From a bacterium (lineage in GTDB: Bacteria; Patescibacteriota; Minisyncoccia; UBA6257; 2-01-FULL-56-20): DNA of 64,000 nt. Of this stretch, positions 1 through 64,000 are shown piece after piece; the stretch's first letter is position 1, and every line of letters begins with the position of its first letter. The notes beneath the pieces were generated by a model that was not told where the DNA came from, made no database searches, and saw nothing but the letters and a program-made list of their open reading frames with translations. Both the position numbers and the translations under genes were made by a program. Where the stretch lies: assembly GCA_021780195.1 (NCBI GenBank), contig JAJXZE010000002.1, forward strand, positions 20,220-84,219, in the 5' to 3' direction.

Positions 1-170
1 ACGTCGGGCTCGGCGACCTGCCCCTTGCGCCAAGCCCCCTCGCGAATCCCTGAACGAAGGTCGTTTTCCCCGCCCCGAGGTCGCCCGTGAGCGCAACGAC
101 CGTGGCGCCGCGCGAGCGCCTCACCGATCTTTATCGTCTCGGCCGAAGAAAAGCTCCGATAGGTCTTCAT
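1..170 (-). CDS. tsaE: tRNA t6A ATPase TsaE, 5' part (gene runs off the window start)
   Basis: The minus strand encodes [25 protein letters not shown]...SPSPT, a P-loop plus SPT motif typical of TsaE/YjeE. ATG at 170 gives [22 protein letters not shown], a TsaE-like N-terminus, but in a different frame from the P-loop. An alternative GTG at 124 overlaps the upstream stop (GTGA). Confidence 0.6.
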
Positions 171-751
171 GGGTTTTAATAACATAGAATATAAGTCCGA
201 GAATCAGAACGGCGGTTCCCATCATTATCGCGGAAAAACCCGAAGTGTCCAACTGCGCGTTGAGCGGGGTGCCGCGGGGGTGCGATTGCACACTAATAGT
301 TGCCGCGGCGGCGGCGTTCCGCGCGCCGGGCGTCGGATCTGCGAATGCAAAGTTCAGAAGCGCGCCCGCGCCGGCCGCTTCATCTCCCGCCGCTCCAAGC
401 ACGGCATGATTCACGCGCGAAAAACTTTTCCCCTCGGGAGCGCTCCCGAAAAATTCTCCGCGGTCGACGAGAATGTTCCGCGCGTCATAGAGCGCGAGCG
501 CGCCGTCCGTGTTGCGTAGCGAGAGTTTCGTGACGTTTTTTTTTGAGGATCAGATAGCCGCGCGCGGGCACGTACCGGCCGTCGAGCGCAAACTTCTTCC
601 CGCCCTCAGTTTCGAGCCGCCAGCCGTCGAGGCGTGCGTCCGCCGCCCCGCCGTTAAAGAGTTCCACGAACTCTCCCTCCGCGTCTGCGCCCACCGGGTT
701 CGGAAGCCACTCGTTGAGAAAAACCACGCTTGAATGATAAACCATTCGCAT
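121..751 (-). pseudogene. Lamin-tail-domain (LTD) protein with C-terminal TM anchor, interrupted by a frameshift in a homopolymer
   Basis: 751->485 encodes MRMVYHSSVVFLNEWLPNPVGADAEGEFVELFNGG...GWRLE, which is LTD-like. The frame breaks in a T9 run (536-544; A9 on the coding strand). The domain continues in another frame (NVTKLSLRNTDGALALYDARNILVD...) to the TM helix AIMMGTAVLILGLIFYVI and a stop at 121. Eight or eleven A would give one ~209-aa ORF. Confidence 0.5.
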
Positions 752-754
752 TAA

Positions 755-788
755 AATTTTTTAAAGAAAGCCGACCTTTCGGTCGGCT
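755..788 (-). terminator. Rho-independent terminator candidate
   Basis: Minus-strand hairpin AGCCGACC-GAAA-GGTCGGCT (769-788) followed by a U-rich tract (755-768), directly downstream of the 815..1195 ORF. Confidence 0.6.
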
Positions 789-814
789 AATCTCATTACG
801 GCGAAACGGGGCGT

Positions 815-1195
815 TTATAAATATCTTTCCACCTCCGCCATGAAGTTCGATTCCTCCGTGGAAAACAGATCTTCGTCCGTGAGCTGTAGTGCCTGCTCGG
901 CAACTTCCACCGAACATTGCTTGGGCGACTCGCAAGACCAACAAACAAAATAATACAGTCTGCGAACAAATTTTTCCCGGTCCACTTCGGCGTCAGCAAT
1001 GATGCTCACGCCGCGCAAGAGATCGATGCGAGCATCCATCGCTGTCCGCTCATCGACCTCGCTTTGAAGATTGATGAGGCTTTGAAGTTGTGCTACCTCA
1101 CGTACGACAGCGGCCGCCCTGTTTTGAGCCTGTAGTCGCCGCTCATCCGCGCTCTTTAAAAACCATACGCTTTCTTCTGGTTCTGGCTCGGTCAT
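815..1195 (-). CDS. Hypothetical protein (127 aa)
   Basis: Taken from ORF-track ORF 815..1255. The start is moved to ATG 1195, which is preceded by GGGAGGA. No recognisable domain. Confidence 0.5.
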   Translation of the reverse strand: MTEPEPEESVWFLKSADERRLQAQNRAAAVVREVAQLQSLINLQSEVDERTAMDARIDLLRGVSIIADAEVDREKFVRRLYYFVCWSCESPKQCSVEVAEQALQLTDEDLFSTEESNFMAEVERYL

Positions 1196-1267
1196 TTTTT
1201 TCCTCCCGCCAAATTTGGCTGGCAATATTATTTCATATACCAGCGAACTCGTCAAGTCGTCTTCGCC

Positions 1268-2260
1268 CTACAGCAGTTCGTCCCCCTTCTTCACCTTCAG
1301 GTGCCGGTAGGCCGCCGGAAGCACGATGCGGCCCGCGGAGGAGCGCTGAAGGAACCCTAAGCTCATAAGAAACGGCTCGTAGATGTCCTCGATCACGCCG
1401 CGTTCCTCGGCAAGCGCGGCCGCGAGCGTATTGATGCCCACGGGGCCGCCATTGAACTTCTCGATGATCGTGAGAAGGAGCTTCCGGTCCTGCGGTTCGA
1501 GCCCCGCCTCGTCGATCTCGAGCATCTCGAGCGTCCGCCGCGCGGCGCTTTCATCGATCACCTTTTCTCCGTGCACCTCCGCGAAATCGCGAGCTCGGCG
1601 CAAAAGCCGGTTCGCCACGCGCGGCGTCCCGCGCGAAGCACGCGCCAGAAGGTCCATCGCCTCGGGCGTCGTTTTCACATTCAATATCTTCGCCGAACGG
1701 TTCAGGATTTTCGTGATGTCCTCGGTGGTGTAGTAGCCGAGCCGCAGGGTGGCGCCGAAGCGCGACCTCAAAGGCGTCGAAAGCAGGTTTTCGCGCGTCG
1801 TCGCCGCGATGAGCGTGAAGGGAGGAAGGTCGAGCGAGAGCGTTCGCGCGGACGGCCCCTTTCCCACCACGAGGTGCAGCTTCCGCGCTTCCATCGCGGG
1901 GTAGAGCACCTCTTCGATCATCGGGTTGATCCGGTGCGCTTCGTCGATAAAAAGTATTTCACCGGGCGAAAGGTTGGTGAGGATCGCGGCGAGGTCGCCC
2001 GTCTTCTCGAGCGCCGGTCCCGAAGTCGTCCTCACGAGCCCTCCGGTCTCGCGTGCCACAAGATACGCGAGGGTCGTTTTCCCGAGTCCCGCGGGCCCGG
2101 AGAAGAGGAGGTGGTCGGACGATTCGCCGCGATTCTTGGCGGCTTCGAGGATCACCTTCAGATTCCCTTTTATTTTTTCCTGGCCGATGTACTCATCCCA
2201 GCTCGTCGGGCGGAGCGTAAGGTCGATGTTCTGATCGTCTTTGGGGATGTTTTTGGGCAC
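1268..2260 (-). CDS. ruvB: Holliday junction branch migration helicase RuvB
   Basis: 330 aa with Walker A GPAGLGKTT and Walker B LFIDEAHR; full-length RuvB architecture. GTG start. Confidence 0.95.
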   Translation of the reverse strand: MPKNIPKDDQNIDLTLRPTSWDEYIGQEKIKGNLKVILEAAKNRGESSDHLLFSGPAGLGKTTLAYLVARETGGLVRTTSGPALEKTGDLAAILTNLSPGEILFIDEAHRINPMIEEVLYPAMEARKLHLVVGKGPSARTLSLDLPPFTLIAATTRENLLSTPLRSRFGATLRLGYYTTEDITKILNRSAKILNVKTTPEAMDLLARASRGTPRVANRLLRRARDFAEVHGEKVIDESAARRTLEMLEIDEAGLEPQDRKLLLTIIEKFNGGPVGINTLAAALAEERGVIEDIYEPFLMSLGFLQRSSAGRIVLPAAYRHLKVKKGDELL

Positions 2261-2278
2261 TTGACAATATAATTTGGG

Positions 2279-2439
2279 TATGCTAGCATATACCCTGGAC
2301 TTGGAAAAAAGATAGTTGATTCAAATCTGGGGGCGGGAATTTTATCTAAAAACTTCAGGACGAACCGGTTCCGGCTGGTTTTATCCTTTGATTAATTCTA
2401 ACCTCTTTTATCCTTGGATAAAAGAGATACATTATCCTT
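2279..2439. promoter_or_regulatory. AT-rich control region upstream of ruvB with a palindrome and three TTATCCTT repeats
   Basis: Contains the 12-bp perfect palindrome TATGCTAGCATA (2279-2290). TTATCCTT occurs at 2381, 2408 and 2432. A perfect 11-bp hairpin CTCTTTTATCC-TT-GGATAAAAGAG lies at 2403-2426. Confidence 0.3.
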
Positions 2440-2507
2440 TCGCGAGGTAATGCCCCCAGGTTTGAGGCAAGTATCTGGTAAAGAGCTCGGCCCGCGCGCC
2501 GGGTTTT

Positions 2508-4208
2508 TTATTTCGCCTGTTCCGCTGGTTCCGGCCAGACGATCTCTCCCGTGGCGCCTTCCACCTCTTCCCAGGTGGTGAGGCCCGTGAGGACCTTGAG
2601 GATCCCGTCTTCCTGCATGGTGACCATCTTCTGCCGCGCGGCCACCTTGCGGAGTGCCACCTCGGACGCCTCCTTCAGAATGGTGGTCTCGAGATCCGGC
2701 CCTCCCTCCAAAAATTCGAAGATGCCTCTGCGTCCTTTATAGCCGATGCCGCTGCACTTTGTACAGCCCACCGCTGTGTACAACGCGTACGAAGCGTATT
2801 TTGTTTTGTCGACCCGCGCGGGAAGCGCGGCAAGGAATTTTTCGATCCTCTCCTTCGTCGCCTCGTCAGGTTCGATTTTTTTCTTGCAGTCGGGGCAGAG
2901 CACGCGCACGAGACGCTGGGCGATCACGAGCGAAAGTGCGGGGCCGATGCTCGTCGTCTTCACGCCGAGGTCGATGAGACGCGGCACCGCGCCCACCGCG
3001 TCGTTCGTGTGGAGCGTGGAAAGCACGAGGTGTCCCGTGAGGGACGCCTGGAGCGCGATGTCCGCCGTGTCGAGATCGCGCACCTCGCCCACGAGGATCA
3101 CGTCCGGGTCCTGCCGCACGATGGCGCGGAGCCCGTTCGCGAAGGTGTAATTCGCCTCGTTGTCCACTTGTGTCTGCTCGATCCCCTCGATGCGGTACTC
3201 GATTGGATCCTCAAGCGTGATGATCTTGAGTCCCGGATCGTTGATGGTCCGGAGGAAGGCGTAGAGGGTCGTCGTCTTGCCGGATCCGGTGGGGCCGGTG
3301 TTCAGGATAAGACCGTTCGGCCGTCCGAGCTGCTTTTTCACGATCGCGAGGTTATCCTCGCGGAGGCCGAGGTCCCCGAGGCTCACGAGCGTGGCCCGCG
3401 GGTCGAGGATCCTCATCACGACCGTTTCGCCGAATTCCGCCGGGATGACCGAGACGCGCATCTCGATCTCGACGTCCGTGAGTCCGACCGTAAAGCGGCC
3501 GTCCTGTGCCTCGTCGCGCACGTTCAGCTTCATCTTCGAAAGGAGCTTGATGCGTGAAACGAATGAGCGGTACAGGACGAGCGGCACATCCGTCACGATA
3601 TCGTGCAAGACGCCGTCGACGCGGAAGCGGAATTTTGCCGTGCGCTCCCCCGCTTCGGCGTGGATGTCCGACGCCCGCACGGCAAACGCGCCCGCAAGGA
3701 TGATCTCGATCACGGTCGTGGGCGACGCCGTCGCGGGATCGAGCGACGCGAACTCTTTTTTAATGCTGTCGAAGCTCGTGAGCCGCCCGCGGAGCTCGGT
3801 CATCCTCGCCTCGGACACTTTCACCTTGCCCGTGATGTCCTCCGCGGCCCGTTTCACGAACTTGTAATATTTCCACGCCGCCTCGAGCCCCGATGCGGAG
3901 GCCACGAAAAGCTTCGGGTCGTATCCTTCCGCCGCGAGCTCCTTCACGAGTTCCTTTGTGGCGCCAAAATCAGGGTTCTCGGCGATAACCGCGATCTTCT
4001 TTCCCTGCAGTTCCACGCCGGCCGCCTTCGCGGCGCGGGCCTTCTCTTCCGGAATCACGCGCACGGCATCCAGAGACACCGGCATCTTTGAAAGGTCGGC
4101 GTACGAAAGCCCTGCCTGCGCCGCAAGGCGCACCGCCGCGCGTTCCTCTCCCTCGCGATGGAGCTTGGCAAGCTTTTCTTTCAGGTCGTTCGGTCCGAGA
4201 TCAGCCAT
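2508..4208 (-). CDS. pilB: Type II/IV secretion (type IV pilus) assembly ATPase, GspE/PilB family
   Basis: Walker A GPTGSGKTTT, a GspE-type N-terminal domain, and the C-terminal tetracysteine CPDC...CTKC. The start is trimmed from 4304 to ATG 4208 (MADLGPNDLKE...). Confidence 0.9.
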   Translation of the reverse strand: MADLGPNDLKEKLAKLHREGEERAAVRLAAQAGLSYADLSKMPVSLDAVRVIPEEKARAAKAAGVELQGKKIAVIAENPDFGATKELVKELAAEGYDPKLFVASASGLEAAWKYYKFVKRAAEDITGKVKVSEARMTELRGRLTSFDSIKKEFASLDPATASPTTVIEIILAGAFAVRASDIHAEAGERTAKFRFRVDGVLHDIVTDVPLVLYRSFVSRIKLLSKMKLNVRDEAQDGRFTVGLTDVEIEMRVSVIPAEFGETVVMRILDPRATLVSLGDLGLREDNLAIVKKQLGRPNGLILNTGPTGSGKTTTLYAFLRTINDPGLKIITLEDPIEYRIEGIEQTQVDNEANYTFANGLRAIVRQDPDVILVGEVRDLDTADIALQASLTGHLVLSTLHTNDAVGAVPRLIDLGVKTTSIGPALSLVIAQRLVRVLCPDCKKKIEPDEATKERIEKFLAALPARVDKTKYASYALYTAVGCTKCSGIGYKGRRGIFEFLEGGPDLETTILKEASEVALRKVAARQKMVTMQEDGILKVLTGLTTWEEVEGATGEIVWPEPAEQAK

Positions 4209-4406
4209 TGGTATGATTTTAGCGCCGATGGCCCCGCGGAGGAAGTGCCTCTCCGTCGAAGGGCTCGCCCTAGCGCCGTCCCAATGCCTCCTCCCGCACC
4301 CCATCGCGCCGTACCCTTTTACCTTGACTAACAGGCATCGTAAGTGGCATAATATGGGTGTTCTTTAAAAATTCACGTGCCGCCTCCGGGCGGCGAGGAG
4401 AGAATC

Positions 4407-5024
4407 ATGAAAAAGTTTTTTGTTTTTGTTTTTGTCGTCGCTTTTTGTCTCCTCCTGCCGGAGGAGTTGAAGGCGCAGGGGGTCGCCTTCCAGTGGGGAG
4501 GCCCCAAAACGACGCTCTTGATCAACAACAGCGTCAACCGCCCCGCCCTGGTGACCGTCGGGCAGCAGGTATGGCCGCTGTATCCGGGACAAACTCTCTC
4601 TCTAAAATACGGATATTGGGAGAGGCAAAACCAGGCGCTCATCGTCGACGTCTGCGAGCAACTCACTTTCTCGCGGTCGGCGATTGCGCCGCCAGCATGG
4701 GCAACCGACCCCAACGTCGTCGGGGCCGCCGCAATTCCGGCGGGCTATAACAACCCCGATAAAAAAATCCTTGATGAGGCGGTAGGGCGGCTCAGGGCCG
4801 CCATCAAAAACCGCCTCGGCGGGCGAAATATGCGTCGCGAACTCGACGCGTGGGCGAAGGAGGTCAAAAAGCATGGCCTCGTTCGCTTCTCCCCCGTTTG
4901 CGAGGGCCGCTCCACCGTTGCACAGGTAACGGACGTCCAGCAGTGGGGCTGGAACCGCTCCATCGTCGTCCAGATCGCAAAGGACGCATGGAGCAAGAGC
5001 TATGCCCTCCGCACTCTTCAGTAG
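4407..5024 (+). CDS. Secreted hypothetical protein
   Basis: GAGGAG SD upstream of ATG 4407. N-terminal signal-like MKKFFVFVFVVAFCLLLPEELKAQG. No recognised domain. Confidence 0.6.
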   Translation: MKKFFVFVFVVAFCLLLPEELKAQGVAFQWGGPKTTLLINNSVNRPALVTVGQQVWPLYPGQTLSLKYGYWERQNQALIVDVCEQLTFSRSAIAPPAWATDPNVVGAAAIPAGYNNPDKKILDEAVGRLRAAIKNRLGGRNMRRELDAWAKEVKKHGLVRFSPVCEGRSTVAQVTDVQQWGWNRSIVVQIAKDAWSKSYALRTLQ

Positions 5025-5126
5025 CCTTCCCCGTGCCGCAGACCTTGCGCGCACGGGATTTTTTTATTTCAAATCTCCCTCCATCACCCCCCCGCGCCCG
5101 CTACGCAGAAAAATTCAAGGAACAGG

Positions 5127-5204
5127 GGCGCAGGAAGGCGCTTCTTCTTTCACGGACATTAAAGGGAGCCCATGGCCGAGAAAGAAGAAGGGCCTTCCTG
5201 CGCC
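5127..5204. repeat. Long hairpin element, family member A
   Basis: 25-bp stem with one mismatch (5127-5151 / 5180-5204), an inner 7-bp helix and apical loop TAAAGGGAGCCC. The 22-nt core CGGACATTAAAGGGAGCCCATG recurs as its reverse complement at 43046-43067. Confidence 0.7.
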
Positions 5205-5253
5205 TTGGGCTTTGTTTGCTCCGCGGGCGCGGGAGTATAATGCCAGTGTCATC

Positions 5254-5820
5254 ATGTCCGGGCACTCACATTGGGCGGGAATCAAGCACAAAAAGGAAAT
5301 CACCGACCAGAAGCGCGGGAAGATATTCTCGAAGCTTCTCGCGGCAATCTCGGCGGCGGCAAAAACCGAGCCGAACCCCGACTTCAACCCGCGCCTCCGC
5401 ACGGCGGTCCAGAAAGCGAGAGAGGCGAGCGTGCCGCAGGAAAATATCGAGCGCGCGATAAAGCGCGCCGCGGAAACGGGCGCGGCGCTCGAAGAGCTCG
5501 TCTTTGAGGCATATGGCCCGGGCGGCATCGCGCTCCTCATGACGGCGATCAGCGACAACCGGAACCGCACGGTCCAGGAGGTGAAACTCGCCCTCAAAGA
5601 ACGCGGCGGCAAGTGGGCCGAGGAAGGCAGCGTCCGCTGGGCCTTCGAATTCGCGCCCTCGGAGGACGGGAGCGGCATCGCGTGGCGCGCAAAATTCCCG
5701 CAGGACGTCGCACCGGACGATGCCGCAAAACTTGCGGCACTCATTGAGGCGCTTGAGGAGGTAAATGATGTGCAGGCGGTCATCACGAACGCGGCGGAGG
5801 CCGCGGAAGAAACCCAATGA
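5254..5820 (+). CDS. yebC: YebC/PmpR family DNA-binding regulator (short form)
   Basis: MSGHSHWAGIKHKK...KRGKIFSKL...NPRLR..V.KAR is the canonical YebC N-terminus. Start at ATG 5254, downstream of a TATAAT-like box. Confidence 0.85.
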   Translation: MSGHSHWAGIKHKKEITDQKRGKIFSKLLAAISAAAKTEPNPDFNPRLRTAVQKAREASVPQENIERAIKRAAETGAALEELVFEAYGPGGIALLMTAISDNRNRTVQEVKLALKERGGKWAEEGSVRWAFEFAPSEDGSGIAWRAKFPQDVAPDDAAKLAALIEALEEVNDVQAVITNAAEAAEETQ

Positions 5821-6284
5821 TTTCCCTCGGCATCGATCCGGGTACGCGGAGGATCGGCTACGGCGTCGTGAAGCGCGAGGGCAACGTGCTCTCCATGGTC
5901 GCCGCGGGACTCCTTGACATAAAGAGCGGCGACGATGCTTCCGCGCTCATGGAGGCCAAGCACGGCATGGATTCCCTGATAAAAAAATTCAAGCCGGAGA
6001 CCGCGGGAGTGGAGCGTCTTTATTTCGCTAAAAACCAGAAGACGGCGATCGCCGTGGCCCAGGCGCGCGGCGTGATCCTCCTTGCGGCGCGCGAGGCGCG
6101 TCTCCTTATCAGAGAATATACGCCGAACGAAGTGAAGCTCGGGGTTGCGGGATATGGCTTCGCGGACAAGAAGGCAGTCCTCAAAATGGTTCGGCTTACC
6201 CTCGGCGCGCCAACTCTGAAAGTGATTGACGACGCTTCGGACGCCCTGGCGCTTGCCATCATGGCGGCCGGCGACCGTAGTTAA
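5817..6284 (+). CDS. ruvC: Crossover junction endodeoxyribonuclease RuvC
   Basis: MISLGIDPGTRRIGYGVV... is the RuvC catalytic N-terminus. 155 aa, with a 4-nt overlap with yebC. Confidence 0.9.
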   Translation: MISLGIDPGTRRIGYGVVKREGNVLSMVAAGLLDIKSGDDASALMEAKHGMDSLIKKFKPETAGVERLYFAKNQKTAIAVAQARGVILLAAREARLLIREYTPNEVKLGVAGYGFADKKAVLKMVRLTLGAPTLKVIDDASDALALAIMAAGDRS

Positions 6285-6389
6285 GAGAATTTTAATGCCC
6301 GGTATGGCATACTCTTGGGGATTGACACGGAAACGCGCATCCGTATACTGATTTGGAAACAAACGAAAGGTCGTGAAATAAGAGCGATT

Positions 6390-6569
6390 ATGGTAACCGA
6401 TTTACAAATTTTAAACCTTGCATTCGCCCCGATCAGCGACGACGAGAGCGACCAGGACGTCGACCTCGGCGATACCGATATCGAGGACGAAGACGAAGAG
6501 GATGACGACGCGGACGAAGCGGGCACCGGCGCGGAAGAAGAGGAAGAAACCGGCACGGGAGAGCTCTAG
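6390..6569 (+). CDS. Small highly acidic protein (59 aa), hypothetical
   Basis: ORF-track ORF 6315..6569 trimmed to ATG 6390. The D/E-rich tail is low complexity, so coding status is uncertain. Confidence 0.3.
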   Translation: MVTDLQILNLAFAPISDDESDQDVDLGDTDIEDEDEEDDDADEAGTGAEEEEETGTGEL

Positions 6570-6626
6570 TATCCGCGCTTCCCTTTCTCGCTTTTAAAAC
6601 AGAACGGCTCCTCCCGGCAACGCACG

Positions 6627-8822
6627 TTGCGGAAAGGGCCGTTTTTGTTTGATAATAAGAAGGTGAAAAAACGGACGATGCGACGGTGGCAGATCGCGGG
6701 GATTGCGGCGGCGGGAGCGCTCGCCCTCTTTTTCATCTCGGTGCTCTACCTCGCAAGCACCCTGCCCTCCATCCAGGAGATTGCGAACCAGACCATCAGC
6801 CAATCCACGAAGATCTACGACCGCACGGGAACGATCCTCCTGTACGAAATTTCGAGCGGCGAGCGCAGGACCGTACTCCCCTTCAACGAGATCCCGCAAT
6901 CGATGAAGGATGCCACCGTTTCGATCGAGGATCAGAATTTTTATAACGAGCCCGCGTTCGACGTAAGAGGAATCCTCCGCGCGTTCTACGTCGACCTCAC
7001 GACCGCCTCCATCTCCCAGGGCGGCTCCACAATCACCCAACAGCTCGCGCGCACGGCGTTCCTCACCCTCAACCAGACCGTCACGCGGAAGATCAAGGAG
7101 CTCATCCTCGCCATCAAGCTCAACGAGTACTACACAAAGGACGAGATCCTCGCCCTCTACTTGAATCAGGTGCCGTACGGCCCGACCATCTCCGGGGTCG
7201 AAGCGGCGAGCGAAGCGTATTTCGGTATCCCGGCCTCCCAGATGAATCTCGCCCAGAGCGCGATGCTCGCGGCAATCCCCCAGGCGCCGAGCTATTACAA
7301 CCCGTGGGGGACGCACGTTGAGGAGCTCCTCGCGCGCCAGAAACTCGTGCTCCAGAAAATGTACGAGCTTGGTAAGATATCGAAGGGCGACCTGAACCAG
7401 GCGCTCGCTTATAAGATCGTCATCCAGCCGCGGCGGGCGAACGGCATGCTCGCGCCGCACTTCGTCCTCGCGGTCGAGGATTATCTCGTGCAGAAATATG
7501 GCGAAGCGATGGTGGATCGCGGCGGTCTGAAGGTCGTGACCACGCTCGATTGGAACCTCGAGCAAGACGCCGAGGAATCCGTGAAGCAGGGCGCGGAGCA
7601 GAACCAGGCGCTCTATCAGGGATACAACGCCGCGCTCGTCGCGGAAGACCCTGCGACGGGCCAGATCCTCGCCATGGTGGGGTCGCGCGATTATTTTGCG
7701 ACCTCCTCCCTCCCCTTCGGCTGCACTCCGGGCGCGAACTGCAAATTCGAGCCGAACTTCAACGTGGCCACCCAGGGGCTCCGCCAGCCCGGCTCATCGC
7801 TGAAGCCGTTCGTATATCTCACCGCATTTGAGGACGGCTATACCCCCGACACCATCCTCTTCGACGTGCCGACGGAATTCAGTACTGATTCCGCGTGCCC
7901 CAGCATCCCCGATATGGCGAGCGCGAATAAGCTCTGCTTCCACCCCGCCGACTTCGAAGGGACGTTCGCGGGGCCGATAACCATCCGCGACGCACTGGCG
8001 CAGTCGGTGAACGTACCCGCCGTAAAGGCGCTCTATCTCGTGGGAGTGAAGAACGCCGTCCAGAACGCGTATAATTTCGGCCTCACCACGCTCACGAGCC
8101 CCGACACGTACGGTCTCTCCCTCGTCCTCGGCGGCGGCGCAGTGCACCTTATTGATCTCACCGGGGCCTATTCCGTCCTCGCCGCGGACGGCGTGAAGCA
8201 TGACCAGGCAATGGTGCTCTCCGTGCAGGATGCGAACGGCAACACGCTTGAATCATGGACCGACCGCGCGACCACCGTGGCGCCCGCCCAGCCGGTGCGC
8301 CTCGTGAACGACATCCTCTCGGATGCGCAGGCGCGCGAACCGCTTTTTGCGAACAGCATGAATCTCACCGTATTCCCCGGGCACGACGTCGCCATGAAGA
8401 CAGGCACCTCGAATGACTATCGCGACGCATGGGCGATGGGGTATACCCCCTCACTCGCGGTCGGCGTCTGGGCGGGAAATAACGACAACACGCCGATGCA
8501 GAAGAACGGCTCGAGCATCCTCGCCGCGGTCCCTATATGGCACGCCTTCCTCGTGAAAGCCCTTGCCGACCAGCCGCTCGAGACCTTCGTGAAGCCCGAA
8601 CCAGTGATCCCCGCAAAGCCCGTATTCGCCGGCCAGTACGTCATCAATAACCAGGTTCATTCCATCCTGTATTATGTCGATAAAAACGATCCGACGGGAC
8701 CCGTCCCCGCGGATCCGGCCGCCGACCCGCAGTTTCATAACTGGGAACTCGGCGTGCAGGCATGGGTCGCCGTCCACCTGCCTCAATATTCTGGAGCGAG
8801 CACGGCGCCGGCGGCGCAATAG
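6627..8822 (+). CDS. Bifunctional penicillin-binding protein 1A (glycosyltransferase + transpeptidase)
   Basis: GT51 motifs EDQNFY and GGSTITQQLAR. Transpeptidase motifs SLKP (SxxK) and KTGTS. N-terminal TM segment. The start could instead be ATG 6678. Confidence 0.9.
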   Translation: MRKGPFLFDNKKVKKRTMRRWQIAGIAAAGALALFFISVLYLASTLPSIQEIANQTISQSTKIYDRTGTILLYEISSGERRTVLPFNEIPQSMKDATVSIEDQNFYNEPAFDVRGILRAFYVDLTTASISQGGSTITQQLARTAFLTLNQTVTRKIKELILAIKLNEYYTKDEILALYLNQVPYGPTISGVEAASEAYFGIPASQMNLAQSAMLAAIPQAPSYYNPWGTHVEELLARQKLVLQKMYELGKISKGDLNQALAYKIVIQPRRANGMLAPHFVLAVEDYLVQKYGEAMVDRGGLKVVTTLDWNLEQDAEESVKQGAEQNQALYQGYNAALVAEDPATGQILAMVGSRDYFATSSLPFGCTPGANCKFEPNFNVATQGLRQPGSSLKPFVYLTAFEDGYTPDTILFDVPTEFSTDSACPSIPDMASANKLCFHPADFEGTFAGPITIRDALAQSVNVPAVKALYLVGVKNAVQNAYNFGLTTLTSPDTYGLSLVLGGGAVHLIDLTGAYSVLAADGVKHDQAMVLSVQDANGNTLESWTDRATTVAPAQPVRLVNDILSDAQAREPLFANSMNLTVFPGHDVAMKTGTSNDYRDAWAMGYTPSLAVGVWAGNNDNTPMQKNGSSILAAVPIWHAFLVKALADQPLETFVKPEPVIPAKPVFAGQYVINNQVHSILYYVDKNDPTGPVPADPAADPQFHNWELGVQAWVAVHLPQYSGASTAPAAQ

Positions 8823-8849
8823 CGCGCGCCGCATCCCGCCGCGCCGGCG

Positions 8850-9962
8850 CTAAGACTTCAGGATCGGCTTTAGGATGTAGAAATACGAAGCGTCATTCAC
8901 GGGCCGGATTAACGCCGGGTTCACCTCCTCCTGGAACCCGATGAACACCTCCTCAGCTTTCATGGCCCGCACGGGATCCGCGAGGTAGCGCCAGTTGAAA
9001 AACGCCTCACTCGCTTCGCCCTTCACCTTCGCGGGCAGGAGATAACTATTCTCGCCGAGCGCCTGGTCGGCGGAGATGATCTCGATCGCCTTTTTTGCGG
9101 GATGTGCGACGATCTTCACCTCGCTCGTCTTCTGACCAAAAACACCGGCGAGTTTTATCGCATTCGCGAATTCCTCCCGATTCACGGAGATCTCCGCTGA
9201 AAACCGCTTCGGCACAATCTGCGAATAGTCGGGGAAGCTACCCTCCGTAAGGCGCGAAATAAGTTCCGCGCGCTCCGTCTGGAAAAGCACCTGGTTCTCA
9301 TCCCTGAAAATTTTCACCTCCTCGTCGTCCCGCGCTATCCGGAACACCTCCTGGCTCGTCTTTAGGGGAATCAGCATCCGGAACGGTTCTTGGAATTTTG
9401 CGGTGAAAAGATTTTGTGGGATGTTTTTTTCCGCAAGCCGGAAACCGTCCGTAGCGACGAGTTTTACCGCATCAAGAAGGAAGTCGAAAAGTACCGCATT
9501 GAGTTCGGGGCGGAGATCCGAGAATTGGGAAGCGACGACCACCTGCTGGATAGCGTCCTTAAGGATAATCCCCTTCATCCCAAGATAATCTTCCCCATTC
9601 TTGATCTTTGGCGTGATGGGAAAATCCTCAGGGGGGAGCCCCTGTATGGTCGCGCTGTAATTGTCGGTTTTTATCTCAAGTGAGTTCCCCTTCTTCCCGA
9701 AATTAAGGCGGTCACTCTGGAGATTGGTGATGAGATTAGAGAGGAGCGCGATGGGCACCGTGACCCTGCCCCCCTCGATCACCTTCCCGGAAACATGATA
9801 GGTGATTGCAATCTCAAGATTGGTCGCGGTAAGAGTGATTTCATCTTCCACCGCCTCAATGAGCACATTCCGAAGGATGGGGAGATTAAGATTTTCACCC
9901 GCCGCGCGCTCAATGGCGGAAATAGCCTCCTTGATATTCGATCTGATGGCGATAAACTTCAT
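8850..9962 (-). CDS. dnaN: DNA polymerase III beta sliding clamp
   Basis: 370 aa with three-domain clamp length, immediately downstream of dnaA. N-terminus MKFIAIRSNIKEAISAIERA is typical. Confidence 0.9.
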   Translation of the reverse strand: MKFIAIRSNIKEAISAIERAAGENLNLPILRNVLIEAVEDEITLTATNLEIAITYHVSGKVIEGGRVTVPIALLSNLITNLQSDRLNFGKKGNSLEIKTDNYSATIQGLPPEDFPITPKIKNGEDYLGMKGIILKDAIQQVVVASQFSDLRPELNAVLFDFLLDAVKLVATDGFRLAEKNIPQNLFTAKFQEPFRMLIPLKTSQEVFRIARDDEEVKIFRDENQVLFQTERAELISRLTEGSFPDYSQIVPKRFSAEISVNREEFANAIKLAGVFGQKTSEVKIVAHPAKKAIEIISADQALGENSYLLPAKVKGEASEAFFNWRYLADPVRAMKAEEVFIGFQEEVNPALIRPVNDASYFYILKPILKS

Positions 9963-10105
9963 TGTGGATAATTATACTGGTAATAGTATTAAATTCCTAT
10001 TAAAAGAAAATACTTATTATTGGATTTATTACCTTTTAATTTTCTGGGGATAACACCTTTCCTGTGGGATTTCTTTATAATTTTTTAAGGACAACCTGTG
10101 GATCA
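9963..10105. promoter_or_regulatory. Candidate oriC: DnaA-box cluster plus AT-rich unwinding region
   Basis: Perfect DnaA box TGTGGATAA (complement of TTATCCACA) at 9964-9972. Variants with one or two mismatches lie at 10045-10053 (TGGGGATAA), 10063-10071 (TGTGGGATT) and 10097-10105 (TGTGGATCA). The sequence between them is very AT-rich. Located in the dnaA-dnaN intergenic region. Confidence 0.65.
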
Positions 10106-11455
10106 GCTCTTATAAAGAATATCCTTTATGGTTAATATCTTCTGGTTGAGCGCGGGATTCTTGTTCACCTCCTGGTTGATTTTCTCGTAGGAGTGGATGG
10201 CGGTAGTGTGGTCCCTCCCCATCTTTTCCCCAATGTACGGGTAGGAAAGTTCGGAAATTTCACGGAGGAGATACATCGCGATCTGCCGCGGCTCCACAAT
10301 TTCCTTCCGGCGGTTATGGCTTACCAGGTCTTCGATGGAAACATTGAAGAATTCAGCGACTGCCTTCAATATTTGGGCGTCCCCGACCCTCTTGGACAGG
10401 TTCTTCGTCGATTTGTCGATGATCTCCTCCGCAAGCGCCATGGTGATCTCGGTGTGTCCGGTTTCCTGGAGGAAGAGGAGCTTTTTCAGAACCCCCTCGA
10501 GCTCGCGGATGTTCTTCCTGAGGCGCCTCGCGAGAAGGTCCACCACGTTGTCATCGATGTTGCGTCCAGCCTCGGAAAGCCTGCTCCGTATGATGGCGAC
10601 GCGCATTTCGTACTCCGGGTATCCGATGTCGGCCACAAACCCTCCTTCAAAACGCGAACGGAGGCGTTCCTCAAGGGTGGGGAGAGACTGCGGCGGCCGG
10701 TCGGAGGAAATAATGATCTGCTTGTTTGCCTCGTAAAGGGCGTTGAAGGTATGAAAGAATTCCTCCTCCGTTTTTTCCTTCCCGCCGATGAATTGGATGT
10801 CGTCGATGATGAGTACGTCGGCGTCGCGATATTTTTTCTTCACGCTCTCGATCCGGTCGTTGCGGAGCCCCCACACCACCTCCCTTGTGAACTGTTCCGA
10901 GGGGACGTATTTCGGCTTTATCTTTTTCTGATAGCGCGAGACGATCTCATTTCCCACCGCCTGGATGAGGTGCGTCTTGCCGAGGCCCACGCCGCCATAA
11001 ATGAAGAATGGATTATATTTCCCGATCACTTCCGTGATCGCCTTCGCGGCCGCGAAGGCGAGTTCGTTCGAGGGGCCGACCACAAAGGTGGAAAAGGTGT
11101 AGCGGGGGTTGAGGTTGGTCTCCGGATCCGCCCTCCCGAGATCGAGTTCGCCGGCCCCGAGCTCGCCGAGCTCCTTCGATGACGCCGCGGCCTTCTGCGG
11201 CGCAGGCATCTGGGAGTTGATGACGAACTCAACCTTCTTCACGGAGTTTTCTTTGTTGCGGAGGATGCCGAGAATGTTCTTGTGATACTTATCCTCAATC
11301 CAGGACTTCGCAAAATTGCTCGGCAGGGACACGTAGAGGGTGCCTTCGCGCCAGTCGATGGGCCGGCTCTCCTTCAGCCACATCGAAAAGTTGGCTTTCG
11401 TAAGTTGGATCTCCATCTCCCCGAGGGTTGATTGCCAAAGTTTTTCGAGATCCAT
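10103..11455 (-). CDS. dnaA: Chromosomal replication initiator DnaA
   Basis: 450 aa with Walker [11 protein letters not shown], an AAA+ core and the C-terminal DNA-binding helix region ([12 protein letters not shown]). Confidence 0.97.
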
Positions 11456-11622
11456 GTGCGGTGATGTTTATTATTAACTCTTACGCTCCCGCCGTCAAAG
11501 AGTCAAATGAAAGCGTTTGGGGACGGCATGGGTATAATCTGGGGATTCGGCGTCGCGGTAGCCCGCATCGCGCGAGCACGGGGCGCTGGCATATTTTTTT
11601 GCGGCATGATACTATCTTCTCA

Positions 11623-11757
11623 ATGTCGCAGACCTATAATCCCAAGAAGAAAAAGAGGCGGCGGACGCACGGGTTCCTCGCGCGCCAGGCAACTCCGGGA
11701 GGGAAGCGCGTGCTCGCGCGGCGCCGGGCGAAGGGACGCCGCCGACTCGCGGTCTGA
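11623..11757 (+). CDS. rpmH: 50S ribosomal protein L34
   Basis: [44 protein letters not shown]. Confidence 0.95.
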
Positions 11758-11773
11758 CCCACGCGAAAGCCGC

Positions 11774-12106
11774 ATGACGACCGCGACGCGGGCGCGACTG
11801 CCGAGAGAGGCGTTCAGGGCGGGATGGGAAAAAACGATCGCCACCCCGTATTTTTTACTGAAGCGCCGGCGGAACGGCGGAACGCGGCGCCGGATCGGGG
11901 TCGTGATCGGTGTTGCGGCCGCGAAGACCGCGGCGCGGCGCAACTTCTGGAAGCGCCAGGCAAGGGAAGCACTTTCGGCCGCCATCCCGGCGAACAGGGC
12001 CGCGCCCGACGATCTTCTGCTCATTTTTTCGCCGAAAGTGTCCCGCATTACTAAAAAAGAATTCCGGAAAACAGTGGAGGGGGCGCTCTCCCGCATTGGC
12101 GCATAG
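11774..12106 (+). CDS. rnpA: Ribonuclease P protein component
   Basis: A 110-aa basic protein directly after rpmH, with an RNase P protein-like core (..IGVVIGVAAAKTAARRNFWKRQARE..). Confidence 0.8.
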   Translation: MTTATRARLPREAFRAGWEKTIATPYFLLKRRRNGGTRRRIGVVIGVAAAKTAARRNFWKRQAREALSAAIPANRAAPDDLLLIFSPKVSRITKKEFRKTVEGALSRIGA

Positions 12107-12136
12107 CTCCACGGCAAATTTCACTGCAACAAAATC

Positions 12137-12853
12137 ATGAACATCTTCCAGGCGATCTTCTACCAGCCGATCCTCAATGCACTCATCTATTGCTACGAGA
12201 CGATCGCATTCCATAATTTCGGCATCGCCGTCGTCCTCATTACCGTGTTCATCAGGCTCGTGCTCTATCCCCTTTTCCATAAGAGCGCGAAACAGCAGAT
12301 GCTTCTCCAGCGTATCCAGCCGAAGATAAAAAAGATTCAGGAAACCCACAAGAAGGACAAGGAGAAACAGGCGCAGGCGCTTATGGAGCTTTATAAAGAG
12401 CACGGGGTGAACCCCTTCTCAAGCATGCTCCTTATCATCGTCCAGCTGCCCATCATGCTCGGGCTGTATTGGGTCGTGCGCGCGGGGCTTATCCCAGGGG
12501 AACTCACGGGGCTGTATTCCTTCGTGCCGCCGCCCGGGGCGATCAACCCACTGTTCCTCGGGATGGTGAACCTCGCCGGGCCGAGTATCGTTATCATTCT
12601 CCTTGCCGCGCTCGCGCAATATTTTCAGGCGCGGCTCGCCATTTATCGCGATCCCTCGAATACGTCGCCACTCTCCCCCGCGGAAAAGATGGCGCGACAG
12701 ATGGTGTTCATCGGCCCGCTCGTCACCATTTTTATTTTTTATGGGCTTCCTTCCGCCGTCGGCCTCTACTGGCTCACCTCGTCGCTCTTCTCGGTATTCC
12801 AGCAGATCATCATCAACCGCCGTTTCCGCCAGGGGGAGACCGCGGCGGTATAG
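12137..12853 (+). CDS. yidC: Membrane protein insertase YidC (short form)
   Basis: 238 aa, multi-TM, in the conserved rnpA-yidC-jag order. YidC/Oxa1-like core (LYPLFHKSAKQQMLLQRIQPKIKKIQ). Confidence 0.85.
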   Translation: MNIFQAIFYQPILNALIYCYETIAFHNFGIAVVLITVFIRLVLYPLFHKSAKQQMLLQRIQPKIKKIQETHKKDKEKQAQALMELYKEHGVNPFSSMLLIIVQLPIMLGLYWVVRAGLIPGELTGLYSFVPPPGAINPLFLGMVNLAGPSIVIILLAALAQYFQARLAIYRDPSNTSPLSPAEKMARQMVFIGPLVTIFIFYGLPSAVGLYWLTSSLFSVFQQIIINRRFRQGETAAV

Positions 12854-12984
12854 AAGAAGTGTCGCGTTGATCCTTCTCTGCGCCTAGCGCGCGACGACCT
12901 TACGGACCGCGGGTCCGTACGAGGGTCGCGCGCATGGACCATGGCGCTTGATTTTACTCTGAAAATATGGAATAGTACGGAATA

Positions 12985-13491
12985 ATGAGCACCTGGGAAG
13001 AATTCGTAAAAAAATTGACGGAGTACATGGGCTTCCGCGACTACCGCGTGGAAGTGAAGCCGGAAGAAAAACACGGCGCCCTCTTTATTTACGACGGCGG
13101 AGATTTTCTGAAGGAGAACCTTCCCTCGGTCGTCGAGAGCATCAATCATCTTATCCAGATGATCGCCAAGAAGAACGGCGCGGAGATGCTTTTCTTCGAC
13201 GTGAACAATTACCGGCAGGAGCGGGAGAATCTCATCGGCGAACTCGCCCGCGCGGCGGCGAAAAAAGTGATGGCGACGAAGGGCGCGGTATCCCTGCCCG
13301 CGATGAATTCATACGAGCGCCGGCTTGTGCATATGGCGCTTGCGGTGCATCCTGAGGTGGCAACCGAGAGCGTGGGAGAAGGGAAGGAACGCTACGTGGT
13401 GATCAAGCTGATCGGCGCCAGTGCAAGCGCCGCCGCCGCGGAAGAAGAAGCAGAAGCGCGGGGCGTTACTGCCCCGAGCTTGCAGGAGTAA
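12985..13491 (+). CDS. jag: RNA-binding protein Jag/KhpB (KH + R3H)
   Basis: R3H motif SYERRLVHMAL; positioned after yidC. Confidence 0.8.
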   Translation: MSTWEEFVKKLTEYMGFRDYRVEVKPEEKHGALFIYDGGDFLKENLPSVVESINHLIQMIAKKNGAEMLFFDVNNYRQERENLIGELARAAAKKVMATKGAVSLPAMNSYERRLVHMALAVHPEVATESVGEGKERYVVIKLIGASASAAAAEEEAEARGVTAPSLQE

Positions 13492-14821
13492 GCTGATAAA
13501 GTTCCTGATTGTATCGATTCACAAAATAGAGCGAACCATTGAAGACCTTCGGGTCCGAGACGTCGAGATTTTGATTTGTGTCGGTCATAAGAGCCGTCGC
13601 CGCGCCGGAGGCGGCATTGATGAGGTAAATATCGTCGGAGGTATAGAGCGCCATCTGGTCATAGGCGTCCGGAAGAGCGGCGGAGGAGAATGCCGCGGTA
13701 TCGCGCGGGATGCCGCAGTAAAGCGCGGGGTAGGTCGGCATGAGCGGCGGGGTCTTCTGCGCCGTTTTTTTATCTGTCGCGGCGGTCGTACCGGCGGTAG
13801 ATGACGTAGCGGTGGACGATGCGGACAAGTTCACGGGCGTCTCGCGCGCGATAGTAAAGGCGCACTTCGACGGCAGAGTCAGGAAATTCAATGCCTGCAT
13901 CGTAGCCCCCGCCGTGTCGTCGAGTGCGAGAGCGTACGCACCGGACGCGCTGCGGGAAAAGATGAGGCCGAGAGGAATGGTGGAACTGGTGGATCCGACC
14001 CAGATGCTCATAAGGCCGGGAGAGTCGAGTGCAATAGGACTAAGCGTCCCCTTCACGAGGTCGTAGACGAGCATCGGACCTCCCGCGTACGCCGTCGGCC
14101 TTCCGGAGAGGACGATTTGGGTGCCCGAGAGCCATTGAGGGACGAGATCCTGCGCGCGGAGCGTGAGGAGCGCCGTCGGAGCGCGGCCCGGGAGTGCCGC
14201 ATTCAGCGTGTAGAGCGTGGTCGAAGAGGCGCCCGCCATAAAGGCGATGCGTGAATTCGAGAGCGACCATGAGGGAGCGATCATGCCCGCGGGAAGCGGC
14301 GTCCATGTTTTATTGGCGACCGTGAAGATGCTCGATTGCGGATTGGTGCGCGCGCCGAAGTTTGCAAGAATCATTTTCCCGTCGTAGGAGAAGCGGGCGC
14401 TTATAATATCCTTGATCTCTATTGAGCTCAGGGAGGAGGTTTGGTTTCCCGCCGCGCCCGCCGTACCCGCCGCCACGGCGAGGATTGTGCCGTTCGGGCT
14501 GATGGCGGTGATGGTCCCCGACGCGTTTATGAAGTAGTCAAGGACAGGGGATGACGCGACCACGCTGAGGGTATTCACCGATCCCTGATTTGCGGCGCCG
14601 GGCATCAGGGCGCCGCCTCCCGATGAGCTTGCGGACGCCCCGGCGCCTCCCGTCGTGCCGGTTTGCGTGCCGCCTCCTCCAACGAAAGGAAGCGACCCCG
14701 TTACCGCTGCCGGAAGGTTTGTAAGCGAGCCGACATTCCCCTTAAAACCGAAGATGAAAACAAGGAAGCCGACACCTGCGAGGATTACGATGCCGAGAAT
14801 AATATAGATGAGGCGTTTCAT
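13466..14821 (-). CDS. Membrane-anchored/secreted hypothetical protein (451 aa)
   Basis: N-terminal TM segment (RLIYIILGIVILAGVGFLVFIF), a G/T/S-rich linker and a repeat-like beta-rich body. Last gene of the T4SS-like operon. Confidence 0.6.
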   Translation of the reverse strand: MKRLIYIILGIVILAGVGFLVFIFGFKGNVGSLTNLPAAVTGSLPFVGGGGTQTGTTGGAGASASSSGGGALMPGAANQGSVNTLSVVASSPVLDYFINASGTITAISPNGTILAVAAGTAGAAGNQTSSLSSIEIKDIISARFSYDGKMILANFGARTNPQSSIFTVANKTWTPLPAGMIAPSWSLSNSRIAFMAGASSTTLYTLNAALPGRAPTALLTLRAQDLVPQWLSGTQIVLSGRPTAYAGGPMLVYDLVKGTLSPIALDSPGLMSIWVGSTSSTIPLGLIFSRSASGAYALALDDTAGATMQALNFLTLPSKCAFTIARETPVNLSASSTATSSTAGTTAATDKKTAQKTPPLMPTYPALYCGIPRDTAAFSSAALPDAYDQMALYTSDDIYLINAASGAATALMTDTNQNLDVSDPKVFNGSLYFVNRYNQELYQLTPASSGQ

Positions 14822-14830
14822 GGGTTTTTA

Positions 14831-15418
14831 TTAGAAGCATGCTTCCCATCCCGGGGTCGTGCCGGCATAGCCGCAGTAATGCGGCGGCGGACATACCGCG
14901 CCCGAGCCGGCGCAGGTTACCGTGGGCGAGTGGTCAGAAACAGGAGCCATAAAAGTGGTGGTTGGATGGCTAGAGGCGGGGGTAAGCGCCTGGGTGTTTG
15001 TGCCGGCATCGACGCTCACCGGCTGGAGATTCGGCAGGTTCAGGTTCAAGAGCGCCGGGTTGATAAGCTGAAGGATGAAGTAGGCGCCGCCGAGGAGAAG
15101 CAGACCAAGGAGGGCGGACTGGATCCACTCCTTCCCCTCGCTCTGGCCGGAAGGGTTGCCGGCGGCCGTCATATACTTCACACCTCCATAGACCACGACC
15201 CCGAAGGCAAGGAGACCGCTGATCATGAGGGAAAACTGGTAGAAGCCCGCGATGAAGGCGCCCGGGGAGCTTGTGGCGTTTGCGGGCATGCCGGGGAGAG
15301 AGGAGCTGATGTCAACGGGAGAGAGAGTTGCCGCGAATACGCGGAAAGGAACGGCGGCGAGCGGAGCCGCGAGCGCTAAGACGGAAAACGACGCGAAAAA
15401 TTTATAAATGCGGCGCAT
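14831..15418 (-). CDS. Possible VirB2/TrbC-like pilin subunit
   Basis: Signal peptide followed by two hydrophobic helices separated by a short polar loop (FIAGFYQFSLMISGLLAFGVVVYGG ... SALLGLLLLGGAYFILQLI). This is the topology of TrbC/VirB2 pilins. Confidence 0.45.
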   Translation of the reverse strand: MRRIYKFFASFSVLALAAPLAAVPFRVFAATLSPVDISSSLPGMPANATSSPGAFIAGFYQFSLMISGLLAFGVVVYGGVKYMTAAGNPSGQSEGKEWIQSALLGLLLLGGAYFILQLINPALLNLNLPNLQPVSVDAGTNTQALTPASSHPTTTFMAPVSDHSPTVTCAGSGAVCPPPHYCGYAGTTPGWEACF

Positions 15419-16097
15419 AGGTAAGGTTCAGGGAGCCGGCCCCGGAGGTCGAGTCGCCTGGATTCGTGATAGTGAGCCCTACCGAAAGAACGGTGCCGGC
15501 GGCGGTCGACGCCGGAAGATTGATATTCGCGGTCTGCGGGTTTTCCGCGCTCGCCCCCGCCTGTCCGTTTACGGACCAGGCATAAGAAAGAGAAGAGGCG
15601 GAAGCGGTATTGAAGAAATAAGGAAGCGCGGAAACCGAAACGGGATTCGCCGCGGCCTGCCCGTTCGGGTAGGGGGCGTTAATGACCGCGACGGGGCTCA
15701 CGAACGGGATGGTTATGTCGTGGGAAAGATACGCACCCTGGTAGCTCGGGAGGGTCACGTTGAGGGTAAGCGATGAGGGAGGGCTGTTGAATGGAGGGAA
15801 TGATACGGTCTGCACCCCGAGACCACCCCCGATCAGGACGTCATTCAGATACCAGTATATGGTCTGGTAGCGGAGATCCACGGGCTTTCCTCCCAAAAGG
15901 AGTTCAAGCGAAGCCGTGATCGTGGAGCCGTACGTGGGGAGCGCCTTGTCGGGATACGCGGCGGGGACATAACTCCCGGAGGTTTTCCACGTGACAAGAA
16001 ACTGCGGTGCGGTCGTCTGCGCGCGAACCGTTCCCGCGGTTGCGGCGGCACCGACGGCGAGAATAAGGATGGCAACGGTAATAGCGAAGCCCTTCAT
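15402..16097 (-). CDS. Secreted hypothetical protein
   Basis: Start trimmed to ATG 16097 (MKGFAITVAILILAVGAAATAGTVRAQ, a signal peptide). No recognised domain. Confidence 0.55.
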   Translation of the reverse strand: MKGFAITVAILILAVGAAATAGTVRAQTTAPQFLVTWKTSGSYVPAAYPDKALPTYGSTITASLELLLGGKPVDLRYQTIYWYLNDVLIGGGLGVQTVSFPPFNSPPSSLTLNVTLPSYQGAYLSHDITIPFVSPVAVINAPYPNGQAAANPVSVSALPYFFNTASASSLSYAWSVNGQAGASAENPQTANINLPASTAAGTVLSVGLTITNPGDSTSGAGSLNLTYAPHL

Positions 16098-16116
16098 CCC
16101 CTTAAGGATACCATTT

Positions 16117-16866
16117 TTACGCCGCCCGCGCCTCGTCATCTTCCTCTTCCGTATCCGTGCTCGGGCTGGGGAATGCGCGCATATTGTCATGCTCCCCCTC
16201 TAAGTCGGGCGCGCCCAATGGTTCTTTGGTGAGGGCTTCCGCTTCTTCCTCGGGGGTTTCCGGTGAGCCGAGCGCTTTTTCCTCCTCCCGTTCTCTCTCT
16301 GCGTCCTCCGTGGCCCTCCCGCCACCGGAGTCCTTCCCCGCGCCGGCGTCGGATTCCGTCCCTGCCCCGCCGCCCGCGCCTTCCGCAGATGCTCCCCGCT
16401 CGCCGGCGCCGGCTCCCGTTTTCACTCCCGCCGCACCGCCCGCTTCTTTTCCGGCGCTTTGCGCGAGATTCTTTTCTGCCCCTGCCGCTCCCTCAAGTGC
16501 CTCGCCCTCTCCTCCGGTGGTCACCGTTTCGGCGACCTTCTCAAGCTTCGGATTGTTGGTGAGGACCATAATCGTGATGACTGCCGCGGCAAGTCCGACA
16601 GGGACCCCAATGAGGTCAAGAACACCGCCGACCGTGGTCCAGAGGCTTACCATTCCAAGGGCGCCAAGCTTCATCACGAACCAGGCGATGAAGATCCCCG
16701 CGATGATGAGGGTGTAGAACTCGGAGCCGAAGAAGATCACCTGTCCGAGCCCGGGGATGGCAAACGAGAGGTCGCTTACGGTCTTCACTGCGGCCTCGGA
16801 AGCAAGAAGCAGGCCCGCCATCACCATGTCGACCGCCGTGAATTTCTTTGCGCCAGCTTCGTCCAT
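16117..16866 (-). CDS. Polytopic membrane protein with acidic/Gly-rich C-terminal tail
   Basis: Three to four TM helices at the N-terminus and a low-complexity G/A/E tail. Lies in the T4SS-like operon. Confidence 0.55.
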   Translation of the reverse strand: MDEAGAKKFTAVDMVMAGLLLASEAAVKTVSDLSFAIPGLGQVIFFGSEFYTLIIAGIFIAWFVMKLGALGMVSLWTTVGGVLDLIGVPVGLAAAVITIMVLTNNPKLEKVAETVTTGGEGEALEGAAGAEKNLAQSAGKEAGGAAGVKTGAGAGERGASAEGAGGGAGTESDAGAGKDSGGGRATEDAEREREEEKALGSPETPEEEAEALTKEPLGAPDLEGEHDNMRAFPSPSTDTEEEDDEARAA

Positions 16867-16872
16867 GCGCGC

Positions 16873-18609
16873 CTAGAGGTCCGCCTTCTCCTGCAGGAGC
16901 TGTTCAGGGTTCGTCGTGATGATCTGGTCCTCGAAGTACGACGGCACGATCTGCATCGCGACGTGCCGCTTTCCCGCGAAGAAGATGCCGGTGCCCACCT
17001 CGGCGCCGAGGAGGAAGTTCTTCTCGGCATCCGTGAGGTCGAAAGCCTTCGCCACGATGTCGATCGTCGCGGGCGCCTGCTTAAGGAGGAGCTGGAGCGA
17101 CGAGTTCGTGATGATCGGACGGCCGTACGGCGAGCGGAGGAAGTCCTCCACGTCCTGGGTGATTGTGGACACGCCGAGGAAGTATTTGCGCGCGCGCTTC
17201 ACGAGGCCGAAAAGGAAGGTGGCGGAGTCGTCGTTCTTCATCATGATCCACGCCTCGTCGATGAAGAGCAGGCGCTTGGCGAGCTTCGCGCGGATAAGAT
17301 TCCAGATGTAGTTCAGGATCACAAACATGCCGATCGGGCGGAGTTCCTCCTCGAGGTCTCGGATGGAGAAGACGATGAGGCGGTTCGACATGTCGATGTT
17401 CGTCGGCTGGTTGAGGAACCCCGAGAAGCTTCCCTGGGTGTATTTATAGAGCTTTTCCGCAAGGTCGTGTCCGCCCTCTAGGCTTCGAAGTACCGTCTCG
17501 AGGTCGCCCAAGACCGGGGGCTCCTTGCCCGCGAAATCCGCCATGCCCGGGACGATCTCGCGGGAGGCGTAGGTTTCCGTGATCGCGCGGTCGAGGAGCG
17601 CGTCCTCCTCGGGCGTGATCTTGCCGAGCATGAGCTTGAGAAGGCTCGCCAGGTTCACAATGTGGGAGCGGAGCACGTCCGACGGCGCCTCCCCCTCCGG
17701 GATGAGCGGGATGTCGAACGGATTGATGTGTTCGTGCGAAGAAAGCGAGATATTAAACATACTGCCGCCGAAAGTGCTCGCGAGGCGTTCGTATTCGTTC
17801 TCGGGGTCGATCACGATGACGGCCTCGACCCCTTCCATGAGCGAGCGGATGATCTCGAGCTTCGTGGCGTACGACTTGCCGGAGCCGGACTTCGCAAAGA
17901 CCACCTGGTTCGCGTTCTCAAGGGAGAAGCGGTCGAAGATCACAAGATTATTGTTGCTCAGATTCACGCCGTACATGATGCCCTCGTTCGACGAAAGATC
18001 CTCCGAGACGAACGGGAAGAAGGAAGAGATCGGGCCCGTATCCATCGGTGTGTAGATCTGGAGCCGGTCGTCGTTCAGGGGGAGGGCCGACATGAGCCCC
18101 TCGAGCTGTTCGAAGAGCGCGGGCTTCATATAGATGAGCTTCGCCTCCATCATGGTCACGATCTTACTCTCGAGCTTCGCGAGCTCTTCCGCGCGGTCGG
18201 CGTAGATCGTGACGTAGACGCCGGTGTCAAAAAGCTTTTCCTCCGACTGCTGGAGCGCGTCGCGGAGGTTTTCGACGTCGCGGATGGCGGTCTCGAGCAC
18301 CGGGTTTCTCACGAGGCCTTTCTCCTGTTCGTCGTTCATCTGCGACTCGAGCTGGCCGGCCTTCTTGCGGAGATTCTTGAGCGCGGTGCCCGTGTCCACG
18401 GGATTCACGAAGATGGAAACGTCGAAAAGATTCGGGAGGTTAATGAGCGACTCGAACCATCCCGTCGAAAGATAGCGGGGATAGGAGAAGACGAAGAAGG
18501 TCTTGGCGATCTTATCCCCAATCTTCAGGGAATTCGCCGTAACCTCGGCGCCCGAAGGCGCGATGATCTTCTTGATGTCCTTGAAATTGTCGGCGGTTTC
18601 TTCCGGCAT
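16873..18609 (-). CDS. VirB4/TrbE-type conjugation ATPase, C-terminal ATPase part
   Basis: Walker A FAKSGSGKSY and Walker B LLFIDEAW; 578 aa. The N-terminal VirB4 domain is encoded by the preceding ORF. Confidence 0.85.
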   Translation of the reverse strand: MPEETADNFKDIKKIIAPSGAEVTANSLKIGDKIAKTFFVFSYPRYLSTGWFESLINLPNLFDVSIFVNPVDTGTALKNLRKKAGQLESQMNDEQEKGLVRNPVLETAIRDVENLRDALQQSEEKLFDTGVYVTIYADRAEELAKLESKIVTMMEAKLIYMKPALFEQLEGLMSALPLNDDRLQIYTPMDTGPISSFFPFVSEDLSSNEGIMYGVNLSNNNLVIFDRFSLENANQVVFAKSGSGKSYATKLEIIRSLMEGVEAVIVIDPENEYERLASTFGGSMFNISLSSHEHINPFDIPLIPEGEAPSDVLRSHIVNLASLLKLMLGKITPEEDALLDRAITETYASREIVPGMADFAGKEPPVLGDLETVLRSLEGGHDLAEKLYKYTQGSFSGFLNQPTNIDMSNRLIVFSIRDLEEELRPIGMFVILNYIWNLIRAKLAKRLLFIDEAWIMMKNDDSATFLFGLVKRARKYFLGVSTITQDVEDFLRSPYGRPIITNSSLQLLLKQAPATIDIVAKAFDLTDAEKNFLLGAEVGTGIFFAGKRHVAMQIVPSYFEDQIITTNPEQLLQEKADL

Positions 18610-18611
18610 GG

Positions 18612-19328
18612 TTATTGGTCGGCCTGCTCCCGGGACACTTTCTGCTCTTGGGGTACGGGGATGCCCTCCCGCTCGACGGTTTGCGGGTTGTAGAAATTAT
18701 AGAAAAGTTCGACGAGGGCATCATCCTCAAGGACGGTGGCCTCGAGACCCGTGACGACGAGCCCATTCAAAACCTGGGCGGTGCGCTGGTTGAGCTGGGA
18801 GAGGTTTTCCTGGAATATACGCTCCGTTTCCTCGTCCCCTTTTGCCTTCTGCGCTTCCGCGGACCCTTTTTTCTTCCCGCCGAAGAAGGAGAATATCCCT
18901 CCCGCGGTTTTCTGCACCGAAAGGGTGGCGGGATAGAACGGCACGACCACGAGGAACGTCTTCTCCATGATCGCATTCTTCTCCACGAAGCCTCTGATGA
19001 AGGCGATATATTCGTCGATCTGGCTCTGGAGGAGCGCGGACTGCTCCCCGTTCTTCCGGGAAGTGAGCGTCGCGATATATTTGTCGATGTTCACCTTGCG
19101 CGAATGAATGACGATCTGAAGCGGGAAATCGATGCCGTTCAGGAACGATTGATACCCCTGAGTGATGATCTCCTGCTCCGTTTCCGACTTGAGGGCGAAG
19201 TTCACCCCGCCCACCATGACGATCTGCCGGAAACTGCCGTCCTTCAGGATGACGGTGCGGTCGCGGATCGACTCGATATTCACAAGGTCGAGCGAATTGC
19301 CGAGGTCATTTTTTGAGGGGAGCGCCAT
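18612..19328 (-). CDS. VirB4/TrbE-type ATPase, N-terminal domain ORF
   Basis: Start trimmed to ATG 19328 (MALPSKNDLGNSLDLVNIESIRDRTVILKDGSFRQIVMVGGVNFALKSE...), a CagE/TrbE/VirB4 N-domain-like sequence. Its stop TAA lies 2 nt before the ATG of the ATPase ORF, in a different frame. Confidence 0.7.
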   Translation of the reverse strand: MALPSKNDLGNSLDLVNIESIRDRTVILKDGSFRQIVMVGGVNFALKSETEQEIITQGYQSFLNGIDFPLQIVIHSRKVNIDKYIATLTSRKNGEQSALLQSQIDEYIAFIRGFVEKNAIMEKTFLVVVPFYPATLSVQKTAGGIFSFFGGKKKGSAEAQKAKGDEETERIFQENLSQLNQRTAQVLNGLVVTGLEATVLEDDALVELFYNFYNPQTVEREGIPVPQEQKVSREQADQ

Positions 19329-19354
19329 AGGATTATTTTCCCATAATTTTACGC

Positions 19355-19852
19355 CTACCGGTAGTCCACGCGGCGCGCGGCATTGCGGTCGCCGCTCCGT
19401 TCGCGGAATATCTGGTAGCGCTGGGACATTTTTTGCTCGACGAATTGCTTGTCGGACTCCTTTTGGCCCGTCTGCACCGCGGTCCACGCCTTGTGGAGCG
19501 CCATGCCCTGGGCGATGGCTTCGAGCCGGCCGCCGCCCGCCCGTTCGGGAGTTTTTTGCTGGGGCAGTGCGTGGTGCTCTGCTTTCCAGACGTAGGCCTG
19601 TGGCTGCCAGTAGAAATGGAAGGCCGCGGAGAGCACCTTGGCGAACGGCCGGCCGTTGACCTTCACGAATGCGAGCGCGGCGGCTCCGCCGAGGATAAGG
19701 ACCGTAAGAATGAACCAGAGCCACGTTTGGAGCATGAAGTAAAGAAGGGCGCTTGCCCCCGCGCCGACCCCCACGTAAACGAACTGCCGGAGCGTGAGGG
19801 GCCCGACGAGCTTGTCTTCGGTCTCGATGAACTGCGGGACCTGGAATTGCAT
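19355..19852 (-). CDS. PrgI-family (VirB3-like) membrane protein
   Basis: MQFQVPQFIETEDKLVGPLTLRQFVYVG... followed by two TM helices. This is the characteristic PrgI-family N-terminus. Confidence 0.7.
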   Translation of the reverse strand: MQFQVPQFIETEDKLVGPLTLRQFVYVGVGAGASALLYFMLQTWLWFILTVLILGGAAALAFVKVNGRPFAKVLSAAFHFYWQPQAYVWKAEHHALPQQKTPERAGGGRLEAIAQGMALHKAWTAVQTGQKESDKQFVEQKMSQRYQIFRERSGDRNAARRVDYR

Positions 19853-19924
19853 GTCCTTATTATAGAGCGGAATATCATAAAGCCGAAGCCCCTCGCGGGA
19901 CGAGGGGCGGACATGATCGTGTGT

Positions 19925-21013
19925 TTACGGCTTTCGCGGCGGCGGAGGAGGCGGAGGCGCGGGTATCAATGGACGCGGCGACGGGGGAAGCGGCGGCCGT
20001 GACGGAAGCGATCCCGGCGGTGGAACCGATGATGCCCGCGCTATCGGCATCTGCGGCGCATGCGGTATCGGAGGCACTGGGAGTTTCGGTGTAATCGGCG
20101 CGGCCGTTGGCGCTGGCGACAACGGTGGCTTCGGCGGGGGCGGCGTCGGTGGCGAAGGTGGCGTAGCGTCGGTGATCTCGGTGACGCTCCTTCCCGCCGC
20201 CGGCTTGAACTCCGTGTAGTGAACGACGCGCGGAGTTTGTAAGGAAGCCCCCGTGGTGAAACCGCTCGTGCCGGACGGCTTCGGTGCCGGGGGCATCTTT
20301 GACGGAATGGTTCCTGATCCGCCGAACTCCAGCACCGCGGGCCTGGACGGCGCCGCCGGTTTTTGTCCGCCGAGCGTCACGCCGGCGATATTCGCCCCCG
20401 GACGTTCAAGGTGGAAGTCGGGAGTTTTTTGGAGAGGCGTCGCCCCCGCATCCTGATGGATTATCATCGGCGCGGGTCCCGCGGCCGGCGGTTGTCCTGG
20501 GACGCCGACAGCCCGCACGTTTTTTAAGCGATCAAATTCTCCGCTCGCTGGCGCCTCGGCCGGCATCTTCGACCAGCCGGGAGAGGAGAGCGGGGGTGCG
20601 GGAGGCATGGTAGGGGTAAGGGGGGGGAGAGGAATTCCGGTATCCTGGTTAGATGTCTGCGTCATGGATGGCGCGGCGGCTAGGAGGCTGGAAGGTTGGT
20701 AGATTTTTTCAAGGTCGTTCTTTAGCGGCGCGAAAACTCTTTGCAGGAGCGATTCTTGAATGACGTCGGCGACCTGGGCGGGGAGTCCGGTTTCTTCTCT
20801 GATTTCCCTCGCAAGGTCATCGGGATGGAGAAATCCCAGAAGAACATATCCGGCAAGTTTCGATATCGGAGCGATTTTTTCCTCCGGCACATGCTGTCCC
20901 TCGCAGGTGTTCCAGAAGAATTCTGAGTTTGTGTCGGAATAGAGAGCTTCCCTTAATATGAGGGGGAGAGAGTCCCACCTTTGAAGCGCCTGATCCTGAG
21001 ATATGTTCATCAT
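19925..21013 (-). CDS. Proline-rich hypothetical protein
   Basis: 362 aa with a structured N-terminal ~100 aa and then a P/A/S-rich low-complexity region ending PPPPPPPRKP. Confidence 0.5.
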   Translation of the reverse strand: MMNISQDQALQRWDSLPLILREALYSDTNSEFFWNTCEGQHVPEEKIAPISKLAGYVLLGFLHPDDLAREIREETGLPAQVADVIQESLLQRVFAPLKNDLEKIYQPSSLLAAAPSMTQTSNQDTGIPLPPLTPTMPPAPPLSSPGWSKMPAEAPASGEFDRLKNVRAVGVPGQPPAAGPAPMIIHQDAGATPLQKTPDFHLERPGANIAGVTLGGQKPAAPSRPAVLEFGGSGTIPSKMPPAPKPSGTSGFTTGASLQTPRVVHYTEFKPAAGRSVTEITDATPPSPPTPPPPKPPLSPAPTAAPITPKLPVPPIPHAPQMPIARASSVPPPGSLPSRPPLPPSPRPLIPAPPPPPPPRKP

Positions 21014-23241
21014 GTCTTTTTCTTGGCGCCGCCATCATCGCCCCCGCCCTTCTTTTCTTCCCCACCCCCTTTTTCTTCACCCCCGAAGCCGAAGGCGTTA
21101 TTCGCGTACGCATTCTTAAAAGACTTTCGCGCAAATCCCGCCATTCTTGCGCGATCCTCATCCCCGCTCGCCTTCGCAACCCTAAAGTTTTCATCGAGTA
21201 TGGCGAGATACCGCCCATGGACAGCCTTAAGCGTCTGCGATTTCATCTTTGGGATAAGTGGGGCCATCAGCTGAGGCGCCTTTTCAGCAAAGGATTTCAT
21301 GAGCACTTCAGTCGCCGCAGAAAAGCGTCCTGCGGCATCGCGCTTAAATATACCCTCAACATTAAATTTGGACATGTCGCTCTTTTTGAGCGAGTCGACG
21401 AACTTGTTGGTTGCATCCTGAAGCTTCATCATCGCCTTATATCCTGCTTGCGCTGCCTGCGGGAGACGGGAAAGTTCTGCATCCACAGCCCTCTGCTTTT
21501 CCTCCCCCTCCGGCATCTTTGAGAATTTATCCTTCAGTTCCGCGATGGATTTCTCAAGCTTTTCCTTTGCCTCTGGCGTTTTCTCGTCCGCTGGCAATTT
21601 ATTAAATTCTTTTTCAGCGTCTCTAATCTCCTCGTTGCTCCCGAACGCCTTGTCTGCCTCCTTGGAGTTCTTTCCCTGTCCATAGCGCCTTACCTCGTCT
21701 TGGTGGGCGTCGAGCCACTCAGGTGCCGACACTCCCTGAATCGTCGTATCTTTATCGAGCTCATTTTGTTTAATAAGCTTTGCGATGCGGGCAAAGGTAT
21801 CTTCCATGTTCATATTCCCCTTAAGTTCATTCTTGGTGATCGTGGGATCTTCGGACACCTTCTTTTCAGCATCCTTTACGAGGTTCTCATTGGTTGAAAC
21901 GCGGGCGATGCCGCGACCAGCAAGAGAGGCCACCCTGCTATCACTTCTCTGAAGCCTTCCGGTAATATTAAGCTTGCTGTCGGCTTTTTGGTAGGCGAGG
22001 CGCACACCCTTCGCCGTCTGCTTCGTGGCATACCCACCTGCCGCCTTCCCTATCTTGCTTGCAGTCGACTGAACCATCCCGATCGCAGCGCCAGCGCCTT
22101 TGATGCCAAGCGAGTCCGCGGCTTTGAGACCACCGAGGAGTAGGCCGCCGAGGACAACCGAGTCCATCACGGTATATATGATGGTCGTAAAGACGCCCTG
22201 GTTGGTCGTGCCGATGCCCTCTGCACCGGCGAAATAGGTGCTATTAGTTACCCGGAGGGCGAGATAGATAAAGAACAGGGAAATCGCGGGGAAAAATGTC
22301 CATCGGAAAAAGGACTGCCACCATTCCGAAAAATGGTTTCCAAGTTTCGGGAACGCGTAGGTGAGCCACGCGAGAGGGAGAAGGACGAGGAGGATGGCGA
22401 GATAGGCATAGCGGACGAACAGAAGCGCTGCAATCGTAAAGAGTGAGAAAGCGGCTATGGCCAAAAAGATCATACCAAAGAGCGAGTAGAGAACGATAGC
22501 GATTATTTGGTTGGCAGCATCGGCAACGCCTCCGAATAGTGCTCCGAACATACATCCCAAGATCGGACCACCCGGGATGCCCGGGGTGCCGACCGCTAGC
22601 CCCGTTTTGCAACCCTCCGCCGAATTTTTGGAATTCCAGAGACTGAAATCGGGGCTGTCATATCTTTGAATATGAAAGCTGCCAGCGAGGCTTGACGCAA
22701 GACCATCGCCACCGTTAAACGACTGGATGAAATTATTCGACAGGCTATCCGAAAAAGCCACGATTGGGCGCGTGACCACTAGGCCAAAGTTCACGAGGAT
22801 CGCCATAGCGACGAGCTTCCAGAGGAGCTGCTTTACCCCGTAGGTTTGATTTCGCAGGATGGTAGCGAGCGCGATAATAATGATGCCAAGAACAAAGCCG
22901 AGATTCGCGATGGCAAGGGTGAGCGAAAATCCAATTTGCACCATCGGGGAATCGAAGACGTGGCTGTTGAGCGCAAGCATTTGCACAACGAGGAATGATG
23001 CGAGGGAAATTAATATCTTCAAAAACTGATTAATGACATAGGTAACCAACCAGATGCCGGCAAGAGCCGGACCAAGAAATACGGTGGTGAGTACTCCGGG
23101 GGTATCGGTGCGCGGCAAGGTGATCTTATTCGGGTCAGTAGTTTGCGCGCCTGCAACGTGGGCGATAGCAAGACCGCCTAAAAGAACGAGCGCCACAAGA
23201 ATGATGGCACCGAATCGCTTATGATTCGAGATGGCTTTCAT
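21010..23241 (-). CDS. Large polytopic membrane protein, possible VirB6/TrbL-like channel component
   Basis: 743 aa with a signal peptide, at least 8 TM helices and a K/E-rich cytoplasmic tail. Both topology and position next to VirB4/PrgI suggest the role. No motif-level proof. Confidence 0.4.
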   Translation of the reverse strand: MKAISNHKRFGAIILVALVLLGGLAIAHVAGAQTTDPNKITLPRTDTPGVLTTVFLGPALAGIWLVTYVINQFLKILISLASFLVVQMLALNSHVFDSPMVQIGFSLTLAIANLGFVLGIIIIALATILRNQTYGVKQLLWKLVAMAILVNFGLVVTRPIVAFSDSLSNNFIQSFNGGDGLASSLAGSFHIQRYDSPDFSLWNSKNSAEGCKTGLAVGTPGIPGGPILGCMFGALFGGVADAANQIIAIVLYSLFGMIFLAIAAFSLFTIAALLFVRYAYLAILLVLLPLAWLTYAFPKLGNHFSEWWQSFFRWTFFPAISLFFIYLALRVTNSTYFAGAEGIGTTNQGVFTTIIYTVMDSVVLGGLLLGGLKAADSLGIKGAGAAIGMVQSTASKIGKAAGGYATKQTAKGVRLAYQKADSKLNITGRLQRSDSRVASLAGRGIARVSTNENLVKDAEKKVSEDPTITKNELKGNMNMEDTFARIAKLIKQNELDKDTTIQGVSAPEWLDAHQDEVRRYGQGKNSKEADKAFGSNEEIRDAEKEFNKLPADEKTPEAKEKLEKSIAELKDKFSKMPEGEEKQRAVDAELSRLPQAAQAGYKAMMKLQDATNKFVDSLKKSDMSKFNVEGIFKRDAAGRFSAATEVLMKSFAEKAPQLMAPLIPKMKSQTLKAVHGRYLAILDENFRVAKASGDEDRARMAGFARKSFKNAYANNAFGFGGEEKGGGEEKKGGGDDGGAKKKT

Positions 23242-23244
23242 CGA

Positions 23245-25524
23245 TTACGGCGTGGTTCCCGGCGTCGAGGTCGGGTTTGCAATGATCGTCACGCTACAGG
23301 TGGAAGTGCTGTTGTCGGTTGAGGCCATGACCTCCGCGGTAAAGGTTCCGAGCTGGGTGTAGGTCGCGTCGAGCGTGCCGGTGTCGGATGAGATCTGGGT
23401 GGACGAGGCACCCTGAGCGGTCCATGAATAGATCGGCGACCCGTCGCTGTTTTCGTATGCGGGGCAGTCGTTGTTTGCGGCGCAGGCGACGTCGGTCGCT
23501 CCGCCAATGGCGGTAAATTCAACCACGGTCTCTGGGCCGTCGAGCGTGACGGTCTGCGAGGGCGGGTTGCAGGTGACTCCCGGCTGGGAGGACGCGGAGA
23601 TGTCCGTCGAGCCGCCCACGGAGACGCCGGTAAGTCCGGAGTCGGAGTAGCCGCCACCGTTCAAGCCGTTATTGATCGCCTGGTTCGAATAATTGATCGC
23701 GCTCTGTGCGAGAGAGTTGAGGAGCGAGTGGGTAAGCGCGAGCGCGATGCCGGTCCATGTTTTTGCGTTGGTGATAAGGTCGACAGTGCTCTTGAGTGCC
23801 GCACTAAGCGACTGCGCAGTCGCGGCGCCCGGAGAGGTGACTTTCGGTTCGCTCCCGTCCGCGCAACGGCCGCCATTCGGGAGGGTGAGGGGGGTGTCTC
23901 CGGCGTTGCACTGCCCGTTCTTCCCCGCGGGGTAGCTGATGTTGGTTCCCTGTATGGTGCAGATCGTCTTCGTCCCATTGGGATTGCTCCCGTCGGCGCA
24001 TTGCGCGCTCCCCGTGAATCCCGATCCTGCAGTGAATTGAGCGATGGATGCGGCCTGCTGTTGTTCGCCCGCGGCATTGGCAAGCTCGGCATTGAAATAG
24101 AGGCCTCCGTAATAGTTTCCGCTCGGAAGCATGCTTGCGCTGAACGCGGACCATCCGCCGTTCGAAAAGTTGTCGTAAAAATTCTGGAGGGTGTTGCCCG
24201 TGCCGAGCGCCTGTTGGAAAGTGTTGGCGCAGGAATTGCCTCCGCTCGGCGCGTAGAATATCCCGAGCGTGGTGCGCATCTGGGGCGCGAAGCCCGGATA
24301 GACGCACTGCATCTGCTGGTCGATGGCGGCGAGCGCGGACTGCGTATAGGCATTCGCGAGGGTCGTCCCCCACTGCGTGATGAAGCGCGGCGCGCCGCTC
24401 CCCTGGATCCAGGCGAGTACCTTCTGCTGAACGATGGTGATCAGAGCGTTTTTCAATATCTGGAGCGCGATGTCCTGGGCATAGGCGAGAATCTGCCTCG
24501 CAAGCGATTCGTGGACCGAGATGGAACTTGCTAGTGTGAATTTTGAGATCAGCTTTACCGCGGTCTCCGCGGGGATGTCCTCCACGGCAATCTGAGCGTG
24601 CGCGGTTCGGACGGAGAAGATGCTTTCAAGAAATGCGAACGGAGAGGCGGCCGTATTGGCTTCGGAAGAAGGGCCGGCGGGCGGGATGGTTTGTCCCGTC
24701 AATTCCTTCCACTGATTCCCGAGCTCGAGGGCGACGGTATCGTAGCGGGCTCCTTCTGCCTGGAGCACCACCGATGCCCGCGCGGGATCCTGCGATGCAT
24801 TTGCGGCAACTGCGAGCACATTTTTTTCATACACAAGGACTTTTACAAAGTCGCGCTGAAATGCGGCGAAAGGTGCGGGGGTGGGAAGAGCCGCCGCGTC
24901 GGCGAGGGCGCTCTGAACAAGTCCGGAGATGGAGGTCAAGCTCGCCGAGTCGCCCTGGGCAAGCGTGCCCTCAAGGCCAGAGGCCTGATAATATTTATTG
25001 ACGAGATTTTTAATGCCGCTCGCATAGCTCTGGACGTCAGCGGCCGAATAGCGATCCTGGATATTCAGTTTCACCTGCGCCGCCTCGATGTCCCAGTTCG
25101 GGATATCGGTGCTCATAAGGGCGGGACTCTTCGAGAGATTGCCCGCAAGGGCTTGCATGTCCGGCGCGGAGATTATGGGATTCCCGTTCGCATCCGTCTG
25201 TACGCCGGCGGGATTTGCCGCCACGAGATTGTCGAGGAGCGAACTTGCGAGAGAGGCGGTAAGGTTTGACTGGTCGCTTGAGGTTGCGGTCGCCACGGCT
25301 CCGGCCGCCGCCGCCGCGCCTTGTCCTGCGGGAAGGTTCAGGAACGCGGTACCGGCCGCGGCCGCGCCGGAAGCGCCCGCCGCGGTAATCGAGGGGGCGG
25401 AGCCGTCCGGCGACGCCGGCGTGCCCGGCGACGCCGTTTCAATGCCGGCGATAATGAGCGCGGAAGAGCTTGCCGCGGCTGCCAGGATCAGAAACCCGGT
25501 GATCAGCCTTTTGACATCGATCAT
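23245..25524 (-). CDS. Large secreted hypothetical protein (759 aa)
   Basis: N-terminal signal/TM segment (LITGFLILAAAASSSALIIAG) and an A/G/S/T-rich body. First gene of the operon. Confidence 0.55.
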   Translation of the reverse strand: MIDVKRLITGFLILAAAASSSALIIAGIETASPGTPASPDGSAPSITAAGASGAAAAGTAFLNLPAGQGAAAAAGAVATATSSDQSNLTASLASSLLDNLVAANPAGVQTDANGNPIISAPDMQALAGNLSKSPALMSTDIPNWDIEAAQVKLNIQDRYSAADVQSYASGIKNLVNKYYQASGLEGTLAQGDSASLTSISGLVQSALADAAALPTPAPFAAFQRDFVKVLVYEKNVLAVAANASQDPARASVVLQAEGARYDTVALELGNQWKELTGQTIPPAGPSSEANTAASPFAFLESIFSVRTAHAQIAVEDIPAETAVKLISKFTLASSISVHESLARQILAYAQDIALQILKNALITIVQQKVLAWIQGSGAPRFITQWGTTLANAYTQSALAAIDQQMQCVYPGFAPQMRTTLGIFYAPSGGNSCANTFQQALGTGNTLQNFYDNFSNGGWSAFSASMLPSGNYYGGLYFNAELANAAGEQQQAASIAQFTAGSGFTGSAQCADGSNPNGTKTICTIQGTNISYPAGKNGQCNAGDTPLTLPNGGRCADGSEPKVTSPGAATAQSLSAALKSTVDLITNAKTWTGIALALTHSLLNSLAQSAINYSNQAINNGLNGGGYSDSGLTGVSVGGSTDISASSQPGVTCNPPSQTVTLDGPETVVEFTAIGGATDVACAANNDCPAYENSDGSPIYSWTAQGASSTQISSDTGTLDATYTQLGTFTAEVMASTDNSTSTCSVTIIANPTSTPGTTP

Positions 25525-25614
25525 TGTTTCTATTATAGCTCAATGCCGCGCGCCATGCGAGCGGTTGTTATCCACAAAGTGCCAGTTTTTATGCGGGCTT
25601 CCTGCGGTCGCCGG

Positions 25615-26490
25615 TCACTCTCCGTGCGGCGCTCCGAAGAATTCGCGTCCGATGCCCGCGACGTCGTCAACTGAAAGGTTCTGGGGCCTGAGCGACGGAT
25701 CGAGGCCGAGCTTGGAAAGTCCTGCGGAGATTTCTCCGCGCGTGACGGGTGCGGCGGTCGCGCTGGCCGCGCCGCCGGTTCGTTCGCCGCCCGCGGCAGC
25801 AATGTTATTGAGCAGGGTCTTTCTCGGCTGGGCGAAAAGCGCCCTGAGTGCGGCATAGTACGAAAGCGAAAATGCGCGCGCCTTGTCCCCACCCTCAGCG
25901 GTAGGCGCTCCTTTCCGCGCGAGCCGCATGACAGCGGAATCGACTTTTGGCGCGGGGCTGAAATCCTCCTTGTTGACGGAGAAGAGCGTGGTTGCATCGG
26001 CCCAGTACTGCACGCTCGCGGCGAGCCGGTTCATCCGCGGCGGATGCGCGGCCGTCCGCTCCGCGACCTCCTTTTGCACCATAAGGACGGCGAGTGCGGG
26101 CCGCGGGTCGAGCTCACCGATCTCACGCAGTAGATGGCCGGTGAGGTAGTAAGGGATATTGCCGGTTATTTTATTAAATGCGGGACGAGGAGCGGCACCG
26201 CGCATATGGGTTTTCAGAAAAGAGAGGATATCGTCCGCGACGATCTCGACGCGATCCGCGAAGCCGGCCTCCTTAACGCGCGTCGCAAGGGCCGCGGCAA
26301 GGGCTTCGTCCCTTTCGACGGCGATCACGCGGCCGCCGTGAGCGGCGCATTTTCCCGCGAGCGGCAGGGTGAGCTCGCCGTGGCCCGGCCCGATTTCGAG
26401 AATTGTGTCGCCGGCGGAAAGCTCGAGCGCGGCGACGATCTTCCCGATCACCGTTTCGTTTTTCATAAAGTGCTGTCCAAGACGGCGCAT
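25615..26490 (-). CDS. rsmA: 16S rRNA (adenine1518/1519-N6)-dimethyltransferase
   Basis: MRRLGQHFMKNE... and the SAM motif ILEIGPGHGELT. Confidence 0.9.
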   Translation of the reverse strand: MRRLGQHFMKNETVIGKIVAALELSAGDTILEIGPGHGELTLPLAGKCAAHGGRVIAVERDEALAAALATRVKEAGFADRVEIVADDILSFLKTHMRGAAPRPAFNKITGNIPYYLTGHLLREIGELDPRPALAVLMVQKEVAERTAAHPPRMNRLAASVQYWADATTLFSVNKEDFSPAPKVDSAVMRLARKGAPTAEGGDKARAFSLSYYAALRALFAQPRKTLLNNIAAAGGERTGGAASATAAPVTRGEISAGLSKLGLDPSLRPQNLSVDDVAGIGREFFGAPHGE

Positions 26491-26510
26491 GATGGTATTC
26501 AGTGTACCAT

Positions 26511-28538
26511 TTAGTCGAGCGAGATAGTGCGCTCCCCGAACCCTTCTTCATAAAAGCCGGCGCCACCGTCGTCATCATCGTCTCCGCCCCCGCCGGCCCT
26601 GTCTCCGCCTCCGTCCGAAGCGGCAGCGAATGTAATGAGCTCGGCGGGAATTTCGCTCACGAACCTCGACGGCATGCCGTAAAAACTTATGGAGAGACGC
26701 TTCCGCGCGCGTGTCATCGCGACGTACATCAGGCGCCGCTCCTCTTCGACCGAATCCTCGCGCTCGATGGAGCGCGCGTGCGGCAGGAGTCCTTCCGCGG
26801 CGCCCGCAAGGAATACATTGTCGAATTCGAGGCCCTTTGCGAGATGGATGGTCATGAGCGCCACTTCGTTCTTCGTACCGCCGCGCGGCGCGGAACCGCG
26901 CGGCGGTGCGGTGCGCTCCTCCTTCGCCCCTGCCGTCTCGTCGTCCGTGGCCTGCAGTAAACTAACTTTCTCAAGGAATTCCGCCAGGTTTTTGAATTCG
27001 GACGCGAAGCGGATCAGCTCGGCGATATTCTCCTCGCGCTCGCCGGCGTTCAGGAAGTTTCCCTCGAGATAGTCGAGATAGCCGAAGGAAGCCATGAAGA
27101 TTTTCATGACCTCGGCCGGAGCGCGCTCCACGAGCGCGGCCGCCTTTTCGCGGAAGACCGCGAATTTGCGCTTGGTCAGATTCTTCTCGAGCCGCTCCCG
27201 CGCGACCTCGTCCCGCGGATTCGACACCCAGCGAAGCGCGGCGACGGCATCCTTCACCTCGCGGCGTTCGTAGAATTTCAGCCCGCCAAAGATACGGTAA
27301 GGAATGCCGCGCCGGATGAGCGCCTGCTCGATCGCGCGCGACTGCGCGTTCGTGCGGTAGAGAACCGCGATCTCCGCGCCGTTTTTTCCTGTGCCGTCAT
27401 CTCCCGAAGCGCGGTCCCCCGCGTGCAGATCTTCGATCGCGTTCATGATCCATTCCGCCTCCTCGTTTTCGCCCCACGCCTCGTACAGGTGGATGCGCTC
27501 TCCGTCCGGATTGCCGGTCCATAATTTTTTCGGCGTGCGGAACCGGTTGTGTTCCGCGACCGCCGCCGCCGCGCGGATGATCATTCCCGTGGAGCGATAA
27601 TTTTCCTCGAGAAAATATATTTTCGCATGCGGCCATTCCTTCTCAAAGTCGAGAAAGGTGCGGATGTCCGCATAGCGCCAGCTGTAGATGGTCTGTTCAT
27701 CGTCCCCCACCACGGACAGGTTGCGGTGGCTCGCGGCGAGCAGCTTCACGAGTTCGTACTGCTTAGGATTGATGTCCTGATATTCGTCGACGAGGATGGC
27801 GTCGAACATTCCCTGGTACTTCGCGAGCGTTTCCGGTCGCGCGCGGAAGATCGCCACCGGTTTTTCGATGAGATCGTCAAAGTCGAACGCGTTATTCCGC
27901 GCAAGCGACGCTTCGTATTTCTCGAAGACCGCGCGCACAAGCGCCGCGCGCTCCGCGTCCACGCCGTCGGCTTCCCGTCCCCCACCGTGCCCGTCCCGCG
28001 CCCTGCCGCCCGCAAGATTCTTCATGTCGGCAATTTTCCCCGAAAAAAACGCCGGCGTATCTTTCTTGAAACGCTCCTTCGGGACCACCGCCTTCACCAC
28101 TTTTTTCAGAAGATCGAACGAGTCGTGGTCATCGAAGATGGTGAAGTCGGGCGTCCGGCCGAGCGCGCGGCACTCCTTCCTTAATATTCTTGCCCCAAGC
28201 GAATGGAAGGTAAGGAGGAGGGGTCCCGGGCCGGCGTTTTTCCCGCCCGCCGCGATCGCCGCCACCACGCGATTCCTCATTTCCTGTGCGGCTTTATTGG
28301 TGAAAGTGATGGCGCAGATCCGCTGGGGAGGGGTCCCCGTTGCGATGAGGTGGACGATCCGGCTCGTGAGCGTCCGCGTCTTGCCCGTTCCCGCCCCTGC
28401 CACTATAAGGAGGGGCTGGATTGGCGCTTTTGCGGCCGCTTCCTGGGCCGGATTCAGCGGGAAAGACGCGTTTTTACTGTCTTTTTCACTGGTTTTGGCT
28501 GGATTTTCCTTGTTTTCTTGTTGCCGGTGGGTGATCAT
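26511..28538 (-). CDS. pcrA: UvrD/PcrA-family ATP-dependent DNA helicase
   Basis: Motif I AGAGTGKT, motif II VDEYQD, and the conserved C-terminal region (VAMTRARKRL). Confidence 0.9.
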   Translation of the reverse strand: MITHRQQENKENPAKTSEKDSKNASFPLNPAQEAAAKAPIQPLLIVAGAGTGKTRTLTSRIVHLIATGTPPQRICAITFTNKAAQEMRNRVVAAIAAGGKNAGPGPLLLTFHSLGARILRKECRALGRTPDFTIFDDHDSFDLLKKVVKAVVPKERFKKDTPAFFSGKIADMKNLAGGRARDGHGGGREADGVDAERAALVRAVFEKYEASLARNNAFDFDDLIEKPVAIFRARPETLAKYQGMFDAILVDEYQDINPKQYELVKLLAASHRNLSVVGDDEQTIYSWRYADIRTFLDFEKEWPHAKIYFLEENYRSTGMIIRAAAAVAEHNRFRTPKKLWTGNPDGERIHLYEAWGENEEAEWIMNAIEDLHAGDRASGDDGTGKNGAEIAVLYRTNAQSRAIEQALIRRGIPYRIFGGLKFYERREVKDAVAALRWVSNPRDEVARERLEKNLTKRKFAVFREKAAALVERAPAEVMKIFMASFGYLDYLEGNFLNAGEREENIAELIRFASEFKNLAEFLEKVSLLQATDDETAGAKEERTAPPRGSAPRGGTKNEVALMTIHLAKGLEFDNVFLAGAAEGLLPHARSIEREDSVEEERRLMYVAMTRARKRLSISFYGMPSRFVSEIPAELITFAAASDGGGDRAGGGGDDDDDGGAGFYEEGFGERTISLD

Positions 28539-29626
28539 TGTGCTATACTGCCGTTATTAGTACGCTAGTAAAACAATTATATAGATATAGAAAGAATACG
28601 CCATTAATAGGGGCGATTTTTTTGGTAATAGCATTTCTCGTCTCCGGCGGCTGGTTCCTCAGGAAGACCGGCCTCATTGAGGAACGGGGCGTTCTTGGGG
28701 GTCCGGCGGTTTCCTTTATCCCCGATGCCCAAGGCGCGGAGATCCCTGCCGCGGCCATCGTGAATGCCGGCAATCAGGTGGCGGTGTCGGATCCGAATGG
28801 TAGCGTGGGGAGCTATGCTCCGGACCTCGCCCCCGGCGTACTAAACCCTTCTGCGGCGACCGTCGGGGACCCCGGCCAGCCGGTCGGCCCCGCATTTGAT
28901 CGTTCCGGCACGGTCTCCTATACCGTCCAGCGCGGAGATACCCCTGCGAAGATCGCCTCGTATTTCGGGATTTCGGTGGAGACGATCGCGAGCGCGAATC
29001 CGGGAGTGAAGTCCGCCGCGCTTAGGGCGGGCGAGGAACTCGCCATCCTCCCCACCTCGGGCGTCGTGTACACGACGCGCGGCGGCGATACGCTCCAATC
29101 GATCGCGGACGCATTCGGCATCGCGCAAAGCAGAATCGCCCAATTCAATCCGTCCGTAAATTTCGGCTCGCTCGACCCCGGCGTGTCGGTCATCATCCCT
29201 GGAGGGAAAAACATGAACGCGGTAACCGCGGGCGGCGCGGCGCTCCCCAATCTCAAAGGCCGCTTCATTGCGCCCGCCGCGGGATACGACTGGGGCATCC
29301 TCCATCACTACAACGCGGTCGACATCGCGAACTCGTGCGGCACGCCGGTCGTGGCCGCCGCGGAGGGGCTCGTGGTTCCCGACCCGCAGATTCCCAATAC
29401 GACCGACGGGTGGAACGACGGCTACGGGAACTTCGTACTGATCGAGCATCCCTTCGGCAACGACGTACGCACGCGGTATGCTCATCTTGAAAAGGTGCTC
29501 GTATCGATCGGCGATTACGTGAAGCAGGGCGAGGTCATCGGGCTTATGGGCGAGACGGGCGATGCGAGCGGGTGCCACGTTCACTTCGAGGTTTACGGCG
29601 CGCAGAATCCTTTCGCAAAGAAATAA
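28538..29626 (+). CDS. LysM-domain M23 peptidoglycan endopeptidase
   Basis: Two LysM repeats (YTVQRGDTPAKIASYFG, YTTRGGDTLQSIADAFG) and an M23 core (GYGNFVLIEH ... GETGDASGCHVHFEV). Confidence 0.85.
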   Translation: MCYTAVISTLVKQLYRYRKNTPLIGAIFLVIAFLVSGGWFLRKTGLIEERGVLGGPAVSFIPDAQGAEIPAAAIVNAGNQVAVSDPNGSVGSYAPDLAPGVLNPSAATVGDPGQPVGPAFDRSGTVSYTVQRGDTPAKIASYFGISVETIASANPGVKSAALRAGEELAILPTSGVVYTTRGGDTLQSIADAFGIAQSRIAQFNPSVNFGSLDPGVSVIIPGGKNMNAVTAGGAALPNLKGRFIAPAAGYDWGILHHYNAVDIANSCGTPVVAAAEGLVVPDPQIPNTTDGWNDGYGNFVLIEHPFGNDVRTRYAHLEKVLVSIGDYVKQGEVIGLMGETGDASGCHVHFEVYGAQNPFAKK

Positions 29627-29709
29627 AAGAGCGACATGGCCGGGAGAAGCGGTGCGCTACCCCCGCACGGGACCCGCACATGCCCGCTCCCCTGCCACCC
29701 CGTGCGCCG

Positions 29710-31368
29710 TTATAGATCCGGCAAACGATAGCTCAGTGCCTCCGCGAGATGTTCCGCGGAGACATTTTCTTTTTCATCAAGATCGGCGATGGTCCGCGCA
29801 ACCGTGAGTGCGCGGTAATACGCGCGCGGCGAGAGAGGCGCACCGTCGAGTGAGGCGAGAAAGCGGCGCGCCCCGGGATCGAGGGCGACGTTCGCTCGCG
29901 CCTCCTCCGAGTTCATTTCAGAGTTCACGGCGCGGAGCGCGCCGGACATCTTCGCGAAACGCGCTTCTTGAATGTGCCGTGCACGGGCGACCGCCTCTCT
30001 TGCCGCGCGTGTCGTAATCCCCCGGCGGTCGTGCGCTTTCCCGCCGCGTCCGCCGCCCACGGAGGCGCCCCCGTCGAGATCCCGCGTGAGTTCTCCCACC
30101 GCCACGCGGCCTACTTTTATCTGCAGATCGATGCGGTCGAGCAGAGGCCCTGACACCTTCTTTTGATATTGGAGCACCTCATAAGCCGCGCAGGAACAGG
30201 CCTTTTCCGTGTCGCCGTAATAACCGCAGGGGCATGGGTTCATGGCGGCAACGAGCGCGAAGCGCGCCGGAAAAACAAGGCGATGCCTCGCACGGCTGAT
30301 GCGGATGGCGCCGGATTCGAGGGGTTCCCTGAGCGCTTCGAGCGCCCGCCGCGGGAATTCAGGCAGCTCATCGAGGAAGAGCACGCCGCGATGCGCGAGG
30401 CTTGCTTCGCCAGGGCGCGGATCTTGTCCACCTCCTACGAGCGCGATCATGGAGGCGGTGTGGTGAGGCGCGCGGAAAGGGCGGTGAGCGACAAGCGCGC
30501 CGCTTCCCTGTCCCGCCGCGCTCCAGATTTTCGTCGCCTCGATCGCTTCCCGCGGGGAAAGTGGTGGAAGGATCCCGCCGAGCGCGCGAGCGAGCATGCT
30601 CTTTCCGATGCCCGGCACTCCGGTGAGAAGAATATTATGTCCGCCCGCCGCCGCGATCACGATTGCGCGCTTTGCGCTCGCCTGCCCGACGATTGCTTCA
30701 AGGTCCGGCGGTGCGGAATCCGCCGAGCAGATGGTTTCTGATGCACGCGGCGCGGTACCCGCATCTGCATCTGCATCTGGATCCGCATCCGCACCTGGAT
30801 CCGCGTCATGCGCTCTGACGGACATTGTCATCGTGAGCGGCGCTCCGAGCAGGCGCAATGCATCGCTAAGTTTTTCGAGCGGGAATATGCCGAGTCCTTC
30901 GATGGCCCCCGCTTCCGCCGCATTGCCGCGCGGAAGAAAAAGATATTCGAAGCCGAGGTCGCGCGCGGCCTCGGCGATGTTCAGCGCGCCGTTCACCGGA
31001 CGCAATCTTCCGTCGAGCGCGAGCTCGCCGATGAAAAGTTTTCCGCGCGCATCGAACGGACGCATCTGTCCGGTGGAGAGAAGATAGCCGATCGCGATTG
31101 CGAGGTCGTATTGCGCTCCCCTCTTCTTCACGTCTGCGGGAGCAAGGTTCACGGTGATCCTCCGGTTCTCCCGGTTCGGCGGCCGCGCGCCGGAATTTTT
31201 GAGCGCGGAGTTCACCCGCTCGCGCGCTTCGTTCAGCGCCTTGTCCGGAAGGCCGACGATCGTAAACGAATGGAGGCCGACATTGATGTCGACCTCCACT
31301 TCGATGAGCTTTGCGTCTATCCCCTCAAGCTCCGCGGAATATACCTTCGAAAGATTCTTTGTGGCCAC
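29710..31368 (-). CDS. comM: YifB/ComM family Mg-chelatase-like AAA+ ATPase
   Basis: Lon-protease-like N-domain, Walker A LLTGVPGIGKS, and a C-terminal ChlI-type domain. It carries a D/A/P low-complexity insert encoded at about 30740-30800. Confidence 0.85.
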   Translation of the reverse strand: MATKNLSKVYSAELEGIDAKLIEVEVDINVGLHSFTIVGLPDKALNEARERVNSALKNSGARPPNRENRRITVNLAPADVKKRGAQYDLAIAIGYLLSTGQMRPFDARGKLFIGELALDGRLRPVNGALNIAEAARDLGFEYLFLPRGNAAEAGAIEGLGIFPLEKLSDALRLLGAPLTMTMSVRAHDADPGADADPDADADAGTAPRASETICSADSAPPDLEAIVGQASAKRAIVIAAAGGHNILLTGVPGIGKSMLARALGGILPPLSPREAIEATKIWSAAGQGSGALVAHRPFRAPHHTASMIALVGGGQDPRPGEASLAHRGVLFLDELPEFPRRALEALREPLESGAIRISRARHRLVFPARFALVAAMNPCPCGYYGDTEKACSCAAYEVLQYQKKVSGPLLDRIDLQIKVGRVAVGELTRDLDGGASVGGGRGGKAHDRRGITTRAAREAVARARHIQEARFAKMSGALRAVNSEMNSEEARANVALDPGARRFLASLDGAPLSPRAYYRALTVARTIADLDEKENVSAEHLAEALSYRLPDL

Positions 31369-31420
31369 CTGAAAGTGATACCACAGAGAGGGTTAAAAGA
31401 ATGTGAAAAAACTTTTGCTT

Positions 31421-31753
31421 TTATTCCGCGAGTTTGCAATTCTTGCAGAGGCGGGATTCCGGATCCACGGCGAGCACGTCGTCCCCTATCCGCGCGCCGC
31501 ATTTTTCACAGATGCCGAAGTTCCCGGAGGCGATGTTGCTGAGAGCGGCATCAACCTCGTCAAGGCGGCTTTTGAGATCCTGAGCCGCCGCAAGGTGGTT
31601 GCTCATCTCCTCTGCTTCGTCGGTCTCTTCGTCAAAATGATCGACGTCATGCCCAAAGTCCACCGGTTTTTCGTCATTCGATATCTCCTTCATGAGGAGT
31701 ATCCGCTCGGCTTCCAGCTTTTTCTTGTATTCGGCAATTTTGTCTTTGTCCAT
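31421..31753 (-). CDS. DksA/TraR-family C4 zinc-finger protein
   Basis: Coiled-coil N-terminus plus CEKCGARI...CKNC. Confidence 0.75.
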   Translation of the reverse strand: MDKDKIAEYKKKLEAERILLMKEISNDEKPVDFGHDVDHFDEETDEAEEMSNHLAAAQDLKSRLDEVDAALSNIASGNFGICEKCGARIGDDVLAVDPESRLCKNCKLAE

Positions 31754-31817
31754 TGAGTTTTATTTTTATTTTGACGACGCTACCATGCTAACACATCCGG
31801 CAAAAGATAGAAATGCA

Positions 31818-31837
31818 AATCCGGCAATTGCCGGATT
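31818..31837. promoter_or_regulatory. 20-bp perfect palindrome upstream of the dksA-type gene
   Basis: AATCCGGCAATTGCCGGATT, followed by a direct TGCCGGAT TGCCGGAT repeat (31846-31861). Confidence 0.35.
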
Positions 31838-31907
31838 CTGAGATTTGCCGGATTGCCGGATTTAGAATTATTTAATGAAATAACCCGGTAAGGCCGATTT
31901 TCCTACT

Positions 31908-32083
31908 GCTAAACAAAATTGTTTAGCAAAATGTTTAGCGCTAAACACTATTTAAATGCGGCCGCTGATAAAATGATTTATTTCGATGTTTAGCGCTAAA
32001 CACATTTTAAATGTGTTTGCCGCTAAACACATTAAAAAAGACCATTTTAAATGATGATTTATTTCGATGTTTGCCGCTAAACA
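31908..32083. repeat. Array of five TGTTTxxxxxxAAACA palindromes (iterated yraN 5' end)
   Basis: The copies are GCTAAACAAAATTGTTTAGC at 31908-31927, TGTTTAGCGCTAAACA at 31932-31947 and 31987-32002, and TGTTTGCCGCTAAACA at 32014-32029 and 32068-32083. Each is followed by A/T-rich TTTAAATG. The last copy is the yraN start (ATGTTTGCCGCTAAACAC). Confidence 0.8.
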
Positions 32084-32522
32084 CAATTTAAATGTCGGGA
32101 TAGAAGGCGAAAAGGTGGCAGGCCAATATCTTATTAAAAAAGGATGGGTTGTTCTATTTAAAAATATTAAGAGAAAGGGGGATGAAATTGACATAATTGC
32201 CAGGGACCCAAAAGGAACCCTGGTTTTTTGTGAGGTAAAAACTATGGCAATAAGGGCCTGTGCGACGGTGGATACAACATGTACGGATGGTCCAGCCGGC
32301 GAATCGCTGATGCCCGAAGACAATATGACTGCTTTTAAGCGGAGGAAGATGGCCAGGGGGTGTGAATTCTTCGCCAGGTCAAATCCCGACATGGTTGACC
32401 AGGAGAAGGGTTGGCGTATGGATCTTATTGCGGTCGATCTTCAGAAACTTGGCCCCGCAGGGCCTTGGAGCGCCGCGGCGCGGTATGCCGTGGCGGGCAT
32501 CCGGCACTATGAAAATATTTGA
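32067..32522 (+). CDS. yraN: YraN-family (UPF0102) endonuclease-like protein
   Basis: GIEGEKVAGQYLIKKGWVVLFKNIKRKGDEIDIIARDPKGTLVFCEVKT is the YraN signature (GE..A..yL...G..il.rN.r...GEiDiia......lvFvEVK). Confidence 0.8.
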   Translation: MFAAKHNLNVGIEGEKVAGQYLIKKGWVVLFKNIKRKGDEIDIIARDPKGTLVFCEVKTMAIRACATVDTTCTDGPAGESLMPEDNMTAFKRRKMARGCEFFARSNPDMVDQEKGWRMDLIAVDLQKLGPAGPWSAAARYAVAGIRHYENI

Positions 32523-32656
32523 CATCGATGCTTCGCGAAGGATATAGTATTGGGTAGGTGGGGTCCGCTCGTGAGCGGACTTTTTTAAAGGAGCGCCACC
32601 TCATGAAGAGAAAAATATGAAGAGAAAAATTTAATAAAAATTTAATATCAATCAAC

Positions 32657-33991
32657 ATGCTGAACATAAAAGAAATGAGCAAGGCGCTGAAGCAGGTCGC
32701 CGAAGAAAAAGGGCTGGAGCCGAACAAGGTGCTCGAGGTGATCGAGACCTCGATCGCGGCCGCATACAAGCGCGAGTATGGAACGCGCGGCGAGGTGGTG
32801 AGGTGTAATCTTGATGCGGTAAGCGGTGAGCTGAAATTCTGGCAGATGAAGACGGTGGTCGACGAAACTACGGTGCGCTTCGTAACCGAGGAGGAGGCGG
32901 CCGCGGAGATGGAGAAGGAAAAAGAAAAGGAGGAGCGCGAGAGGAGAGGGGGGAGAGGGGGGAAGGGGGGCGAGATTTCCGCGAATGCGGGCGCGGGAAT
33001 GGGCGCGAGCGCGGGTGCGGGGACTAAAATGGAAGTCGTGGCGGAGGACGGCGAGGAGAAGCTTCCACGCTTTAATCCGGAGAGGCACATTACGCTCGAG
33101 GATGCGAAAAAGGAAAAGAAGGATGCAGTCCTCGGCGACGAGATTGCGTTCTCGCTCGAGATGCACGACGAGTTCGGACGCATTGCGGCACAGACCGCAA
33201 AACAAGTGATCCTTCAGAAGCTCCGCGAGTCGGAGCGCGATTCGATCCTCGCCGAGTGGCGCGACAAGGAAGGCCAGATCGTGAGCGGCGTTGTTCAGCG
33301 CTTTGAGCGGGGGAATGTGTTCATTGATCTTGGGAGGACGATCGGCGTGATGTTCGCAAACGAGTCCATCCCCGGGGAGCACTACCGCGCGGGCGAACGC
33401 CTGCGTTTCCTTGTGCTCGCCGTGCAGGAGGACACCCGCCTGCCGGGCATCATTCTTTCGCGCTCGCACCCGAAATTCGTGACGGAGCTCTTCCGCATGG
33501 AGGTGCCCGAGCTCGCGGAAGGCTCGATCGAGATCAAGGCGATTGCGCGCGAACCGGGCAACCGCACGAAGGTGGCGGTCGCGTCGGGCGCCGAGGGCGT
33601 CGACCCGGTGGGAGCGCTCGTCGGCCAGCGGGGGACGCGCGTCATGGCGGTGAATAACGAGCTTGGCAACGAGAAGATCGACATCGCGGAGTGGGCGGAG
33701 GATCCGGCGCAGTTCATCACGAACGCGCTTTCGCCCGCGAAGGCGGACAAGGTCGAGATTCTGCCGCGACGCGAAGCGCGTGCGTTCGTGCCCGAGGGCC
33801 AGCTTTCGCTTGCGATCGGCAAGGGCGGCCAGAACGTCCGGCTCGCCGCGAAGCTCACGGGATGGAAGATCGACGTGCGCTCGGGGTCGCATCCTGACGA
33901 GGCGCAGGAGGGAGGCACTGCGGGTATCATGGAATCGGACCAGATCCCGCCCCGGCCGGAGGATGACGAGAAAGAGGACATCGCCATGTAG
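32657..33991 (+). CDS. nusA: Transcription termination/antitermination factor NusA
   Basis: NusA N-domain, S1 and two KH regions (...[18 protein letters not shown]...[17 protein letters not shown]). A low-complexity E/K/G insert lies near residues 85-135. Confidence 0.9.
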
Positions 33992-34049
33992 GGAGGGCAG
34001 GAACGGGCAACGCAACATAAAAAGTCATCACTATAAAATATTCATCATC

Positions 34050-36050
34050 ATGTCGGCCATCACTTTTTCATTCGTAAGCAGTGCGATCGCGATCCTTTTT
34101 GCGTTCGGGCTCGTGTGGAGGATCTCGAAGCGGCGCGGAGGGGACGCCAAGATGCAGGAGATCGCGCGCGCGATCCAGGTGGGTGCAAAGGCGTATCTGA
34201 ACCGGCAGTATAAGACAGTGGCGGTCGTCGCGGTCGTGATCGCGGCCCTGATCGGTCTCTTCCTTGGGACGGCGCCGATGGTCGGGTTCATTGTCGGCGC
34301 GCTGGCGTCGGCCTTGGCGGGATATATCGGCATGTATGTCGCGGTGCGCGCGAACGTGAAGACCGCGGAAGCGGCGAAGTCGGGCCTTGCGCCTGCGCTT
34401 TCGCTCGCGTTCGAAGGGGGAGCGGTGACGGGAATGCTCGTCGTCGGCCTCGCCCTGCTCGCAGTCACGGGATTCTATGCGACGACGGGCGACGTGAAGG
34501 CGCTTATCGGACTCGGCTTCGGCGCGAGTTTGATCTCGGTCTTCGCGCGCCTCGGCGGCGGCATCTTTACGAAGGGGGCGGACGTGGGCGCGGATCTCGT
34601 GGGCAAGCTTGAGGCGGGCATCCCTGAGGACGATCCGCGGAATCCCGCGGTCATCGCGGACAACGTGGGCGACAACGTGGGCGACGATGCCGGCATGGCG
34701 GCGGACCTTTTCGAGACGTATGCGGTGACGGCGATCGCGGCGATGCTCCTTGCGAACCTCGCGTTCCCCGGTGTCGCGGCGGCGCTCCATCTCCCGCTTG
34801 TCGTGGGCGGCGTCTCGATCCTCGCCTCGATTGTGGGAGTGTTCTTCGTGCGCCTCGGGAAGAAGCAGTCCATCATGGGCGCGCTCTATAAAGGACTCGC
34901 GGCGGCGGGCGTGCTTTCACTCGCGGGTTTCTGGTTCGTCGCCTCTCACTACGCGGCGACGGGCGGCCTGGGCGCAGGCATCACGGCGGGCGGCCTCTTT
35001 GCGCCAATGGCGGTCGGCGTCGCGGTGACCGCGCTCCTCGTGCTCATCACGGAGTACTACACTTCGAAGAAGTTCCGGCCGGTGCGCTCGATCGCGCAGT
35101 CGTCGGAGACGGGCCACGGCACGAACATCATCACGGGGCTTTCGGTCGGCATGGAAGCGACGGCGCTTCCGGTCGTCGTGATCATCGCGGGCATCCTCTC
35201 GGCGTATGCGACGACGGGCCTCTACGGCGTGGCGCTCGCGACGATGAGCATGCTTTCAATGGCGGGCATCGTGATCGCGATCGACGCATTCGGTCCGATC
35301 ACGGATAATGCGGGCGGCATCGCCGAGATGGCGGGCCTTCCGGACGACGTGCGCAAGGTGACGGATGCGCTCGACGCGGTGGGGAACACGACAAAGGCGG
35401 TGACGAAGGGCTACGCGATCGGTTCGGCGGGGCTCGCCGCGGTCGTGCTCTTCTCAGCGTACGTACAGGATCTTTCGCAGAAGCTCGGCCACGCGGTGCG
35501 CTTCGACCTCGCGGATCCGAAGATCATCGTGGGGCTTTTGATCGGCGGCATGATCCCGTATCTCTTTGCCTCGATCTCGATGCGCGCGGTGGGGAAGGCG
35601 GCGTCGGCGGTCGTCATGGAGGTGCGCCGCCAGTTCAGGGAGATTCCCGGCATCATGGCGGGGACGGCAAAGCCGGACTATGCGAAGAGCGTGGACATCG
35701 TGACCAAGGCGGCGATCAGGGAGATGGTCTTACCGGCGCTTTTGCCGGTCGTGCTTCCGGTCGCGGTCGCGTTCATCCTTGGGCCGCTGGCCCTCGGCGG
35801 CCTCCTCGTGGGTTCGATCGTGACGGGTATTTTCGTCGCAATCTCGATGACCTCCGGCGGCGCGGCATGGGACAACGCGAAGAAGTATATAGAGGAGGGG
35901 AACCTCGGCGGCAAGGGCTCCGAGGCGCATAAGGCGGCGGTCACGGGCGACACGGTGGGCGATCCGTACAAGGACACGGCGGGCCCGGCGATCAATCCGG
36001 TCATCAAGATCATCAACATTATCGCGCTCCTCCTGGTGCCCTTCCTGTAA
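34050..36050 (+). CDS. hppA: Membrane-bound proton/sodium-translocating pyrophosphatase
   Basis: About 16 TM helices and the signature [22 protein letters not shown]. The start is trimmed from the 33663 read-through ORF to ATG 34050. Confidence 0.92.
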
Positions 36051-36158
36051 GGCGGGGACGGGCGGGCCGGACGGCGGGACGGGTTCCCCGGCGCGCCCCG
36101 CGCCGCGCTGGACGACGCGCAACGCGGAAAGTGTAGTAGAATATAAGAAAACAAAACC

Positions 36159-36755
36159 ATGGAATCAGAAGGCCAGTATCTCATCCCGACGGTCATCGAA
36201 AAGTCGCAGTTTGGCGAGCGGGCGTACGATATCTATTCGCGCCTGCTCAAGGAGCGCATCATTTTCCTCGGCGGCACGATCAATGACGGCGTGGCGAACA
36301 CGGTGATCGCCCAGCTCCTCTTCCTCGACCACGAGGATCAGAAGAAGGACATCAAACTCTATATCAATAGTCCCGGCGGTTCGGTCACCGCGGGCATGGC
36401 GATCTATGACACGATGCAGTACGTAAAGGCGGATGTCGTCACGATGTGCGTCGGCATGGCGGCGTCGATGGGAGCGTTCCTCCTTTCGTCGGGGAAGAAG
36501 GGGAAGCGATTTGCCCTTCCGAATTCGCAGATTCTTCTCCATCAGGTGATGGGCGGCGCGGAAGGGCAGGCAATCGAGATCGAGATCGCGGCGAAGCAGA
36601 TCGTGAAGACGAAACAGCGCCTGAACCAGTTGCTCTCGAAGCACACGGGCCAGCCGCTCGCGAAGATCGAGAAGGACACCGACCGCGACTTCTGGCTCTC
36701 CGCCGAGGAGGCGAAGGAGTACGGCGTGATTGACGACATCATCAAGAATTCGTAA
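36159..36755 (+). CDS. clpP: ATP-dependent Clp protease proteolytic subunit
   Basis: 198 aa with the active-site context [11 protein letters not shown] and the [19 protein letters not shown]-terminus. Confidence 0.95.
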
Positions 36756-37939
36756 TGAAGGCCGACCAAAAAACGGTCGAGGAAATTCTGTCCCGCGGCG
36801 TCGAGGAGGTGGTGGACCGTGCGCACCTCCGCGCGGCGCTTGCGTCGGGGCGGAAGCTCCGCGTGAAGTTCGGCGTGGACCCGACGTCGCCGGATCTCCA
36901 TCTTGGCCACGCGGTAGTCCTGAGGAAGCTCCGCGAGTTTCAGGACGCGGGGCACCGCGCGGTGCTTGTGGTGGGCGATTTCACGGGGATGATCGGCGAC
37001 CCTTCCGGAAGGAGCGAGACGCGGAAGCCGCTCACGGCGGCGGAGGTCCGCGCGAACATGAAGAGCTATCTCGCGCAGGCAGGGAAAATCCTCGACATGA
37101 AGAAGGCCGAGGTCGCCCATAACAGTTCGTGGTTCGCCAAGGAGGGGATCACGGAATTCGTGCGCCTCGCTTCGGCGGGAACTTTCCAGGAAGTGCTCCA
37201 CCGCGCCGACTTCAAGAAGCGCATCGATGCGGGGCAGGGGATCACGTTCCTCGAACTACTCTACCCGCTCTTCCAGGGCTACGATTCGGTGAAGGTGAAG
37301 GCCGACGTGGAGCTCGGAGGCACCGACCAGACCTTCAACCTTCTTGCGGGACGCCGCGTCCAGCGCCATTTCGGCATGCCGGAACAGGATATCATGACCA
37401 TGCCGATCCTCGAGGGCCTCGACGGAGTGAAGAAGATGAGCAAGAGCATCGGGAACTATATCGGCCTCGCGGACAAACCCGCGGACATGTTCGGCAAGGT
37501 GATGTCGGTACCGGATGCGCTCGTCAAGAAATATTTCATGCTCTGCACCGATCTCCCGAGCGGAGAAATCGAGTCGCTCTGCCGCAGCGAGAAGCCGAAA
37601 GCGCTCAAGGAGCGGCTCGGCTTCGAGATCGTAATGCTCTACCGCGGCGAGAAAGCCGCGCGTGCCGCGCAGGAGAACTTTGAAAAAGTTTTTTCGCGAG
37701 GAGAAGTTCCCGAGGACATTCAGGAGGTCCGCGTAAAGGACGCGAAGGTCGCCGCGCTCGATCTTGCGGTGGAGCTCGGAGCGGCGAAGAGTCGCGGGGA
37801 GGCGCGACGGCTCATCGAGCAGGGAGGATTCGATGTCGACGGGAACGCGGTGAAAGATCCGCGCGCCATATTGGCTTTCCGCGGGGGCGAAGTAGTGAAG
37901 GCCGGAAAGAAGCGGTTTTTCAAGATAAAAATAAAGTAA
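36755..37939 (+). CDS. tyrS: Tyrosine--tRNA ligase
   Basis: HIGH-type motif DLHLGH, KMSKS motif KKMSKS, and a C-terminal S4-like domain (SRGEARRLIEQGG). Confidence 0.9.
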   Translation: MKADQKTVEEILSRGVEEVVDRAHLRAALASGRKLRVKFGVDPTSPDLHLGHAVVLRKLREFQDAGHRAVLVVGDFTGMIGDPSGRSETRKPLTAAEVRANMKSYLAQAGKILDMKKAEVAHNSSWFAKEGITEFVRLASAGTFQEVLHRADFKKRIDAGQGITFLELLYPLFQGYDSVKVKADVELGGTDQTFNLLAGRRVQRHFGMPEQDIMTMPILEGLDGVKKMSKSIGNYIGLADKPADMFGKVMSVPDALVKKYFMLCTDLPSGEIESLCRSEKPKALKERLGFEIVMLYRGEKAARAAQENFEKVFSRGEVPEDIQEVRVKDAKVAALDLAVELGAAKSRGEARRLIEQGGFDVDGNAVKDPRAILAFRGGEVVKAGKKRFFKIKIK

Positions 37940-38021
37940 GGCGGGCGAGTGCCTCGGCCGCCCACAGGTTATCCCCAGGTTTTCCTTGCGCTACCGTGCG
38001 GGAAGATTATAGTTATATCAG

Positions 38022-38100
38022 ATCGCTGACAGCAGAATATTCTTCTTGTAGCCCTCCTAGGCGGGAGGGATTTTGCGGCCATTTGGCTGCTGTCAGCGAT
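38022..38100 (+). terminator. tyrS terminator candidate nested in a 14-bp inverted repeat
   Basis: ATCGCTGACAGCAG (38022-38035) pairs with CTGCTGTCAGCGAT (38087-38100). The inner hairpin CCCTCC...GGAGGG (38052-38069) is followed by TTTT (38071-38074). Confidence 0.45.
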
Positions 38101-38165
38101 TGCGCTCTTTTATCGGTTTGGGCTCTCCTTGGAGAGCCCTTTCTTTTTTATGGAATGTCCGCATA

Positions 38166-38897
38166 ATGATTTTCATGCCCCATTTTTTCGTGAAAAGCTT
38201 TGAGGAGGATCATGCGACGAAGACGCTCGTCGGGACGAAGAAGAAGACCTTTCAAACCCTCGATAATATCCTGATGAAGGGGATTCTGCGCCCGAATACG
38301 AAGAGCTTCGGCCAAAAGCGACGCCTTAGTACGACTGTTTTGAGCGGCCGCTATACGAAGACCTACCGGCCGCAAGGGCTGATTTTCAGGACGAAAGACC
38401 GGCCGGATTACGTGATCCCGTTTGATCTTGTTCTGCTTTCCGATGCGGGGAAAATCGTCGTACATTACTATCGCATCAAAGATAATCTGCACGTCTATTA
38501 CAACCACAAGCTCATCAATGGCTATCAGGGATTCATCTTTAAGAGTATCTCTCTGATGGAAAAGAAATTCGTCTCTCCGGAGGGAGCATGGAAAGCGGTC
38601 AATGCATTCCGCGTTGCACACGGCTATCCAGCGTTGCCTCCGTCGAAGCGCCGCCTCGCCGCCTATAACGAAGTCGTATTCCAGAAGCCGATAAAAGTCG
38701 TTCCCGTGGCGCTCTTCGGCTACCGCGCGGAAACGAGGCGGCTTGCCCGCAAATATGGACTCCGCTATTTCAGATCGGCGGGGGAGTTTTATAAACGGAT
38801 ACGCGGCGGCGCGTCCAAAGGACAGGAGGGGCGTTGTTTTTCTTTCGCTGGAGCGGGCAAGGGGAATCGAACCCCTGTCATCAGCTTGGAAAGCTGA
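38166..38897 (+). CDS. Hypothetical protein in an AT-richer segment
   Basis: ORF-track ORF 38073..38897, with the start uncertain (ATG 38166 used). No recognised domain. The last ~49 nt are antisense to tRNA-Gly, so the true C-terminus is doubtful. Confidence 0.4.
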   Translation: MIFMPHFFVKSFEEDHATKTLVGTKKKTFQTLDNILMKGILRPNTKSFGQKRRLSTTVLSGRYTKTYRPQGLIFRTKDRPDYVIPFDLVLLSDAGKIVVHYYRIKDNLHVYYNHKLINGYQGFIFKSISLMEKKFVSPEGAWKAVNAFRVAHGYPALPPSKRRLAAYNEVVFQKPIKVVPVALFGYRAETRRLARKYGLRYFRSAGEFYKRIRGGASKGQEGRCFSFAGAGKGNRTPVISLES

Positions 38898-38922
38898 GGT
38901 AATGCCATTATACGATGCCCGC
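38849..38922 (-). tRNA. tRNA-Gly (anticodon UCC)
   Basis: The reverse complement is GCGGGCATCGTATAATGGCATTACCTCAGCTTTCCAAGCTGATGACAGGGGTTCGATTCCCCTTGCCCGCTCCA. It folds as a cloverleaf with anticodon loop TTTCCAA, and CCA is encoded. Confidence 0.92.
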
Positions 38923-39033
38923 GGAAGCAGAGCGCGGGCGCTCCCGCACCCTTTCGCCGCCGTCCGACGTACTTAAGAGTATCATCCAATCTTGCGTTTT
39001 TCAACCGGTTTTGCTACAACTTATGATATTGAA

Positions 39034-39627
39034 ATGATCTCATTTTCCCGCCGCACCAAGATCGCAAGTTCATTCGTGGGAATCGTGATCGTGGGATATG
39101 CCGCCGTCCATTTCGTGCAGGGAGGAGGCGTGCCGCGCGACTTTACGGATGCGCGCGAGCAGGGAGCCATCATCGGTCAGACCATCGTTAATCTTTCGAA
39201 CAGTTCAACGGCAAGCCTCGAGCAGGTGAATACCATGGACAACCGGGGGGACTATGCGGACGCGCTCACCCTCACGACCCAGCTCGTGAGCCAGAGTCAG
39301 GACATCCGCGACCAGGCGGTGGCCCTCTCCGCGCAGGTGGAGCAGATGACCAGGGCGCTTTCGGGCATCAGCGACCTCTCGGCGCGCCAAGCGGCGCTCG
39401 AATCGATCTCGAACCGACTCGCGCTCATCAATCAGCTCGTGAACTACAGCGCCGACCTCTCGAAGCTTCTCGATACCCTGCGCGCCCGCTTCTCCGGGAA
39501 GGGAGGCAGTGCGGCGCAGGTCACCGCGCTTGTGAATCAGGTGAACACCGACGTGAACGCGATCAACAACTTCAACGCCCAAGCCGGGCAGGCCATGGAT
39601 CGCTTCGACGCGATCATGGGGAAGTAG
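39034..39627 (+). CDS. Membrane-anchored hypothetical protein
   Basis: Start trimmed to ATG 39034 (MISFSRRTKIASSFVGIVIVGYAAVHF, an N-terminal TM). The extracytoplasmic part is helical and Q/A/L-rich. Confidence 0.55.
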   Translation: MISFSRRTKIASSFVGIVIVGYAAVHFVQGGGVPRDFTDAREQGAIIGQTIVNLSNSSTASLEQVNTMDNRGDYADALTLTTQLVSQSQDIRDQAVALSAQVEQMTRALSGISDLSARQAALESISNRLALINQLVNYSADLSKLLDTLRARFSGKGGSAAQVTALVNQVNTDVNAINNFNAQAGQAMDRFDAIMGK

Positions 39628-39679
39628 CATTGTCGTTTACCTCCGGCGTTTTTTGCGGTATAAAGGCAGTACCCCGCGA

Positions 39680-39754
39680 GGGCATGTAGCTCAATGGCAG
39701 AGCAGACGTCTTATACACGTCCGGTTCCAGGTTCGAGTCCTGGCATGCCCACCA
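39680..39754 (+). tRNA. tRNA-Ile with anticodon UAU
   Basis: GGGCATG TA GCTC AATGGCA GAGC A GACGT CTTATAC ACGTC CGGTT CCAGG TTCGAGT CCTGG CATGCCC A CCA. The cloverleaf is perfect and loop positions 34-36 read TAT. Confidence 0.85.
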
Positions 39755-39755
39755 G

Positions 39756-40283
39756 ATGATCATTGTATTCACCGGCAACGGAAAGGGAAAGACGACCGCA
39801 TCGCTCGGGCAGATGGTGAGGGTGCTCGGGCGCGGTAAGGCGGCGCTCATGATCCAGTTCATCAAGGGGCCGTGGCTCTCCGGCGAAGACGAATTTGCGG
39901 CCAAGGTCAATATTCCGCCGGAGAAGTTCGCGGTGCGGAAGATGGGCCTCGGTTTCGTGGGGATCCTCGGCGACGCGCTCCCGATTGAGAAGCATAAGGA
40001 AGCGGCGCGCCATGCGCTCGACGAGTTCATCGAGGAGAAGCGGTCGGGGAGATGGCATCTCATGATCCTCGACGAGGTGAATGTGGCGGTGTCCCTGGGA
40101 CTTCTCACGCCCGCGGAGGTGATCGCCGCCGTGGACGATTTTCCCGAAGAAAAGATACTCATCATGAGCGGCCGCGGCGCACCGCAGGAGTTCATCGACC
40201 GCGCGGATCTCGCGACCGAGATGCGTGAAATAAAGCACCCGTTCGCGAAGGGTGAACGGGCGAAGTTCACGGTGGAGTTCTAG
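39756..40283 (+). CDS. Cob(I)alamin/cob(I)yrinic acid adenosyltransferase-like protein (CobA/CobO/BtuR family)
   Basis: MIIVFTGNGKGKTTASLGQ...ALMIQFIKGPWLSGE is the family signature. Starts 2 nt after the tRNA. Confidence 0.7.
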   Translation: MIIVFTGNGKGKTTASLGQMVRVLGRGKAALMIQFIKGPWLSGEDEFAAKVNIPPEKFAVRKMGLGFVGILGDALPIEKHKEAARHALDEFIEEKRSGRWHLMILDEVNVAVSLGLLTPAEVIAAVDDFPEEKILIMSGRGAPQEFIDRADLATEMREIKHPFAKGERAKFTVEF

Positions 40284-40356
40284 GGGCGGCTCCGGGGGGC
40301 GGTTCCTGTGGCCGGCCGCGGGTGGCCACAGGCCGGACCCTGAAACGTGCGCGGGC

Positions 40357-42186
40357 CTAGCCCGCGACGGGCTTGATCTTGTACGGCAAGAGAAGGCCGT
40401 AGAATTCATCTCCCTCGAGCGTTTCTTTTTCCATGAGCGTATCCGCCACCTTCTTGAGTGCGGGTTTGTGCGTCTTCAATATTCTTTCCGCGGTTTCGTA
40501 CGCGTGCGCGATGAACTTACGGACCTGTTCGTCGATCTCCGCCGCCATTTTTTCTGAATAATTTTTTTCAGTCGTGATCTCGCGGCCAAGGAACACCATG
40601 TCTTCCGTTTTCCCGAAGGTTGTGGGGCCGAGCTCGCTCATGCCGTATTTCATGACGAGGCGCCGCGCCAAACTCGACGCCTCTTTGAGGTCGTTCGAGG
40701 CGCCGGTCGAAACGTCGCCGAAGGTGAGCTTCTCCGAGGTGTAGCCGCCGAGCATCATGGCGAGGTCGGCGAGGAACTGGTTCCTGGTCTTCAGGTGCTG
40801 GTCTTCCGTGGGGAGTTTCATGGTGTAGCCCCCGGCGAACCCTCGGCTGATGATCGAAACCTTCTGGACGGGGTCGGCATCCTTCACGGCCGCCGCGACG
40901 AGCGCGTGACCGCCTTCGTGGTAGGCGGTGATCTCCTTTTCCTTTTGGGAAATGACGCGGCTCTTGCGCTCGGGGCCGAGGATCACCTTTTCGGCGGCCT
41001 CAAAGAGTTCCTCCTGACCGATGAGCTTCTTGCCGCGCCGCGCGGTGATGATCGCCCCCTCGTTCATGAGGTTCGCGAGGTCGGCGCCGGAGAAACCGGG
41101 CGTTCGCACGGCGACCTTCCGAAGATCGATGTTTTTTGCGAGGATCTTGCCTTCGGCGTGGATCTTGAGGATCGCCTCGCGGTCATTCAGATCCGGGAGG
41201 TCGAGGATCACGCGGCGGTCGAAGCGGCCCGGGCGGAGCAACGCGGGATCCAGAATGTCGGGACGGTTCGTGGCGGCGAGGACGATCACGCGCGTGTCGC
41301 GGTCGAAGCCGTCCATCTCGACGAGAATCTGGTTCAGCGTCTGCTCGCGTTCGTCGTTGCCGCCGCCGAGGCCCGCGCCCCGCTGGCGGCCGACCGCGTC
41401 GATCTCGTCGATGAAGAGGATCGCGGGCGCCGCGCGCTTCGCGGTCATAAAGGCGTCCCTGGTGCGCGAAGCGCCGACGCCGACGAACATCTCCACGAAT
41501 TCCGATGCGGAAATATAGAAGAAGGGTACCCCGCTCTCGCCGGCGACCGCGCGGGCGACGAGTGTCTTTCCGGTGCCCGGGGGGCCCATGAGCAGGATGC
41601 CGCGCGGGATGCGCGCGCCCAAGTCAAGGAACTTTTTAGGATTTTTTAAGAAATCGACGACCTCGATGAGTTCTTCCTTTGCCTCCTTGAGGCCGGCCAC
41701 GTCCTTGAACATCACCTTATCCTTGAAGGTCGAGAGCTTGAGGTTGGAGCGGCCGAAGCTGAAGGCCTGGTTTGCTCCGGTCTTCGCCTGGCGGAACATG
41801 AGCCAAAAGAAGATGCCGATCGCAATCAGCGGGAGGAGTGTGGGGATGAGAAGATTTGCCCAGAATTCCCAGCCGGACTGATCCTGCACGGCGAGGTTCA
41901 CGGTCTGCATGGCTTTGGGATCAACGCCGAGGCTTTTCAGGGTTTCCGCGATGCCGGTTTCGGCTTCTTTTTTGGAAACCGCGGTCGAACCGTCCGTGAG
42001 CGTGATGGCGAGATCGTTGCCGTTCACGGTGACCGATTTTACCTGGCCGGCATTGATCTTATCCACGAGCTGGTTCAGGCTGAGCGTCGTCGGGGCGGGC
42101 GGCGGGGCGACGAACGCGGAAAAAACGAGCGAGATGATAACGAGCGTCAGTATTCCCCAGAGTATATTTTTTACGAGGTTGGACAT
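40357..42186 (-). CDS. ftsH: ATP-dependent zinc metalloprotease FtsH
   Basis: Two N-terminal TM helices, Walker A GPPGTGKT, the SRH region, and the zinc site HEGGHA. Confidence 0.97.
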
Positions 42187-42217
42187 AGCGCAATTATAGA
42201 GGCACGGCCGAAGCGGG

Positions 42218-42841
42218 TCAAACGAGCGGGCGCTCTTCCGGTTCCACGAAGCGCTCGACGACTTTCCCGATCAGGAAGTCTACGGCGACGAATACGGCGA
42301 GGACGACGAGGAAGATGAGTTCGACATCCCTGAGGGTCGCGGCGGCGAGAAGCGGCGAGAGGCCGGAGACGAGCGTGAAGGCAAGGCCGAGGAAAAGGGG
42401 GATCCAGGCGAGGATGGAGAGCACCGAGGTGCGGAAGAATTTTTTGAAAGGCGTGCGCGTCCAGCCGATGAGGAACACCACCGGGAAGCTTGCGCCGTAC
42501 ATGAACTTCGAAAAAAAGAGCATCTTCCTGCCGTTGTGGAGGAGAATGCGTTCCATCCGTTCATGCCCAGGGATACGGCTCTTGATCCATCCGCCGAGGC
42601 GCGTGTTGCGGAGCTTGTGACCGAGCGAGTACCACAGCGTGTCGCCCGTGATATTTGCGAGGAACATGGCGAGCACGAGAAGCGGCACGCCCCACGCGCC
42701 GAAGTAGCCGTGGGCGACGATCCAGAAACCCGTAAAGGCCGCAATATTGCCGAGGAAAATCGTGCCGACGTAGATGATGAAAGTGGCCAAAACAAGGTTT
42801 TGGCCGGCGATGGCGCCCAGGGCGGCGATGAATGTACTCAC
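42218..42841 (-). CDS. DedA/VTT-family membrane protein
   Basis: 207 aa, multi-TM, with a DedA-like motif ITGDTLWYSLGHKL and a second re-entrant-like region (FFSKFMYGASFPVVFLIGW). Confidence 0.55.
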   Translation of the reverse strand: MSTFIAALGAIAGQNLVLATFIIYVGTIFLGNIAAFTGFWIVAHGYFGAWGVPLLVLAMFLANITGDTLWYSLGHKLRNTRLGGWIKSRIPGHERMERILLHNGRKMLFFSKFMYGASFPVVFLIGWTRTPFKKFFRTSVLSILAWIPLFLGLAFTLVSGLSPLLAAATLRDVELIFLVVLAVFVAVDFLIGKVVERFVEPEERPLV

Positions 42842-42946
42842 GTGATTCCATTATACCAAATGCGGCCGCGCCGCCCGCGCGCGCCTTGAAAAATGCCCGT
42901 TCCCGTGCCATAATGGGCACGTTCCGTCCGCTCAAGGCCGGTTCAT

Positions 42947-43018
42947 GGTGCCTCTAGCTTAATGGTAAAGCTCCGCTCTGTGGCAGCGGCAATACGGGTC
43001 CGATTCCCGTGAGGCACC
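42947..43018 (+). tRNA. tRNA-His (anticodon GUG) with encoded G-1
   Basis: G-1 + GTGCCTC acceptor arm; anticodon stem CCGCT/AGCGG with loop CTGTGGC; T arm ACGGG-TCCGATT-CCCGT; C73 opposite G-1. CCA is not fully encoded. Confidence 0.85.
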
Positions 43019-43022
43019 CAGC

Positions 43023-43094
43023 GCAAACAAAGACATACTCCCTTACGGACATGGGCTCCCTTTAATGTCCGCAAGGGAGTATGTCTTTGTTTGC
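43023..43094. repeat. Long hairpin element, family member B
   Basis: Perfect 22-bp stem GCAAACAAAGACATACTCCCTT / AAGGGAGTATGTCTTTGTTTGC, inner 7-bp CGGACAT/ATGTCCG and apical loop GGGCTCCCTTTA. That loop is the reverse complement of the apex of the 5127-5204 hairpin. Confidence 0.75.
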
Positions 43095-43116
43095 CGCGCT
43101 GGGCTGTTTTGTGAGA

Positions 43117-43136
43117 GAAGCGGACGAGGGGAGGGG
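43117..43136. repeat. 20-bp direct repeat, left copy (flanks the Fic cassette)
   Basis: GAAGCGGACGAGGGGAGGGG, identical to 44313-44332. Confidence 0.8.
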
Positions 43137-43246
43137 TCGGGAGGGGCGGGCCGCCCCTCCCGTGTGGGAGGGCTACGCTGCTCCGGGCGGCGCGGCAGTG
43201 CGGGACCGAGGGTCCCGCAGGCGCAGGGCGGCTGAGCGCCCGAGCA

Positions 43247-43271
43247 GTCCGACTCCCCGTGAGGCACCCAG
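43247..43271 (+). repeat. Duplicate of the 3' ~24 nt of tRNA-His (att-like)
   Basis: GTCCGACTCCCCGTGAGGCACCCAG compared with the tRNA 3' end GTCCGATTCCCGTGAGGCACCCAG (42998-43021). There is one substitution and one extra C. Confidence 0.75.
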
Positions 43272-43277
43272 GGAGGG

Positions 43278-44207
43278 TTATTTTCCCTTCCGCTCCACGA
43301 TTCGGTATCCTTCCAAGATCGCATCGCACATAAAATTCTCGAGTAGCGTAAGGTCGTCTTTCGTTTGCGCTTTGTTGAGATAAGCGATATACCGCCGCCG
43401 ATCCTCTTGCAGGATGACGAGCGGCGGAAGATCTTCCTTGAGCGCCATCGCATGCCCAAGCAGACGGCCAATGCGGCCGTTGCCGTCGGCGAACGGATGG
43501 ATCATTTCGAACCGAGCATGGATGGCGGCAATGTGCCGGACGACATCCTTCGTTTTTTCGCGCATATCCTCAACGAGCGTCTTCATCAGATCGGGAACCT
43601 TCGCATAATTTGCCGTGGGGACATCCGAGCCCGCTATTCGCACACCATGGTTGCGATACCCTCCGGCGTAGGGGTGGACCGCATTCAGAAGGATGCCGTG
43701 TAGCTTCACGATCAACGATTCGTTGATCGGCTCCCCTTCTCCGATATAACCGAAAAGATATTCCAAGGTAGCCTGATGGTTCTTCACCTCGAGCTGTTCG
43801 ATGATGCTCTTGTTCGGCAACGCCGCGTTCTGGAACATGATCGCCGCCGTTTCTCCTTCGGACAGCGTGCTCCCTTCGATGCGGTTCGAGTGGTACGTAA
43901 GCGACAGATAGAATTGATCGCGGATATCGGGATTATCTACAATGCGTCGCAGTACGTGCGGGCGCTGTTTTTGTTTTACGCGGATGATCCCCTTTTTCGC
44001 CGCGAGTTCGCTTTCCGGCACCTGCTTCTCGCCCGAATACTCTTTATATAATTCGTCGATTTTTTGAAGTGCCCCGAGGCGCGGCGACGCCCTTTCGTTT
44101 ATCCACCGGTTGAGCGCCGCAAAGGTAACTCCAAGGCGGTTGGCCAGCTGGGTCTGCGTCAATCCCGACAGCTTCAAGATAAGTTGTAATTTCTGTCTTG
44201 AGGTCAT
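43278..44207 (-). CDS. fic: HTH-Fic family protein (AMPylase-type toxin/regulator)
   Basis: Fic motif HPFADGNGRIGRL and an N-terminal XRE-type HTH (LSGLTQTQLANRLGVTFAALNRWI). Confidence 0.9.
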   Translation of the reverse strand: MTSRQKLQLILKLSGLTQTQLANRLGVTFAALNRWINERASPRLGALQKIDELYKEYSGEKQVPESELAAKKGIIRVKQKQRPHVLRRIVDNPDIRDQFYLSLTYHSNRIEGSTLSEGETAAIMFQNAALPNKSIIEQLEVKNHQATLEYLFGYIGEGEPINESLIVKLHGILLNAVHPYAGGYRNHGVRIAGSDVPTANYAKVPDLMKTLVEDMREKTKDVVRHIAAIHARFEMIHPFADGNGRIGRLLGHAMALKEDLPPLVILQEDRRRYIAYLNKAQTKDDLTLLENFMCDAILEGYRIVERKGK

Positions 44208-44221
44208 AGCCCCATGGTAAT

Positions 44222-44242
44222 AAACTATATATAGTTTGTCAA
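44222..44242 (-). promoter_or_regulatory. fic promoter/operator
   Basis: The 16-bp perfect palindrome AAACTATATATAGTTT (44222-44237) abuts a minus-strand TTGACA (44237-44242) about 30 nt upstream of the fic ATG. Confidence 0.5.
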
Positions 44243-44312
44243 AATGCGGCCTTTATATATAGTTATATACCTCGTTTTATGAGGTATATCCTGACTTTCT
44301 TATTGTCTCGGG

Positions 44313-44332
44313 GAAGCGGACGAGGGGAGGGG
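44313..44332. repeat. 20-bp direct repeat, right copy
   Basis: GAAGCGGACGAGGGGAGGGG, identical to 43117-43136. Confidence 0.8.
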
Positions 44333-44371
44333 CGCAGAGCTTTTGAGCGCTCTTTGCACGACCGCTACTAG

Positions 44372-44944
44372 CTAGTACGTTGTCGGAGAGAAAACGGTGC
44401 TGGTCGAGGTGATGCAGGATTCGAAGAGCTGGGTCGACGATGCGCTGTCGGGGGCGGATAATATTCCCCTGAGCGTTGCCTGCTTCAGGGACTCCATGGT
44501 CGAAGTGCCGTCGGGCTTCACCCCGTATTTATCGCTTTCAGCGCTAATGAATGCGAGCGTGCTCGAAACCTCTTCACTTTTTACATTTGCCTGGAGCGTG
44601 GAGTCGAGTGGATTTCCCGATAGTTCATTGAGCGCATCGAGGACGGTTTGATTCCCCTGCGTTTCCTGCTGTTTTACGAATGTCTGGCGAGCGTCATTTG
44701 CGGAGGTTACTTCTACGGTTTCAACTCCATCCTGCGTACGGACGGCGGCGGCAATCTTTTGAATTACGGCGATATCGGTTCCGGACGAAAAGCTGACCGT
44801 GATGGGGCTCGCGAGGCCCGCGATCTTGTTATAGCACTGATGCCGAAGATCTGCGGGGCGATATTGATGAGCGATCAAAAAAACGCCAACGCCGGCAACG
44901 CAGATTACTGCGGCAATCGCCGCAAATATCAGAACCACTTTCAT
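44372..44944 (-). CDS. Membrane-anchored protein with FtsX-extracellular-domain-like fold (tentative)
   Basis: Start trimmed to ATG 44944 (MKVVLIFAAIAAVICVAGVGVFLIA). The body (..GVETVEVTSANDARQTFVKQQ...GNPLDSTLQANV) loosely resembles FtsX ECD sequences. Confidence 0.4.
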   Translation of the reverse strand: MKVVLIFAAIAAVICVAGVGVFLIAHQYRPADLRHQCYNKIAGLASPITVSFSSGTDIAVIQKIAAAVRTQDGVETVEVTSANDARQTFVKQQETQGNQTVLDALNELSGNPLDSTLQANVKSEEVSSTLAFISAESDKYGVKPDGTSTMESLKQATLRGILSAPDSASSTQLFESCITSTSTVFSPTTY

Positions 44945-45003
44945 GCTTCCAGTATAACAGAAGTGCGGCACGGAAAGCTAAAAATCCTGGTATACTTAAT
45001 CAA

Positions 45004-46446
45004 ATGTCGCTCATGGGGTTTGTCAGGATCATCTTCGCCGCGCTGTTCCTGATTTTCGCTGTTGTGCTCGGCGGATGGTGGTGGCGGATGGCGGTGGTTG
45101 ACACGCTGACCGTCGCACTCGTGACCACCGCACTCATGGCGGCCGCGCTTGATTTTCTGTTATGCGTCCTGTACCGCTTCGAGGTGAAGCGGCTTGAGGC
45201 GTGGGGCTATATTCTGGGCGTCCTGCTCATTGGCGCAGGAACGCTCATGATCGCCTTGATATGGTCGATGAACCTTGTCTCCTACGTCTATGCGGGCACG
45301 GTTGCGTATGCCGTACTGCTTTTCCTGCTTGCCATGGCACTCGTCATTCTTCCCGTCGCGTCAACGATAGATTATGTAATCTTTCTCACGCGGCGAAGGA
45401 AATCAGCCACGGCCATGAGGGCGAGCTGGGCAAGATTCGTGCTTTCCTTTGCCGCGCTCGTTGCCGTGGGCGTCTATGCCTATGCTATGGCGCAAAAACC
45501 GCAAGCGTTCATCGGAGTCATTGCCGGATCGGGCGGGGGCACCGGCCAGATTTGCACCATCCAGAATCTCGGCCCGGCGCCCGCGACGGACGTTGTATTG
45601 CTTCGCCTCGAGCTTGCCGCGCCATATGACGCCTCGTTCCAGATTGCGTCCCAATGGCTCGCAAGCCGCGGATTCTCCGTCGATCATCAAGTGTCGCGGG
45701 ACACGTCTTTTAGCGGAACCGTCGGGCAGGTAGAGCAGGCATTTGGTATTCAAGGGAGCGTCAATAAATATTGCATGAGTTGGGGAATGTGCGATGCCGG
45801 TACGAACCCCGATGCCCCCGTCAATGTTCCCATTCCTGTGGCGCTTGCCTCGGCCGTGGCAAAGATCTCCGGGCCGAGCTGCCCGCCGCCCATGATGCCC
45901 GCGAAGCCCGTCATTTACCTCTACCCGACGCATCAGGAATCCGTTTCCGTGACGCTTGATTACGCGGGGACAATCACCGACGTGTACCCCTCGTTCGATC
46001 AGGGGACGACGTGGAGCGTCGTCGCGTACCCAGGCGGCCGGATCATCGACGACCGCGACGGCCAGCCGTATTCATATCTCTTCTGGGAGGGGCAGGATCA
46101 TGCCCGGTACGACCTCTCGACGGGCTTCGTGGTGAAGGGGAGCGACACGGCGGCATTCCTGCAGAAGAAGCTGGCGGCCATGGGCCTTACCCCGAAGGAA
46201 TACAACGAATTCATCGTGTACTGGCTACCGAAGCTTGCGCACGATCCTTACAATCTGATCCATTTCGCGGGGAGCGAGTATACGGACACGGCGAAGCTCG
46301 TCGTCGATCCTGCGCCCGACAGCATCCTGCGCGTCTTCATGGTCTATAAGCCCCTCGCGGCGCCGGTCGCCGTCGAACCGCAGACCTTTCCTCCCTTCGT
46401 GCGGAAAGGGTTCACCGTCGTCGAGTGGGGCGGCACGGAGCGGTAG
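45004..46446 (+). CDS. Polytopic membrane protein with large C-terminal soluble domain, hypothetical
   Basis: About 6 N-terminal TM helices and a ~300-aa C-terminal domain of unknown family. Confidence 0.6.
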   Translation: MSLMGFVRIIFAALFLIFAVVLGGWWWRMAVVDTLTVALVTTALMAAALDFLLCVLYRFEVKRLEAWGYILGVLLIGAGTLMIALIWSMNLVSYVYAGTVAYAVLLFLLAMALVILPVASTIDYVIFLTRRRKSATAMRASWARFVLSFAALVAVGVYAYAMAQKPQAFIGVIAGSGGGTGQICTIQNLGPAPATDVVLLRLELAAPYDASFQIASQWLASRGFSVDHQVSRDTSFSGTVGQVEQAFGIQGSVNKYCMSWGMCDAGTNPDAPVNVPIPVALASAVAKISGPSCPPPMMPAKPVIYLYPTHQESVSVTLDYAGTITDVYPSFDQGTTWSVVAYPGGRIIDDRDGQPYSYLFWEGQDHARYDLSTGFVVKGSDTAAFLQKKLAAMGLTPKEYNEFIVYWLPKLAHDPYNLIHFAGSEYTDTAKLVVDPAPDSILRVFMVYKPLAAPVAVEPQTFPPFVRKGFTVVEWGGTER

Positions 46447-46526
46447 TACTCGCGTACGAGAGGGGGATGGGTTTGGGGTGCGGGATTTCCGGGGGAGCTG
46501 ATTTCCGCTGAGGTAGCGGGGAGAAA

Positions 46527-49349
46527 TTATGCTCCCGTTGACGCGACCCCGCCCTTATTTTTTTCTCCCGGCTTTTCGAAAACACAGATTGTACGGCCCG
46601 CATCATCAAAATAATGGGTAAGAATATACCCATTTCGCAGGGGCGACCAATCCGGAGAGTCGCCGGAGGGGTATTCTCTTGTCATGATGCCCTCTTCGGG
46701 GTTTTGATTTTTTTTGATGGCAGAAACAATTTCCCGACCACTGATTTTTTTGGAAGCGAGTCCCTTGTCGGCGTCGGGAGACAGCTCGATCTTTAAGCTC
46801 GGTACCCCCTTGTAATCATATGCTTCCGTGGCGACAAAGCCGCTCTCGATGTATCTCTTGGTGACGGGCGCCATCGGATTGCAATCGGCGAAAATAGGAA
46901 CCCCGAGGGCACGCTCCTCCCGGAGGGCTTGGTCAAGCATCGTTTCCCCCACTTTGCCTCGTCCATACGCCGGACTCGTGTTGAAAGACCCGAAATAGAT
47001 AGAATCAAGCCTGCCGTTTTTGAATGTGTGGTCGAAGCGGCAGAACGCCGCAACGGCCCCTTTGTGCTTGAAGAGATAGAATCTGGTGTCGGGATTATCG
47101 AGAGATGCATCAAATGACTGGATGAGGGCGTCGATGAATTTTTCGGGATATTCCGTCCGATTGCCATAATTCTTTTGATATATACGGCGCATCTCTTCGA
47201 GAAGCGGAGGATCTTTCTTGAGGTCGGCTCCCGAGGAGACGTTGAATTCGGCGAGTCCGAGGTCGCGAAGGTCGGCGGGAAGCTTGCCGGATCCCTGTTT
47301 TAATGCCTTTATGGTGCTGGTGAAAAGCACGACTTCCGCTTTTATGTCGTCCAGGCGCTCGAAAAGATCACGAGTGTCAGTGCCGAGCTCGGTGGCGTCG
47401 ACAAAGTGCTCTATCAGCTCGTTGCCGCGCCTCAGGAGGTTGCGGGCCACCTGGTTCACGAGTTCTTCGTCCGTCTTTTGTCCCGATGAAAAATTGTCCC
47501 GTAAATATTCCCGAACCTTCTCAATCACCGCCGCTATCTCTGCATATTTTTCAAAAAGCTTCCGGGCGTCATCGCGATCAAGGATATTCGCCAGGCGGAT
47601 GATCGCGTCGCCGTAGTCAGTCCCGCCTTCGGAGCATGCAAGGAAGGAGGTGGCAAAGTTCTTTATATAGATCCGTTCGGGATGGAGGTCGGGCTCCGGT
47701 CCCCCCCGGTGCCACTCAAGGTGGATGGAGGCGTCGTCCGCGATCTTGTCGAGCCCGGCCTTGAGGCGCTGGATTTCATCCACGTTCCGTCCGTCGATAT
47801 AATGGAGGAATTGCACCTGCGCAGAGAGGGGAAAATCGGCCATATCTATCAACAGATCGTCCTCCAGTACTTTGCGCATACTGAGTCGCATCAGGTACTG
47901 GTAGTGATATTCCGCTTCTTCCGACACCGTGCCCGCGGGGAAGAGGCGTCGCAGATATTCCTCCTTGCTGAGTATGGGCGGTGGCACGCTCTTGCCCGCC
48001 TCGAACGTTACGTATTCGGCATTCCTGCGAAGGATCTCTCCCGCCACGAAGGGATGTATGCCATCGACGTCAATACGCTCGAGGTCGAAAAAAAACTTTC
48101 GGCCGGCATCATGCAACTTGCGGTCGAAGGACCACAAGTCCTCCAGTTGCCGCAATGAACCATACCTCGGCGAACCTATTGCAAGCGCGTCATAAATCGC
48201 CTCATCCGCAGGATCATTCCGCGCTATATAGTGCCCCTCGTCAATTCCGGGTTCCTCGTCGCCGTGCGAGATGTCGAAGATGCTTTCAAGGCGCCCGGCG
48301 CGATATTGGCCGAGATAGCCGGGGGCGATAGGAAGGACCGCGTTTGCGATGGGGTTGCCCTCGGTAATGCCGTAGCGCATTCTCAGATTATACGACTCGA
48401 ACATGCGCCTGTAGGTATATATGGTCTTATTCGAGGCACCCCCCGCGATACCGGAGACGACGCCTTCTTCCATGTCGTATCGGTCGTATGAATGGACGGC
48501 TTTGTAGACGTCATCAAGATGCGCCCCGAGAAGATAATTTTCGACCCTTTCCGTGGCATCCTTCGCGAGCTCTTCCACAAATTTCAGCGCAAACCGATTG
48601 TAAGAATTGCCATATTCGTCCAGCGGCTCCTCGTCCGGGGCGATATTCTGCAGGGCCGTAATATCAGCGCTGAAAAAATCTATGATTTTGTGCGCGAGTA
48701 AGTTGCCTTGCGGGTCGTTCGCGCGAATGAGGGCGTCAAGTTGGTTTTCCACCCGCAGGGGCAGGGCGTCTTCGGCCGCCTCCATCTTTTTTGCAAAGTC
48801 CTCCCGCGGGAACAGGGAGTTTCCCAGTCCGTCAATTTCCCCCAGTAATGCGATGATCGGGAACGAGGCAGGCATTCCCTTCGAAGAGATACCCCGCGCA
48901 ACAGCGTCTTCGACGATGTCGATGCGTCGTTGCCGTTCTTCGGGAGTCCCGCCCCGAAGTACAAAATCCACAATTTGAGATCCTTTCTCCGGCCGGGGAG
49001 AAGTATTTCCGGCTTCACAAAGGGCATCGATGGCCGATCCTAGATTCTGCTCCGAAATGGTTTCCGCCGTCGCCCCGCGCGCAATGAGCACATCGGCAAT
49101 CTCATCTGCGTCGCCGACCGGAAGCGGATCGTTGGAGAGAAAGCCGTCCGGCAAGGGGCGCGCGGGTGGAAACTCTTTATTGATCGAAGCATATTCCTGT
49201 CTCTGACGGAAAAGAGGAAGGCCTGGGACAGCCCGGAGCGAATTCACCAATTCCTTCCTGCGGCGCGCTTGCTCATGCGATGACCGTTTTTTGTTCGCGC
49301 CGTATTCCGCGTCAGCGCTCAATTCCACTGTTGATCCTTCTTTGCGCAT
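46527..49349 (-). CDS. 940-aa protein: unknown ~750-aa N-terminal region fused to a C-terminal GNAT-like acetyltransferase
   Basis: The C-terminus has the GNAT acetyl-CoA motif context (SIYFGSFNTSPAYGRGKVGETMLDQAL...YIESGF). The rest shows no recognisable motif. G+C is visibly lower than in the flanking core genes. Confidence 0.6.
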   Translation of the reverse strand: MRKEGSTVELSADAEYGANKKRSSHEQARRRKELVNSLRAVPGLPLFRQRQEYASINKEFPPARPLPDGFLSNDPLPVGDADEIADVLIARGATAETISEQNLGSAIDALCEAGNTSPRPEKGSQIVDFVLRGGTPEERQRRIDIVEDAVARGISSKGMPASFPIIALLGEIDGLGNSLFPREDFAKKMEAAEDALPLRVENQLDALIRANDPQGNLLAHKIIDFFSADITALQNIAPDEEPLDEYGNSYNRFALKFVEELAKDATERVENYLLGAHLDDVYKAVHSYDRYDMEEGVVSGIAGGASNKTIYTYRRMFESYNLRMRYGITEGNPIANAVLPIAPGYLGQYRAGRLESIFDISHGDEEPGIDEGHYIARNDPADEAIYDALAIGSPRYGSLRQLEDLWSFDRKLHDAGRKFFFDLERIDVDGIHPFVAGEILRRNAEYVTFEAGKSVPPPILSKEEYLRRLFPAGTVSEEAEYHYQYLMRLSMRKVLEDDLLIDMADFPLSAQVQFLHYIDGRNVDEIQRLKAGLDKIADDASIHLEWHRGGPEPDLHPERIYIKNFATSFLACSEGGTDYGDAIIRLANILDRDDARKLFEKYAEIAAVIEKVREYLRDNFSSGQKTDEELVNQVARNLLRRGNELIEHFVDATELGTDTRDLFERLDDIKAEVVLFTSTIKALKQGSGKLPADLRDLGLAEFNVSSGADLKKDPPLLEEMRRIYQKNYGNRTEYPEKFIDALIQSFDASLDNPDTRFYLFKHKGAVAAFCRFDHTFKNGRLDSIYFGSFNTSPAYGRGKVGETMLDQALREERALGVPIFADCNPMAPVTKRYIESGFVATEAYDYKGVPSLKIELSPDADKGLASKKISGREIVSAIKKNQNPEEGIMTREYPSGDSPDWSPLRNGYILTHYFDDAGRTICVFEKPGEKNKGGVASTGA

Positions 49350-49353
49350 AGTA

Positions 49354-50136
49354 TTACGCGGATCGTGGGGTTGGCTCCTTTATCTGCTCCGCGAGTCCCC
49401 AGAGATACTCGAAGAGATATTTATGCATGGCGTAAATGTGCGGGTCAGCAAGAATGACGCCGATCATTCTTTCCGGCCGCAGAGTGACGTAAGCGATTTT
49501 TCCGTCATAAATATTCATGATGCTTTCGAATGGAGGGGCGTCCACTCGTATGAGGCGGCTCTCGGTCACGGCGAGGTGGTAATCCTTCAGGTACTCCCGC
49601 GTCGCCGGGGTATCAAGAAGGATGCCGCGCCGTTTGACTCCCAGTTTTTCCCTCTTGGCCACATAAGCGTTATTGAGGGGGCCGATATTTTTCATCACCG
49701 CCTCGATATCCGCATATGAACAGATCTCAGTCCGCGATATAAGCGTATCGTCCAGGACCTTTTTAATGCCCTCAAGGCCTTCGTAGAATAGAACACCGGG
49801 TTTTCCGGATGAAAGGTTGAAATCGGAAACCAGCGAGTTCAGAACTCCCTCGAGTGCGACGTGGGCATCGGCGGCCGCACGCGATTTCTGGTCAGCCAGA
49901 TCTCTTAGTTTCAATGGGTGGGCCGGTTCAAATTGAGCCACCGATCCCGCCTTGTCCCGTCGGACGGCCAGGCCCCCTGCTTCAAGTTCCCCGAGGATCT
50001 TGTAGGTAAGGCCGCGCTTTAGTCCTGCGTAGCTACTGATTTTTCCCGCTGGAAGCAAGCCATGCTTTACTAGGATCTCGTAGAGCTTGGCCTGGTCTGG
50101 AGAAAGTCCCGCCCTAGAAAGGGTCTGTTCGTACAT
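49354..50136 (-). CDS. TrmB-family transcriptional regulator
   Basis: N-terminal winged HTH MYEQTLSRAGLSPDQAKLYEILVKHGLLPAGKISSYAGLKRGLTYKILGELEAGGL plus a C-terminal TrmB-like sensor-length domain. Divergent from the operon promoter. Confidence 0.7.
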   Translation of the reverse strand: MYEQTLSRAGLSPDQAKLYEILVKHGLLPAGKISSYAGLKRGLTYKILGELEAGGLAVRRDKAGSVAQFEPAHPLKLRDLADQKSRAAADAHVALEGVLNSLVSDFNLSSGKPGVLFYEGLEGIKKVLDDTLISRTEICSYADIEAVMKNIGPLNNAYVAKREKLGVKRRGILLDTPATREYLKDYHLAVTESRLIRVDAPPFESIMNIYDGKIAYVTLRPERMIGVILADPHIYAMHKYLFEYLWGLAEQIKEPTPRSA

Positions 50137-50220
50137 GGCTTCATTGCAATAATAACATAAAATTAACGCTTTGGAAAGTGTCACGGGGCGTAAAAAGGGC
50201 TTAATCTTTTTTATTTATCG

Positions 50221-50234
50221 TCATAAAATTATGA
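50221..50234. promoter_or_regulatory. Inverted repeat TCATAA-AA-TTATGA in the divergent control region
   Basis: Lies between the TrmB-type gene and the 50317 promoter. It is a possible operator. Confidence 0.3.
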
Positions 50235-50316
50235 CAATTAATGCTATAAAACTCGGCCATTTGTATCATGAAAATACTTATTTCTGCAGAAATTTAGAAA
50301 GATGCGCCACAAGAAC

Positions 50317-50345
50317 TTGACAGTTTTCATTGCATATGGTAATAT
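50317..50345 (+). promoter_or_regulatory. Near-consensus sigma70-type promoter of the novel operon
   Basis: TTGACA (50317-50322), a 17-nt spacer, then TAATAT (50340-50345). Confidence 0.7.
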
Positions 50346-50351
50346 ATCACC

Positions 50352-51084
50352 AGCACGATGACAGAGGGGGTGGTTCCGGAGGGTGCGCGGCTGGCAGGGA
50401 GGGGAATGGATTGAAGGGATCTATTCCTCTCCCCGAGAGCAAGAGGAGAGGCCTAAGGAGATCCGGGGAAGAGATCTTCATCAGCTCTTTGTAAAACGAC
50501 GGTCGCTCGCGGATATCAGTCTCGAGGAGAGAGTTATCTCGCAGGGCGATTCAGTCAAGCATTCGTCGCGGCGCGTGTCATCGCTTCAAAAGAGCGAGAG
50601 CGGTAGCGGGGCCAGGGAGTCGACGACTCTGCCTCCAATGCCGCGCTGATCAAATCGATCCACAGCGCCACCACGTTTCTTTTTGTGAGATACGTTGCCG
50701 GCGAAACGGTCCAACCCGCCGTTTCTCGGCAAAAATCTCCCCGAAAGAGGAGAGTGATATGGTTCCCTTAGTAAGGAGATCGACTGGAGAGCAAGCTCGG
50801 GTCCGGTTGGTCTCCAGAAACCTCCTTACTAACTCGATCGCAATCTGCGAAAACCGAGGAGAGAGCAGATTGTTAGAGGAGAGAGTAAGGAAGTACCTTG
50901 AAAATTGAATAGCCAAAGTAGTGCTTATAGCGATTATACGTTCGCGGATTATTACACGGGAGCGTCCGAGCTATGGCATTTTGACTTTGAAGTTCCTCCC
51001 GAGTTTGGTTGTCAACTGAGGTTCTGATTTTTGGTGCTTCAGTTGGCAATCAAACTCAAATACGAAACGAAAGGAGGGAGTCAA
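50352..51084 (+). ncRNA. ~730-nt structured leader / candidate ncRNA
   Basis: No convincing ORF. Nested helices lie at 50417-50464, 50695-50732 and 50768-50832 (11 + 7 bp). GAGGAGAG occurs five times (50443, 50524, 50747, 50856, 50876). Confidence 0.45.
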
Positions 51085-51555
51085 ATGAACTATTTGTTGG
51101 GGTCGGGTGAGGCGGTCATTGATCGTTTCAACTCGCACGTTCACGACGGAGTGGCGCGGCTCCTACCCGCGGCGCTGCTTCGAGTTCAGTCACAGGGTAG
51201 GAAGTTCCTCATCGAGGAAGTTGACTTTGGTCAACCAGTCGGTGAGACGATCTGCGTTCCAACCGGGCCAGGGGACGAGATCGTATACGCAATTCGGCCC
51301 AAGAGATTCGGGCACTCGCGGTTCGTCAAAAATCGCAAGCCCGAGCCATGTGGTGCGGTGACGATCATTCTCAAAAGGGATGAATTTGATCCGTACTATG
51401 TCCTAATTACGGCCTTCGTAGGCCATAAACCTGAGCCCGAGCCATGGGATCGCAATTCCAATGGTTTGAGTCGGGACTTCTGGAGTTCTCACGCCCTCAT
51501 CTGGGGGTGCGAGGAAGTCATGCACAACACAGTAACCACGGAATGTCCGTGGTAA
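51085..51555 (+). CDS. Operon gene A: hypothetical protein (156 aa)
   Basis: AGGAGGG SD 7 nt upstream of ATG 51085. Sequence MNYLLGSGEAVIDRF...RFGHSRFV...YYVLITAFVGHKPEPEPWD...FWSSHALIW. No family recognised. Confidence 0.7.
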   Translation: MNYLLGSGEAVIDRFNSHVHDGVARLLPAALLRVQSQGRKFLIEEVDFGQPVGETICVPTGPGDEIVYAIRPKRFGHSRFVKNRKPEPCGAVTIILKRDEFDPYYVLITAFVGHKPEPEPWDRNSNGLSRDFWSSHALIWGCEEVMHNTVTTECPW

Positions 51556-51583
51556 CAACAGCAACAGAGAAAGGAGAAACGAA

Positions 51584-51874
51584 ATGAAAATCAAGAGGTT
51601 GTTTTTGGCGCTGTGCGCCAAGAGGTTGGTTGTCGACATCATCACCGCTGACAACAGAGCGTTTCAGTTGAGCGGTGACCGACGGTTCGAGGGGATGTAT
51701 GAGCGGCTATTCCATGCCGACTCTCACCCCACTCGCAGAAACGTTGGAGAAGGTGAGATGCAGTGGGCTTTCGACCAGGCCAGAGAAATCCGGCTTTGGA
51801 TGGGCCCCACGGAGTATCGCACGATCACAACAACTGAGCTCGAATCCGAGCTCACGCCATTCCCGGTTCGATAG
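51584..51874 (+). CDS. Operon gene B: hypothetical protein (96 aa)
   Basis: AAGGAG SD upstream of the ATG. No family recognised. Confidence 0.6.
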   Translation: MKIKRLFLALCAKRLVVDIITADNRAFQLSGDRRFEGMYERLFHADSHPTRRNVGEGEMQWAFDQAREIRLWMGPTEYRTITTTELESELTPFPVR

Positions 51875-51888
51875 AAAAGGAGGAGACG

Positions 51889-52338
51889 ATGAGTCACATC
51901 AGAAAGGAGACCGTGCGTGGATTCGATACCGTCCACCCGGTTGTTCTGCAAGAAGGTATCAAGGTGGCCTGTCAACTTCTCTCGCTTCAGGGCCTGAAGG
52001 TGACTGATCATGTCTTTGATTGGAGTGGCCATAAGGTCACCGAGTACAACGGCATGAATGTTATCTGCGGCTTGGACGCACAGGGGTCGGCCTCGTCCCA
52101 CAAGTTTGCGGGACTGGGGCTCGCAGTCGACCAGAAGGGCAAGCTCGCGATTGTCGGAGATTTTTATTACTCCGAGCAAGAGCAGCGAGCCCAGGAACTC
52201 AAGAAGATGATCGAAACAGTTCTTGGCGGAGCCTGCTACTTTGCGGCACGGGCGATGATCGCCACGGCCAAGGGGCAGCGGACTCAGATCAAGATCAACC
52301 AAGAAACCCGCCAGCTTCAGCTGGTGGTGCAGATGTGA
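51889..52338 (+). CDS. Operon gene C: DUF1257 (Ycf35)-like protein
   Basis: AAGGAGG SD. The MSH... N-terminus, ~149-aa length and ...RQLQLVVQM C-terminus resemble Ycf35/DUF1257 proteins. Recognised from memory, not searched. Confidence 0.6.
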   Translation: MSHIRKETVRGFDTVHPVVLQEGIKVACQLLSLQGLKVTDHVFDWSGHKVTEYNGMNVICGLDAQGSASSHKFAGLGLAVDQKGKLAIVGDFYYSEQEQRAQELKKMIETVLGGACYFAARAMIATAKGQRTQIKINQETRQLQLVVQM

Positions 52339-52357
52339 GATGAGAAAGGAGGACGTC

Positions 52358-52573
52358 ATGGCAAGAGAAGTCATAACGATCGGCGGAGACGGAGGCGTCG
52401 GCTCTGAAATGTTCGGGTTCAAAGGCAAGAGCTGCCTCAAAGCGGCGGCTGAGATTGCCGAAGAGCTCAAGCGGCTCGGAGTGGTTGCCGACATCGGCGG
52501 AATCAGCATGAAAGAGGATGCCGAGGTCGTGACCGAGACGCAGCAAGCGGCAATGAAGGTCGAAAGGGGATGA
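52358..52573 (+). CDS. Operon gene D: DUF2997-like small protein (71 aa)
   Basis: AAGGAGG SD. Sequence MAREVITIGGDGGVGSEMFGFKGKSCLKAAAEIAEELKRLG matches the remembered DUF2997 pattern (I..DG.V...V.G.KG.sC.....l...lG). Confidence 0.6.
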   Translation: MAREVITIGGDGGVGSEMFGFKGKSCLKAAAEIAEELKRLGVVADIGGISMKEDAEVVTETQQAAMKVERG

Positions 52574-53205
52574 AAGTTATGGTTATGCCCCGCGTAAACC
52601 TTCACGACTTCGTCCCCCGGTCTCGTGCAAACGGGCCGGGGGAGCGAGCGGTGGTTTGGGTGCAGGGTTGCCCTCGGCGTTGTCCGGGGTGTTTCAATCC
52701 CGAAACCTTACCATTCGTTACCAAGAATTGGGTAACCGTTGATGATCTTGAGAGCCGAATCTTGGCTCAAAACAACATTGACGGCGTCACCTTTTCTGGT
52801 GGCGAACCGTTCGCACATGCACAGGCACTTGCCGAGTTGGCGAAAAAGCTGCGCAAGTATGGATTGACGGTGGTGTGTTACACCGGCTACACGCTCAAGC
52901 AACTTAAGGCCGGAAATCGCGAGGACTGGAATGCTCTTCTTTCAGAAGTAGACCTTCTGATTGACGGGCCATTCATCCAAGAGCAGCGGTGCCATGAACC
53001 ATATCGCGGCTCGGCAAACCAAATTCTTCACCTTCTTACCGATCGCATCCGATTGGAGGAAGTTCATGGGCAAAGCCAGACAGCAGAGTTCACACTCGGC
53101 GCTGGCGGAGACATCCAGCAAACTGGATTCCCTGAACTCCCCGACATGGATGCGGTCATGGGAGAAATCTCAGGGATCCTCAAACAGACAGGAGGATCGA
53201 AATGA
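52570..53205 (+). CDS. Operon gene E: NrdG/PflA-type radical-SAM activating enzyme (orphan)
   Basis: The CX3CX2C cluster is present in VWVQGCPRRCPGCFNPE, with the SAM-binding GVTFSGGEPF. About 210 aa, as in NrdG. ATGA overlaps with both neighbours. Confidence 0.8.
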   Translation: MKVMVMPRVNLHDFVPRSRANGPGERAVVWVQGCPRRCPGCFNPETLPFVTKNWVTVDDLESRILAQNNIDGVTFSGGEPFAHAQALAELAKKLRKYGLTVVCYTGYTLKQLKAGNREDWNALLSEVDLLIDGPFIQEQRCHEPYRGSANQILHLLTDRIRLEEVHGQSQTAEFTLGAGGDIQQTGFPELPDMDAVMGEISGILKQTGGSK

Positions 53206-55010
53206 AAGATACGAAGAATTGTGCCGTAACGGCACACAGTTGGTTTGAGTCTTTTGCTCGTGCCTACGCGGCCGAGCTCGGGTACGTGTTTCTTATCTCC
53301 GGCAACATCGCAGATTTATTCCCCTTGGGGAGCGAGTTCGTGACCTTGCGCCAGTTCTGGGCAAGGCAGTTGGATGGCAGAGACATTGTGGTGTTCTGGG
53401 ATAAGTCGGCGGGGTTCGCCTTTGCTGACGAAATCCTCGGCACCAAACCGGCCGAAGGGCAACTCCCGATGAGGGAGAAGTTCAAGGCCGCAGTCGGACT
53501 GAATCAGCAGCAAGGTAATGGCGGCAGCAATGCCTCTAACTTGCTGGCTGGCTTGGCTGGATTGGGCGGCGGCAACAACGGCGCGCTTCCCACTGATCCT
53601 GAGCAAGCTTTCCAGCTTCTGGAAAAATTGCTCTCACAGGGCAAGCCAGAAGATCGGAAGGCGGCGGTAGTCGTGGAGTACATCGAAAGTGTTATCCCCG
53701 AAAACGACTACGGGTCAGTTCCGGCAGTAACGCTCCAACGGTGGGCGTCTCTGGACAGCCCGCTCAAGGGTACCGGCAACCCGGTTATCCTGATCGAGCG
53801 GAATCCAGAACGGGCCTCTAGTGTAGTGAAGCATGACGATTCGTCGGTAGTGCGGATCCACATTCCTCGTCCGAACAAAGAGGAGTTCGGAACATTCATC
53901 CGTCACAGCCTGAAGGTCAACGGCGTTAAGCTCGCCGAAGGCCTGACGGTGGACGTGGCGGCCAACCTGTCAGCCGGGCTACGTTGCAAGGACTTTGACG
54001 ACTTTGTCATGAAGTCGCTCGAGTCCGGCGACCCAATCAACGACACCTTTATTTGGCAGAAAAAGGTGGAGTTGATTGAGAAGCAGTCCGGCGGGGTCCT
54101 GCAGGTGGTAAGACCCAAGCATGGGTTCGAATCCATCGGCGGGCTGGAGCACGTCAAGAGCGCCCTACGGGTGCAGATTGACAAGCTTCGCAGTGGTTCC
54201 AGAACCACTGATAAGGGTTGGATTCTGATGGGGCCTCCGGGAACGGGGAAAACCATCATCGCCGAGGCGCTGGCGAAAGAGTCGGGTGTCAATTTCGTGA
54301 TGCTCGGCAACGTCCTCTCCAAGTATGTGGGTGACTCGGAGAGAAACATGAATCTCGCTATGGAAATTGCCCGAGCCATGGCGCCCACAATCATCTTCGT
54401 TGACGAAGCCGCTGAGGCAATCGGAAACGGAGAGGGCTACAACGGGGATAGCGGCGTCAGCAATCGTGTAAGGGGGAAACTCCAGAACGTGATGGGTGAC
54501 GACTCTGCCCGGGGCCAGCTGTTCTTTATGCTGGCAACGAACTATCCCAATCGTCTGGCACCGGCGATTCTGCGTGAGGGAAGGATGGACAAGCGGGTGC
54601 CACTCTTGGTTCCTGACAGCACCGGGAGAAATGAGATTCTCAAAGCGCTTTGCCTAAAGTATGGCATTGCGTCCGAGGGAATCGACTTTTCACCTGCCCT
54701 TGCCAGTACGGAAGGGTGGACAGGTGCTGAGCTCGAGGCGCTTTTACTCCGAGCGAAGCAATTTGCAGAGGAGGAGGAAGTGCCGGTCGAGACCCGTCAT
54801 TTCGATGAAGCGGTAAAGGATTACATCCCGAGCCGCGACCAGCAGGCGTTCGACCTGATGACCGCGTTGGCCATCAGGTACACGAACTCCAGACGGCTTC
54901 TGCCCGAGGCCTATCGGTCTGCGAATGGAGAAATTCAGAAGCGGATCGATGAGCTCGAGCCTCAGGTGGCCGAGCGCGAAGCAAGGCGCCGGGGCGGGCT
55001 GAAGCTCTAG
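53202..55010 (+). CDS. Operon gene F: Ycf46/CDC48-type AAA+ ATPase (602 aa) ending RRGGLKL
   Basis: Walker A GPPGTGKT, Walker B IIFVDEA, DSGVSNRV (Ycf46-like), and a large non-ATPase N-domain. The C-terminal tail is ...IQKRIDELEPQVAEREARRRGGLKL. Confidence 0.85.
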   Translation: MKDTKNCAVTAHSWFESFARAYAAELGYVFLISGNIADLFPLGSEFVTLRQFWARQLDGRDIVVFWDKSAGFAFADEILGTKPAEGQLPMREKFKAAVGLNQQQGNGGSNASNLLAGLAGLGGGNNGALPTDPEQAFQLLEKLLSQGKPEDRKAAVVVEYIESVIPENDYGSVPAVTLQRWASLDSPLKGTGNPVILIERNPERASSVVKHDDSSVVRIHIPRPNKEEFGTFIRHSLKVNGVKLAEGLTVDVAANLSAGLRCKDFDDFVMKSLESGDPINDTFIWQKKVELIEKQSGGVLQVVRPKHGFESIGGLEHVKSALRVQIDKLRSGSRTTDKGWILMGPPGTGKTIIAEALAKESGVNFVMLGNVLSKYVGDSERNMNLAMEIARAMAPTIIFVDEAAEAIGNGEGYNGDSGVSNRVRGKLQNVMGDDSARGQLFFMLATNYPNRLAPAILREGRMDKRVPLLVPDSTGRNEILKALCLKYGIASEGIDFSPALASTEGWTGAELEALLLRAKQFAEEEEVPVETRHFDEAVKDYIPSRDQQAFDLMTALAIRYTNSRRLLPEAYRSANGEIQKRIDELEPQVAEREARRRGGLKL

Positions 55011-55060
55011 TCCGAAACACCAACACAGAAACGAAAAGAATGGAGGTGATTCCAATGTAG

Positions 55061-55758
55061 TTCTTATGGCGAGAGCCACGGAGAACCCGAATCTTTCCGC
55101 GGGATGGAGTGTGCGGGGAAGATCGGAGGCGGTCTTCGGTAGGGCTGCTTCTTAAAACATGACCCGGCGATGCATCAGGCCGAAGTCTGATGTAGGTTCC
55201 AGCGGCAGATGTTTGTCGGCTATCAGGGATATCCGGCAGACAGTTGGAACAAAGGGGTTTGTACATTTGCGGGTTCATTGGTGTGCGAGCTTCTCTCCCT
55301 GAAATGGAGAAACGAACCAAAAGCGAAGTTAACCTTCAACCGGCGGTTGGCAATCATCCGTCGAGCGTTAACCCCAAGTGGAATTAGCGGTGCTTAATAA
55401 AGGCCACAGGCCTAATGAGCCGCTAAATCCAGCAAGGTCGCAGAGTTCCCTTCGGGGGATAAATAAATTGCATAAGCCGAGAAATCGGAATGCGGATCGC
55501 GCTTGACTTAAAGCGCGAGAAGCGAGTGGCCAGTCAATCGGCCGTCCGATTTGTCCAGTTGCGAGCAACATTGCAGTTGGACTAGGCGAAGATTGAACGC
55601 GCTCATCCGCGAAACTTCAAATTCGGCCTAGGGTTCGATGAGGGGTTCTATAAAATTCTTGACTTTGGCCAAGTCTTGGCGGCACTTGCTTTGCCGTAAC
55701 CTCGGGCTAATCGCAAGTTAGCTCGAGGAAAGCAAGAAGGGTTTAGGGTTTACAGTCC
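55061..55758 (+). ncRNA. Candidate large structured RNA inside the operon
   Basis: About 800 nt without a credible ORF. Stable helices include 55385-55425 (nested), a C(UUCG)G hairpin at 55445-55460, a GAAA-tetraloop hairpin at 55477-55488, an 8-bp helix at 55497-55518 and a three-tier helix at 55685-55736. Confidence 0.5.
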
Positions 55759-55824
55759 GGGCGAGTTGACGCACTCAACTCGCCCCTTCTTCCGAACTCA
55801 TCATCATGGTGATGATGAGTTCGG
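55759..55824 (+). promoter_or_regulatory. Two tandem perfect hairpins preceding gene G
   Basis: GGGCGAGTTGA-CGCAC-TCAACTCGCCC (55759-55785, followed by CTTCTTCC) and CCGAACTCATCATCA-TGG-TGATGATGAGTTCGG (55792-55824). They may act as an attenuator, terminator or processing site. Confidence 0.45.
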
Positions 55825-55868
55825 AGAGAGGGTTCATTGACAACCAAATACGAAAGGAGGAAAGCAGA

Positions 55869-56621
55869 ATGGACAAGGTCCAAATCTACCCGCAAGGGCT
55901 CGGAGAGTACGAGCGGACACTTGGTCTGCGCTGGTCGGTATCATATTACTTGATGCCAGAAGCGCATACGTGCCAAGTGGTCTGCGACGGTCGCGAGCGA
56001 AAGTGTGAGATTTGGATCAACGGTACCACGTACCGAAATCCAGAACTCATGTTCGCTGATGTGATTCATGAGCTCTGCCATTGTAGTTTGGCAGAACGAA
56101 TCGATCCGGCTTTCTCGACGGTTTTCTTTTCCAACAAATGGAATGAAATCAGTCGAGAAGATGAGGCTCGGTTCGGTCAGCTTGCTCGCATGCTCTACTA
56201 CGCGTGGAGTCATGTAGACATTTGGGTGAACGATCTTCGTTTCGCCCACTGGCCAGAGCTCACAAACGAGGATCACAATACTTTTGCACAAGGGATGGTA
56301 GCAATCGTCCAAGCGCAGGAGTGGCGTGTTCTGCAGTCACCCGAAACAGTTCTTGGTCTGGCTCAATACCAGGCTGAGAGGAATCGGCATCATGTCAATA
56401 CGCCTGATCTGTTTGCAGCTTTAGAGGCAAACGGAGTGGGCGTGGATGACCAAATCCGAAAATTGGCTATCTACTTTGAGTCTTTGCCTCGATTGAAGTT
56501 CAATCAGAGAAAGGACTTGAAGGCACTCGAGCGGTCAGTTCAGGACGCAGCGAAGATGCTGAACTTTCCTATCACCCCCCGGCTTGTCTGGGAGGAACGA
56601 TGGGTATGGAGTCTCGACTGA
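55869..56621 (+). CDS. Operon gene G: HExxH-motif protein, putative zinc metallopeptidase
   Basis: Start moved to ATG 55869, after AGGAGG; the ORF-track start 55806 lies inside the hairpin. A single HELCH motif in ELMFADVIHELCHCSLAE. No other family signature recognised. Confidence 0.55.
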   Translation: MDKVQIYPQGLGEYERTLGLRWSVSYYLMPEAHTCQVVCDGRERKCEIWINGTTYRNPELMFADVIHELCHCSLAERIDPAFSTVFFSNKWNEISREDEARFGQLARMLYYAWSHVDIWVNDLRFAHWPELTNEDHNTFAQGMVAIVQAQEWRVLQSPETVLGLAQYQAERNRHHVNTPDLFAALEANGVGVDDQIRKLAIYFESLPRLKFNQRKDLKALERSVQDAAKMLNFPITPRLVWEERWVWSLD

Positions 56622-56658
56622 GACCCAAAGCAAAAAGCAAAAGGAAAGGAGAAATAAA

Positions 56659-57000
56659 ATGAGAAACGGCAATTTCCTGTATCAGCTGAGTTTGCAGGAG
56701 GCTTTCATTGTTCACCGCGGCGTAAGCCAAGGCGGCAAGAAGCTGAATGCAGATCAGCGGAGGATTTTCTGGCAGAGAAATAGCCAGAAGGTCAGCGGTG
56801 TCGAGATTGGTGCCGGCAAGGTGCTGGTCTCACTGGTTGGGCTCAGAGTTCTTCGCGAGAAGAATCTCGTGATCGTTTCCAACCCCGGGAAACCGAGGAT
56901 ATGGACGATCAAGCGGATCATGGAATCCGCTGAGAGGAATCAAGTTATTCCAGAACTGACGCAGGGATCGTCTCAGCGTCGAGGTGGACTGAAGCTGTAG
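56659..57000 (+). CDS. Operon gene H: 113-aa protein ending RRGGLKL
   Basis: Start at ATG 56659, after AAGGAG. The tail ...TIKRIMESAERNQVIPELTQGSSQRRGGLKL shares KRI...RRGGLKL with the AAA+ ATPase. Confidence 0.65.
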   Translation: MRNGNFLYQLSLQEAFIVHRGVSQGGKKLNADQRRIFWQRNSQKVSGVEIGAGKVLVSLVGLRVLREKNLVIVSNPGKPRIWTIKRIMESAERNQVIPELTQGSSQRRGGLKL

Positions 57001-57055
57001 CAATTCCAAACCTGTTTGCCTCAGGCAAACGCAACTGAAATGAAAGGAGATCGAA

Positions 57056-58366
57056 ATGAAAGGGATCTATTACAGCAGACATTGCGGTTATGATAACCGC
57101 GATCAGAACAAGGACGACTGGCGTCAGCCGGTCGAAGGTGAATCCATCATTCTCAATCGATCTGCGTTCTCCAAGTTCTTCCCCGAGGTCGTAATCCAAG
57201 GGGAAATCAAGTGGAGATGCAAGGATCACAGCGATGAGCGGTGCGAGGGCTGCAACGGTTGCGACCAGAGTGTGAAAATCACTTTTGGCCGCGAAGGGGG
57301 GCAGTTCACCGTCAGTCGCACGGACGAGGGCAAGACCCACAACATCGACCAGTTCGGCTGGGGATGGAGTGGGAACGGGGCCAACGAGCACTGGTTCGAT
57401 GATGAGGCGATCTGCCTCAAGTTGGTCAGTGACTATCGATCAAACACAGGCCTTACGGCCGACTCCACAAGGATCGTCTCTTACAAGCGACACGTGGAGG
57501 TTGATTCTTTCCGCGGCGATTGCAAAGATGAAACACGAACATTGCCCAAGGGAGGTAAGATTTGGGCGGAGTTCGTCAATCATCCGGCGCAGTACCGCGC
57601 AAACTGGACGGGCTTCGGGATCGGGACATTGGATTCTGACGCTACGCCAATCATTGGCGACGCATTGGACAACCTGATCGAGACAATGCTTTCCGGCAAC
57701 ATCGGCAAGGAGACGGTGTGCAGACACAACAGTAACGTACGAGCGCACATCGTGACCGCCGATCCCAACAAGGTCTCCCTCTACCTCTGCAAATCCTGTC
57801 GGATGCGCGGAGTGCGGTGGGAAGAGTTCATGACCAGGAATCGCGCGGATACGTGTCCTTATTTCCGCCGCGCTTGCAAGAGCGTAGTGGAGAAATCGGA
57901 CTCGTTCCCCGAGTGGTTCAGCTGGAACGGCGACAATCTGCTTTCTTCTACCCTTCGGCTGAAAGACGGCGAGTACAATGCGTACGAAGTCGTCTATGTT
58001 CGAAGGAAGGAAGGATTCATTCGCCGGTCGGTGCTTCTTCTAAACGATCGCACTCGTGAAGTGTGGATGTTCCGCTACAACGGATTCATCCCGCGCACGA
58101 TGGCGGAGTTCAAAACCAAGTACGCCGAAGGTCGTCAGATTAGCGGCTACATGGGCACCGGTCCGACAGACCGCAGCTACAACAGCGAAAATCCCAATGA
58201 CAGATTCCTGTCAGAGGCGAAGATCGCGGAGGCGATTGCACAGGGTTTGAGCAACCCAGTGTGGAGAAACGGAACCTCCTTGCTCATCTCCATCGATTTG
58301 GGTCGCAACGATCTTCACGATTTCGCGATCCAGAAAGGGGAGATCAACGGCTACCAGATTGCGTAA
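57056..58366 (+). CDS. Operon gene I: 436-aa Cys-rich protein, unknown family
   Basis: AAGGAG SD. Cys clusters C55-x7-C-x2-C-x2-C (CKDHSDERCEGCNGC) and C-x2-C...C-x6-C (LCKSCRMRG...CPYFRRAC). The stop TAA is followed by a 65-codon in-frame open extension. Confidence 0.7.
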   Translation: MKGIYYSRHCGYDNRDQNKDDWRQPVEGESIILNRSAFSKFFPEVVIQGEIKWRCKDHSDERCEGCNGCDQSVKITFGREGGQFTVSRTDEGKTHNIDQFGWGWSGNGANEHWFDDEAICLKLVSDYRSNTGLTADSTRIVSYKRHVEVDSFRGDCKDETRTLPKGGKIWAEFVNHPAQYRANWTGFGIGTLDSDATPIIGDALDNLIETMLSGNIGKETVCRHNSNVRAHIVTADPNKVSLYLCKSCRMRGVRWEEFMTRNRADTCPYFRRACKSVVEKSDSFPEWFSWNGDNLLSSTLRLKDGEYNAYEVVYVRRKEGFIRRSVLLLNDRTREVWMFRYNGFIPRTMAEFKTKYAEGRQISGYMGTGPTDRSYNSENPNDRFLSEAKIAEAIAQGLSNPVWRNGTSLLISIDLGRNDLHDFAIQKGEINGYQIA

Positions 58367-58683
58367 CTTGACCACGAAGGCAAGGAGTGCGAGCTGGAGG
58401 CCAAGCCAACCCCCGCTCCGTTCTACACGGACGCGGGTGCCAGTTACCATCTGATTTACGGTGATTGGGCGCAGCATACGGTTCTCCGCCATCACGGCGA
58501 GGAGCTGTATCGCTCGGATCGGAGCAATTACAAGTGGTTCATGCTCCGAGTCGCAAAGCAGTAGAACCACGCCACCTCGTCCACCCGAGGTACGAATTCA
58601 AAGTGAGTCAGGGGAGTGGATAATGGCTCAAAGGGTTAAAAGGTTTACAATCAAGGGAGCAAGTAATGCACTTGCTTGCTCCC

Positions 58684-58736
58684 TCTCTTTCTCGGATGTG
58701 TATCCGAGCTGATGAGTCCGAAAGGACGAAAAGAGA
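58684..58736 (+). ncRNA. Type III hammerhead ribozyme
   Basis: Reading 5' to 3': TCTCTT (stem III 5' strand), U17, predicted cleavage between 58690 and 58691, then stem I CTCGGAT-GTGT-ATCCGAG. These are followed by the core CUGAUGA, stem II GUCC-GAAA-GGAC, the core GAA, and AAGAGA (stem III 3' strand). All conserved core nucleotides are present. Confidence 0.8.
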
Positions 58737-58996
58737 CAGAACATTAAAAAAGTGATATAATATAAATGGCCATCAAGAGGCCGATGCGTCAGCTTAACGG
58801 AATCGGATCGGGGCAGCAGTGTGAGATCGTCCCCGCTCTGTGTAAATAGAGAAGGGACAAAAATCTCTCTCCTCTAAAACACCGTTCCTCGGTCTGTATA
58901 ATTTCAGGTAAGCTGGCGCGCGGCCTCGTGATGGACATCAGCCCGTCACGAGGAGAGGATGAAAGGCGCAACTTTTCATCCTTTAATATACAAAGT

Positions 58997-59022
58997 CCGC
59001 CTTCTTAAGGCGGCCCTTTTTT
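58997..59022 (+). terminator. Rho-independent terminator
   Basis: CCGCCTT-CTT-AAGGCGG followed by CCCTTTTTT. Confidence 0.7.
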
Positions 59023-59189
59023 GTTTAGTTGAATGGATTTTCAAAATTAAATTTATGAGACAATAGCCGATTCTTGAAACAAAATGACGCATAACAATCT
59101 TGCCTTGCAAAGAATGAAATTCACAGAAAACACTCTCATTGCCCGCGCATTCTTGGTGGAGGCGATTATCACAGGGATCCTCTCGCCAT

Positions 59190-59512
59190 TTACCTCACGC
59201 TCCTGTACCCGCCCGGGACGCCCTCCGTTGAGAGGACGATCTGCCACAGCTGGTTTTTGCGCGCGCGGAAGGAACCGGCGCAGGCGAGAAGGTAGTACTT
59301 TCACATGCGGTAGAAGGTGTCGCCGTACTTTGGGGCGATCTCGGGCCAGCGGCGGTCGAAATTCCGGAACCATGCCATGAGCGTCCGGTCATAGTCGGCG
59401 CCGAAATTGTGCCAGTCCTCCATGACGAAGAGGCGCTCCGCCGCGCGCGTCCGATCTGCGCCACGGAAGGGATCATTCCGGGGCAAAATATGAAAATTAA
59501 AAGGCGCTTCCT
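59190..59512 (-). pseudogene. cfa: Cyclopropane-fatty-acyl-phospholipid synthase (Cfa-family) 3' remnant
   Basis: Three pieces are readable: IFCPGMIPSVAQIGRA (one frame), then RLFVMEDWHNFGADYDRTLMAWFRNF..WPEIAPKYGDTFYRM (second frame), then an in-frame TGA followed by KYYLLACAGSFRARKNQLWQIVL...*. Together they match the Cfa C-terminal ~105 aa. The N-terminal ~270 aa are absent. Confidence 0.75.
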
Positions 59513-59550
59513 CCTCCGCAGGATAGCGCCTATTTCTTTCCGCCGCCCCA

Positions 59551-59898
59551 TCATGGGGCGGGGGTGCGGGGAATCACCTTCTCGTCCTGGATGACGAAAC
59601 ATCCAGACGGGAGTGCCCCTTGGACAAATAACATCTTGTTCGCGCCTACGTCGCGGACAAGATGCTTGTCTCCGTCAAGCGTTGCCGCGACGCAATAGAT
59701 GGTCTGCTCCTGTAGGTTATCCACCCCTGCTGGTCTTCCCAGCTGAATGGAGGTTGCAATTGCAAGTGCTGTCGCAATTGCGGCTATCCCCGCACCGAGG
59801 GGGAACCCTGCAATGGATTCCTCATCTTTCAGCTTCACCACTCCAAAGCCGAGGGCCACGGCCCCGCCGACGGCGAGCAAAATAACTACTCCTATCAT
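59551..59898 (-). CDS. Small membrane protein, hypothetical
   Basis: Two hydrophobic segments (MIGVVILLAVGGAVALGFGVV; GAGIAAIATALAIATSI). No family recognised. Confidence 0.4.
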   Translation of the reverse strand: MIGVVILLAVGGAVALGFGVVKLKDEESIAGFPLGAGIAAIATALAIATSIQLGRPAGVDNLQEQTIYCVAATLDGDKHLVRDVGANKMLFVQGALPSGCFVIQDEKVIPRTPAP

Positions 59899-60018
59899 AG
59901 TAGTCTCCTTTCCGTGGGATTAACCGCCCCACGAGCGGAACTGCTGTATATGATAACATTTCATAAAAGTTTGTCAAGTTGCTATCCTCGCCTTTATAAT
60001 AGGGTGGATATCATTTTC

Positions 60019-60504
60019 ATGTTCCTCTCCCTCATCGCGGCGGCGGACGAACAGGGCGTGATCGGCGACCATGGGAAGATCCCGTGGCACCTTCCCGCCG
60101 ACTTCGCACACTTCAAAGTGGTCACTACGGGCCACCCGGTTATCATGGGGAGGAAGACGTTTGAATCGATCGGCAAACCGCTCCCGGGCAGGACGAACAT
60201 CGTCGTGACCCGCGACCGCGGCTACGCGGCGGAAGGGTGCCTCATGGCGGATTCACTCGAGCGTGCGCTTGAACTTGCGGAGCAGGCGCAGGAGTCCTTC
60301 GTGATCGGCGGCGGCGAACTTTACCGCATCGCCATGCCGCACGCGACGCGCGTCTATCTCACGCGCGTGCACGGCGAATTCGCGGGCGATACGTATTTCC
60401 CGGCGATGGATGAAAAAGAATGGGAACTCGTTTCTTCCGAACCGCACGGGAAGGATGAAAAAAATCCGCACGCGTATACCTTCCTGACGTACGAGCGGAA
60501 ATAG
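60019..60504 (+). CDS. folA: Dihydrofolate reductase
   Basis: Start trimmed to ATG 60019. Sequence MFLSLIAAADEQGVIGDHGKIPWHLPADFAHFKVVTTGHPVIMGRKTFESIGKPLPGRTNIVV. Confidence 0.92.
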   Translation: MFLSLIAAADEQGVIGDHGKIPWHLPADFAHFKVVTTGHPVIMGRKTFESIGKPLPGRTNIVVTRDRGYAAEGCLMADSLERALELAEQAQESFVIGGGELYRIAMPHATRVYLTRVHGEFAGDTYFPAMDEKEWELVSSEPHGKDEKNPHAYTFLTYERK

Positions 60505-60603
60505 CGCGGCGGGCCCCGCGCACGGGAAGGACGGCAGAACGCTCCCTTTCGCGGCGCTTATGAGGGATGGTCGCGTTGCGAAAGGGAGTATTCTGCCGTC
60601 CCG

Positions 60604-61614
60604 TTATGCCTGCGGCGTGCCGCCGCGATCCTCCCCTTTCACAAACTTCTTCCAGGAGTCCGTCACGATGCCGCCCGCGGCCGTGAGTTCCGCTTTGATC
60701 GCGGGGTGGGGATCGTAGCCCGCGAGTACTGCGTGCTCGGGCCTGAAGTGGTCGATGTCCGTGACGGCGGGGTCGAGGGCGAGCGTGGGGAACGGGCGGG
60801 GTTCGCGCGCGAGCTGTTCCTTCACCGCCGCGGCATGATTTTCGTAAATGTGGACGTCGCCGAATGTGTGCACGAATTCGCCCGGCTCGTTGCCGGTCGC
60901 GCGCGCGAGGATGATCGTGAGGAGCGCGTAGCTCGCGATGTTGAACGGCACGCCGAGGAAGATGTCCGCGGAGCGCTGGTAGAGCTGGAGCGAAAGGCGG
61001 CCCTCCTTCACGTTCGCCTGATACATGTTGTGGCAAATGGGGAAGCGGCAGGCCTCCTCGGGCTTCGCCATCTCATAGAGATATTCCGGGTTCCAGGAGG
61101 TGACGATCGCATTGTGCGCGTCGGGATCCTTCCTGAGGTCGTTCACGAGCCAGCGGACCTGGTCTACGGTGCGCCCGTCCCTCGCGGGCCATCGGCGCCA
61201 GAGTTCGCCGTAGATGCGGGGGAGTTCGCCGTGCTCTTTTGCAAAGACGTCGTCCGCGGCGATCTTTGCGACGAACTCGTCCTTCCCGAGAGGCGACAGT
61301 TCGCCCTTCTCGGCGCGCTCGCGGTAGATGCGGTAGGGGTAATCGTCCCAGATGTGGACTTTCCGGTCCACGAGATATTTTATGTTCGACTGGCCGGACA
61401 GAAACCAGGCAAGTTCCTCTACGACGCCCTTCCAGAAAACTTTTTTCGTCGTGAGGAGGGGGAATCCTTCCGCGAGGTCGAAGCGGATCTGGCGACCGAA
61501 GACGCTTTGCGTGACCGCGCCTGTGCCCTTGTCCTCCTGGCGCTTCCCGTGATCCAGGATGTCCTGCATCAGGTCGAGATACTGGTATTCGGGGTGGCGC
61601 GGGGCGTTCGGCAT
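60604..61614 (-). CDS. thyA: Thymidylate synthase (ThyA)
   Basis: FPICHNMYQ...LQLYQRSADIFLGVPFNIASYALLT catalytic region. Confidence 0.92.
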   Translation of the reverse strand: MPNAPRHPEYQYLDLMQDILDHGKRQEDKGTGAVTQSVFGRQIRFDLAEGFPLLTTKKVFWKGVVEELAWFLSGQSNIKYLVDRKVHIWDDYPYRIYRERAEKGELSPLGKDEFVAKIAADDVFAKEHGELPRIYGELWRRWPARDGRTVDQVRWLVNDLRKDPDAHNAIVTSWNPEYLYEMAKPEEACRFPICHNMYQANVKEGRLSLQLYQRSADIFLGVPFNIASYALLTIILARATGNEPGEFVHTFGDVHIYENHAAAVKEQLAREPRPFPTLALDPAVTDIDHFRPEHAVLAGYDPHPAIKAELTAAGGIVTDSWKKFVKGEDRGGTPQA

Positions 61615-61693
61615 GGACGTGGTGGTCGGCGGGGTTCGGTGCGGAGGTGGCGCAGGGACGCGGCGGCGGCGTCGCCGCGGCAGGCCTTTCCGC

Positions 61694-62371
61694 CTACTCT
61701 ATCACGAAGATTTTTTCGGTGCCATAGTACTCGCGCCAGTGGGCGTTGTAGTGCGCGAACATGCGCGCGAGGCGGGCCTGGTCGAGTTCTTGGAGGCCTA
61801 CGTCCTCGATGAGCGTGCGGAGGCGCGCCTTGGTTTCGTCGGCTTTTGAAGGATCTTGTTCCACCATTTCAAATTCGGCGAGGTAGCCGTAGCCGGCGTT
61901 CTTGTCGATCGTCACGTTCGCGCCGTTGAACTTGTATTCCGTCCGCTCGCGCGACCATTTTGCCTGGTATTCGAATCCCGCGCCGAGCAGGGCCTCGTCG
62001 AGCTTCTCGATCGGGAGCGCGACTTCGCGTTCGAACTCGCGTCGCGCGGTGCCGTTCGCGCTCGTCGTATCGTCGATCGACGCTTTGAGGACGAGAAGCA
62101 CTTTGCCGTCGGCGTCGCGCGTGCGGAGCGAGACATCCTTTGCCTTCTCCGCGAGGGCGATGAACTCCGCGCGATCGCCTTCGTCCGCGAGTACCTGGGC
62201 CGCCCTGCGAAAGTCGCCTTTGCTCTCGAAGTAGTGATTCCGCTGGCGGTGCGTGCCGAGTGCGGCGAGCGAGGGGTCGAGTTCGCGCATGCGCGCTTCC
62301 AGCGCGCGCGCCCGTTCGGGCGCACCAAGAAGACATTTGATCTCTATCTCGTACGCCTCGTTATTTTTCAT
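61694..62371 (-). CDS. CYTH-domain protein (triphosphatase/class IV cyclase-like)
   Basis: N-terminal YEIEIKCLL (the ExExK motif) and a ~225-aa beta-barrel-length protein. Confidence 0.6.
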   Translation of the reverse strand: MKNNEAYEIEIKCLLGAPERARALEARMRELDPSLAALGTHRQRNHYFESKGDFRRAAQVLADEGDRAEFIALAEKAKDVSLRTRDADGKVLLVLKASIDDTTSANGTARREFEREVALPIEKLDEALLGAGFEYQAKWSRERTEYKFNGANVTIDKNAGYGYLAEFEMVEQDPSKADETKARLRTLIEDVGLQELDQARLARMFAHYNAHWREYYGTEKIFVIE

Positions 62372-62936
62372 GATCCTCGGAGAGCTTGGAGGAGAGCGGC
62401 GTCTGCTGGCCCGCGTATTTGTTGTTTACTTTCTTGTAATACGGAACTTCCACCTTGCTCGATACTTCTTCGAAGGTGAAGGCGCACGCGCGCATGCCCG
62501 GGTAAAGGAGCACGGGGACGATGCCGAGGTTGCCGAGTTCCATCACGGGCTTGCCGCGCCAGCCGGGATCGAAGACGGATGCCGTGCCGTGTACAATGAT
62601 GCCGAGGCGGCCGAGCGAACTCCGTCCCTCGATGCGGCCCACGAGGTCGTCCGCGATTTCGAGCCACTCGAGCGTCGTCGCGAGCGCGAGGTCGCCGGGC
62701 TGGAGCACGAAGGGTTCGCCGTCCTTCACCGTCACGGTATCCATCAGCTCGTCCGTGGTCGGCATGTGGCGCACGTCAATCGAGGCGATCTTCGAGCGGC
62801 GGAACGTGCGGAATTCGTTGCCGAGCCGGAGGTCGATGGAGCACGAACCGAGCTGGGTCTCGAAGTCCGGCGCGGGCGTGATCTTGACGCGGCCGTCCGC
62901 AATCGCTTTCTTGATATCGCGGTCGGAAAGAATCAT
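62361..62936 (-). CDS. dcd: dCTP deaminase
   Basis: Start trimmed to ATG 62936. Sequence MILSDRDIKKAIADGRVKITP...GRSSLGRLGIIVH. Confidence 0.9.
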   Translation of the reverse strand: MILSDRDIKKAIADGRVKITPAPDFETQLGSCSIDLRLGNEFRTFRRSKIASIDVRHMPTTDELMDTVTVKDGEPFVLQPGDLALATTLEWLEIADDLVGRIEGRSSLGRLGIIVHGTASVFDPGWRGKPVMELGNLGIVPVLLYPGMRACAFTFEEVSSKVEVPYYKKVNNKYAGQQTPLSSKLSEDHEK

Positions 62937-63013
62937 GGTACGGACATTGTACCGCCCCGCGGGCGCACGCCGCAAGGCCTTTTTAACCGCGGCTTAATGG
63001 CCTCCGTGCTAGG

Positions 63014-63418
63014 GTGGGCCTCATGGAGTCGATCCTCGACATCCTCGCCTGGTGGCGGCAGGAAATGATCATGCGCCTGAATGGCGCCAGGGTCCTTTTT
63101 AAGGAGGGCGAACTCTGGTGGTGTAGGGTGGGAGTAAACATAGGGGTTGAGATCTATGGCAAGGGGAGCGGGTTTGTCCGCCCGGTTCTGATATTCAAGA
63201 AATTCAGCGAAGAGTCGTTTCTCGCAATCCCATTGACCACCCAGAAGAAGCGCGGGAGCTGGTACGTCCCCATTCTATTTTCCGGGGAGGAGAGAATAGC
63301 GATTCTTTCGCAGGCTAGAACACTGGACGCCCGGCGCTTGGTAAGGAAGATCGGGGTCCTGGGGGGCGGCAGCTTGAGAAGGGTTCATGGGGCATTCACC
63401 TCGTTTTATACCTCGTAA
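63014..63418 (+). CDS. PemK/MazF-like toxin-fold protein (start uncertain)
   Basis: FKEGELWWCRVGVNIGVEIYGKGSGFVRPVLIFKKF...LAIPLTTQKK...LSQARTLDARRL fits the MazF/PemK pattern. No adjacent antitoxin ORF is seen. Confidence 0.55.
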   Translation: MGLMESILDILAWWRQEMIMRLNGARVLFKEGELWWCRVGVNIGVEIYGKGSGFVRPVLIFKKFSEESFLAIPLTTQKKRGSWYVPILFSGEERIAILSQARTLDARRLVRKIGVLGGGSLRRVHGAFTSFYTS

Positions 63419-63424
63419 AATCTT

Positions 63425-63563
63425 CACCCCGCCATGGGGCGGGGTGCGGTGGGTAATCCCAAAAATCCATTTTAGGATACCGCCCCTGGCACAAAAGTCA
63501 AAGTATTTTTAATGATTTTTTAATGTTCGAGTGAGTGGACACCCCGCCCGTAAGGGCGGGGTG
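63425..63563. repeat. GC-rich CACCCCGCC/GGCGGGGTG hairpins (REP-like)
   Basis: Hairpins at 63425-63446 (loop ATGG) and 63540-63563 (loop GTAA). A related copy lies at 59543-59561. Confidence 0.6.
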
Positions 63564-63739
63564 CTTCGTTCTGCGCGAGCTACCGCGCGGCCGGCACCAC
63601 GCGCCGCTTCCATTTTGCGGCCGGAGGGTTTAGCATATATGCATTATGGTTTAGCGTCTTTCATCTGCGGGTGAGGTTCTCCTGCGGCATTCACGGCTCG
63701 GGAGAAAATGGTAAATATATTTCAAATCAACCTACTCCA

Positions 63740-64000
63740 ATGAAAGACCCTGCGATCGAAAAGCTCTTAAAGAAGGAAGCCGAGCGGCAAAAGTATTCGC
63801 TCGATCTCATTCCCTCGGAAAACATTGTCTCGAAAGAGGTGCTCCGCGTCCTCGGTTCGGAGTTCACCAACAAATACGCGGAGGGATACCCCCGCGCGCG
63901 CTACTACGGCGGCAACGAATATGCGGACGAGCTCGAGGAGCTCTGCCGGGCGCGGGCACTCGCCGCATTCCGCCTCTCGCCCGCGAAGTGGCACGTGAAC
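63740..64000 (+). CDS. glyA: Serine hydroxymethyltransferase, 5' part (runs off the window end)
   Basis: MKDPAIEKLLKKEAERQKYSLDLIPSENIVSKEVLRVLGSEFTNKYAEGYPRARYYGG. Confidence 0.92.
   Translation, partial: MKDPAIEKLLKKEAERQKYSLDLIPSENIVSKEVLRVLGSEFTNKYAEGYPRARYYGGNEYADELEELCRARALAAFRLSPAKWHVN

Follow-up and report, generated by a model that had tools for sequence, protein, structure and literature searches.

The segment described here begins at a tRNA-His gene and ends before the folA block in the window, a 64,000-nt stretch of a Patescibacteriota genome analyzed over its whole length (Table 1). A sequence-only reading of the same DNA had proposed an old or degraded accessory island running from the tRNA to about 59 kb. 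The accessory genes and elements that it listed (HTH-Fic, membrane proteins, GNAT fusion, TrmB regulator, operon, ribozyme motif and cfa remnant) were all present and, as it had stated, none of the window ORFs tested had the Pfam domain of an integrase or transposase.

Table 1. Coordinates of the features in and next to the segment
Feature	Position	Strand	Evidence or remark
tRNA-His (GTG)	42948..43019	+	ARAGORN; Rfam 60.4 bits; left anchor of the variable interval
Near-perfect hairpin, 30-nt arms, directly 3' of tRNA	43023..43094		Repeat search, arms 97% complementary
20-nt direct repeat GAAGCGGACGAGGGGAGGGG, copy 1	43117..43136	+	Repeat search, exact
Exact 16-nt copy of tRNA-His 3' end (source 43006-43021)	43256..43271	+	Repeat search
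HTH_3 + Fic protein, 309 aa	43278..44207	-	Pfam Fic 1.3e-19, HTH_3 2.5e-9
20-nt direct repeat, copy 2	44313..44332	+	Repeat search, exact
Single-pass membrane protein, 199 aa	44372..44971	-	One N-terminal hydrophobic segment
Membrane protein, 480 aa	45004..46446	+	~5 N-terminal transmembrane segments
Orphan 940-aa protein, C-terminal GNAT-like domain	46527..49349	-	GC3 0.63; left arm of the unit
TrmB-family regulator, 276 aa	49354..50184	-	Pfam TrmB 2e-7; divergent from operon
Promoter-like site	50317..50345	+	TTGACA, 17 nt, TAATAT, TG extension
Long conserved non-coding 5' leader with conserved hairpin	50350..51030	+	nhmmer matches to L088-L091, L098; alignment
174-aa protein, phage protein family	51031..51555	+	phrog_23674, 5e-21
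96-aa ORF, variably present among operon copies	51584..51874	+	Homologues in L088, L098
Conserved 149-aa protein	51889..52338	+	63-89% identical in all 13 cassette loci covering the region
DUF2997-like protein, 77 aa	52340..52573	+	Pfam PF11211, 8e-5, 22.9 bits (cut-off 24.1)
Radical-SAM enzyme, 211 aa, NrdG-like/glycyl-radical-enzyme-activase-like	52570..53205	+	Fer4_12 1.3e-35
Tandem AAA+ ATPase, 602 aa, Cdc48/p97-like, C-terminal RRRGGLKL	53202..55010	+	Pfam AAA 3.5e-27
Large structured non-coding RNA, ~640 nt, 21 helices	55160..55806	+	RNAalifold, 135 pairs
271-aa protein, invariant HELCH motif	55806..56621	+	Alignment; in only some operon copies
113-aa protein ending RRGGLKL	56659..57000	+	Same tag as ATPase
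Orphan beta-rich protein gene, ~502 codons	57056..58564	+	In-frame TAA at 58364-58366
Highly conserved non-coding operon tail	58640..58957	+
Hammerhead type III motif	58684..58736	+	Rfam Hammerhead_3 24.1 bits, below gathering score 48.5
Terminator-like hairpin, then T run	58997..59013	+	Operon end
cfa (cyclopropane-fatty-acyl-phospholipid synthase) 3' remnant, C-terminal 93 residues	59172..59450	-	Six-frame translation, tblastx
Orphan 115-aa ORF, two hydrophobic segments	59551..59898	-
folA, start of folA-thyA-CYTH-dcd block	59914..60504	+	Pfam DHFR_1 4e-65; native composition

The base composition of the segment differed from that of its flanks. GC content was 0.592 at positions 1-42947, 0.544 at 43020-59900 and 0.606 at 59901-64000, and among all 16.9-kb stretches of the window, the one lowest in GC begins at ~43.5 kb. 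The mean GC3 of the called ORFs was 0.625 inside the segment (n=15) versus 0.725 outside (n=43; Mann-Whitney p=3.1e-4), with no difference in GC1 and GC2. The shift that had been judged by eye was therefore confirmed, and its placement from about 46.5 kb was correct for the main block, all ORFs from 46527 to 59898 having a GC3 of 0.51-0.70. The drop is patchy, as the HTH-Fic gene (0.66) and the 199-aa gene (0.61) are already low and the 480-aa gene is native-like (0.75). Small ORFs of low GC3 are also present elsewhere in the window. Tetranucleotide usage, taken as the correlation of 3-kb windows to the rest of the window, was 0.886 ± 0.042 outside the segment (minimum 0.80), 0.78-0.86 at 43-49 kb and 0.45-0.67 at 50-58 kb. 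Only the operon is strongly foreign by this measure, and the composition shift of the segment stems mainly from the 12.5-kb unit that contains it.

The variable interval between tRNA-His and glyA

As the sequence-only reading had proposed, the segment begins at tRNA-His: the gene is kept beside ftsH/VTT in relatives, and sequence similarity to them stops at its 3' end. Among the relatives compared (best FtsH match among representative genomes, 86% identical), tRNA-His and glyA are 19, 148, 536 and 683 bp apart in four (L033, L011, L006 and L020) and 3.8-9.5 kb apart in six other species; at 20.5 kb, the interval of the window is the largest of the genomes compared. In the closest relatives (L002-L005, L039), ftsH-VTT-tRNA-His is followed by 4.1-7.8 kb of unrelated genes and then by folA-thyA-CYTH-dcd. 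The relatives' intervals contain metabolic genes (PfkB kinase, AdoHcy hydrolase, PAP2, cfa), and a test of the ten largest ORFs gave no integrase domain; within 10 kb of tRNA-His, none of the segment genes was found in related species. The segment is accessory at this locus, as had been suggested. The right flank, where core genes were said to resume, consists of folA, thyA, a CYTH-domain gene, dcd, mazF at 63014 and glyA, and the folA-thyA-CYTH-dcd block has native composition and is collinear in L003, L004, L009 and L039; in more distant relatives, however, the block itself is missing from the locus and tRNA-His directly abuts glyA. These comparisons point to a long-standing, lineage-wide hypervariable hotspot in this family of Paceibacteria-like Patescibacteria with ~0.8-0.9 Mb genomes.

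Next to the tRNA, the copy of its 3' end sits 250 bp downstream and stretches to ~25 nt from 43249 with one mismatch and one indel. It is the sole extra copy in the window, none was found among 23 relatives, and it looks like an att scar. The two copies of the 20-nt repeat (two matches versus 0.01 expected) bracket both this copy and the HTH-Fic gene, whose product matched PDC-S04 (7e-42) and SoFic (2e-31) in PADLOC. For the hairpin, Rfam gave only spurious miRNA-family matches. On the simplest reading, 43020-44332 would be what remained after site-specific integration events, with the recombinase lost later. Of the two membrane proteins that follow, the 199-aa protein has a weak FtsX_ECD-like region (Pfam 7e-6), and the 480-aa protein has a partial homologue, 70% identical, near ftsH in one relative (L045).

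At the right end, the cfa remnant carries one in-frame stop and matches the cfa region of L039, located in the corresponding interval, at 76% identity (tblastx); it was also found in L012 and L040. This remnant appears to be old resident DNA common to relatives at the locus, not island cargo. A search of the loci fetched by then found no homologue of the 115-aa ORF.

Another explanation would be an assembly or binning chimera, joining foreign contigs to the genome at the tRNA. In an independent assembly, the matching contig (L104) stops within the tRNA at 42993, so that the left junction to ftsH lies beyond it. This explanation is nevertheless highly improbable, as L104 has the same sequence (100% identity) from 42993 to 53326, linking the tRNA 3' end to Fic, the two membrane-protein genes, the GNAT fusion, TrmB and the operon, and the right side holds a remnant orthologous to the cfa at the relatives' locus, followed by the syntenic folA block.

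Proteins and RNA elements of the 12.5-kb unit

The unit would extend from 46527 to ~59015 and comprise a left arm, made of the GNAT fusion and the divergent TrmB gene (46527-50184), and a self-contained operon of 8.7 kb, with its promoter at 50317 and its terminator at 58997. The in-frame TAA interrupts the last operon gene; the rest of the unit is intact. In the 940-aa protein the Acetyltransf_1 match is weak (17.8 bits), and it recurs in homologues (P0165, 23.2 bits; L081, 20.5 bits), which adjoin TrmB and the operon at other loci.

The 174-aa protein is 34-38% identical to jumbo-phage proteins, e.g. of GAP32 and CBB. The 96-aa ORF has a conserved repeat of ribosome-binding site and start codon. 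A Pfam search with the 149-aa protein gave nothing above noise, and a homologue of the 77-aa protein (L084) has a precomputed DUF2997 match. The radical-SAM enzyme contains the CxxxCxxC motif (CPRRCPGC) and matched TIGR02491 NrdG at 107.5 bits, below the cut-off of 126.1, as well as the phage NrdG family phrog_626 (1e-32). In the ATPase, domain 1 is predicted to be degenerate and domain 2 active; its predicted model (pLDDT 86.9) matched Cdc48/p97 in Foldseek with an E of 1e-23 over ~600 columns. The C-terminal tail is kept across ATPase homologues, and that of the 113-aa protein in 10 of the 11 cassettes examined. The shared RRGG-L-K-L tag may point to a common partner, or to a single enzyme that modifies both proteins. 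The 271-aa HELCH protein, a possible Zn-peptidase by its motif, had neither a Pfam nor a PDB match.

The non-coding parts of the operon are conserved as well. Covariation supports the ~640-nt RNA: 94.8% of cells are paired, and 50 pairs changed on both sides versus 23.2 ± 3.3 in shuffles (0/500 reach 50) and 7-10 in slid controls; no Rfam family was found at E<=1. The hammerhead has a canonical core (CUGAUGA, GAA), a stem I of CUCGGAU-GUGU-AUCCGAG, a stem II of GUCC-GAAA-GGAC and a stem III of UCUCUU/AAGAGA, with a predicted cut after U58690. Its minimum-free-energy fold is a three-way junction (-18.9 kcal/mol, z -2.56), and L090 and L091 also contain the motif, there having a C at position 17. 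The operon tail is 92% identical to these two contigs, versus 78-82% for the DNA of the AAA gene, and homology to both ends at 58957. The remaining intergenic stretches of the segment are conserved RNA-like sequence.

Recurrence of the unit in other Patescibacteria

DNA homology to contigs L088-L091 covered positions 50767-58957 of the window, and the same gene order with TrmB, itself in the same position, and a GNAT-type large protein was found at L081, L086/L099, L088/L089, L092 and L098. Housekeeping neighbors differ between cassette loci (FtsZ and NrdD, HisRS and FtsA, ribosomal proteins, ValRS), and the cassette adjoins tRNA genes in only one of the 13 loci checked. At other loci its GC is 0.50-0.54 versus 0.35-0.49 in the flanks, with sharp boundaries. 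The AAA gene has a GC3 of 0.61-0.78, compared with 0.33-0.41 for the hosts' own genes and 0.81-0.83 for those of this window. Identity of AAA proteins to proteins on many Patescibacteria-type contigs reaches 78-96%, whereas for FtsH no representative genome exceeds 86%. The operon family thus appears to circulate horizontally among many unrelated Patescibacteria and to keep its ~0.50-0.54 GC next to host flanks of 0.35 as well as of 0.59, and so looks GC-poor in a 0.59-GC genome and GC-rich in 0.35-0.40 hosts. Recent transfer need not be the only cause of this constancy, to which constraint from RNA structure or from protein composition could contribute. The TrmB and large-protein genes of AT-rich hosts have a host-like GC3 of 0.30-0.37, suggesting that the two parts of the unit, left arm and operon, may sometimes move separately. 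Neither a recombinase nor terminal inverted repeats or target duplications mark out the unit.

These data bear on whether the segment could be native, vertically inherited DNA whose low GC3 results from weak expression or relaxed selection. The correlation at 43-49 kb is near-native when set against the native minimum, and other small ORFs of the window share the low GC3. There is very little chance that this reading is right, as the segment genes are absent from the locus in relatives, the GC and GC3 of the operon are unchanged in hosts of 0.35 to 0.59 GC and the tetranucleotide correlation drops to 0.45-0.52. For 50-59 kb, a native vertical origin is already largely refuted.

The operon could instead be a phage-derived block left by a decayed prophage or phage satellite at tRNA-His, given the phage matches of the 174-aa protein and the radical-SAM enzyme, the att-like repeat at the tRNA and a distant AAA homologue on a phage-like 103-kb contig with ParB, HNH and BppU_N. 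We regard this as improbable: capsid, tail, terminase, lysis and integrase domains are absent from the window and from all cassette loci, no relative of the AAA or 502-aa proteins was found among IMG/VR viral contigs, the N-terminal half of the AAA protein has no match in GenBank phages, and the operon always lies among ordinary chromosomal genes.

Probable mosaic structure of the segment and proposed role of the operon

The segment is probably an accessory mosaic of four or more pieces that differ in their history, lying in the tRNA-His/glyA hotspot, with an imported unit as its main body. The first piece would be the repeat scar around HTH-Fic (43020-44332), the second the two membrane-protein genes (44372-46446), one of them of native composition, the third the 12.5-kb unit, and the fourth decaying old resident DNA with the cfa remnant and the orphan ORF (59172-59898). 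A single old and degraded integrative island spanning 42948-59190, which entered by a tyrosine recombinase at tRNA-His and then lost its integrase and distal att, would account for the exact start at the tRNA, the downstream copy of its 3' end, the lack of an integrase and the decay seen in the cfa remnant and the in-frame stop. Such an island is unlikely, though with slightly better prospects than a phage remnant. The sole tRNA-derived repeat lies close to the tRNA, with none near 59 kb to bound the 16 kb; a gene of native composition stands mid-segment; strongly foreign tetranucleotide usage is confined to 50-58 kb; the unit recurs elsewhere, mostly away from tRNA genes; and the cfa remnant is shared with relatives. 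The signs of decay (the cfa remnant, the in-frame TAA and the tRNA-end copy) agree with the earlier view of an old or degraded segment, but a single island is not supported. Nor does old residence fit 46.5-59.0 kb, as the unit is nearly intact and keeps its own GC3 in its hosts, which argues for recent import.

For the mosaic's imported unit, we propose, with low confidence, that TrmB would control one long transcript organized by three conserved RNAs, namely the leader, the ~640-nt structured RNA and the 3' hammerhead, the last of which would cleave off the transcript tail. The proteins might form a machine around the Cdc48-like unfoldase and the NrdG-like radical-SAM enzyme. No characterized homologue supports such a function, and PADLOC, NCBIfam and PHROG matches were at domain level only. 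Conflict-type neighbors include HTH-Fic and MazF in the window, HEPN with NTP_transf_2 and DUF4258 with DUF2283 in L088 and AbiEii in L086, and L098 contains a Fic homologue. As toxin-antitoxin, Abi and Fic genes often surround the operon, and phages encode homologues, the operon's most likely role, tentatively, would be in genetic conflict, as a defense system or a selfish element.

A variable interval next to tRNA-His

The sequence-only reading described the roughly 16 kb that start at tRNA-His as one old or degraded island without an integrase. That an accessory segment lies there is confirmed: its GC content is 0.544 against 0.59-0.61 around it, and none of its genes was found in the homologous interval of the relatives, the sole exception being a partial homologue of the 480-aa protein in the relative's contig L045, located beyond ftsH and outside the interval. 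All the genes that had been named (HTH-Fic, membrane proteins, GNAT fusion, TrmB regulator, the operon, a hammerhead motif and a cfa remnant) are present. The single-island picture, however, had to be corrected, as the scars bound only 0.25-1.2 kb, there is no distal tRNA repeat and the composition is heterogeneous. The segment (43020-59900) is best seen as what occupies a hotspot at present, namely a small scar left by recombination, with HTH-Fic, a pair of membrane-protein genes, a 12.5-kb unit (GNAT fusion and TrmB genes followed by an 8.7-kb operon) and an old cfa remnant. The 12.5-kb unit was probably imported recently and is intact except for one stop codon.

Features in and around the segment after tRNA-His
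Feature	Coordinates	Strand	Remarks
dnaN and dnaA	8850-11455
ftsH	40357-42186	-
tRNA-His	42948-43019
480-aa membrane-protein gene	45004-46446
GNAT fusion (940 aa) and TrmB genes	46527-50184
Promoter-like site	50317-50345		left bracket of operon
Leader	50350-51030		long, gene-free
AAA ATPase gene	53202-55010
Middle RNA	55160-55806	+	~640 nt
Tail	58640-58957		318 nt
Type III hammerhead motif (predicted)	58684-58736	+	within conserved tail, 3' end of operon
Terminator	58997-59013		right bracket of operon
cfa remnant	59172-59450	-	C-terminal 93 residues of Cfa, one in-frame stop

The best matches of FtsH, at no more than 86% identity, come from Minisyncoccia/Paceibacteria-type metagenome-assembled genomes of ~0.8-0.9 Mb, and all synteny comparisons are therefore made at species-to-genus distance. 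The cumulative GC skew turns at ~12-13 kb, and the replication origin is probably inside the window. Given the position of dnaA and dnaN at 8.8-11.5 kb, the segment lies ~31-48 kb from the presumed origin, with the operon genes co-directional with replication. A tRNA-Ile gene with anticodon UAU (39680-39754, plus strand) was noted between tRNA-Gly and a cob(I)alamin adenosyltransferase-like gene; it is conserved across the lineage (ARAGORN scans of 13 relatives gave it in 11, and it is also present in L084, a locus with an operon copy).

In alignments with the relatives, similarity ends at the 3' end of tRNA-His and divergence begins directly after 43019. A direct succession of tRNA-His by folA and thyA was not seen: in the closest relatives with folA in reach (L002-L005 and L039), the order ftsH-VTT-tRNA-His is followed by 4.1-7.8 kb of unrelated genes and then by folA, with thyA, CYTH and dcd coming after folA wherever the fetched sequence extends (L003, L004, L009 and L039). 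The statement that core genes resume after the segment holds for the nearer relatives, where the folA block is present and collinear, but not beyond them, where the block is not conserved at this locus. The distance from tRNA-His to glyA is 19 bp in L033, 148 bp in L011, 536 bp in L006 and 683 bp in L020, empty-site-like arrangements in species-level relatives; it is 3.8-9.5 kb in six other species and 20.5 kb in the window. Genes for a PfkB kinase, an AdoHcy hydrolase and a PAP2 protein, together with cfa and orphan genes, occupy the relatives' intervals; none of the ten largest ORFs tested there has an integrase domain. This variation in content and length identifies tRNA-His-glyA as a hotspot in the lineage. 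Within the hotspot interval of the window, a MazF/PemK-type toxin gene is also found between dcd and glyA (63014-63418, plus strand). In L003 (9229-9300) and L004 (9228-9299), the tRNA-His itself differs from that of the other relatives throughout the D arm and in the stems of the anticodon and T arms, with the acceptor ends preserved, which could reflect a tRNA gene replacement.

Repeats near the tRNA are of the kind that site-specific recombination would be expected to leave at a tRNA gene. At 43256-43271, 250 bp away, there is an exact copy of the last 16 nt of tRNA-His, and this copy extends to ~25 nt (from 43249) with one mismatch and one indel. An exact 20-nt repeat at 43117 and 44313 (two matches vs 0.01 expected by chance) flanks this copy together with HTH-Fic. 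A search with the 3' 40 nt of the tRNA on both strands gave no further copy in the window, including near 59 kb, and no comparable tRNA-end repeat was seen in 23 relatives. The scar repeats thus span 0.25-1.2 kb and not 16 kb. At the right edge, the cfa remnant is 76% identical to the cfa region of L039, located in the same interval; its truncated end faces folA and not the operon, so that the remnant is resident DNA in decay and not cargo.

The reported lack of an integrase or transposase was upheld, as no integrase, transposase or recombinase Pfam domain was found in the ORFs of 43-60 kb. Likewise, the segment encodes no relaxase, coupling protein or type IV secretion genes (a VirD4-like gene is present upstream of the unit in the operon-bearing locus L086 only), and no virion, packaging or lysis genes were detected by Pfam or PHROGs. 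In PADLOC, HTH-Fic matched the single-gene candidate defence families PDC-S04 (7e-42) and SoFic (2e-31).

Composition and distribution of the 12.5-kb unit

No other 16.9-kb stretch of the window has a GC as low as that of the segment (0.592 upstream and 0.606 downstream), and its 15 ORFs have a mean GC3 of 0.625, against 0.725 for the 43 outside (p=3.1e-4), with no inside/outside difference in GC1 or GC2. The signal is heterogeneous. GC3 is low in HTH-Fic (0.66) and in the 199-aa gene (0.61), while the 480-aa membrane-protein gene is native-like (0.75). The loss of GC3 that had been judged by eye from about 46.5 kb is real, every gene from 46527 on having a value of 0.51-0.70. The anticipated tetranucleotide deviation appeared in part: outside the segment, usage correlates with that in the rest of the window at 0.886 +/- 0.042 (minimum 0.80); the correlation falls to only 0.45-0.67 at 50-58 kb, but at 43-49 kb it is 0.78-0.86, near the native minimum. 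Low-GC3 ORFs (0.50-0.63) also occur outside the segment, at 21010-23241 (minus), 38073-38897 (plus), 32067-32522 (plus) and 815-1255 (minus), one of them a 743-aa orphan without Pfam match; these may be further small islets.

The compositional shift is accounted for by a specific imported unit, also traceable elsewhere, and the decay of an unspecified old island need not be assumed. About 40 close homologues of the ATPase, with 70-96% identity, were found on Patescibacteria-type contigs in a constant order: a large weak-GNAT protein, a divergent TrmB and a long gene-free leader; then a 156-174-aa protein, sometimes a ~100-aa protein, a 148-151-aa protein, a DUF2997 protein, a radical-SAM enzyme and the AAA protein; and finally a gene-free gap of 0.66-1.5 kb, sometimes a 243-271-aa protein, and proteins of 102-117 and 480-530 aa. 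The chromosomal neighbours of the unit are different at each locus, and tRNA genes adjoin the cassette in only one of 13 loci. At the DNA level, homology to the window covers 50767-58957 and extends more weakly back to ~50380.

The operon keeps its own GC of 0.50-0.54 in every host, with sharp borders to flanks of 0.35-0.49 elsewhere and 0.59 here. GC3 of the AAA gene is 0.61-0.78 irrespective of whether that of the host genes is 0.33-0.41 or 0.81-0.83, and amelioration of the gene is only partial in one host of ~0.21-0.35 GC. In AT-rich hosts, the TrmB and large-protein genes resemble host genes in GC3; in the window their values of 0.59-0.63 are far below the host's 0.81, so that all of 46.5-59.0 kb looks imported here. 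The donor looks to have been near 0.52-0.55 GC, typical of this family. An assembly chimera on the left side is ruled out by the independent assembly L104, identical across 42993-53326. The unit would have entered either within an integrative element since lost or by uptake and recombination.

At L105-L107, the proteins most similar to the GNAT fusion (58% identity) and TrmB (71%) are encoded next to a different, GC-rich operon, which specifies a 649-aa DEAD/Helicase_C protein and two others of 508 and 314 aa, suggesting that the pair may serve as a platform for alternative cargoes.

RNA elements and proteins of the operon

Tentatively, and with more doubt than conviction, we consider the 8.7-kb operon to be an undescribed RNA-protein system circulating horizontally among Patescibacteria. 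It combines a Cdc48-like unfoldase with an NrdG-like radical-SAM enzyme, small proteins of the DUF2997 type, two RRGG-L-K-L-tagged proteins, an orphan-fold 500-aa protein and three conserved RNA elements, among them a new RNA of ~640 nt and a predicted 3' hammerhead. It retains its composition in hosts from roughly 0.25-0.35 to 0.59 GC without a recognisable recombinase. If the proposal is true, the operon would represent a novel type of conflict or selfish module that might rely on DNA uptake and recombination to spread.

The middle RNA, with homologous stretches in L088, L090, L091, L092 and L098, folds into 135 pairs in 21 helices, with 94.8% of cells paired. Both-sided pair changes number 50, against 23.2 +/- 3.3 in shuffled alignments (0 of 500 reach 50) and 7-10 in slid controls. 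The strings CUAAUGAG and CUGAUGAG in this RNA were considered as a second hammerhead and rejected, the essential G5 being A in most copies. The tail is 92% identical to those of L090 and L091, above the 78-82% of coding DNA. It contains a candidate type III hammerhead ribozyme, proposed on its canonical motif, which is kept in three operon copies (also in L090, ~9287-9340, and L091, ~11835-11888). The predicted motif folds as the expected three-stem junction with CUGAUGA and GAA cores and H17 = U or C; against Rfam RF00008 it scored 24.1 bits (E=0.3), below the gathering score of 48.5. In the library searched, no paper connects hammerhead ribozymes with Patescibacteria; the two papers in which both terms occur deal with RNA polymerase domains. 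In the leader, a conserved hairpin shows compensatory changes, and the gene-free upstream stretch reaches 2.7 kb in L091 (2356-5062) and 1.85 kb in L090. Searches of Rfam (gathering threshold, E<=1) returned no family for the leader, middle RNA or tail.

The ATPase model (pLDDT 86.9) superposes on Cdc48/p97 D1-D2, and Cdc48/p97 are its top Foldseek matches (E 1e-23, ~600 aligned columns, TM ~0.55). Its score of 128 bits against TIGR01243 (Cdc48/p97) is far from the family cut-off of 802.65. That match is confined to residues 303-523, indicating that the first ATPase domain is degenerate; judged by sequence, only the second would be active. The radical-SAM enzyme has a CxxxCxxC motif and aligns with NrdG (TIGR02491) at 107.5 bits, the equivalog cut-off being 126.1. 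For DUF2997, the literature gave only a cyanobacterial gene cluster in which it occurs with DUF1257 and a ferredoxin. An invariant HELCH motif is present in the 271-aa protein; PDB sequence searches with this protein and with the 940-aa protein gave no match. The 174-aa protein belongs to a family present in jumbo phages, and a distant AAA homologue is located in a phage-like contig. A viral-contig collection scanned with the AAA and 502-aa proteins yielded no relatives, nor did a tblastn search of GenBank phages with the N-terminal half of the AAA protein. A minus-strand ORF (51724-52605, 293 aa) was dismissed as a gene because the conserved ORFs there are on the plus strand.

The last operon gene has 502 codons and is interrupted by an in-frame TAA (58364-58366) at a position where all homologues have Gln. 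The 65 codons 3' of it are still in frame and conserved, and the TAA reflects either recent nonsense mutation or a sequencing error, or else is read through. The model of the product (pLDDT 80.6) has no structural relatives in PDB or BFVD. An assignment to TnpB or another RNA-guided transposase was discarded, since neither Pfam (even at E<=1) nor the structural comparison gave a match.

The ATPase ends in RRRG[GNK]L.L across homologues, and the 113-aa protein in RRGG[LMQ][KQ]L in 10 of 11 cassettes; RRGGLKL is common to both in the window (54987-55007 and 56977-56997), and the comparison extends to the corresponding genes at 10 other loci. The 113-aa protein is only 34-87% identical between cassettes, yet its tail is conserved. 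Ubiquitin-like "GG" processing was rejected for this tag, since the second Gly of the ATPase varies (G, N or K) and E1, E2 and JAB genes are absent.

Significance and comparison with known systems

As an island, the segment is an ordinary variable hotspot beside a tRNA. It does show that Patescibacteria of 0.8-0.9 Mb still keep a dedicated gain-and-loss hotspot (tRNA-His-glyA), occupied by as little as 19 bp and as much as 20.5 kb. Its cargo is of greater value. An operon family whose GC stays fixed in hosts that differ widely in composition is a clean natural marker of horizontal transfer in uncultivated Patescibacteria, and the covariation-backed large RNA, the hammerhead motif and the shared tag beside a radical-SAM enzyme are each bench-testable.

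Genomic islands linked to tRNA genes and integration hotspots between conserved core genes are a general concept, known from pathogenicity islands and from sites of gene gain and loss. The segment resembles them in its start at a tRNA 3' end, atypical composition, absence from the relatives' site, accessory or conflict-type cargo and short nearby copy of the tRNA 3' end. It differs in having no integrase, no tRNA-derived repeats bounding the whole, modules of several ages and an ultra-small Patescibacteria genome as host, and in that the same interval of the relatives holds one-carbon and nucleotide metabolism genes and no mobile-element genes. The setting of the operon is like that of defence islands, as toxin-antitoxin and Abi genes accompany it in other genomes. 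Unlike PADLOC systems, its proteins show no match past generic AAA and radical-SAM similarity (domain-level IetA and pVip matches).

OLE, GOLLD, ROOL and HEARO are large bacterial non-coding RNAs. The middle RNA is like them in its length of several hundred nt, many helices, strong covariation and mobile or phage-related gene context. In contrast to them, it lies inside an operon, between the AAA ATPase gene and the downstream genes, has no Rfam family and is so far confined to Patescibacteria-type contigs. The predicted hammerhead shares with RF00008 the CUGAUGA/GAA cores, an open stem III and the NUH triplet (UUU here, UUC in L090 and L091), but has minimal stems I and II with short loops and sits at the 3' end of a bacterial operon.

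NrdG and PflA are glycyl-radical-enzyme activases, the substrates of which carry RVxG[FWY]. The radical-SAM enzyme is like them in its full-length alignment (2-151 of 154) and unlike them in its sub-cut-off score, and the operon tag has no aromatic residue after the Gly and lies just 4 residues from the C terminus. Unfoldases of the Cdc48/Mpa type dock onto a partner via C-terminal tails, Mpa and Bpa both ending in GQYL. Neither a glycyl-radical enzyme barrel nor a proteasome-like partner was recognised in the operon. The ATPase is like these unfoldases in folding as Cdc48 D1-D2, and one motif, R-R-G-G-L-K-L, is found in two operon proteins, with R at -3 and an invariant G. By analogy, the radical-SAM enzyme could recognise the shared tag as a substrate motif, or the tag could serve both proteins for docking onto a common partner; we take both analogies as leads.

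What the first reader, a model, noticed from the sequence alone, without database searches (positions are those of the whole stretch)
50317..51084. Strong promoter followed by a ~730-nt ORF-poor, highly structured leader with five GAGGAGAG motifs
The near-consensus promoter is separated from the first well-supported start codon (51085) by about 730 nt. That interval contains only two weak ORFs, with GTG or no SD and disordered composition, but several long helices:
- GGATCT..CCTCTCC..GGAGAGG..AGATCC (50417-50464).
- A 15-bp bulged helix (50695-50732).
- TTAGTAAGGAG..CTGGAGA..TCTCCAG..CTCCTTACTAA (50768-50832).

The octamer GAGGAGAG recurs at 50443, 50524, 50747, 50856 and 50876. Some copies are paired and some exposed. 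The region could be a riboregulator or leader sensing a signal, a protein-titrating RNA, or an independent ncRNA component of the system.
Basis: seen in the sequence. Interest (0 to 1): 0.6.

Follow-up and report, generated by a model that had tools for sequence, protein, structure and literature searches.

The report
Conserved structured leader targeted by small RNA
The 730-base gap is a real, conserved, highly folded non-coding RNA leader in ultra-small (Patescibacteria-type) bacteria. Its repeated GAGGAGAG motifs exactly complement a small RNA encoded further along the same gene cluster, which points to an undescribed RNA-on-RNA control circuit.

Summary
The interval is non-coding; no reading frame is conserved in any of six frames.

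It is the 5' leader of an operon whose first gene (156 aa) is widespread in Patescibacteria MAGs. The leader has two parts:
- **Fast-evolving 5' part**, 50352-50767.
- **Conserved 317-nt core**, 50768-51084, which is 94% and 90% identical to relatives whose adjacent coding sequence is only 81-83% identical.

The core holds two hairpin domains with strong covariation:
- Module A: 31 sequences, 94% of cells paired against 40-52% in slid controls.
- Module B plus a 57-nt hairpin: 14 sequences, 97.5% against 33-42%.

A CCUCCC tract in the core can pair with the Shine-Dalgarno site. No Rfam family matches.

The key new result concerns the GAGGAGAG(AG) copies. They are 9-13-nt perfect complements of the seed AAAUCUCUCUCCUCUAA of a conserved small RNA at 58737-59022. 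That RNA follows a type III hammerhead ribozyme at 58684-58736. Seven other loci show the same pairing (1-7 sites each; under 0.2 expected), and the flanks co-vary.

Best reading: a multi-site base-pairing target or sponge leader. No expression data exist, so the regulatory outcome is inferred.

The parts
49354..50184 (-). Divergent TrmB-like HTH regulator gene
   Evidence: Pfam TrmB, E = 2e-7. A homologue lies divergently upstream in 23 of 40 loci with module A, against 12 of 125 without.
50220..50235 (.). Palindrome GTCATAAAATTATGAC, a possible operator between the divergent genes
   Evidence: Read. Similar GTCA-N8-TGAC palindromes sit at the same place in L002, L006 and L173. The operator function is inferred.
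50317..50345 (+). Sigma-70-type promoter TTGACA-17-TAATAT with TG extension; predicted start near 50352
   Evidence: Equivalent TTGACA-17-TATAAT promoters lie upstream of the leader in L087, L163, L002, L006, L026, L164 and L135.
50352..50767 (+). Fast-evolving 5' part of the leader, with GA motifs 1-3, CU-rich partner tracts and lineage-specific hairpins
   Evidence: The aligned stretch 50483-50767 is only 43-54% identical to L162, L163 and L087. Shared features are AGYUCUUU at 50483 and a CAUUCUC/GAGAGUG-type helix around GA motif 2.
50442..50450 (+). GA motif 1 (AGAGGAGAG), 9 nt complementary to the sRNA seed; can also pair in cis with CCUCUCC at 50425-50431
50524..50533 (+). GA motif 2 (GAGGAGAGAG), 10-nt complement; its 3' half pairs with GUCUC upstream
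   Evidence: Position is conserved in L026, L162, L087, L097, L006, L030 and L035.
50746..50754 (+). GA motif 3 (AGAGGAGAG), 9-nt complement
50768..50832 (+). Module A: three-tier hairpin with conserved internal loop (AUCGR / RAAY) and apical loop (CUAACCC-like)
   Evidence: 31 distinct sequences. 19 pairs, 17 with compensatory changes. 93.9% of cells paired against 40-52% when slid. Covariation 0.658 against at most 0.19. One copy per locus, always on the + strand upstream of the operon.
50841..50872 (+). Hairpin CAAUCUGC/GCAGAUUG showing GA motif 4 (50856-50865) in its loop
   Evidence: Stems differ but the hairpin is kept in L163, L164, L002, L088, L087, L165 and L004. 10-nt complement to the seed.
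50873..50885 (+). GA motif 5 (UUAGAGGAGAGAG), single-stranded linker and 13-nt perfect complement of the sRNA seed
   Evidence: Conserved in most relatives.
50887..50913 (+). Small hairpin AAGG/CCUU (AAAGA/UCUUU in relatives) followed by the conserved block GAMAAYUGAAUAG
   Evidence: In L097 and L135 a hammerhead ribozyme sits directly upstream of this block.
50914..50989 (+). Module B: long irregular hairpin. Outer stem CAAAGU/ACUUUG, covarying middle stem, internal loop GAUUAU/CCGA, core helix ACGUUCGCG/CGGGAGCGU, near-invariant loop GAUUAUUACA
   Evidence: All 14 distinct sequences fold alone into the same shape. Covariation shown. L087 carries a 33-nt hairpin inserted in the apical loop.
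50995..51000 (+). Pyrimidine tract CCUCCC, a candidate anti-Shine-Dalgarno element
   Evidence: A CCUCC-like tract sits at this place in all 14 sequences. It pairs with the SD in the MFE of 12 of 12 sequences folded. Pairing probability is not clearly above shuffles.
51001..51057 (+). 57-nt hairpin with no U-tract after it, so not a terminator; it brings the CCUCCC tract next to the SD
   Evidence: I2. 19 pairs, 12 with compensatory changes, 96.6% paired.
51073..51087 (+). Shine-Dalgarno GGAGGG and ATG of the 156-aa gene (51085-51555)
58684..58736 (+). Type III hammerhead ribozyme: UCUCU-UU|CUCGG...CCGAG-CUGAUGA-GUCC-GAAA-GGAC-GAAA-AGAGA
   Evidence: Rfam RF00008 scores 24.1 bits, below the gathering score of 48.5. 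The core is complete. 15 pairs are 98.9% paired across 6 loci, with covariation 0.756 against at most 0.18. Homologous hammerheads score 43.1 and 35.7 bits in L097 and L164.
58737..59022 (+). Conserved small RNA carrying the seed CUCUCUCCUCUAA (58865-58877), ending at an intrinsic terminator (58997-59013 plus T-run)
   Evidence: Conserved in L174, L177, L178, L002 and L003; the seed element is also in L011, L049 and L032. Fold z = -8.2, with much of the seed in an unpaired stretch. Terminator and an optional promoter at 58733-58761.

Best explanation
The interval is the long 5' leader of a conserved Patescibacteria-type operon, about 730 nt from the promoter at 50317 to the ATG at 51085. It is a non-coding, multi-domain structured RNA. 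Its conserved 317-nt core consists of module A, a loop-displayed and a single-stranded GAGGAGAGAG motif, module B, a CCUCCC tract and a 57-nt hairpin that places that tract opposite the Shine-Dalgarno site.

The repeated GAGGAGAG(AG) motifs are binding sites for a small RNA encoded 7.8 kb downstream on the same strand. That RNA sits just behind a hammerhead ribozyme, ends at a terminator, and has the seed AAAUCUCUCUCCUCUAA, which is perfectly complementary to the motifs over 9-13 nt.

The leader therefore most likely works as a multi-site base-pairing partner of this small RNA, as a regulated target and/or a sponge. Pairing just upstream of module B and the SD-sequestering helix would set translation and/or stability of the operon mRNA.

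**Shown:** non-coding status, conserved structure, motif conservation, existence and conservation of the complementary RNA element, and flank co-variation.
**Inferred:** that both RNAs are expressed, that they pair in vivo, and the direction of the regulatory effect.
For: **Non-coding.**
- Every one of six frames has stops in all 10 loci checked. ORF boundaries are not conserved, and tblastn hits appear in all frames alike.
- The core is more conserved than the gene it precedes: 94.3% and 90.2% nucleotide identity against 81.0% and 82.9% for the coding sequence.

**Conserved structure.**
- Covariation is shown for module A and for module B plus the hairpin.
- G-U pairs fit the + strand.

**Motif.**
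- It is enriched 7-fold on the + strand upstream of the gene across 80 loci: 51 copies in 110 kb against 0.065 per kb elsewhere. It is almost absent on the - strand.
- It is often shown in hairpin loops with covarying stems.

**Complementary small RNA.**
- The window seed 58865-58877 pairs perfectly with 50873-50885 (13 bp). There are four more sites of 9-10 nt.
- The same holds in L174 (3 sites), L177 (7), L178 (7), L002 (3), L003 (1), L011 (3) and L032 (3), against fewer than 0.2 sites in shuffled leaders.

**Flank co-variation.**
- L002 has CUAGAGG with CCUCUAG, while the window, L177 and L003 have UUAGAGG with CCUCUAA.
- The longer L178 seed matches AGAGGAGAGAGAGA.
- The L032 seed ACUCUCUCC matches GAGAGAGU.

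**Small RNA as a discrete + strand unit.**
- A hammerhead with covarying stems lies upstream.
- It has a terminator, a stable fold with z = -8.2 and an invariant seed in 6 of 6 sequences.

**Linkage.** All four close relatives whose contigs reach far enough (window, L174, L177, L178) carry both partners.

**SD pairing.** The CCUCC tract pairs with the SD in the MFE of 12 of 12 sequences.
Against: - There are no expression data of any kind.
- L175 (=L026) and L176 (=L017) have the leader with modules A and B, but no seed element was found in about 5.5 kb (L175) and about 9 kb (L176) held downstream of the p509-homologue gene. Their GA motifs 4 and 5 are also degenerate, which fits either co-loss or a partner located elsewhere.
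- L049 has the seed element, but no GA motif within 1.5 kb upstream of its gene.
- GAGGAGAG also serves as an ordinary Shine-Dalgarno sequence for real ORFs (window 4395; L035 and L016). The seed could therefore target many mRNAs, and the leader motifs could bind ribosomes.
- A 13-nt complement between a 730-nt leader and some place in 64 kb is not rare by itself (expectation about 0.7). The case rests on conservation in both partners.
- SD pairing probability is not clearly above composition-matched shuffles.
- The shuffles preserved mononucleotide content only.
Confidence: 0.6

Rival explanations
1. The GAGGAGAG motifs are Shine-Dalgarno mimics that bind 30S subunits. They would act as 5' stabilisers (like the Bacillus STAB-SD element) or as ribosome standby sites that help overcome the sequestered true SD. 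On this view the complementary small RNA is an unrelated general anti-SD regulator.
For: - The AGGAG core is present, and the same motif is used as a true SD before ORFs.
- In L135 a GA-motif hairpin sits at the predicted 5' end of the transcript.
- In L097 and L135 a hammerhead leaves a structured 5'-OH end at the position otherwise held by GA motif 5. This suggests a 5'-end protection role there.
- The true SD is predicted to be paired.
Against: - Conservation runs well beyond an SD core, to 10-13 nt including GAGAG(U).
- The flanks co-vary with the small-RNA seed rather than with a fixed rRNA tail.
- The 16S 3' end of this organism is not in the window, so complementarity to it could not be tested.
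Confidence: 0.2
2. The conserved core is a riboswitch-like or protein-binding leader. Module B (and/or module A) binds a small ligand or an operon-encoded protein, for example the 156-aa protein. This binding toggles the CCUCCC:SD helix. The GA motifs would be structural or alternative-pairing elements. This is not exclusive of the small-RNA model.
For: - Module B has near-invariant loops framed by covarying stems.
- A CCUCC tract and a clamp hairpin lie next to the SD in all 14 sequences.
- In six sequences the tract has an alternative local partner.
Against: - No known aptamer matches.
- Module B is a single hairpin rather than a junction.
- Module B is absent from many loci that keep module A and the GA motifs, such as L032, L015, L019 and L011.
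- SD sequestration is not statistically above shuffles.
- The protein fold match is weak.
Confidence: 0.3
3. The interval encodes one or more small proteins, for example the 49-aa ORF at 50759 with its strong SD, or the 40-aa ORF at 50905.
For: - GAGGAGAGtgatATG at 50747-50761 looks like a ribosome-binding site.
- The frame of the 50905 ORF scores slightly better than the other frames in tblastn.
Against: - In L164, L003, L004, L002, L088 and L165 the 50905 frame has a TAG just upstream of the conserved stretch, with no start codon before that stretch (read).
- ORFs are intact only in the closest relative.
- All six frames carry stops in every locus.
- Substitutions follow base-pairing.
Confidence: 0.03
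4. The leader is a protein sponge of the CsrB/RsmZ kind, with GGA-containing motifs in hairpin loops titrating a CsrA-like protein.
For: There are repeated AGGAG-containing motifs, some in hairpin loops and some in linkers.
Against: - The conserved unit is 10-13 nt, far longer than a GGA site.
- It matches an RNA seed exactly.
- No CsrA-like gene was seen among the cluster proteins scanned. The rest of the genome was not examined.
Confidence: 0.05

Closest known systems
Base-pairing small RNAs with C/U-rich seeds and their multi-site targets or sponges (e.g. RoxS/FsrA in Bacillus, RNAIII/Rsa RNAs in Staphylococcus, the ChiX-chb decoy, SroC and 3'ETS-leuZ sponges); from general knowledge
   Same: - A short C/U-rich, partly unpaired seed complements purine-rich SD-like sequences.
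- Several seed-matching sites lie on one partner RNA.
- The small RNA ends at an intrinsic terminator.
   Different: - The partner sites lie in a 730-nt structured leader, not at the translated RBS.
- There are up to 7 perfect 11-14-nt sites per leader.
- The small RNA is encoded in the same cluster and sits behind a hammerhead ribozyme.
- The lineage is Patescibacteria, where I know of no characterised base-pairing sRNA. The held literature gave none: no listed paper from the CPR/hammerhead search mentions a hammerhead ribozyme, and the other searches gave nothing relevant.
Riboswitch or other cis-regulatory leaders with SD-sequestering expression platforms
   Same: - 5' UTR location.
- Covarying stems around invariant loops.
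- A pyrimidine tract able to pair with the SD.
   Different: - No Rfam family matches.
- The leader is much longer and modular, with optional modules.
- No ligand is known.
- Sequestration is not statistically established.
STAB-SD 5' mRNA stabiliser of Bacillus thuringiensis cryIIIA (from general knowledge)
   Same: SD-like sequence far upstream of the start codon that is not used for initiation.
   Different: Here the motif is longer, repeated 3-8 times, partly loop-displayed, and matches a small-RNA seed.
Large ornate bacterial non-coding RNAs (OLE, GOLLD, ROOL, HEARO, raiA)
   Same: Size of several hundred nucleotides, many conserved helices, unknown biochemical role.
   Different: - No sequence or structure match in Rfam 15.
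- The element is fixed at the 5' end of one operon, and only its 3' 317 nt is strongly conserved.
Type III hammerhead ribozyme (Rfam RF00008), for the associated small RNA
   Same: Complete CUGAUGA...GAAA core, three stems with covariation, and a cleavage-site UH.
   Different: The window copy scores 24.1 bits, below the gathering score of 48.5. Its position suggests it could release or define a regulatory small RNA, or the 5' end of the module B mRNA in L097 and L135.

Membership tests
Any Rfam 15 family (4227 models) | Score at or above the family's gathering threshold | tested here: not met
   The window gives only 3 tRNAs. The leader at E <= 10 gives only chance microRNA-type hits. 20 homologous loci give only tRNAs. 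8 loci at E <= 1 give nothing in the leader core modules; one hammerhead in L097 lies between inserted ORF X and module B.
Structured non-coding RNA (general) | Base pairs kept through compensatory changes beyond controls | tested here: met
   Module A has 127 double-change cells against 11-37 when slid. Module B plus hairpin has 52 against 0-9.
Structured non-coding RNA (general) | No conserved open reading frame | tested here: met
sRNA target / sponge | Several sites complementary to one small-RNA seed, conserved in both partners | tested here: met
   8 loci have 1-7 sites of 9-14 nt, against fewer than 0.2 in shuffles, with flank co-variation. The seed is invariant in 6 aligned sRNAs.
sRNA target / sponge | Both RNAs expressed and pairing in vivo | not testable with these tools
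   No transcriptome data are available. Only promoters, a ribozyme and a terminator are predicted.
Riboswitch | Conserved aptamer with covarying stems and invariant ligand-pocket nucleotides | tested here: inconclusive
   Module B fits formally, but it is a single hairpin and matches no known class.
Riboswitch | Ligand-dependent switch of an expression platform | not testable with these tools
   SD:CCUCC pairing is predicted in 12 of 12 sequences but is not above shuffles.
STAB-SD / ribosome standby site | Complementarity to the 3' end of the organism's 16S rRNA | not testable with these tools
   There is no rRNA gene in the window. An AGGAG core is present.
CsrB/RsmZ-type protein sponge | Many short GGA sites in loops and a cognate CsrA protein | tested here: inconclusive
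   GGA-containing motifs sit in loops, but the conserved unit is 10-13 nt. No CsrA was found among the cluster proteins. The rest of the genome was not searched.
Hammerhead type III (associated sRNA) | CUGAUGA and GAAA cores, three helices, NUH cleavage site | tested here: met
   The Rfam score is below gathering in the window (24.1 of 48.5), and 43.1 bits in L097.
Known anti-phage defence systems (PADLOC) | Cluster proteins match a defence-system model set | tested here: not met
   Only generic AAA (IetA-like) and radical SAM (pVip-like) domain hits.

The most novel reading that the evidence does not exclude
The cluster is an RNA-centred system peculiar to Patescibacteria, with three conserved structured RNAs. 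These are this leader, a roughly 690-nt RNA at 55114-55806, and the hammerhead-associated CU-seed RNA.

They would act together with a RelE-fold-like 156-aa protein, a radical SAM enzyme and an AAA+ ATPase. On this reading the leader is not just a regulatory UTR. It would be a scaffold or substrate of the machinery, for example RNA that is cut, modified or remodelled. The small RNA would tether or guide that machinery through the repeated GA sites.
Probability: 0.12. Interest if true: 0.85.

Novelty: new variant of a known kind. Interest (0 to 1): 0.72.

Why it matters
Post-transcriptional regulation in Patescibacteria (CPR) is essentially unexplored. These organisms are mostly uncultured and make up a large share of bacterial diversity.

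This locus offers a concrete, testable RNA circuit:
- a strongly conserved structured leader;
- a small RNA with a perfectly matching seed;
- self-cleaving ribozymes placed where they could define RNA ends.

It adds at least two RNA families absent from Rfam, the leader core modules and the CU-seed RNA, plus a third candidate at 55114-55806. It also marks an operon of unknown function (156-aa protein, radical SAM, AAA+) as tightly regulated. The leader core is more conserved than the protein it precedes.

The predicted pairing can be tested in vitro, or in a heterologous host with compensatory mutations, without culturing the organism.

Tried and rejected
- **Rfam** at gathering and at permissive thresholds, on the window and 28 homologous loci: nothing for the leader.
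- **Protein-coding reading:** rejected.
- **Upstream ORF** from GA motif 4 ending at the conserved UGA/UAG of AAUUGAAUAG: frames and stops are not conserved (read).
- **Internal promoter** at TTGAAA/TTGACA (50897): the -10 is poor and the spacer is only 15 nt. A covarying hairpin overlaps it, and in L097/L135 a co-transcribed hammerhead lies just upstream, so it is treated as an RNA element.
- **The 15-bp helix 50695-50732** as a conserved feature: not supported.
- **K-turn or tetraloop-receptor reading of module A loops:** the sequences do not fit (by inspection).
- **SD sequestration significance:** high pairing probability, but shuffles are also high.
- **RNAduplex energies:** uninformative because long loops are allowed. 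Replaced by exact-complement counts.
- **Inverted-duplication artefact:** complementarity is limited to the 13-nt seed and the flanks are unrelated.
- **Viral contigs:** the module B core pattern gave 0 hits. The module A pattern gave 6 chance hits inside coding DNA with no flanking features.
- **Defence-system, NCBIfam and Pfam scans of neighbours:** only generic domains.
- **Literature searches:** no description found.

Full report
**Observation**

- The promoter TTGACA-17-TAATAT, with a TG extension, lies at 50317-50345.
- GAGGAGAG occurs at 50443, 50524, 50747, 50856 and 50876. The window holds 13 copies against 3.0 expected, and no shuffle of 100 reaches 13.
- The predicted transcript 50352-51090 folds much better than shuffles, with z = -7.2.
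- The three helices exist as complementary arms.
- Only short, oddly composed ORFs lie in the interval.

**Surroundings**

Downstream on the + strand lie these genes:
- a 156-aa protein gene (51085-51555);
- genes of 96, 149 and 77 aa, the last a weak DUF2997 match;
- an NrdG-like radical SAM enzyme;
- a 602-aa Cdc48-like AAA+ ATPase.

A TrmB-like regulator is transcribed divergently upstream. The 156-aa protein has no family assignment. It is 56-83% identical to proteins from many Patescibacteria MAGs. I fetched 80 genome loci, 80 metagenome loci and 13 further loci (12 contigs) around its homologues and around a downstream gene.

**The interval is conserved as nucleotide sequence, not as protein**

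- Iterated nhmmer finds the leader upstream of the gene in 44 loci.
- Translated searches hit in all frames alike.
- ORF boundaries are not conserved.
- All six frames carry stops in each of 10 loci.
- The frame of the 40-aa ORF at 50905 is blocked by a TAG, with no start codon before the conserved stretch, in six lineages.
- The 3' 317 nt (50768-51084) is 94.3% identical to L162 and 90.2% to L163. The adjacent coding sequence is only 81.0% and 82.9% identical. The 5' part (50483-50767) is 43-54% identical.

**Structure of the core**

- Module A (50768-50832) is a three-tier hairpin with conserved internal and apical loops. In 31 distinct sequences, 93.9% of cells are paired against 40-52% when partners are slid. 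17 of 19 pairs show compensatory changes, and the covariation score is 0.658 against at most 0.19. It occurs once per locus, always on the + strand upstream of the operon.
- Next comes a hairpin whose stem varies and covaries. It shows GA motif 4 in its loop.
- GA motif 5 follows in a linker, then a small covarying hairpin and the block GAMAAYUGAAUAG.
- Module B (50914-50989) is a long irregular hairpin with near-invariant loops. All 14 distinct sequences fold into it on their own.
- Module B and the 57-nt hairpin 51001-51057 together are 97.5% paired against 33-42% slid.
- A CCUCC-like tract sits between them in all 14 sequences. It pairs with the Shine-Dalgarno site in the MFE of all 12 folded. 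Pairing probability is not clearly above composition-matched shuffles, so I treat SD sequestration as inferred.
- No intrinsic terminator separates the promoter from the gene.
- No Rfam family matches, in the window or in 28 related loci.

**The architecture is modular**

- Strong TTGACA-17-TATAAT promoters lie upstream of the leader in many loci.
- Module B is absent from some lineages that keep module A and the GA motifs.
- Extra ORFs can sit between the modules.
- In L097 and L135 a type III hammerhead lies directly upstream of the module B block.
- L173 lacks the 156-aa gene and has a variant leader with GAGAGAG motifs.
- The TrmB-like gene accompanies module A in 23 of 40 loci, against 12 of 125 loci without it.

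**The motif**

Across the first 80 loci, the motif is seven-fold enriched on the + strand upstream of the gene and nearly absent on the other strand. Its consensus is (U)AGAGGAGAGAG(U).

I followed hammerheads found on the + strand of several loci. Downstream of the hammerhead in the window, L002 and L003 lies a conserved RNA carrying AAAUCUCUCUCCUCUA, the exact complement of the motif.
- In the window, the seed 58865-58877 pairs perfectly with 50873-50885 (13 bp). It also pairs with the other four motifs over 9-10 nt.
- The RNA is conserved, with an invariant seed.
- It folds stably (z = -8.2), with much of the seed in an unpaired stretch.
- It ends at a terminator.
- It follows a hammerhead whose 15 pairs are 98.9% kept with covariation.
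- Four more full-length loci were fetched. L174, L177 and L178 carry both partners.
- In eight loci the leader has 1-7 sites of 9-14 nt matching that locus's own seed, against fewer than 0.2 in shuffled leaders. Differences in the seed flanks are mirrored in the sites: L002 C-G against U-A, the longer L178 seed, and the L032 A/U change.
- The complementarity does not extend beyond the seed, so it is not an inverted duplication.

**Interpretation**

The leader is best explained as a structured 5' UTR that serves as a multi-site pairing partner of a locus-encoded small RNA, either as target or as sponge. The strongest sites lie just upstream of module B and the SD-clamping hairpin.

Caveats:
- There are no expression data.
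- L175 and L176 keep the leader but no seed RNA was found nearby. Their motifs 4 and 5 are degenerate.
- L049 has the seed element without a GA leader.
- The motif also works as an ordinary SD elsewhere, so an SD-mimic, stabiliser or standby role remains a serious rival.
- A ligand- or protein-binding role for modules A and B is compatible with the data and is not excluded.

**Novelty**

The kinds of parts are known: structured leader, C/U-seed small RNA, hammerhead. The families are not in Rfam. The combination has not, to my knowledge, been described, and the held literature gave nothing. That combination is:
- many perfect seed sites in a leader more conserved than its gene;
- a ribozyme-associated small RNA in the same cluster;
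- a Patescibacteria host.

Noticed in passing
window 55114-55806 (+): A third conserved non-coding region of about 690 nt lies between the AAA+ ATPase gene and the next ORF. It is conserved in L173, L174, L177, L178 and L175 (E <= 1e-141), with stops in all three + frames. MFE z = -7.6. RNAalifold predicts 176 pairs, 44 with compensatory changes in only 6 sequences. There is no Rfam hit. A gene-free gap of 590-955 nt follows the AAA gene in every full locus held. This is a candidate new large structured RNA.
   Followed up: partly
window 58684-58736 (+); L002 8763-8815, L003 8323-8375, L006 8691-8743, L009 3317-3369, L065 4268-4320, L097 1309-1369, L128 1719-1785, L135 2340-2403, L160 3151-3203, L164 1905-1965, L174 ~10587-10644, L177 ~10720, L178 ~9285: Type III hammerhead ribozymes recur on the operon strand in this gene cluster. 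They lie either after the operon, in front of the CU-seed RNA, or directly in front of module B. The window copy is below Rfam's gathering score (24.1 of 48.5 bits), so a default scan would miss it.
   Followed up: partly
window 58654-58684 (+): A strong 13-bp hairpin (AGGGAGCAAGUAAUGCACUUGCUUGCUCCCU) sits immediately before the hammerhead, and its 3' strand runs into hammerhead stem III. It is conserved in L174, L177 and L178. It could be a terminator of the upstream genes or a structure that competes with ribozyme folding.
   Followed up: no
window 58733-58761 (+): A promoter-like site, GAGACA-17-TATAAT with TG (10 of 12), overlaps the 3' end of the hammerhead. The small RNA might therefore also have its own start near 58768. 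It is present in L177 and L178 but not in L174, L002 or L003.
   Followed up: no
L163 3182-5321; L178 3772-5634: In L163 the radical SAM (Fer4_12) and AAA+ ATPase are called as one 764-aa fused protein. This argues that the two enzymes work together.
   Followed up: no
L173 1554-2514: A close relative of the cluster lacks the 156-aa gene and modules A and B. It keeps the divergent TrmB gene, a strong promoter, a 5' AAGUUCUUU block and a roughly 700-nt ORF-free leader. That leader carries GAGAGAG-type motifs and a GUCUCUCUCUC tract.
   Followed up: partly
[not shown]
   Followed up: partly
window 4395-4409 (+); L035 ~984-997; L016: The same GAGGAGAG(AG) sequence serves as the Shine-Dalgarno site directly before ATG start codons of ordinary ORFs. 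The CU-seed RNA could therefore have further mRNA targets.
   Followed up: no
window 50483-50491, 50721-50727, ~50893-50900 and equivalents in relatives: A short G/A-UUCUUU-like block recurs immediately before each major domain: AGYUCUUU at the 5' domain, CCGUUCU(U) before module A, and AGUUCUUUG before module B. It also follows hammerheads in L097 and L164. Its role is unknown.
   Followed up: no

Follow-up and report, generated by a model that had tools for sequence, protein, structure and literature searches.

The window analysed here, a stretch of 64 kb, contains nine open reading frames (A to I) on one strand, as the ORF analysis revealed and as an earlier note on this DNA had claimed. 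They lie in a part of the window (~43-60 kb) whose G+C content is lower, also as described before, and they are accompanied by non-coding features and two upstream neighbours:

46527 to 49349, minus strand: large 940-aa protein whose C-terminal domain is GNAT-like; weak Pfam Acetyltransf_1 match
49354 to 50184, minus strand: TrmB-family transcription regulator (PF01978, 2e-7)
50317 to 50345, plus strand: promoter-like site, TTGACA-17-TAATAT plus an upstream TG; 10/12 positions match
50346 to 51084, plus strand: IG1, a long structured 5′ leader (z = -6.0)
51085 to 51555, plus strand: A, 156 aa; phrog_23674 (4e-21), no Pfam match
51584 to 51874, plus strand: B, 96 aa; homologues in loci L084, L088 and L089
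51889 to 52338, plus strand: C, 149 aa, core protein starting with MSHI; Cys116 invariant in the alignment
52358 to 52573, plus strand: D, 71 aa, DUF2997-like; Cys26 invariant in the alignment; its stop codon overlaps with the E start codon
52570 to 53205, plus strand: E, 211 aa, NrdG-type radical-SAM activase; CX3CX2C within GCPRRCPGC
53202 to 55010, plus strand: F, 602 aa, AAA+ protein; PF00004 (3.5e-27), phrog_8638
55011 to 55868, plus strand: IG2, structured RNA between F and G/H (z = -10.3)
55869 to 56621, plus strand: G, 250 aa, accessory, with a zincin-like HELCH kept in the alignment
56659 to 57000, plus strand: H, 113 aa, basic; invariant VHRGVSQGG and a disordered tail RRGGLKL
57056 to 58564, plus strand: I, a 436-aa ORF up to a TAA (58364-58366), after which an in-frame remnant continues to 58564
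58654 to 58745, plus strand: 13-bp hairpin and, after it, a hammerhead-like motif of type III, downstream of I
58733 to 59025, plus strand: candidate stand-alone small RNA (z = -8.25)

GGAG-type Shine-Dalgarno (SD) sequences are located 5-12 nt before A, B, C, D, F, G, H and I. The AGGAGG-type signals attributed to all nine genes are thus borne out, as GGAG-type sites, for eight of them, and gene E has a weaker one, GAAAGGGG. SD positions and homologues together point to 52358, 55869 and 56659 as the starts of D (71 aa), G (250 aa) and H (113 aa), respectively. The ATGA stop/start overlaps noted earlier are present at D/E (52570) and E/F (53202), and E is translationally coupled to D and F. 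Also present is the promoter-like site at 50317-50345, divergent from the TrmB-family gene, even if such sites as a class were not enriched compared with shuffled sequences.

Homologues of the genes do co-localise: the order TrmB / IG1 / A-B-C-D-E-F / IG2 / (G)-H-I is repeated in about 15 related contigs. C-D-E-F form a core kept across loci, and E accompanied C, D and F wherever a locus was examined. In the clade to which the window belongs, this core is extended by the conserved, structured IG2 RNA and by two proteins, H (small and basic) and I (large, with Cys/His residues); G, I and a duplication of H constitute variable accessory content. The same TrmB regulator and large GNAT protein constantly accompany the cluster. 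TrmB homologues occupy the same position in L084, L088, L094 and L095, and tblastn synteny placed the 940-aa protein next to the TrmB gene in L084, L088 and L094 too, the Acetyltransf_1 match being weak in this protein and in its L094 and L084 homologues. The cluster is real, strongly conserved and found solely in tiny candidate phyla radiation bacteria; the window itself stems from a Patescibacteria/Paceibacterota genome.

Several searches support the claim that this is a coherent multi-gene system, so far undescribed. Pfam returned no family for A, B, G, H or I; PADLOC matched no system and gave only generic AAA and viperin-like partial matches; Rfam contains no family comparable to the RNAs, IG2 included; and a full-text literature search for DUF1257/DUF2997 led to a paper that reports just a cyanobacterial gene cluster (PMC4284462). 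The cluster unites a radical-SAM activase, a protein-unfolding ATPase, several proteins without known relatives and a trio of structured non-coding RNAs that are conserved, and it corresponds to no described system.

Family searches gave no match for B and G. The HELCH motif reported for G is conserved in three homologues, and G is limited to the window, L100 and L096 among the loci examined. Protein C had been assigned to Ycf35/DUF1257. This assignment was not upheld, since neither C nor eight homologues matched DUF1257 at E<=1; exhaustive phmmer searches yielded just 14 representatives, one of which (P0197) reached E = 0.07 against DUF1257, and C may be a very distant relative of that family. 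The assignment of D to DUF2997 (PF11211) is borderline, as its 22.9 bits come near the gathering score of 24.1 but remain below it; a weak DUF2997 match is precomputed for the homologue in L096. C and D make up a small unit of two proteins, and in some genomes they are fused (in the distant locus L086 and in P0189). In cyanobacteria, DUF2997 and ycf35 adjoin the ferredoxin gene fed7 (PMC4284462).

The assignments of E and F proved sound. E matched Fer4_12 at 1e-35 in HMM searches and shares 31% identity with E. coli NrdG (E = 2e-24), and it matched the NrdG model TIGR02491 at 6e-31 with 107.5 bits, below the cutoff of 126.1; it carries a ~50-aa C-terminal extension. It is indeed an orphan, in that no canonical glycyl-radical enzyme adjoins it. 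E and F occur as fused ORFs in P0200 and P0203. F consists of a family-specific N-terminal domain (~residues 1-300) and a single AAA+ domain whose best PDB matches are VAT, Cdc48 and p97 D2 (3e-80); by these homologies it is predicted to be a single-ring Cdc48/VAT-like unfoldase with its own N-terminal domain. A function in remodelling or proteolysis armed by radical chemistry, as suggested in the earlier note, would be possible. The HExxH protein belonging to that idea, G, occurs in only three of the loci examined.

The 436-aa ORF described for I was found, and translation and alignment show that it is shortened by an in-frame TAA, its homologues being ~509 aa long. The N-terminal Cys cluster is not conserved among homologues. 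Invariant are C222, H224, C245, C248 and C267 (CxH...CxxC...C) and also Gly364, located in a loop, GRQISGYMGTGP, that compares with the E. coli NrdD glycyl-radical loop TRRVCGYLGSP at 4 of 11 identical and 5 of 11 conservative positions. It does not conform to what we take to be the PROSITE PS00850 pattern, its Arg being displaced by one position. When the loci were scanned for the loop motif, matches were almost confined to I homologues, the one other being an unrelated ORF in L088. The AlphaFold model of I (pLDDT 79) matched no fold in PDB or BFVD, nor did I match any PDB sequence.

Our preferred explanation, which we put forward tentatively, is that I acquires a glycyl radical through E and that the Arg-rich tail RRGGLKL, present on both F and H, docks on a common partner. 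E, using SAM and a reduced [4Fe-4S] cluster, would take hydrogen from Gly364, and the radical would then move on to the invariant free Cys267 next to a Cys3His zinc site, so that I would be a glycyl-radical enzyme of non-canonical fold. C and D might be an electron-delivery or adaptor module for E, an idea based on the DUF2997/DUF1257-type relatives that adjoin fed7. F and H would dock through their disordered tails on one partner, which could be a protein or the IG2 RNA, in analogy to the C-terminal tail common to proteasomal ATPases and non-ATPase activators; IG2 may act as a leader that regulates the H-I genes, or belong to the complex as its RNA subunit. This explanation as a whole is favoured by the conserved gene order, the two ATGA overlaps, the E-F and C+D fusions, the closeness of E to NrdG and of the F AAA+ domain to VAT/Cdc48 D2, the invariant Gly364 loop and Cys/His set of I, the conserved tail on F and H, the co-occurrence of IG2 with I, the conservation of the non-coding stretches and the fed7 neighbourhood. 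Against it, the likeness of the loops spans 11 residues only, I has a nonsense codon in the window, E appears disrupted in L100, and the second Gly of the tail is not invariant. Moreover, I is absent from L082, L084, L086 and L103, which keep C-D-E-F, so that E would need another target there or one common to all loci. An electron-donor role of C and D is weakened by the fact that the fed7 neighbourhood belongs to another phylum and that HMMs do not support the DUF1257 kinship.

Three non-coding stretches show 0.78-0.94 nucleotide identity, compared with ~0.5 at four-fold sites, and the two large structured RNAs claimed earlier are among them (gaps IG1 and IG2). We consider it rather unlikely that IG1 and IG2 act solely in cis within a protein-only system, IG1 as the leader or a riboswitch-like element of gene A and IG2 as the leader of G/H/I, and are no subunits of a complex. 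Several features agree with that reading. Conservation is confined to the 3′ parts, ~320 nt of IG1 (50767-51084) and positions 55327-55868 of IG2. In IG1, which is 0.90 and 0.78 identical to L100 and L101 (four-fold sites, 0.55 and 0.51), the motif AGAGGAGAGAGTAAGG (50875-50890) lies at a fixed distance, 155-210 nt, before A in five loci; a 22-bp hairpin (51001-51058) follows, and an anti-SD sequence (50993-50999) forms a helix, kept in L100 and L101, with gene A's SD (51073-51079). Judged from this pairing and from an RNAalifold structure with compensatory pairs, the leader can presumably sequester the SD. The 3′ end of IG2 is the SD of G or H, and a covariance model of its domain R1 (55339-55441), with covariation at 24 of 31 pairs, matched IG2 in nine loci, all of which contain I, and in none of five loci without I. 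However, the conserved part of IG2 (identity 0.90/0.84 versus a neutral ~0.5; 26 of 141 pairs compensatory versus 8.6 in shuffles) is highly branched, and with ~540 nt and ~20 helices it far exceeds known riboswitches in size. No known ligand-binding family was matched, and the small basic H with its Arg-rich tail would suit RNA binding.

The tail sharing claimed earlier is real and concerns F and H; the sequence is conserved in F as RRRGGLKL and is disordered in the AlphaFold model of H, which matched no PDB fold. Mpa and Bpa share a GQYL tail, and PAN and VAT use HbYX tails on the 20S proteasome. By this likeness, F and H, the latter as an ATP-independent cap or adaptor, could dock by their tails on I or G, one of which would constitute a chamber or peptidase, E modifying or regulating one component of an ATP-dependent machine for unfolding and degradation. 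The VAT/Cdc48-D2-like F, the conserved disordered tail, the HExxH of G and the invariant Cys and His of I fit such a machine, which we nevertheless hold to be improbable, because G occurs in just three loci, I is missing from several, neither matches a peptidase family or fold, and the tail is present in L103 although I and G are both missing.

The conflict/defence or mobile-element function proposed in the earlier note fared poorly, and an anti-phage system or mobile cargo seems quite improbable. In its favour are the lower-G+C segment close to Fic and GNAT genes, the variable accessory content, the phage homologues of the F N-terminal domain and of A (tblastn; jumbo phages GAP32, CBB and BF), the matches of IetA-type defence ATPase models to F and an integrase next to the distant locus L086. 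However, the IetA matches concern the generic AAA domain only and an IetS-like protease is not present in the cluster; PADLOC matched no system, IMG/VR scans returned no relative, and neither a nuclease nor a toxin or abortive-infection-type effector is present. The window locus itself showed neither an integrase nor repeats or att-like ends. Across many MAGs of Paceibacterota, F remains 80-96% identical, and the synteny with TrmB and GNAT is constant. The cluster resembles a conserved function of one lineage more than a defence island with rapid turnover, and we regard the locus as a lineage-specific operon of Paceibacterota (Patescibacteria), not as a defence island.

That E is a plain NrdG for the genome's class III ribonucleotide reductase, with flanking genes unrelated in function, is highly unlikely. 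NrdG models do score best for E and an NrdR-NrdD pair lies ~9 kb downstream in L094, but the equivalog cutoff is not reached, E has its extension, nrdD is absent within the 64-kb window, the overlaps with D and F are conserved, E-F fusions exist, and E was together with C, D and F in all loci examined. Least probable of all is that the activase targets the F/H tail R-R-G-G-L-K-L itself, so that the C-terminus would bear a glycyl radical or some other radical-SAM modification of the peptide. The tail is similar to RRxxG in the NrdD loop, is conserved on two operon proteins, PFL activase accepts short peptides and H is retained with E and F more widely than I, but no aromatic residue follows the tail Gly, the second Gly varies (N, K and H), distant loci retaining E have the degenerate tails RTVRAL and RRRSL, and L082 keeps E while its F lacks the tail.

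Two further elements follow I. The hammerhead-like motif has stem III UCUCUU/AAGAGA, stem I CUCGGAU/AUCCGAG and a core CUGAUGA-GUCCGAAAGGAC-GAA; it scored 24.1 bits against Rfam RF00008, whose gathering score is 48.5 (E = 0.008 on 481 nt), its minimum free energy structure is a three-way junction (z = -5.4), and it is invariant in L100 and L101. The candidate small RNA shows 0.94 nucleotide identity to L100 and L101, whereas L088 and loci further away yielded no match. Its promoter, GAGACA-17-TATAAT plus a TG, spans 58733-58761; a rod-like body of ~190 nt covers 58768-58960, and an intrinsic terminator lies at 58997-59025.

A mechanical listing of open reading frames bore out the nine consecutive plus-strand genes between 51085 and 58366 that the earlier note had read as one operon. 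Gene boundaries were chosen from the positions of Shine-Dalgarno (SD) sequences and from homologues, and the genes and their two long gaps are as follows.

50346-51084: IG1, structured leader 5' of A
51085-51555, + strand: gene A
51584-51874, + strand: gene B
51889-52338, + strand: gene C
52358-52573, + strand: gene D, DUF2997-like
52570-53205, + strand: gene E, NrdG-like radical-SAM activase
53202-55010, + strand: gene F, AAA+ ATPase
55011-55868: IG2, structured gap between F and G/H
55869-56621, + strand: gene G, with an HExxH motif
56659-57000, + strand: gene H
57056-58366, + strand: gene I

The ATGA overlaps at D/E and E/F are both present, and so is the promoter-like site TTGACA-17-TAATAT (50317-50345), which has an upstream TG and is divergent from a TrmB-family regulator gene (49354-50184, - strand). 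The claim that every gene has an SD sequence of the AGGAGG type stood for eight genes, which have a GGAG-type sequence 5-12 nt upstream, and failed for E, which carries GAAAGGGG.

Homologues of F with 70-96% identity were found in metagenome-assembled genomes (MAGs) whose source names are Candidatus Paceibacterota, Patescibacteria or Parcubacteria. Contigs and tblastn matches together revealed a recurring order, consisting of a large GNAT-containing protein, TrmB (- strand), IG1, A-B-C-D-E-F, IG2, in some cases G, and then H and I, with an IG1 of 0.7-2 kb and an IG2 of 0.8-2 kb. The contig search used generic Walker-A patterns and 74 of its 80 loci contain unrelated FtsH-like ATPases; a metagenome scan returned seven loci. 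The core C-D-E-F is kept down to a locus (L086) in which F is 37% identical, I is present in nine loci and G in three. The locus is a conserved, lineage-specific operon with a tightly coupled C-D-E-F core and conserved structured RNAs. Patescibacteria account for much of the diversity of bacteria, and most genes specific to their lineages lack an explanation; with an F that is 80-96% identical across many MAGs, this cluster is among the best-conserved unknowns of the phylum.

Long non-coding gaps are unusual in streamlined genomes, and the conservation of IG1 and IG2 therefore points to function. Compared with shuffled sequences, both fold with high stability (z = -6.0 for IG1 and -10.3 for IG2). 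Four-fold degenerate sites served as a neutral yardstick in comparisons of the window with L100 and L101, two related loci on other contigs.

Nucleotide identity of the window to L100 and L101, respectively
Four-fold degenerate sites: 0.55 and 0.51
IG1, 3' 320 nt: 0.90 and 0.78
IG2, 3' 540 nt: 0.90 and 0.84
IG3 (region 3' of I), core of about 300 nt downstream of I: 0.94 and 0.94
5' parts of IG1 and IG2: near neutral

The lengths of indels in the compared non-coding regions are not multiples of three. An RNAalifold structure of IG2 based on four sequences contains 141 pairs, 26 of which show changes on both sides, versus 8.6 ± 2.3 in shuffled alignments and 0-7 in slid controls. A covariance model of the first domain of IG2 (55339-55441) gave same-strand matches within IG2 of five further loci (L095, L089, L102, L096 and L094; E values of 3e-5 to 0.02 over 292 kb). 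In the resulting nine-sequence alignment 24 of the 31 pairs had both sides changed, and pairing holds in 90.9% of cells versus 72.5% after shuffling, figures that lean towards structure because the alignment was fitted to the model. The loci that have the IG2 RNA domain are exactly the nine that have gene I. In the conserved part of IG1, a terminal helix pairs UUCCUCC (50993-50999) with the SD of A, and in five loci a 16-nt purine-rich motif precedes A by 155-210 nt. The leader contains three copies of the purine-rich sequence GAGGAGAG(A/T)G (50524, 50747 and 50876), the third lying within the 16-nt motif.

Rfam 15, tested for OLE, GOLLD, ROOL, HEARO, raiA, 6S, tmRNA, RNase P and SRP among the large or known bacterial non-coding RNAs, gave nothing at gathering score across the locus; permissive Rfam scans of IG1, IG2 and IG3 produced chance-level matches only, and ARAGORN found nothing. 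Large structured RNAs that have covariation support and no Rfam entry may be present in the locus. Like the OLE ribonucleoprotein (OapA/B/C), GOLLD, ROOL, HEARO and raiA, IG2 would be a multi-helix, covarying non-coding RNA, about 0.5 kb long, whose operon encodes lineage-specific proteins. It differs from them in matching no Rfam family, in its phylum (Patescibacteria) and in its protein partners, and it may be either a stable product or a leader. A purely regulatory role of the RNAs is the most probable of the rival readings: the helix at the SD of A and the position of IG2 ahead of the genes that follow it are consistent with leaders, and the size of IG2, well beyond that of known riboswitches, points the other way.

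Proteins A to I were searched against Pfam, NCBIfam, PHROGs and PADLOC. Five of the nine lack a Pfam family, and B, G, H and I have no match in any of the four collections. The sole family match of A is phrog_23674, which consists of hypothetical proteins of jumbo phages. Full-length homologues of A with about 35-40% identity are encoded by jumbo phages such as GAP32, CBB and Serratia phage BF, where they lie among tRNA genes and are annotated as hypothetical (e.g. Cronobacter phage GAP32, L098 4001-4474).

The assignment of C to DUF1257/Ycf35 (PF06868; gathering score 22.2 bits) did not hold, as neither C nor eight of its homologues matched that model at E<=1. Among 1.8 billion representatives searched exhaustively with phmmer, only 14 were relatives of C. 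One distant relative, P0197, aligns to the C family with an hhalign probability of 98% and reaches DUF1257 at E = 0.07 (13.8 bits), so that a tie between C and DUF1257 is faintly hinted at, transitively, through this one protein. D scores 22.9 bits (E = 8e-5) on DUF2997 (PF11211), whose gathering score is 24.1 bits; other weak matches to DUF2997 are the D homologue of L096 (precomputed) and P0189, a C+D fusion (E = 0.04). C and D also form one protein of 207 aa in the distant locus L086 (2078-2701), which indicates that they act together. An integrase gene lies directly 3' of F in L086. As in the cyanobacterial ycf35 (DUF1257)-DUF2997-fed7 cluster, a DUF2997-like protein adjoins a protein of about 150 aa beginning with MSH, and an AAA+ protein of the SpoVK/Ycf46/Vps4 grouping (F) is nearby, as with Ycf46-type AAA+ proteins. 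In contrast to that cluster, C does not match the DUF1257 HMM and the operon has no ferredoxin gene; the cyanobacterial cluster, in turn, has no radical-SAM gene, RNAs, H or I.

In agreement with the earlier reading, E is an NrdG/PflA-type activase: it matches Fer4_12 (1e-35) and Radical_SAM (3e-9) and has the CX3CX2C motif within GCPRRCPGC. Its best model is NrdG (TIGR02491) at 107.5 bits, under the equivalog cutoff of 126.1, and it is 31% identical to Escherichia coli NrdG over 154 aa (E = 2e-24). E could, though this is improbable, be a housekeeping NrdG that happens to reside here. It shares the architecture of NrdG and of the activases in other pairs (PFL/PflA, GrcA), namely Fer4_12, a radical-SAM core and CX3CX2C. 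Unlike NrdG, however, it is under the cutoff and is firmly tied to two small proteins and an AAA+ ATPase, and no NrdD-like sequence is present within the 64-kb window. In some close relatives E and F are fused into one ORF of 764 or 765 aa (JGI contigs P0200 and P0203), and the locus may hold an AAA+ unfoldase fused functionally, and sometimes in sequence, to a radical-SAM enzyme. In L100 (3050-3830) the 3' end of the E reading frame seems to be disrupted or duplicated.

H and I are families without recognisable relatives. None of the 41 homologues of I has a Pfam domain, and a search with concatenated H+I recovered homologues of I alone. Invariant residues of I in the homologue alignment include C222, H224, C245, C248 and C267. 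Gly364 is also invariant and lies in a loop of the form R-Q-[ILV]-x-G-[YF]-x-G-[TA], in which the residue preceding the Gly varies. Like NrdD, I has a Zn-type Cys/His cluster, and its loop, GRQISGYMGTGP, resembles the radical loop TRRVCGYLGSP of E. coli NrdD, the latter read from the genome. Relative to the RVxG[YF]-type pattern of PROSITE PS00850, the Arg of the I loop is displaced by one position. A scan of the related loci for the loop motif recovered the I homologues and one other match, an unrelated ORF of L088, and the loop searched as a short peptide against the PDB gave no match.

The short likeness of this loop and the presence of the NrdG-like E in the same operon are the basis of our mechanistic proposal. 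From them we infer that E may place a glycyl radical on I, in which case the locus may hold a glycyl-radical protein of a new class together with a dedicated activase. Three observations speak against this. Unlike NrdD, I resembles the ten-stranded alpha/beta barrel of glycyl-radical enzymes in neither sequence nor fold, and it has no PFL-like, Gly_radical, NRDD or ATP-cone domain. I is missing from four or five loci that keep E. Finally, the window copy of I is cut by an in-frame TAA (58364-58366) where all homologues have CAA (Gln). The remnant of 65 codons behind this stop (58367-58564) is intact and aligns with the C-terminus of I homologues, and the TAA is also present in an independent Logan assembly (L001); either a nonsense mutation of recent date or a variant within the population explains it.

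As a joint reading, we tentatively propose that E would make a glycyl radical on I, that C and D would serve E, that the C-terminal tail common to F and H would dock both on one partner, and that IG2 would serve as the leader of H-I or else as an RNA subunit; that all of this is right is possible, with the odds against it. A more ambitious version, which we consider improbable, is a ribonucleoprotein radical-enzyme machine found only in the CPR, in which E would radicalise I, whose fold is unlike known glycyl-radical enzymes, and would be hard-wired to the Cdc48-like F, with F and H docked by their tails on the RNA of about 540 nt as scaffold or gate. The RNA motifs and families H and I, which have no detectable relatives, are reportable alone, even if the proposed mechanism is wrong.

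The tail on which the docking step is based had been noticed from the sequence, and the same short conserved tail indeed ends both proteins. The C-terminus of F is ...ARRRGGLKL in nearly all close homologues, with the variants RRRGNLEL, RRRGKLSL and RRGNLKL and the distant forms RTVRAL and RGRREL; that of H is RRGGLKL, RRGGMKL, RRGGLQL, RHGGLKL or RSGGLKL. The last 17 residues of H are disordered in the structure model. In one protein of L095 (12993-13751, 252 aa) and of L082 (12541-13335, 264 aa) the H domain is tandemly duplicated, and these longer forms still end in the Arg-rich tail; L082, L084 and L103 all keep H. The second Gly of this tail varies, evidence against a ubiquitin-like tag of the di-glycine kind. 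A ubiquitin-like H, suggested by an 'RRGG' tail plus propeptide, was also rejected because the model lacks a beta-grasp fold and matches nothing in the PDB, and because no E1-, E2- or JAB-type protein is present. H has no similarity in fold or motif to a GrcA-like spare glycyl-radical domain, and family searches gave no candidate for an HK97-fold shell to which the tails might serve as encapsulin-type targeting peptides. An improbable alternative is that the tail itself would be the substrate of the radical-SAM enzyme: it is conserved in both F and H, and it is degenerate, as in RTVRAL, in distant loci with E.

The identification of F as a Cdc48-type AAA+ ATPase was confirmed by PF00004 (3.5e-27) and the motifs GPPGTGKT and IIFVDEA, and the best PDB matches of its AAA+ domain are VAT, Cdc48 and p97 D2 (about 1e-80). 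The CDC48 family proper, which has a double-psi-barrel N domain and tandem D1-D2 AAA domains, does not include F: TIGR01243 gave 128 bits versus a cutoff of 802 and covered D2 alone. F has a single AAA domain, and its N-terminal residues 1-300 form a family-specific domain that is unrelated to the double-psi-barrel and is also found in phage ATPases (phrog_8638). The DKSAGF motif in this domain was rejected as a radical site, its Gly being invariant also in homologues without E, phage proteins included. Distant relatives of F with about 30% identity (L003, L004 and L007) have the same N-terminal domain and are located in Acidobacteria beside PQQ-type beta-propeller proteins and, in one case on a Lachnospiraceae contig, beside a T4SS coupling protein. 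These unrelated neighbourhoods indicate that this ATPase family is reused in several contexts; the phage contexts of F and A homologues (Catdawg, SM1 and GAP32) were uninformative.

An unfoldase-peptidase machine, a further and rather improbable rival, would bring together several of these features. F is closest to the D2 domain of VAT/Cdc48 among the Cdc48/VAT/PAN/Mpa unfoldases, the small non-ATPase H ends in the same tail as F, much as Bpa/PafE shares the tail of Mpa, and the HELCH of G had been read as metallopeptidase-like, its HExxH being invariant in the three available homologues. However, F differs from those unfoldases in its single AAA+ domain and unrelated N-terminal domain, no 20S proteasome or known chamber protease is encoded nearby, and the tail is Arg-rich (RRGGLKL) without the penultimate Tyr of HbYX/GQYL tails. 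In addition, no peptidase family model of Pfam, NCBIfam, PHROGs or PADLOC matched G. Another improbable rival is the defence or mobile-element function proposed earlier, for which the low G+C of the operon segment relative to its flanks was borne out and no evidence was found, as PADLOC gave no system-level match, two IMG/VR scans found no relative, and models of IetA from the IetAS anti-phage system (PADLOC IetA, NCBIfam IteA) matched the AAA+ domain of F (E = 1e-18) as generic AAA over residues 326-522 only, with an unrelated N-terminal domain and gene context and no locus protein matching the serine protease partner IetS or another PADLOC model.

That the system is undescribed agrees with the absence of a PADLOC system or Rfam family and with PHROGs, which gave families of unknown function for A and F and NrdG-like matches for E. 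The searchable literature on DUF1257/DUF2997, Ycf46/Ycf35 and radical SAM with AAA+ in Patescibacteria contains no description of it. Its nameable parts, an NrdG-like activase and a classical AAA+, occur in an undescribed combination and context.

Downstream of I lie a 13-bp hairpin and, after it, a type III hammerhead-like motif (58654-58745). The motif comprises the core CUGAUGA, a stem II of GUCC-GAAA-GGAC, GAA, a 7-bp stem I, a 6-bp stem III and a U-H site, and its minimum free energy structure is a three-way junction (z = -5.4). The motif is invariant in L100 and L101, with H17 being U in the window and C in both of them. It thus resembles hammerhead type III (RF00008) in its core, three-helix junction, open stem III and U-H dinucleotide (UU in the window, UC in L100 and L101), at 24.1 bits versus a gathering score of 48.5. 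Unlike in that family, stems I and II of the window motif are very short and have tetraloops, and the usual loop-loop contact is not evident. The motif is predicted to cut the 3' end of the operon transcript, which would occur at about 58691. The motif overlaps at its 3' end with an extended -10 promoter (58733-58761). This promoter begins a small RNA candidate of about 255 nt (58733-59025) that would stand alone; a rod-like, almost invariant element of about 190 nt follows, and the unit closes with an intrinsic terminator. This candidate has a fold z of -8.25, is 94% identical to L100 and L101 versus about 50% at four-fold sites and has no Rfam match; since it was not found in L088 or more distant loci, it may be an independent neighbour.

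Neither an integrase nor direct repeats were seen around the segment of lower G+C. Upstream of it lie an HTH-Fic protein (43278-44207, - strand), three tRNA genes (38852-43018) and a second AAA+ protein of 609 aa (40357-42186, - strand), which is 33% identical to the AAA domain of F and, from its size and match, is probably the housekeeping FtsH. On the other side, ORFs resembling dihydrofolate reductase and thymidylate synthase (59914-61614, recognized by eye from translations) mark the edge of the locus, where core sequence of higher G+C resumes.
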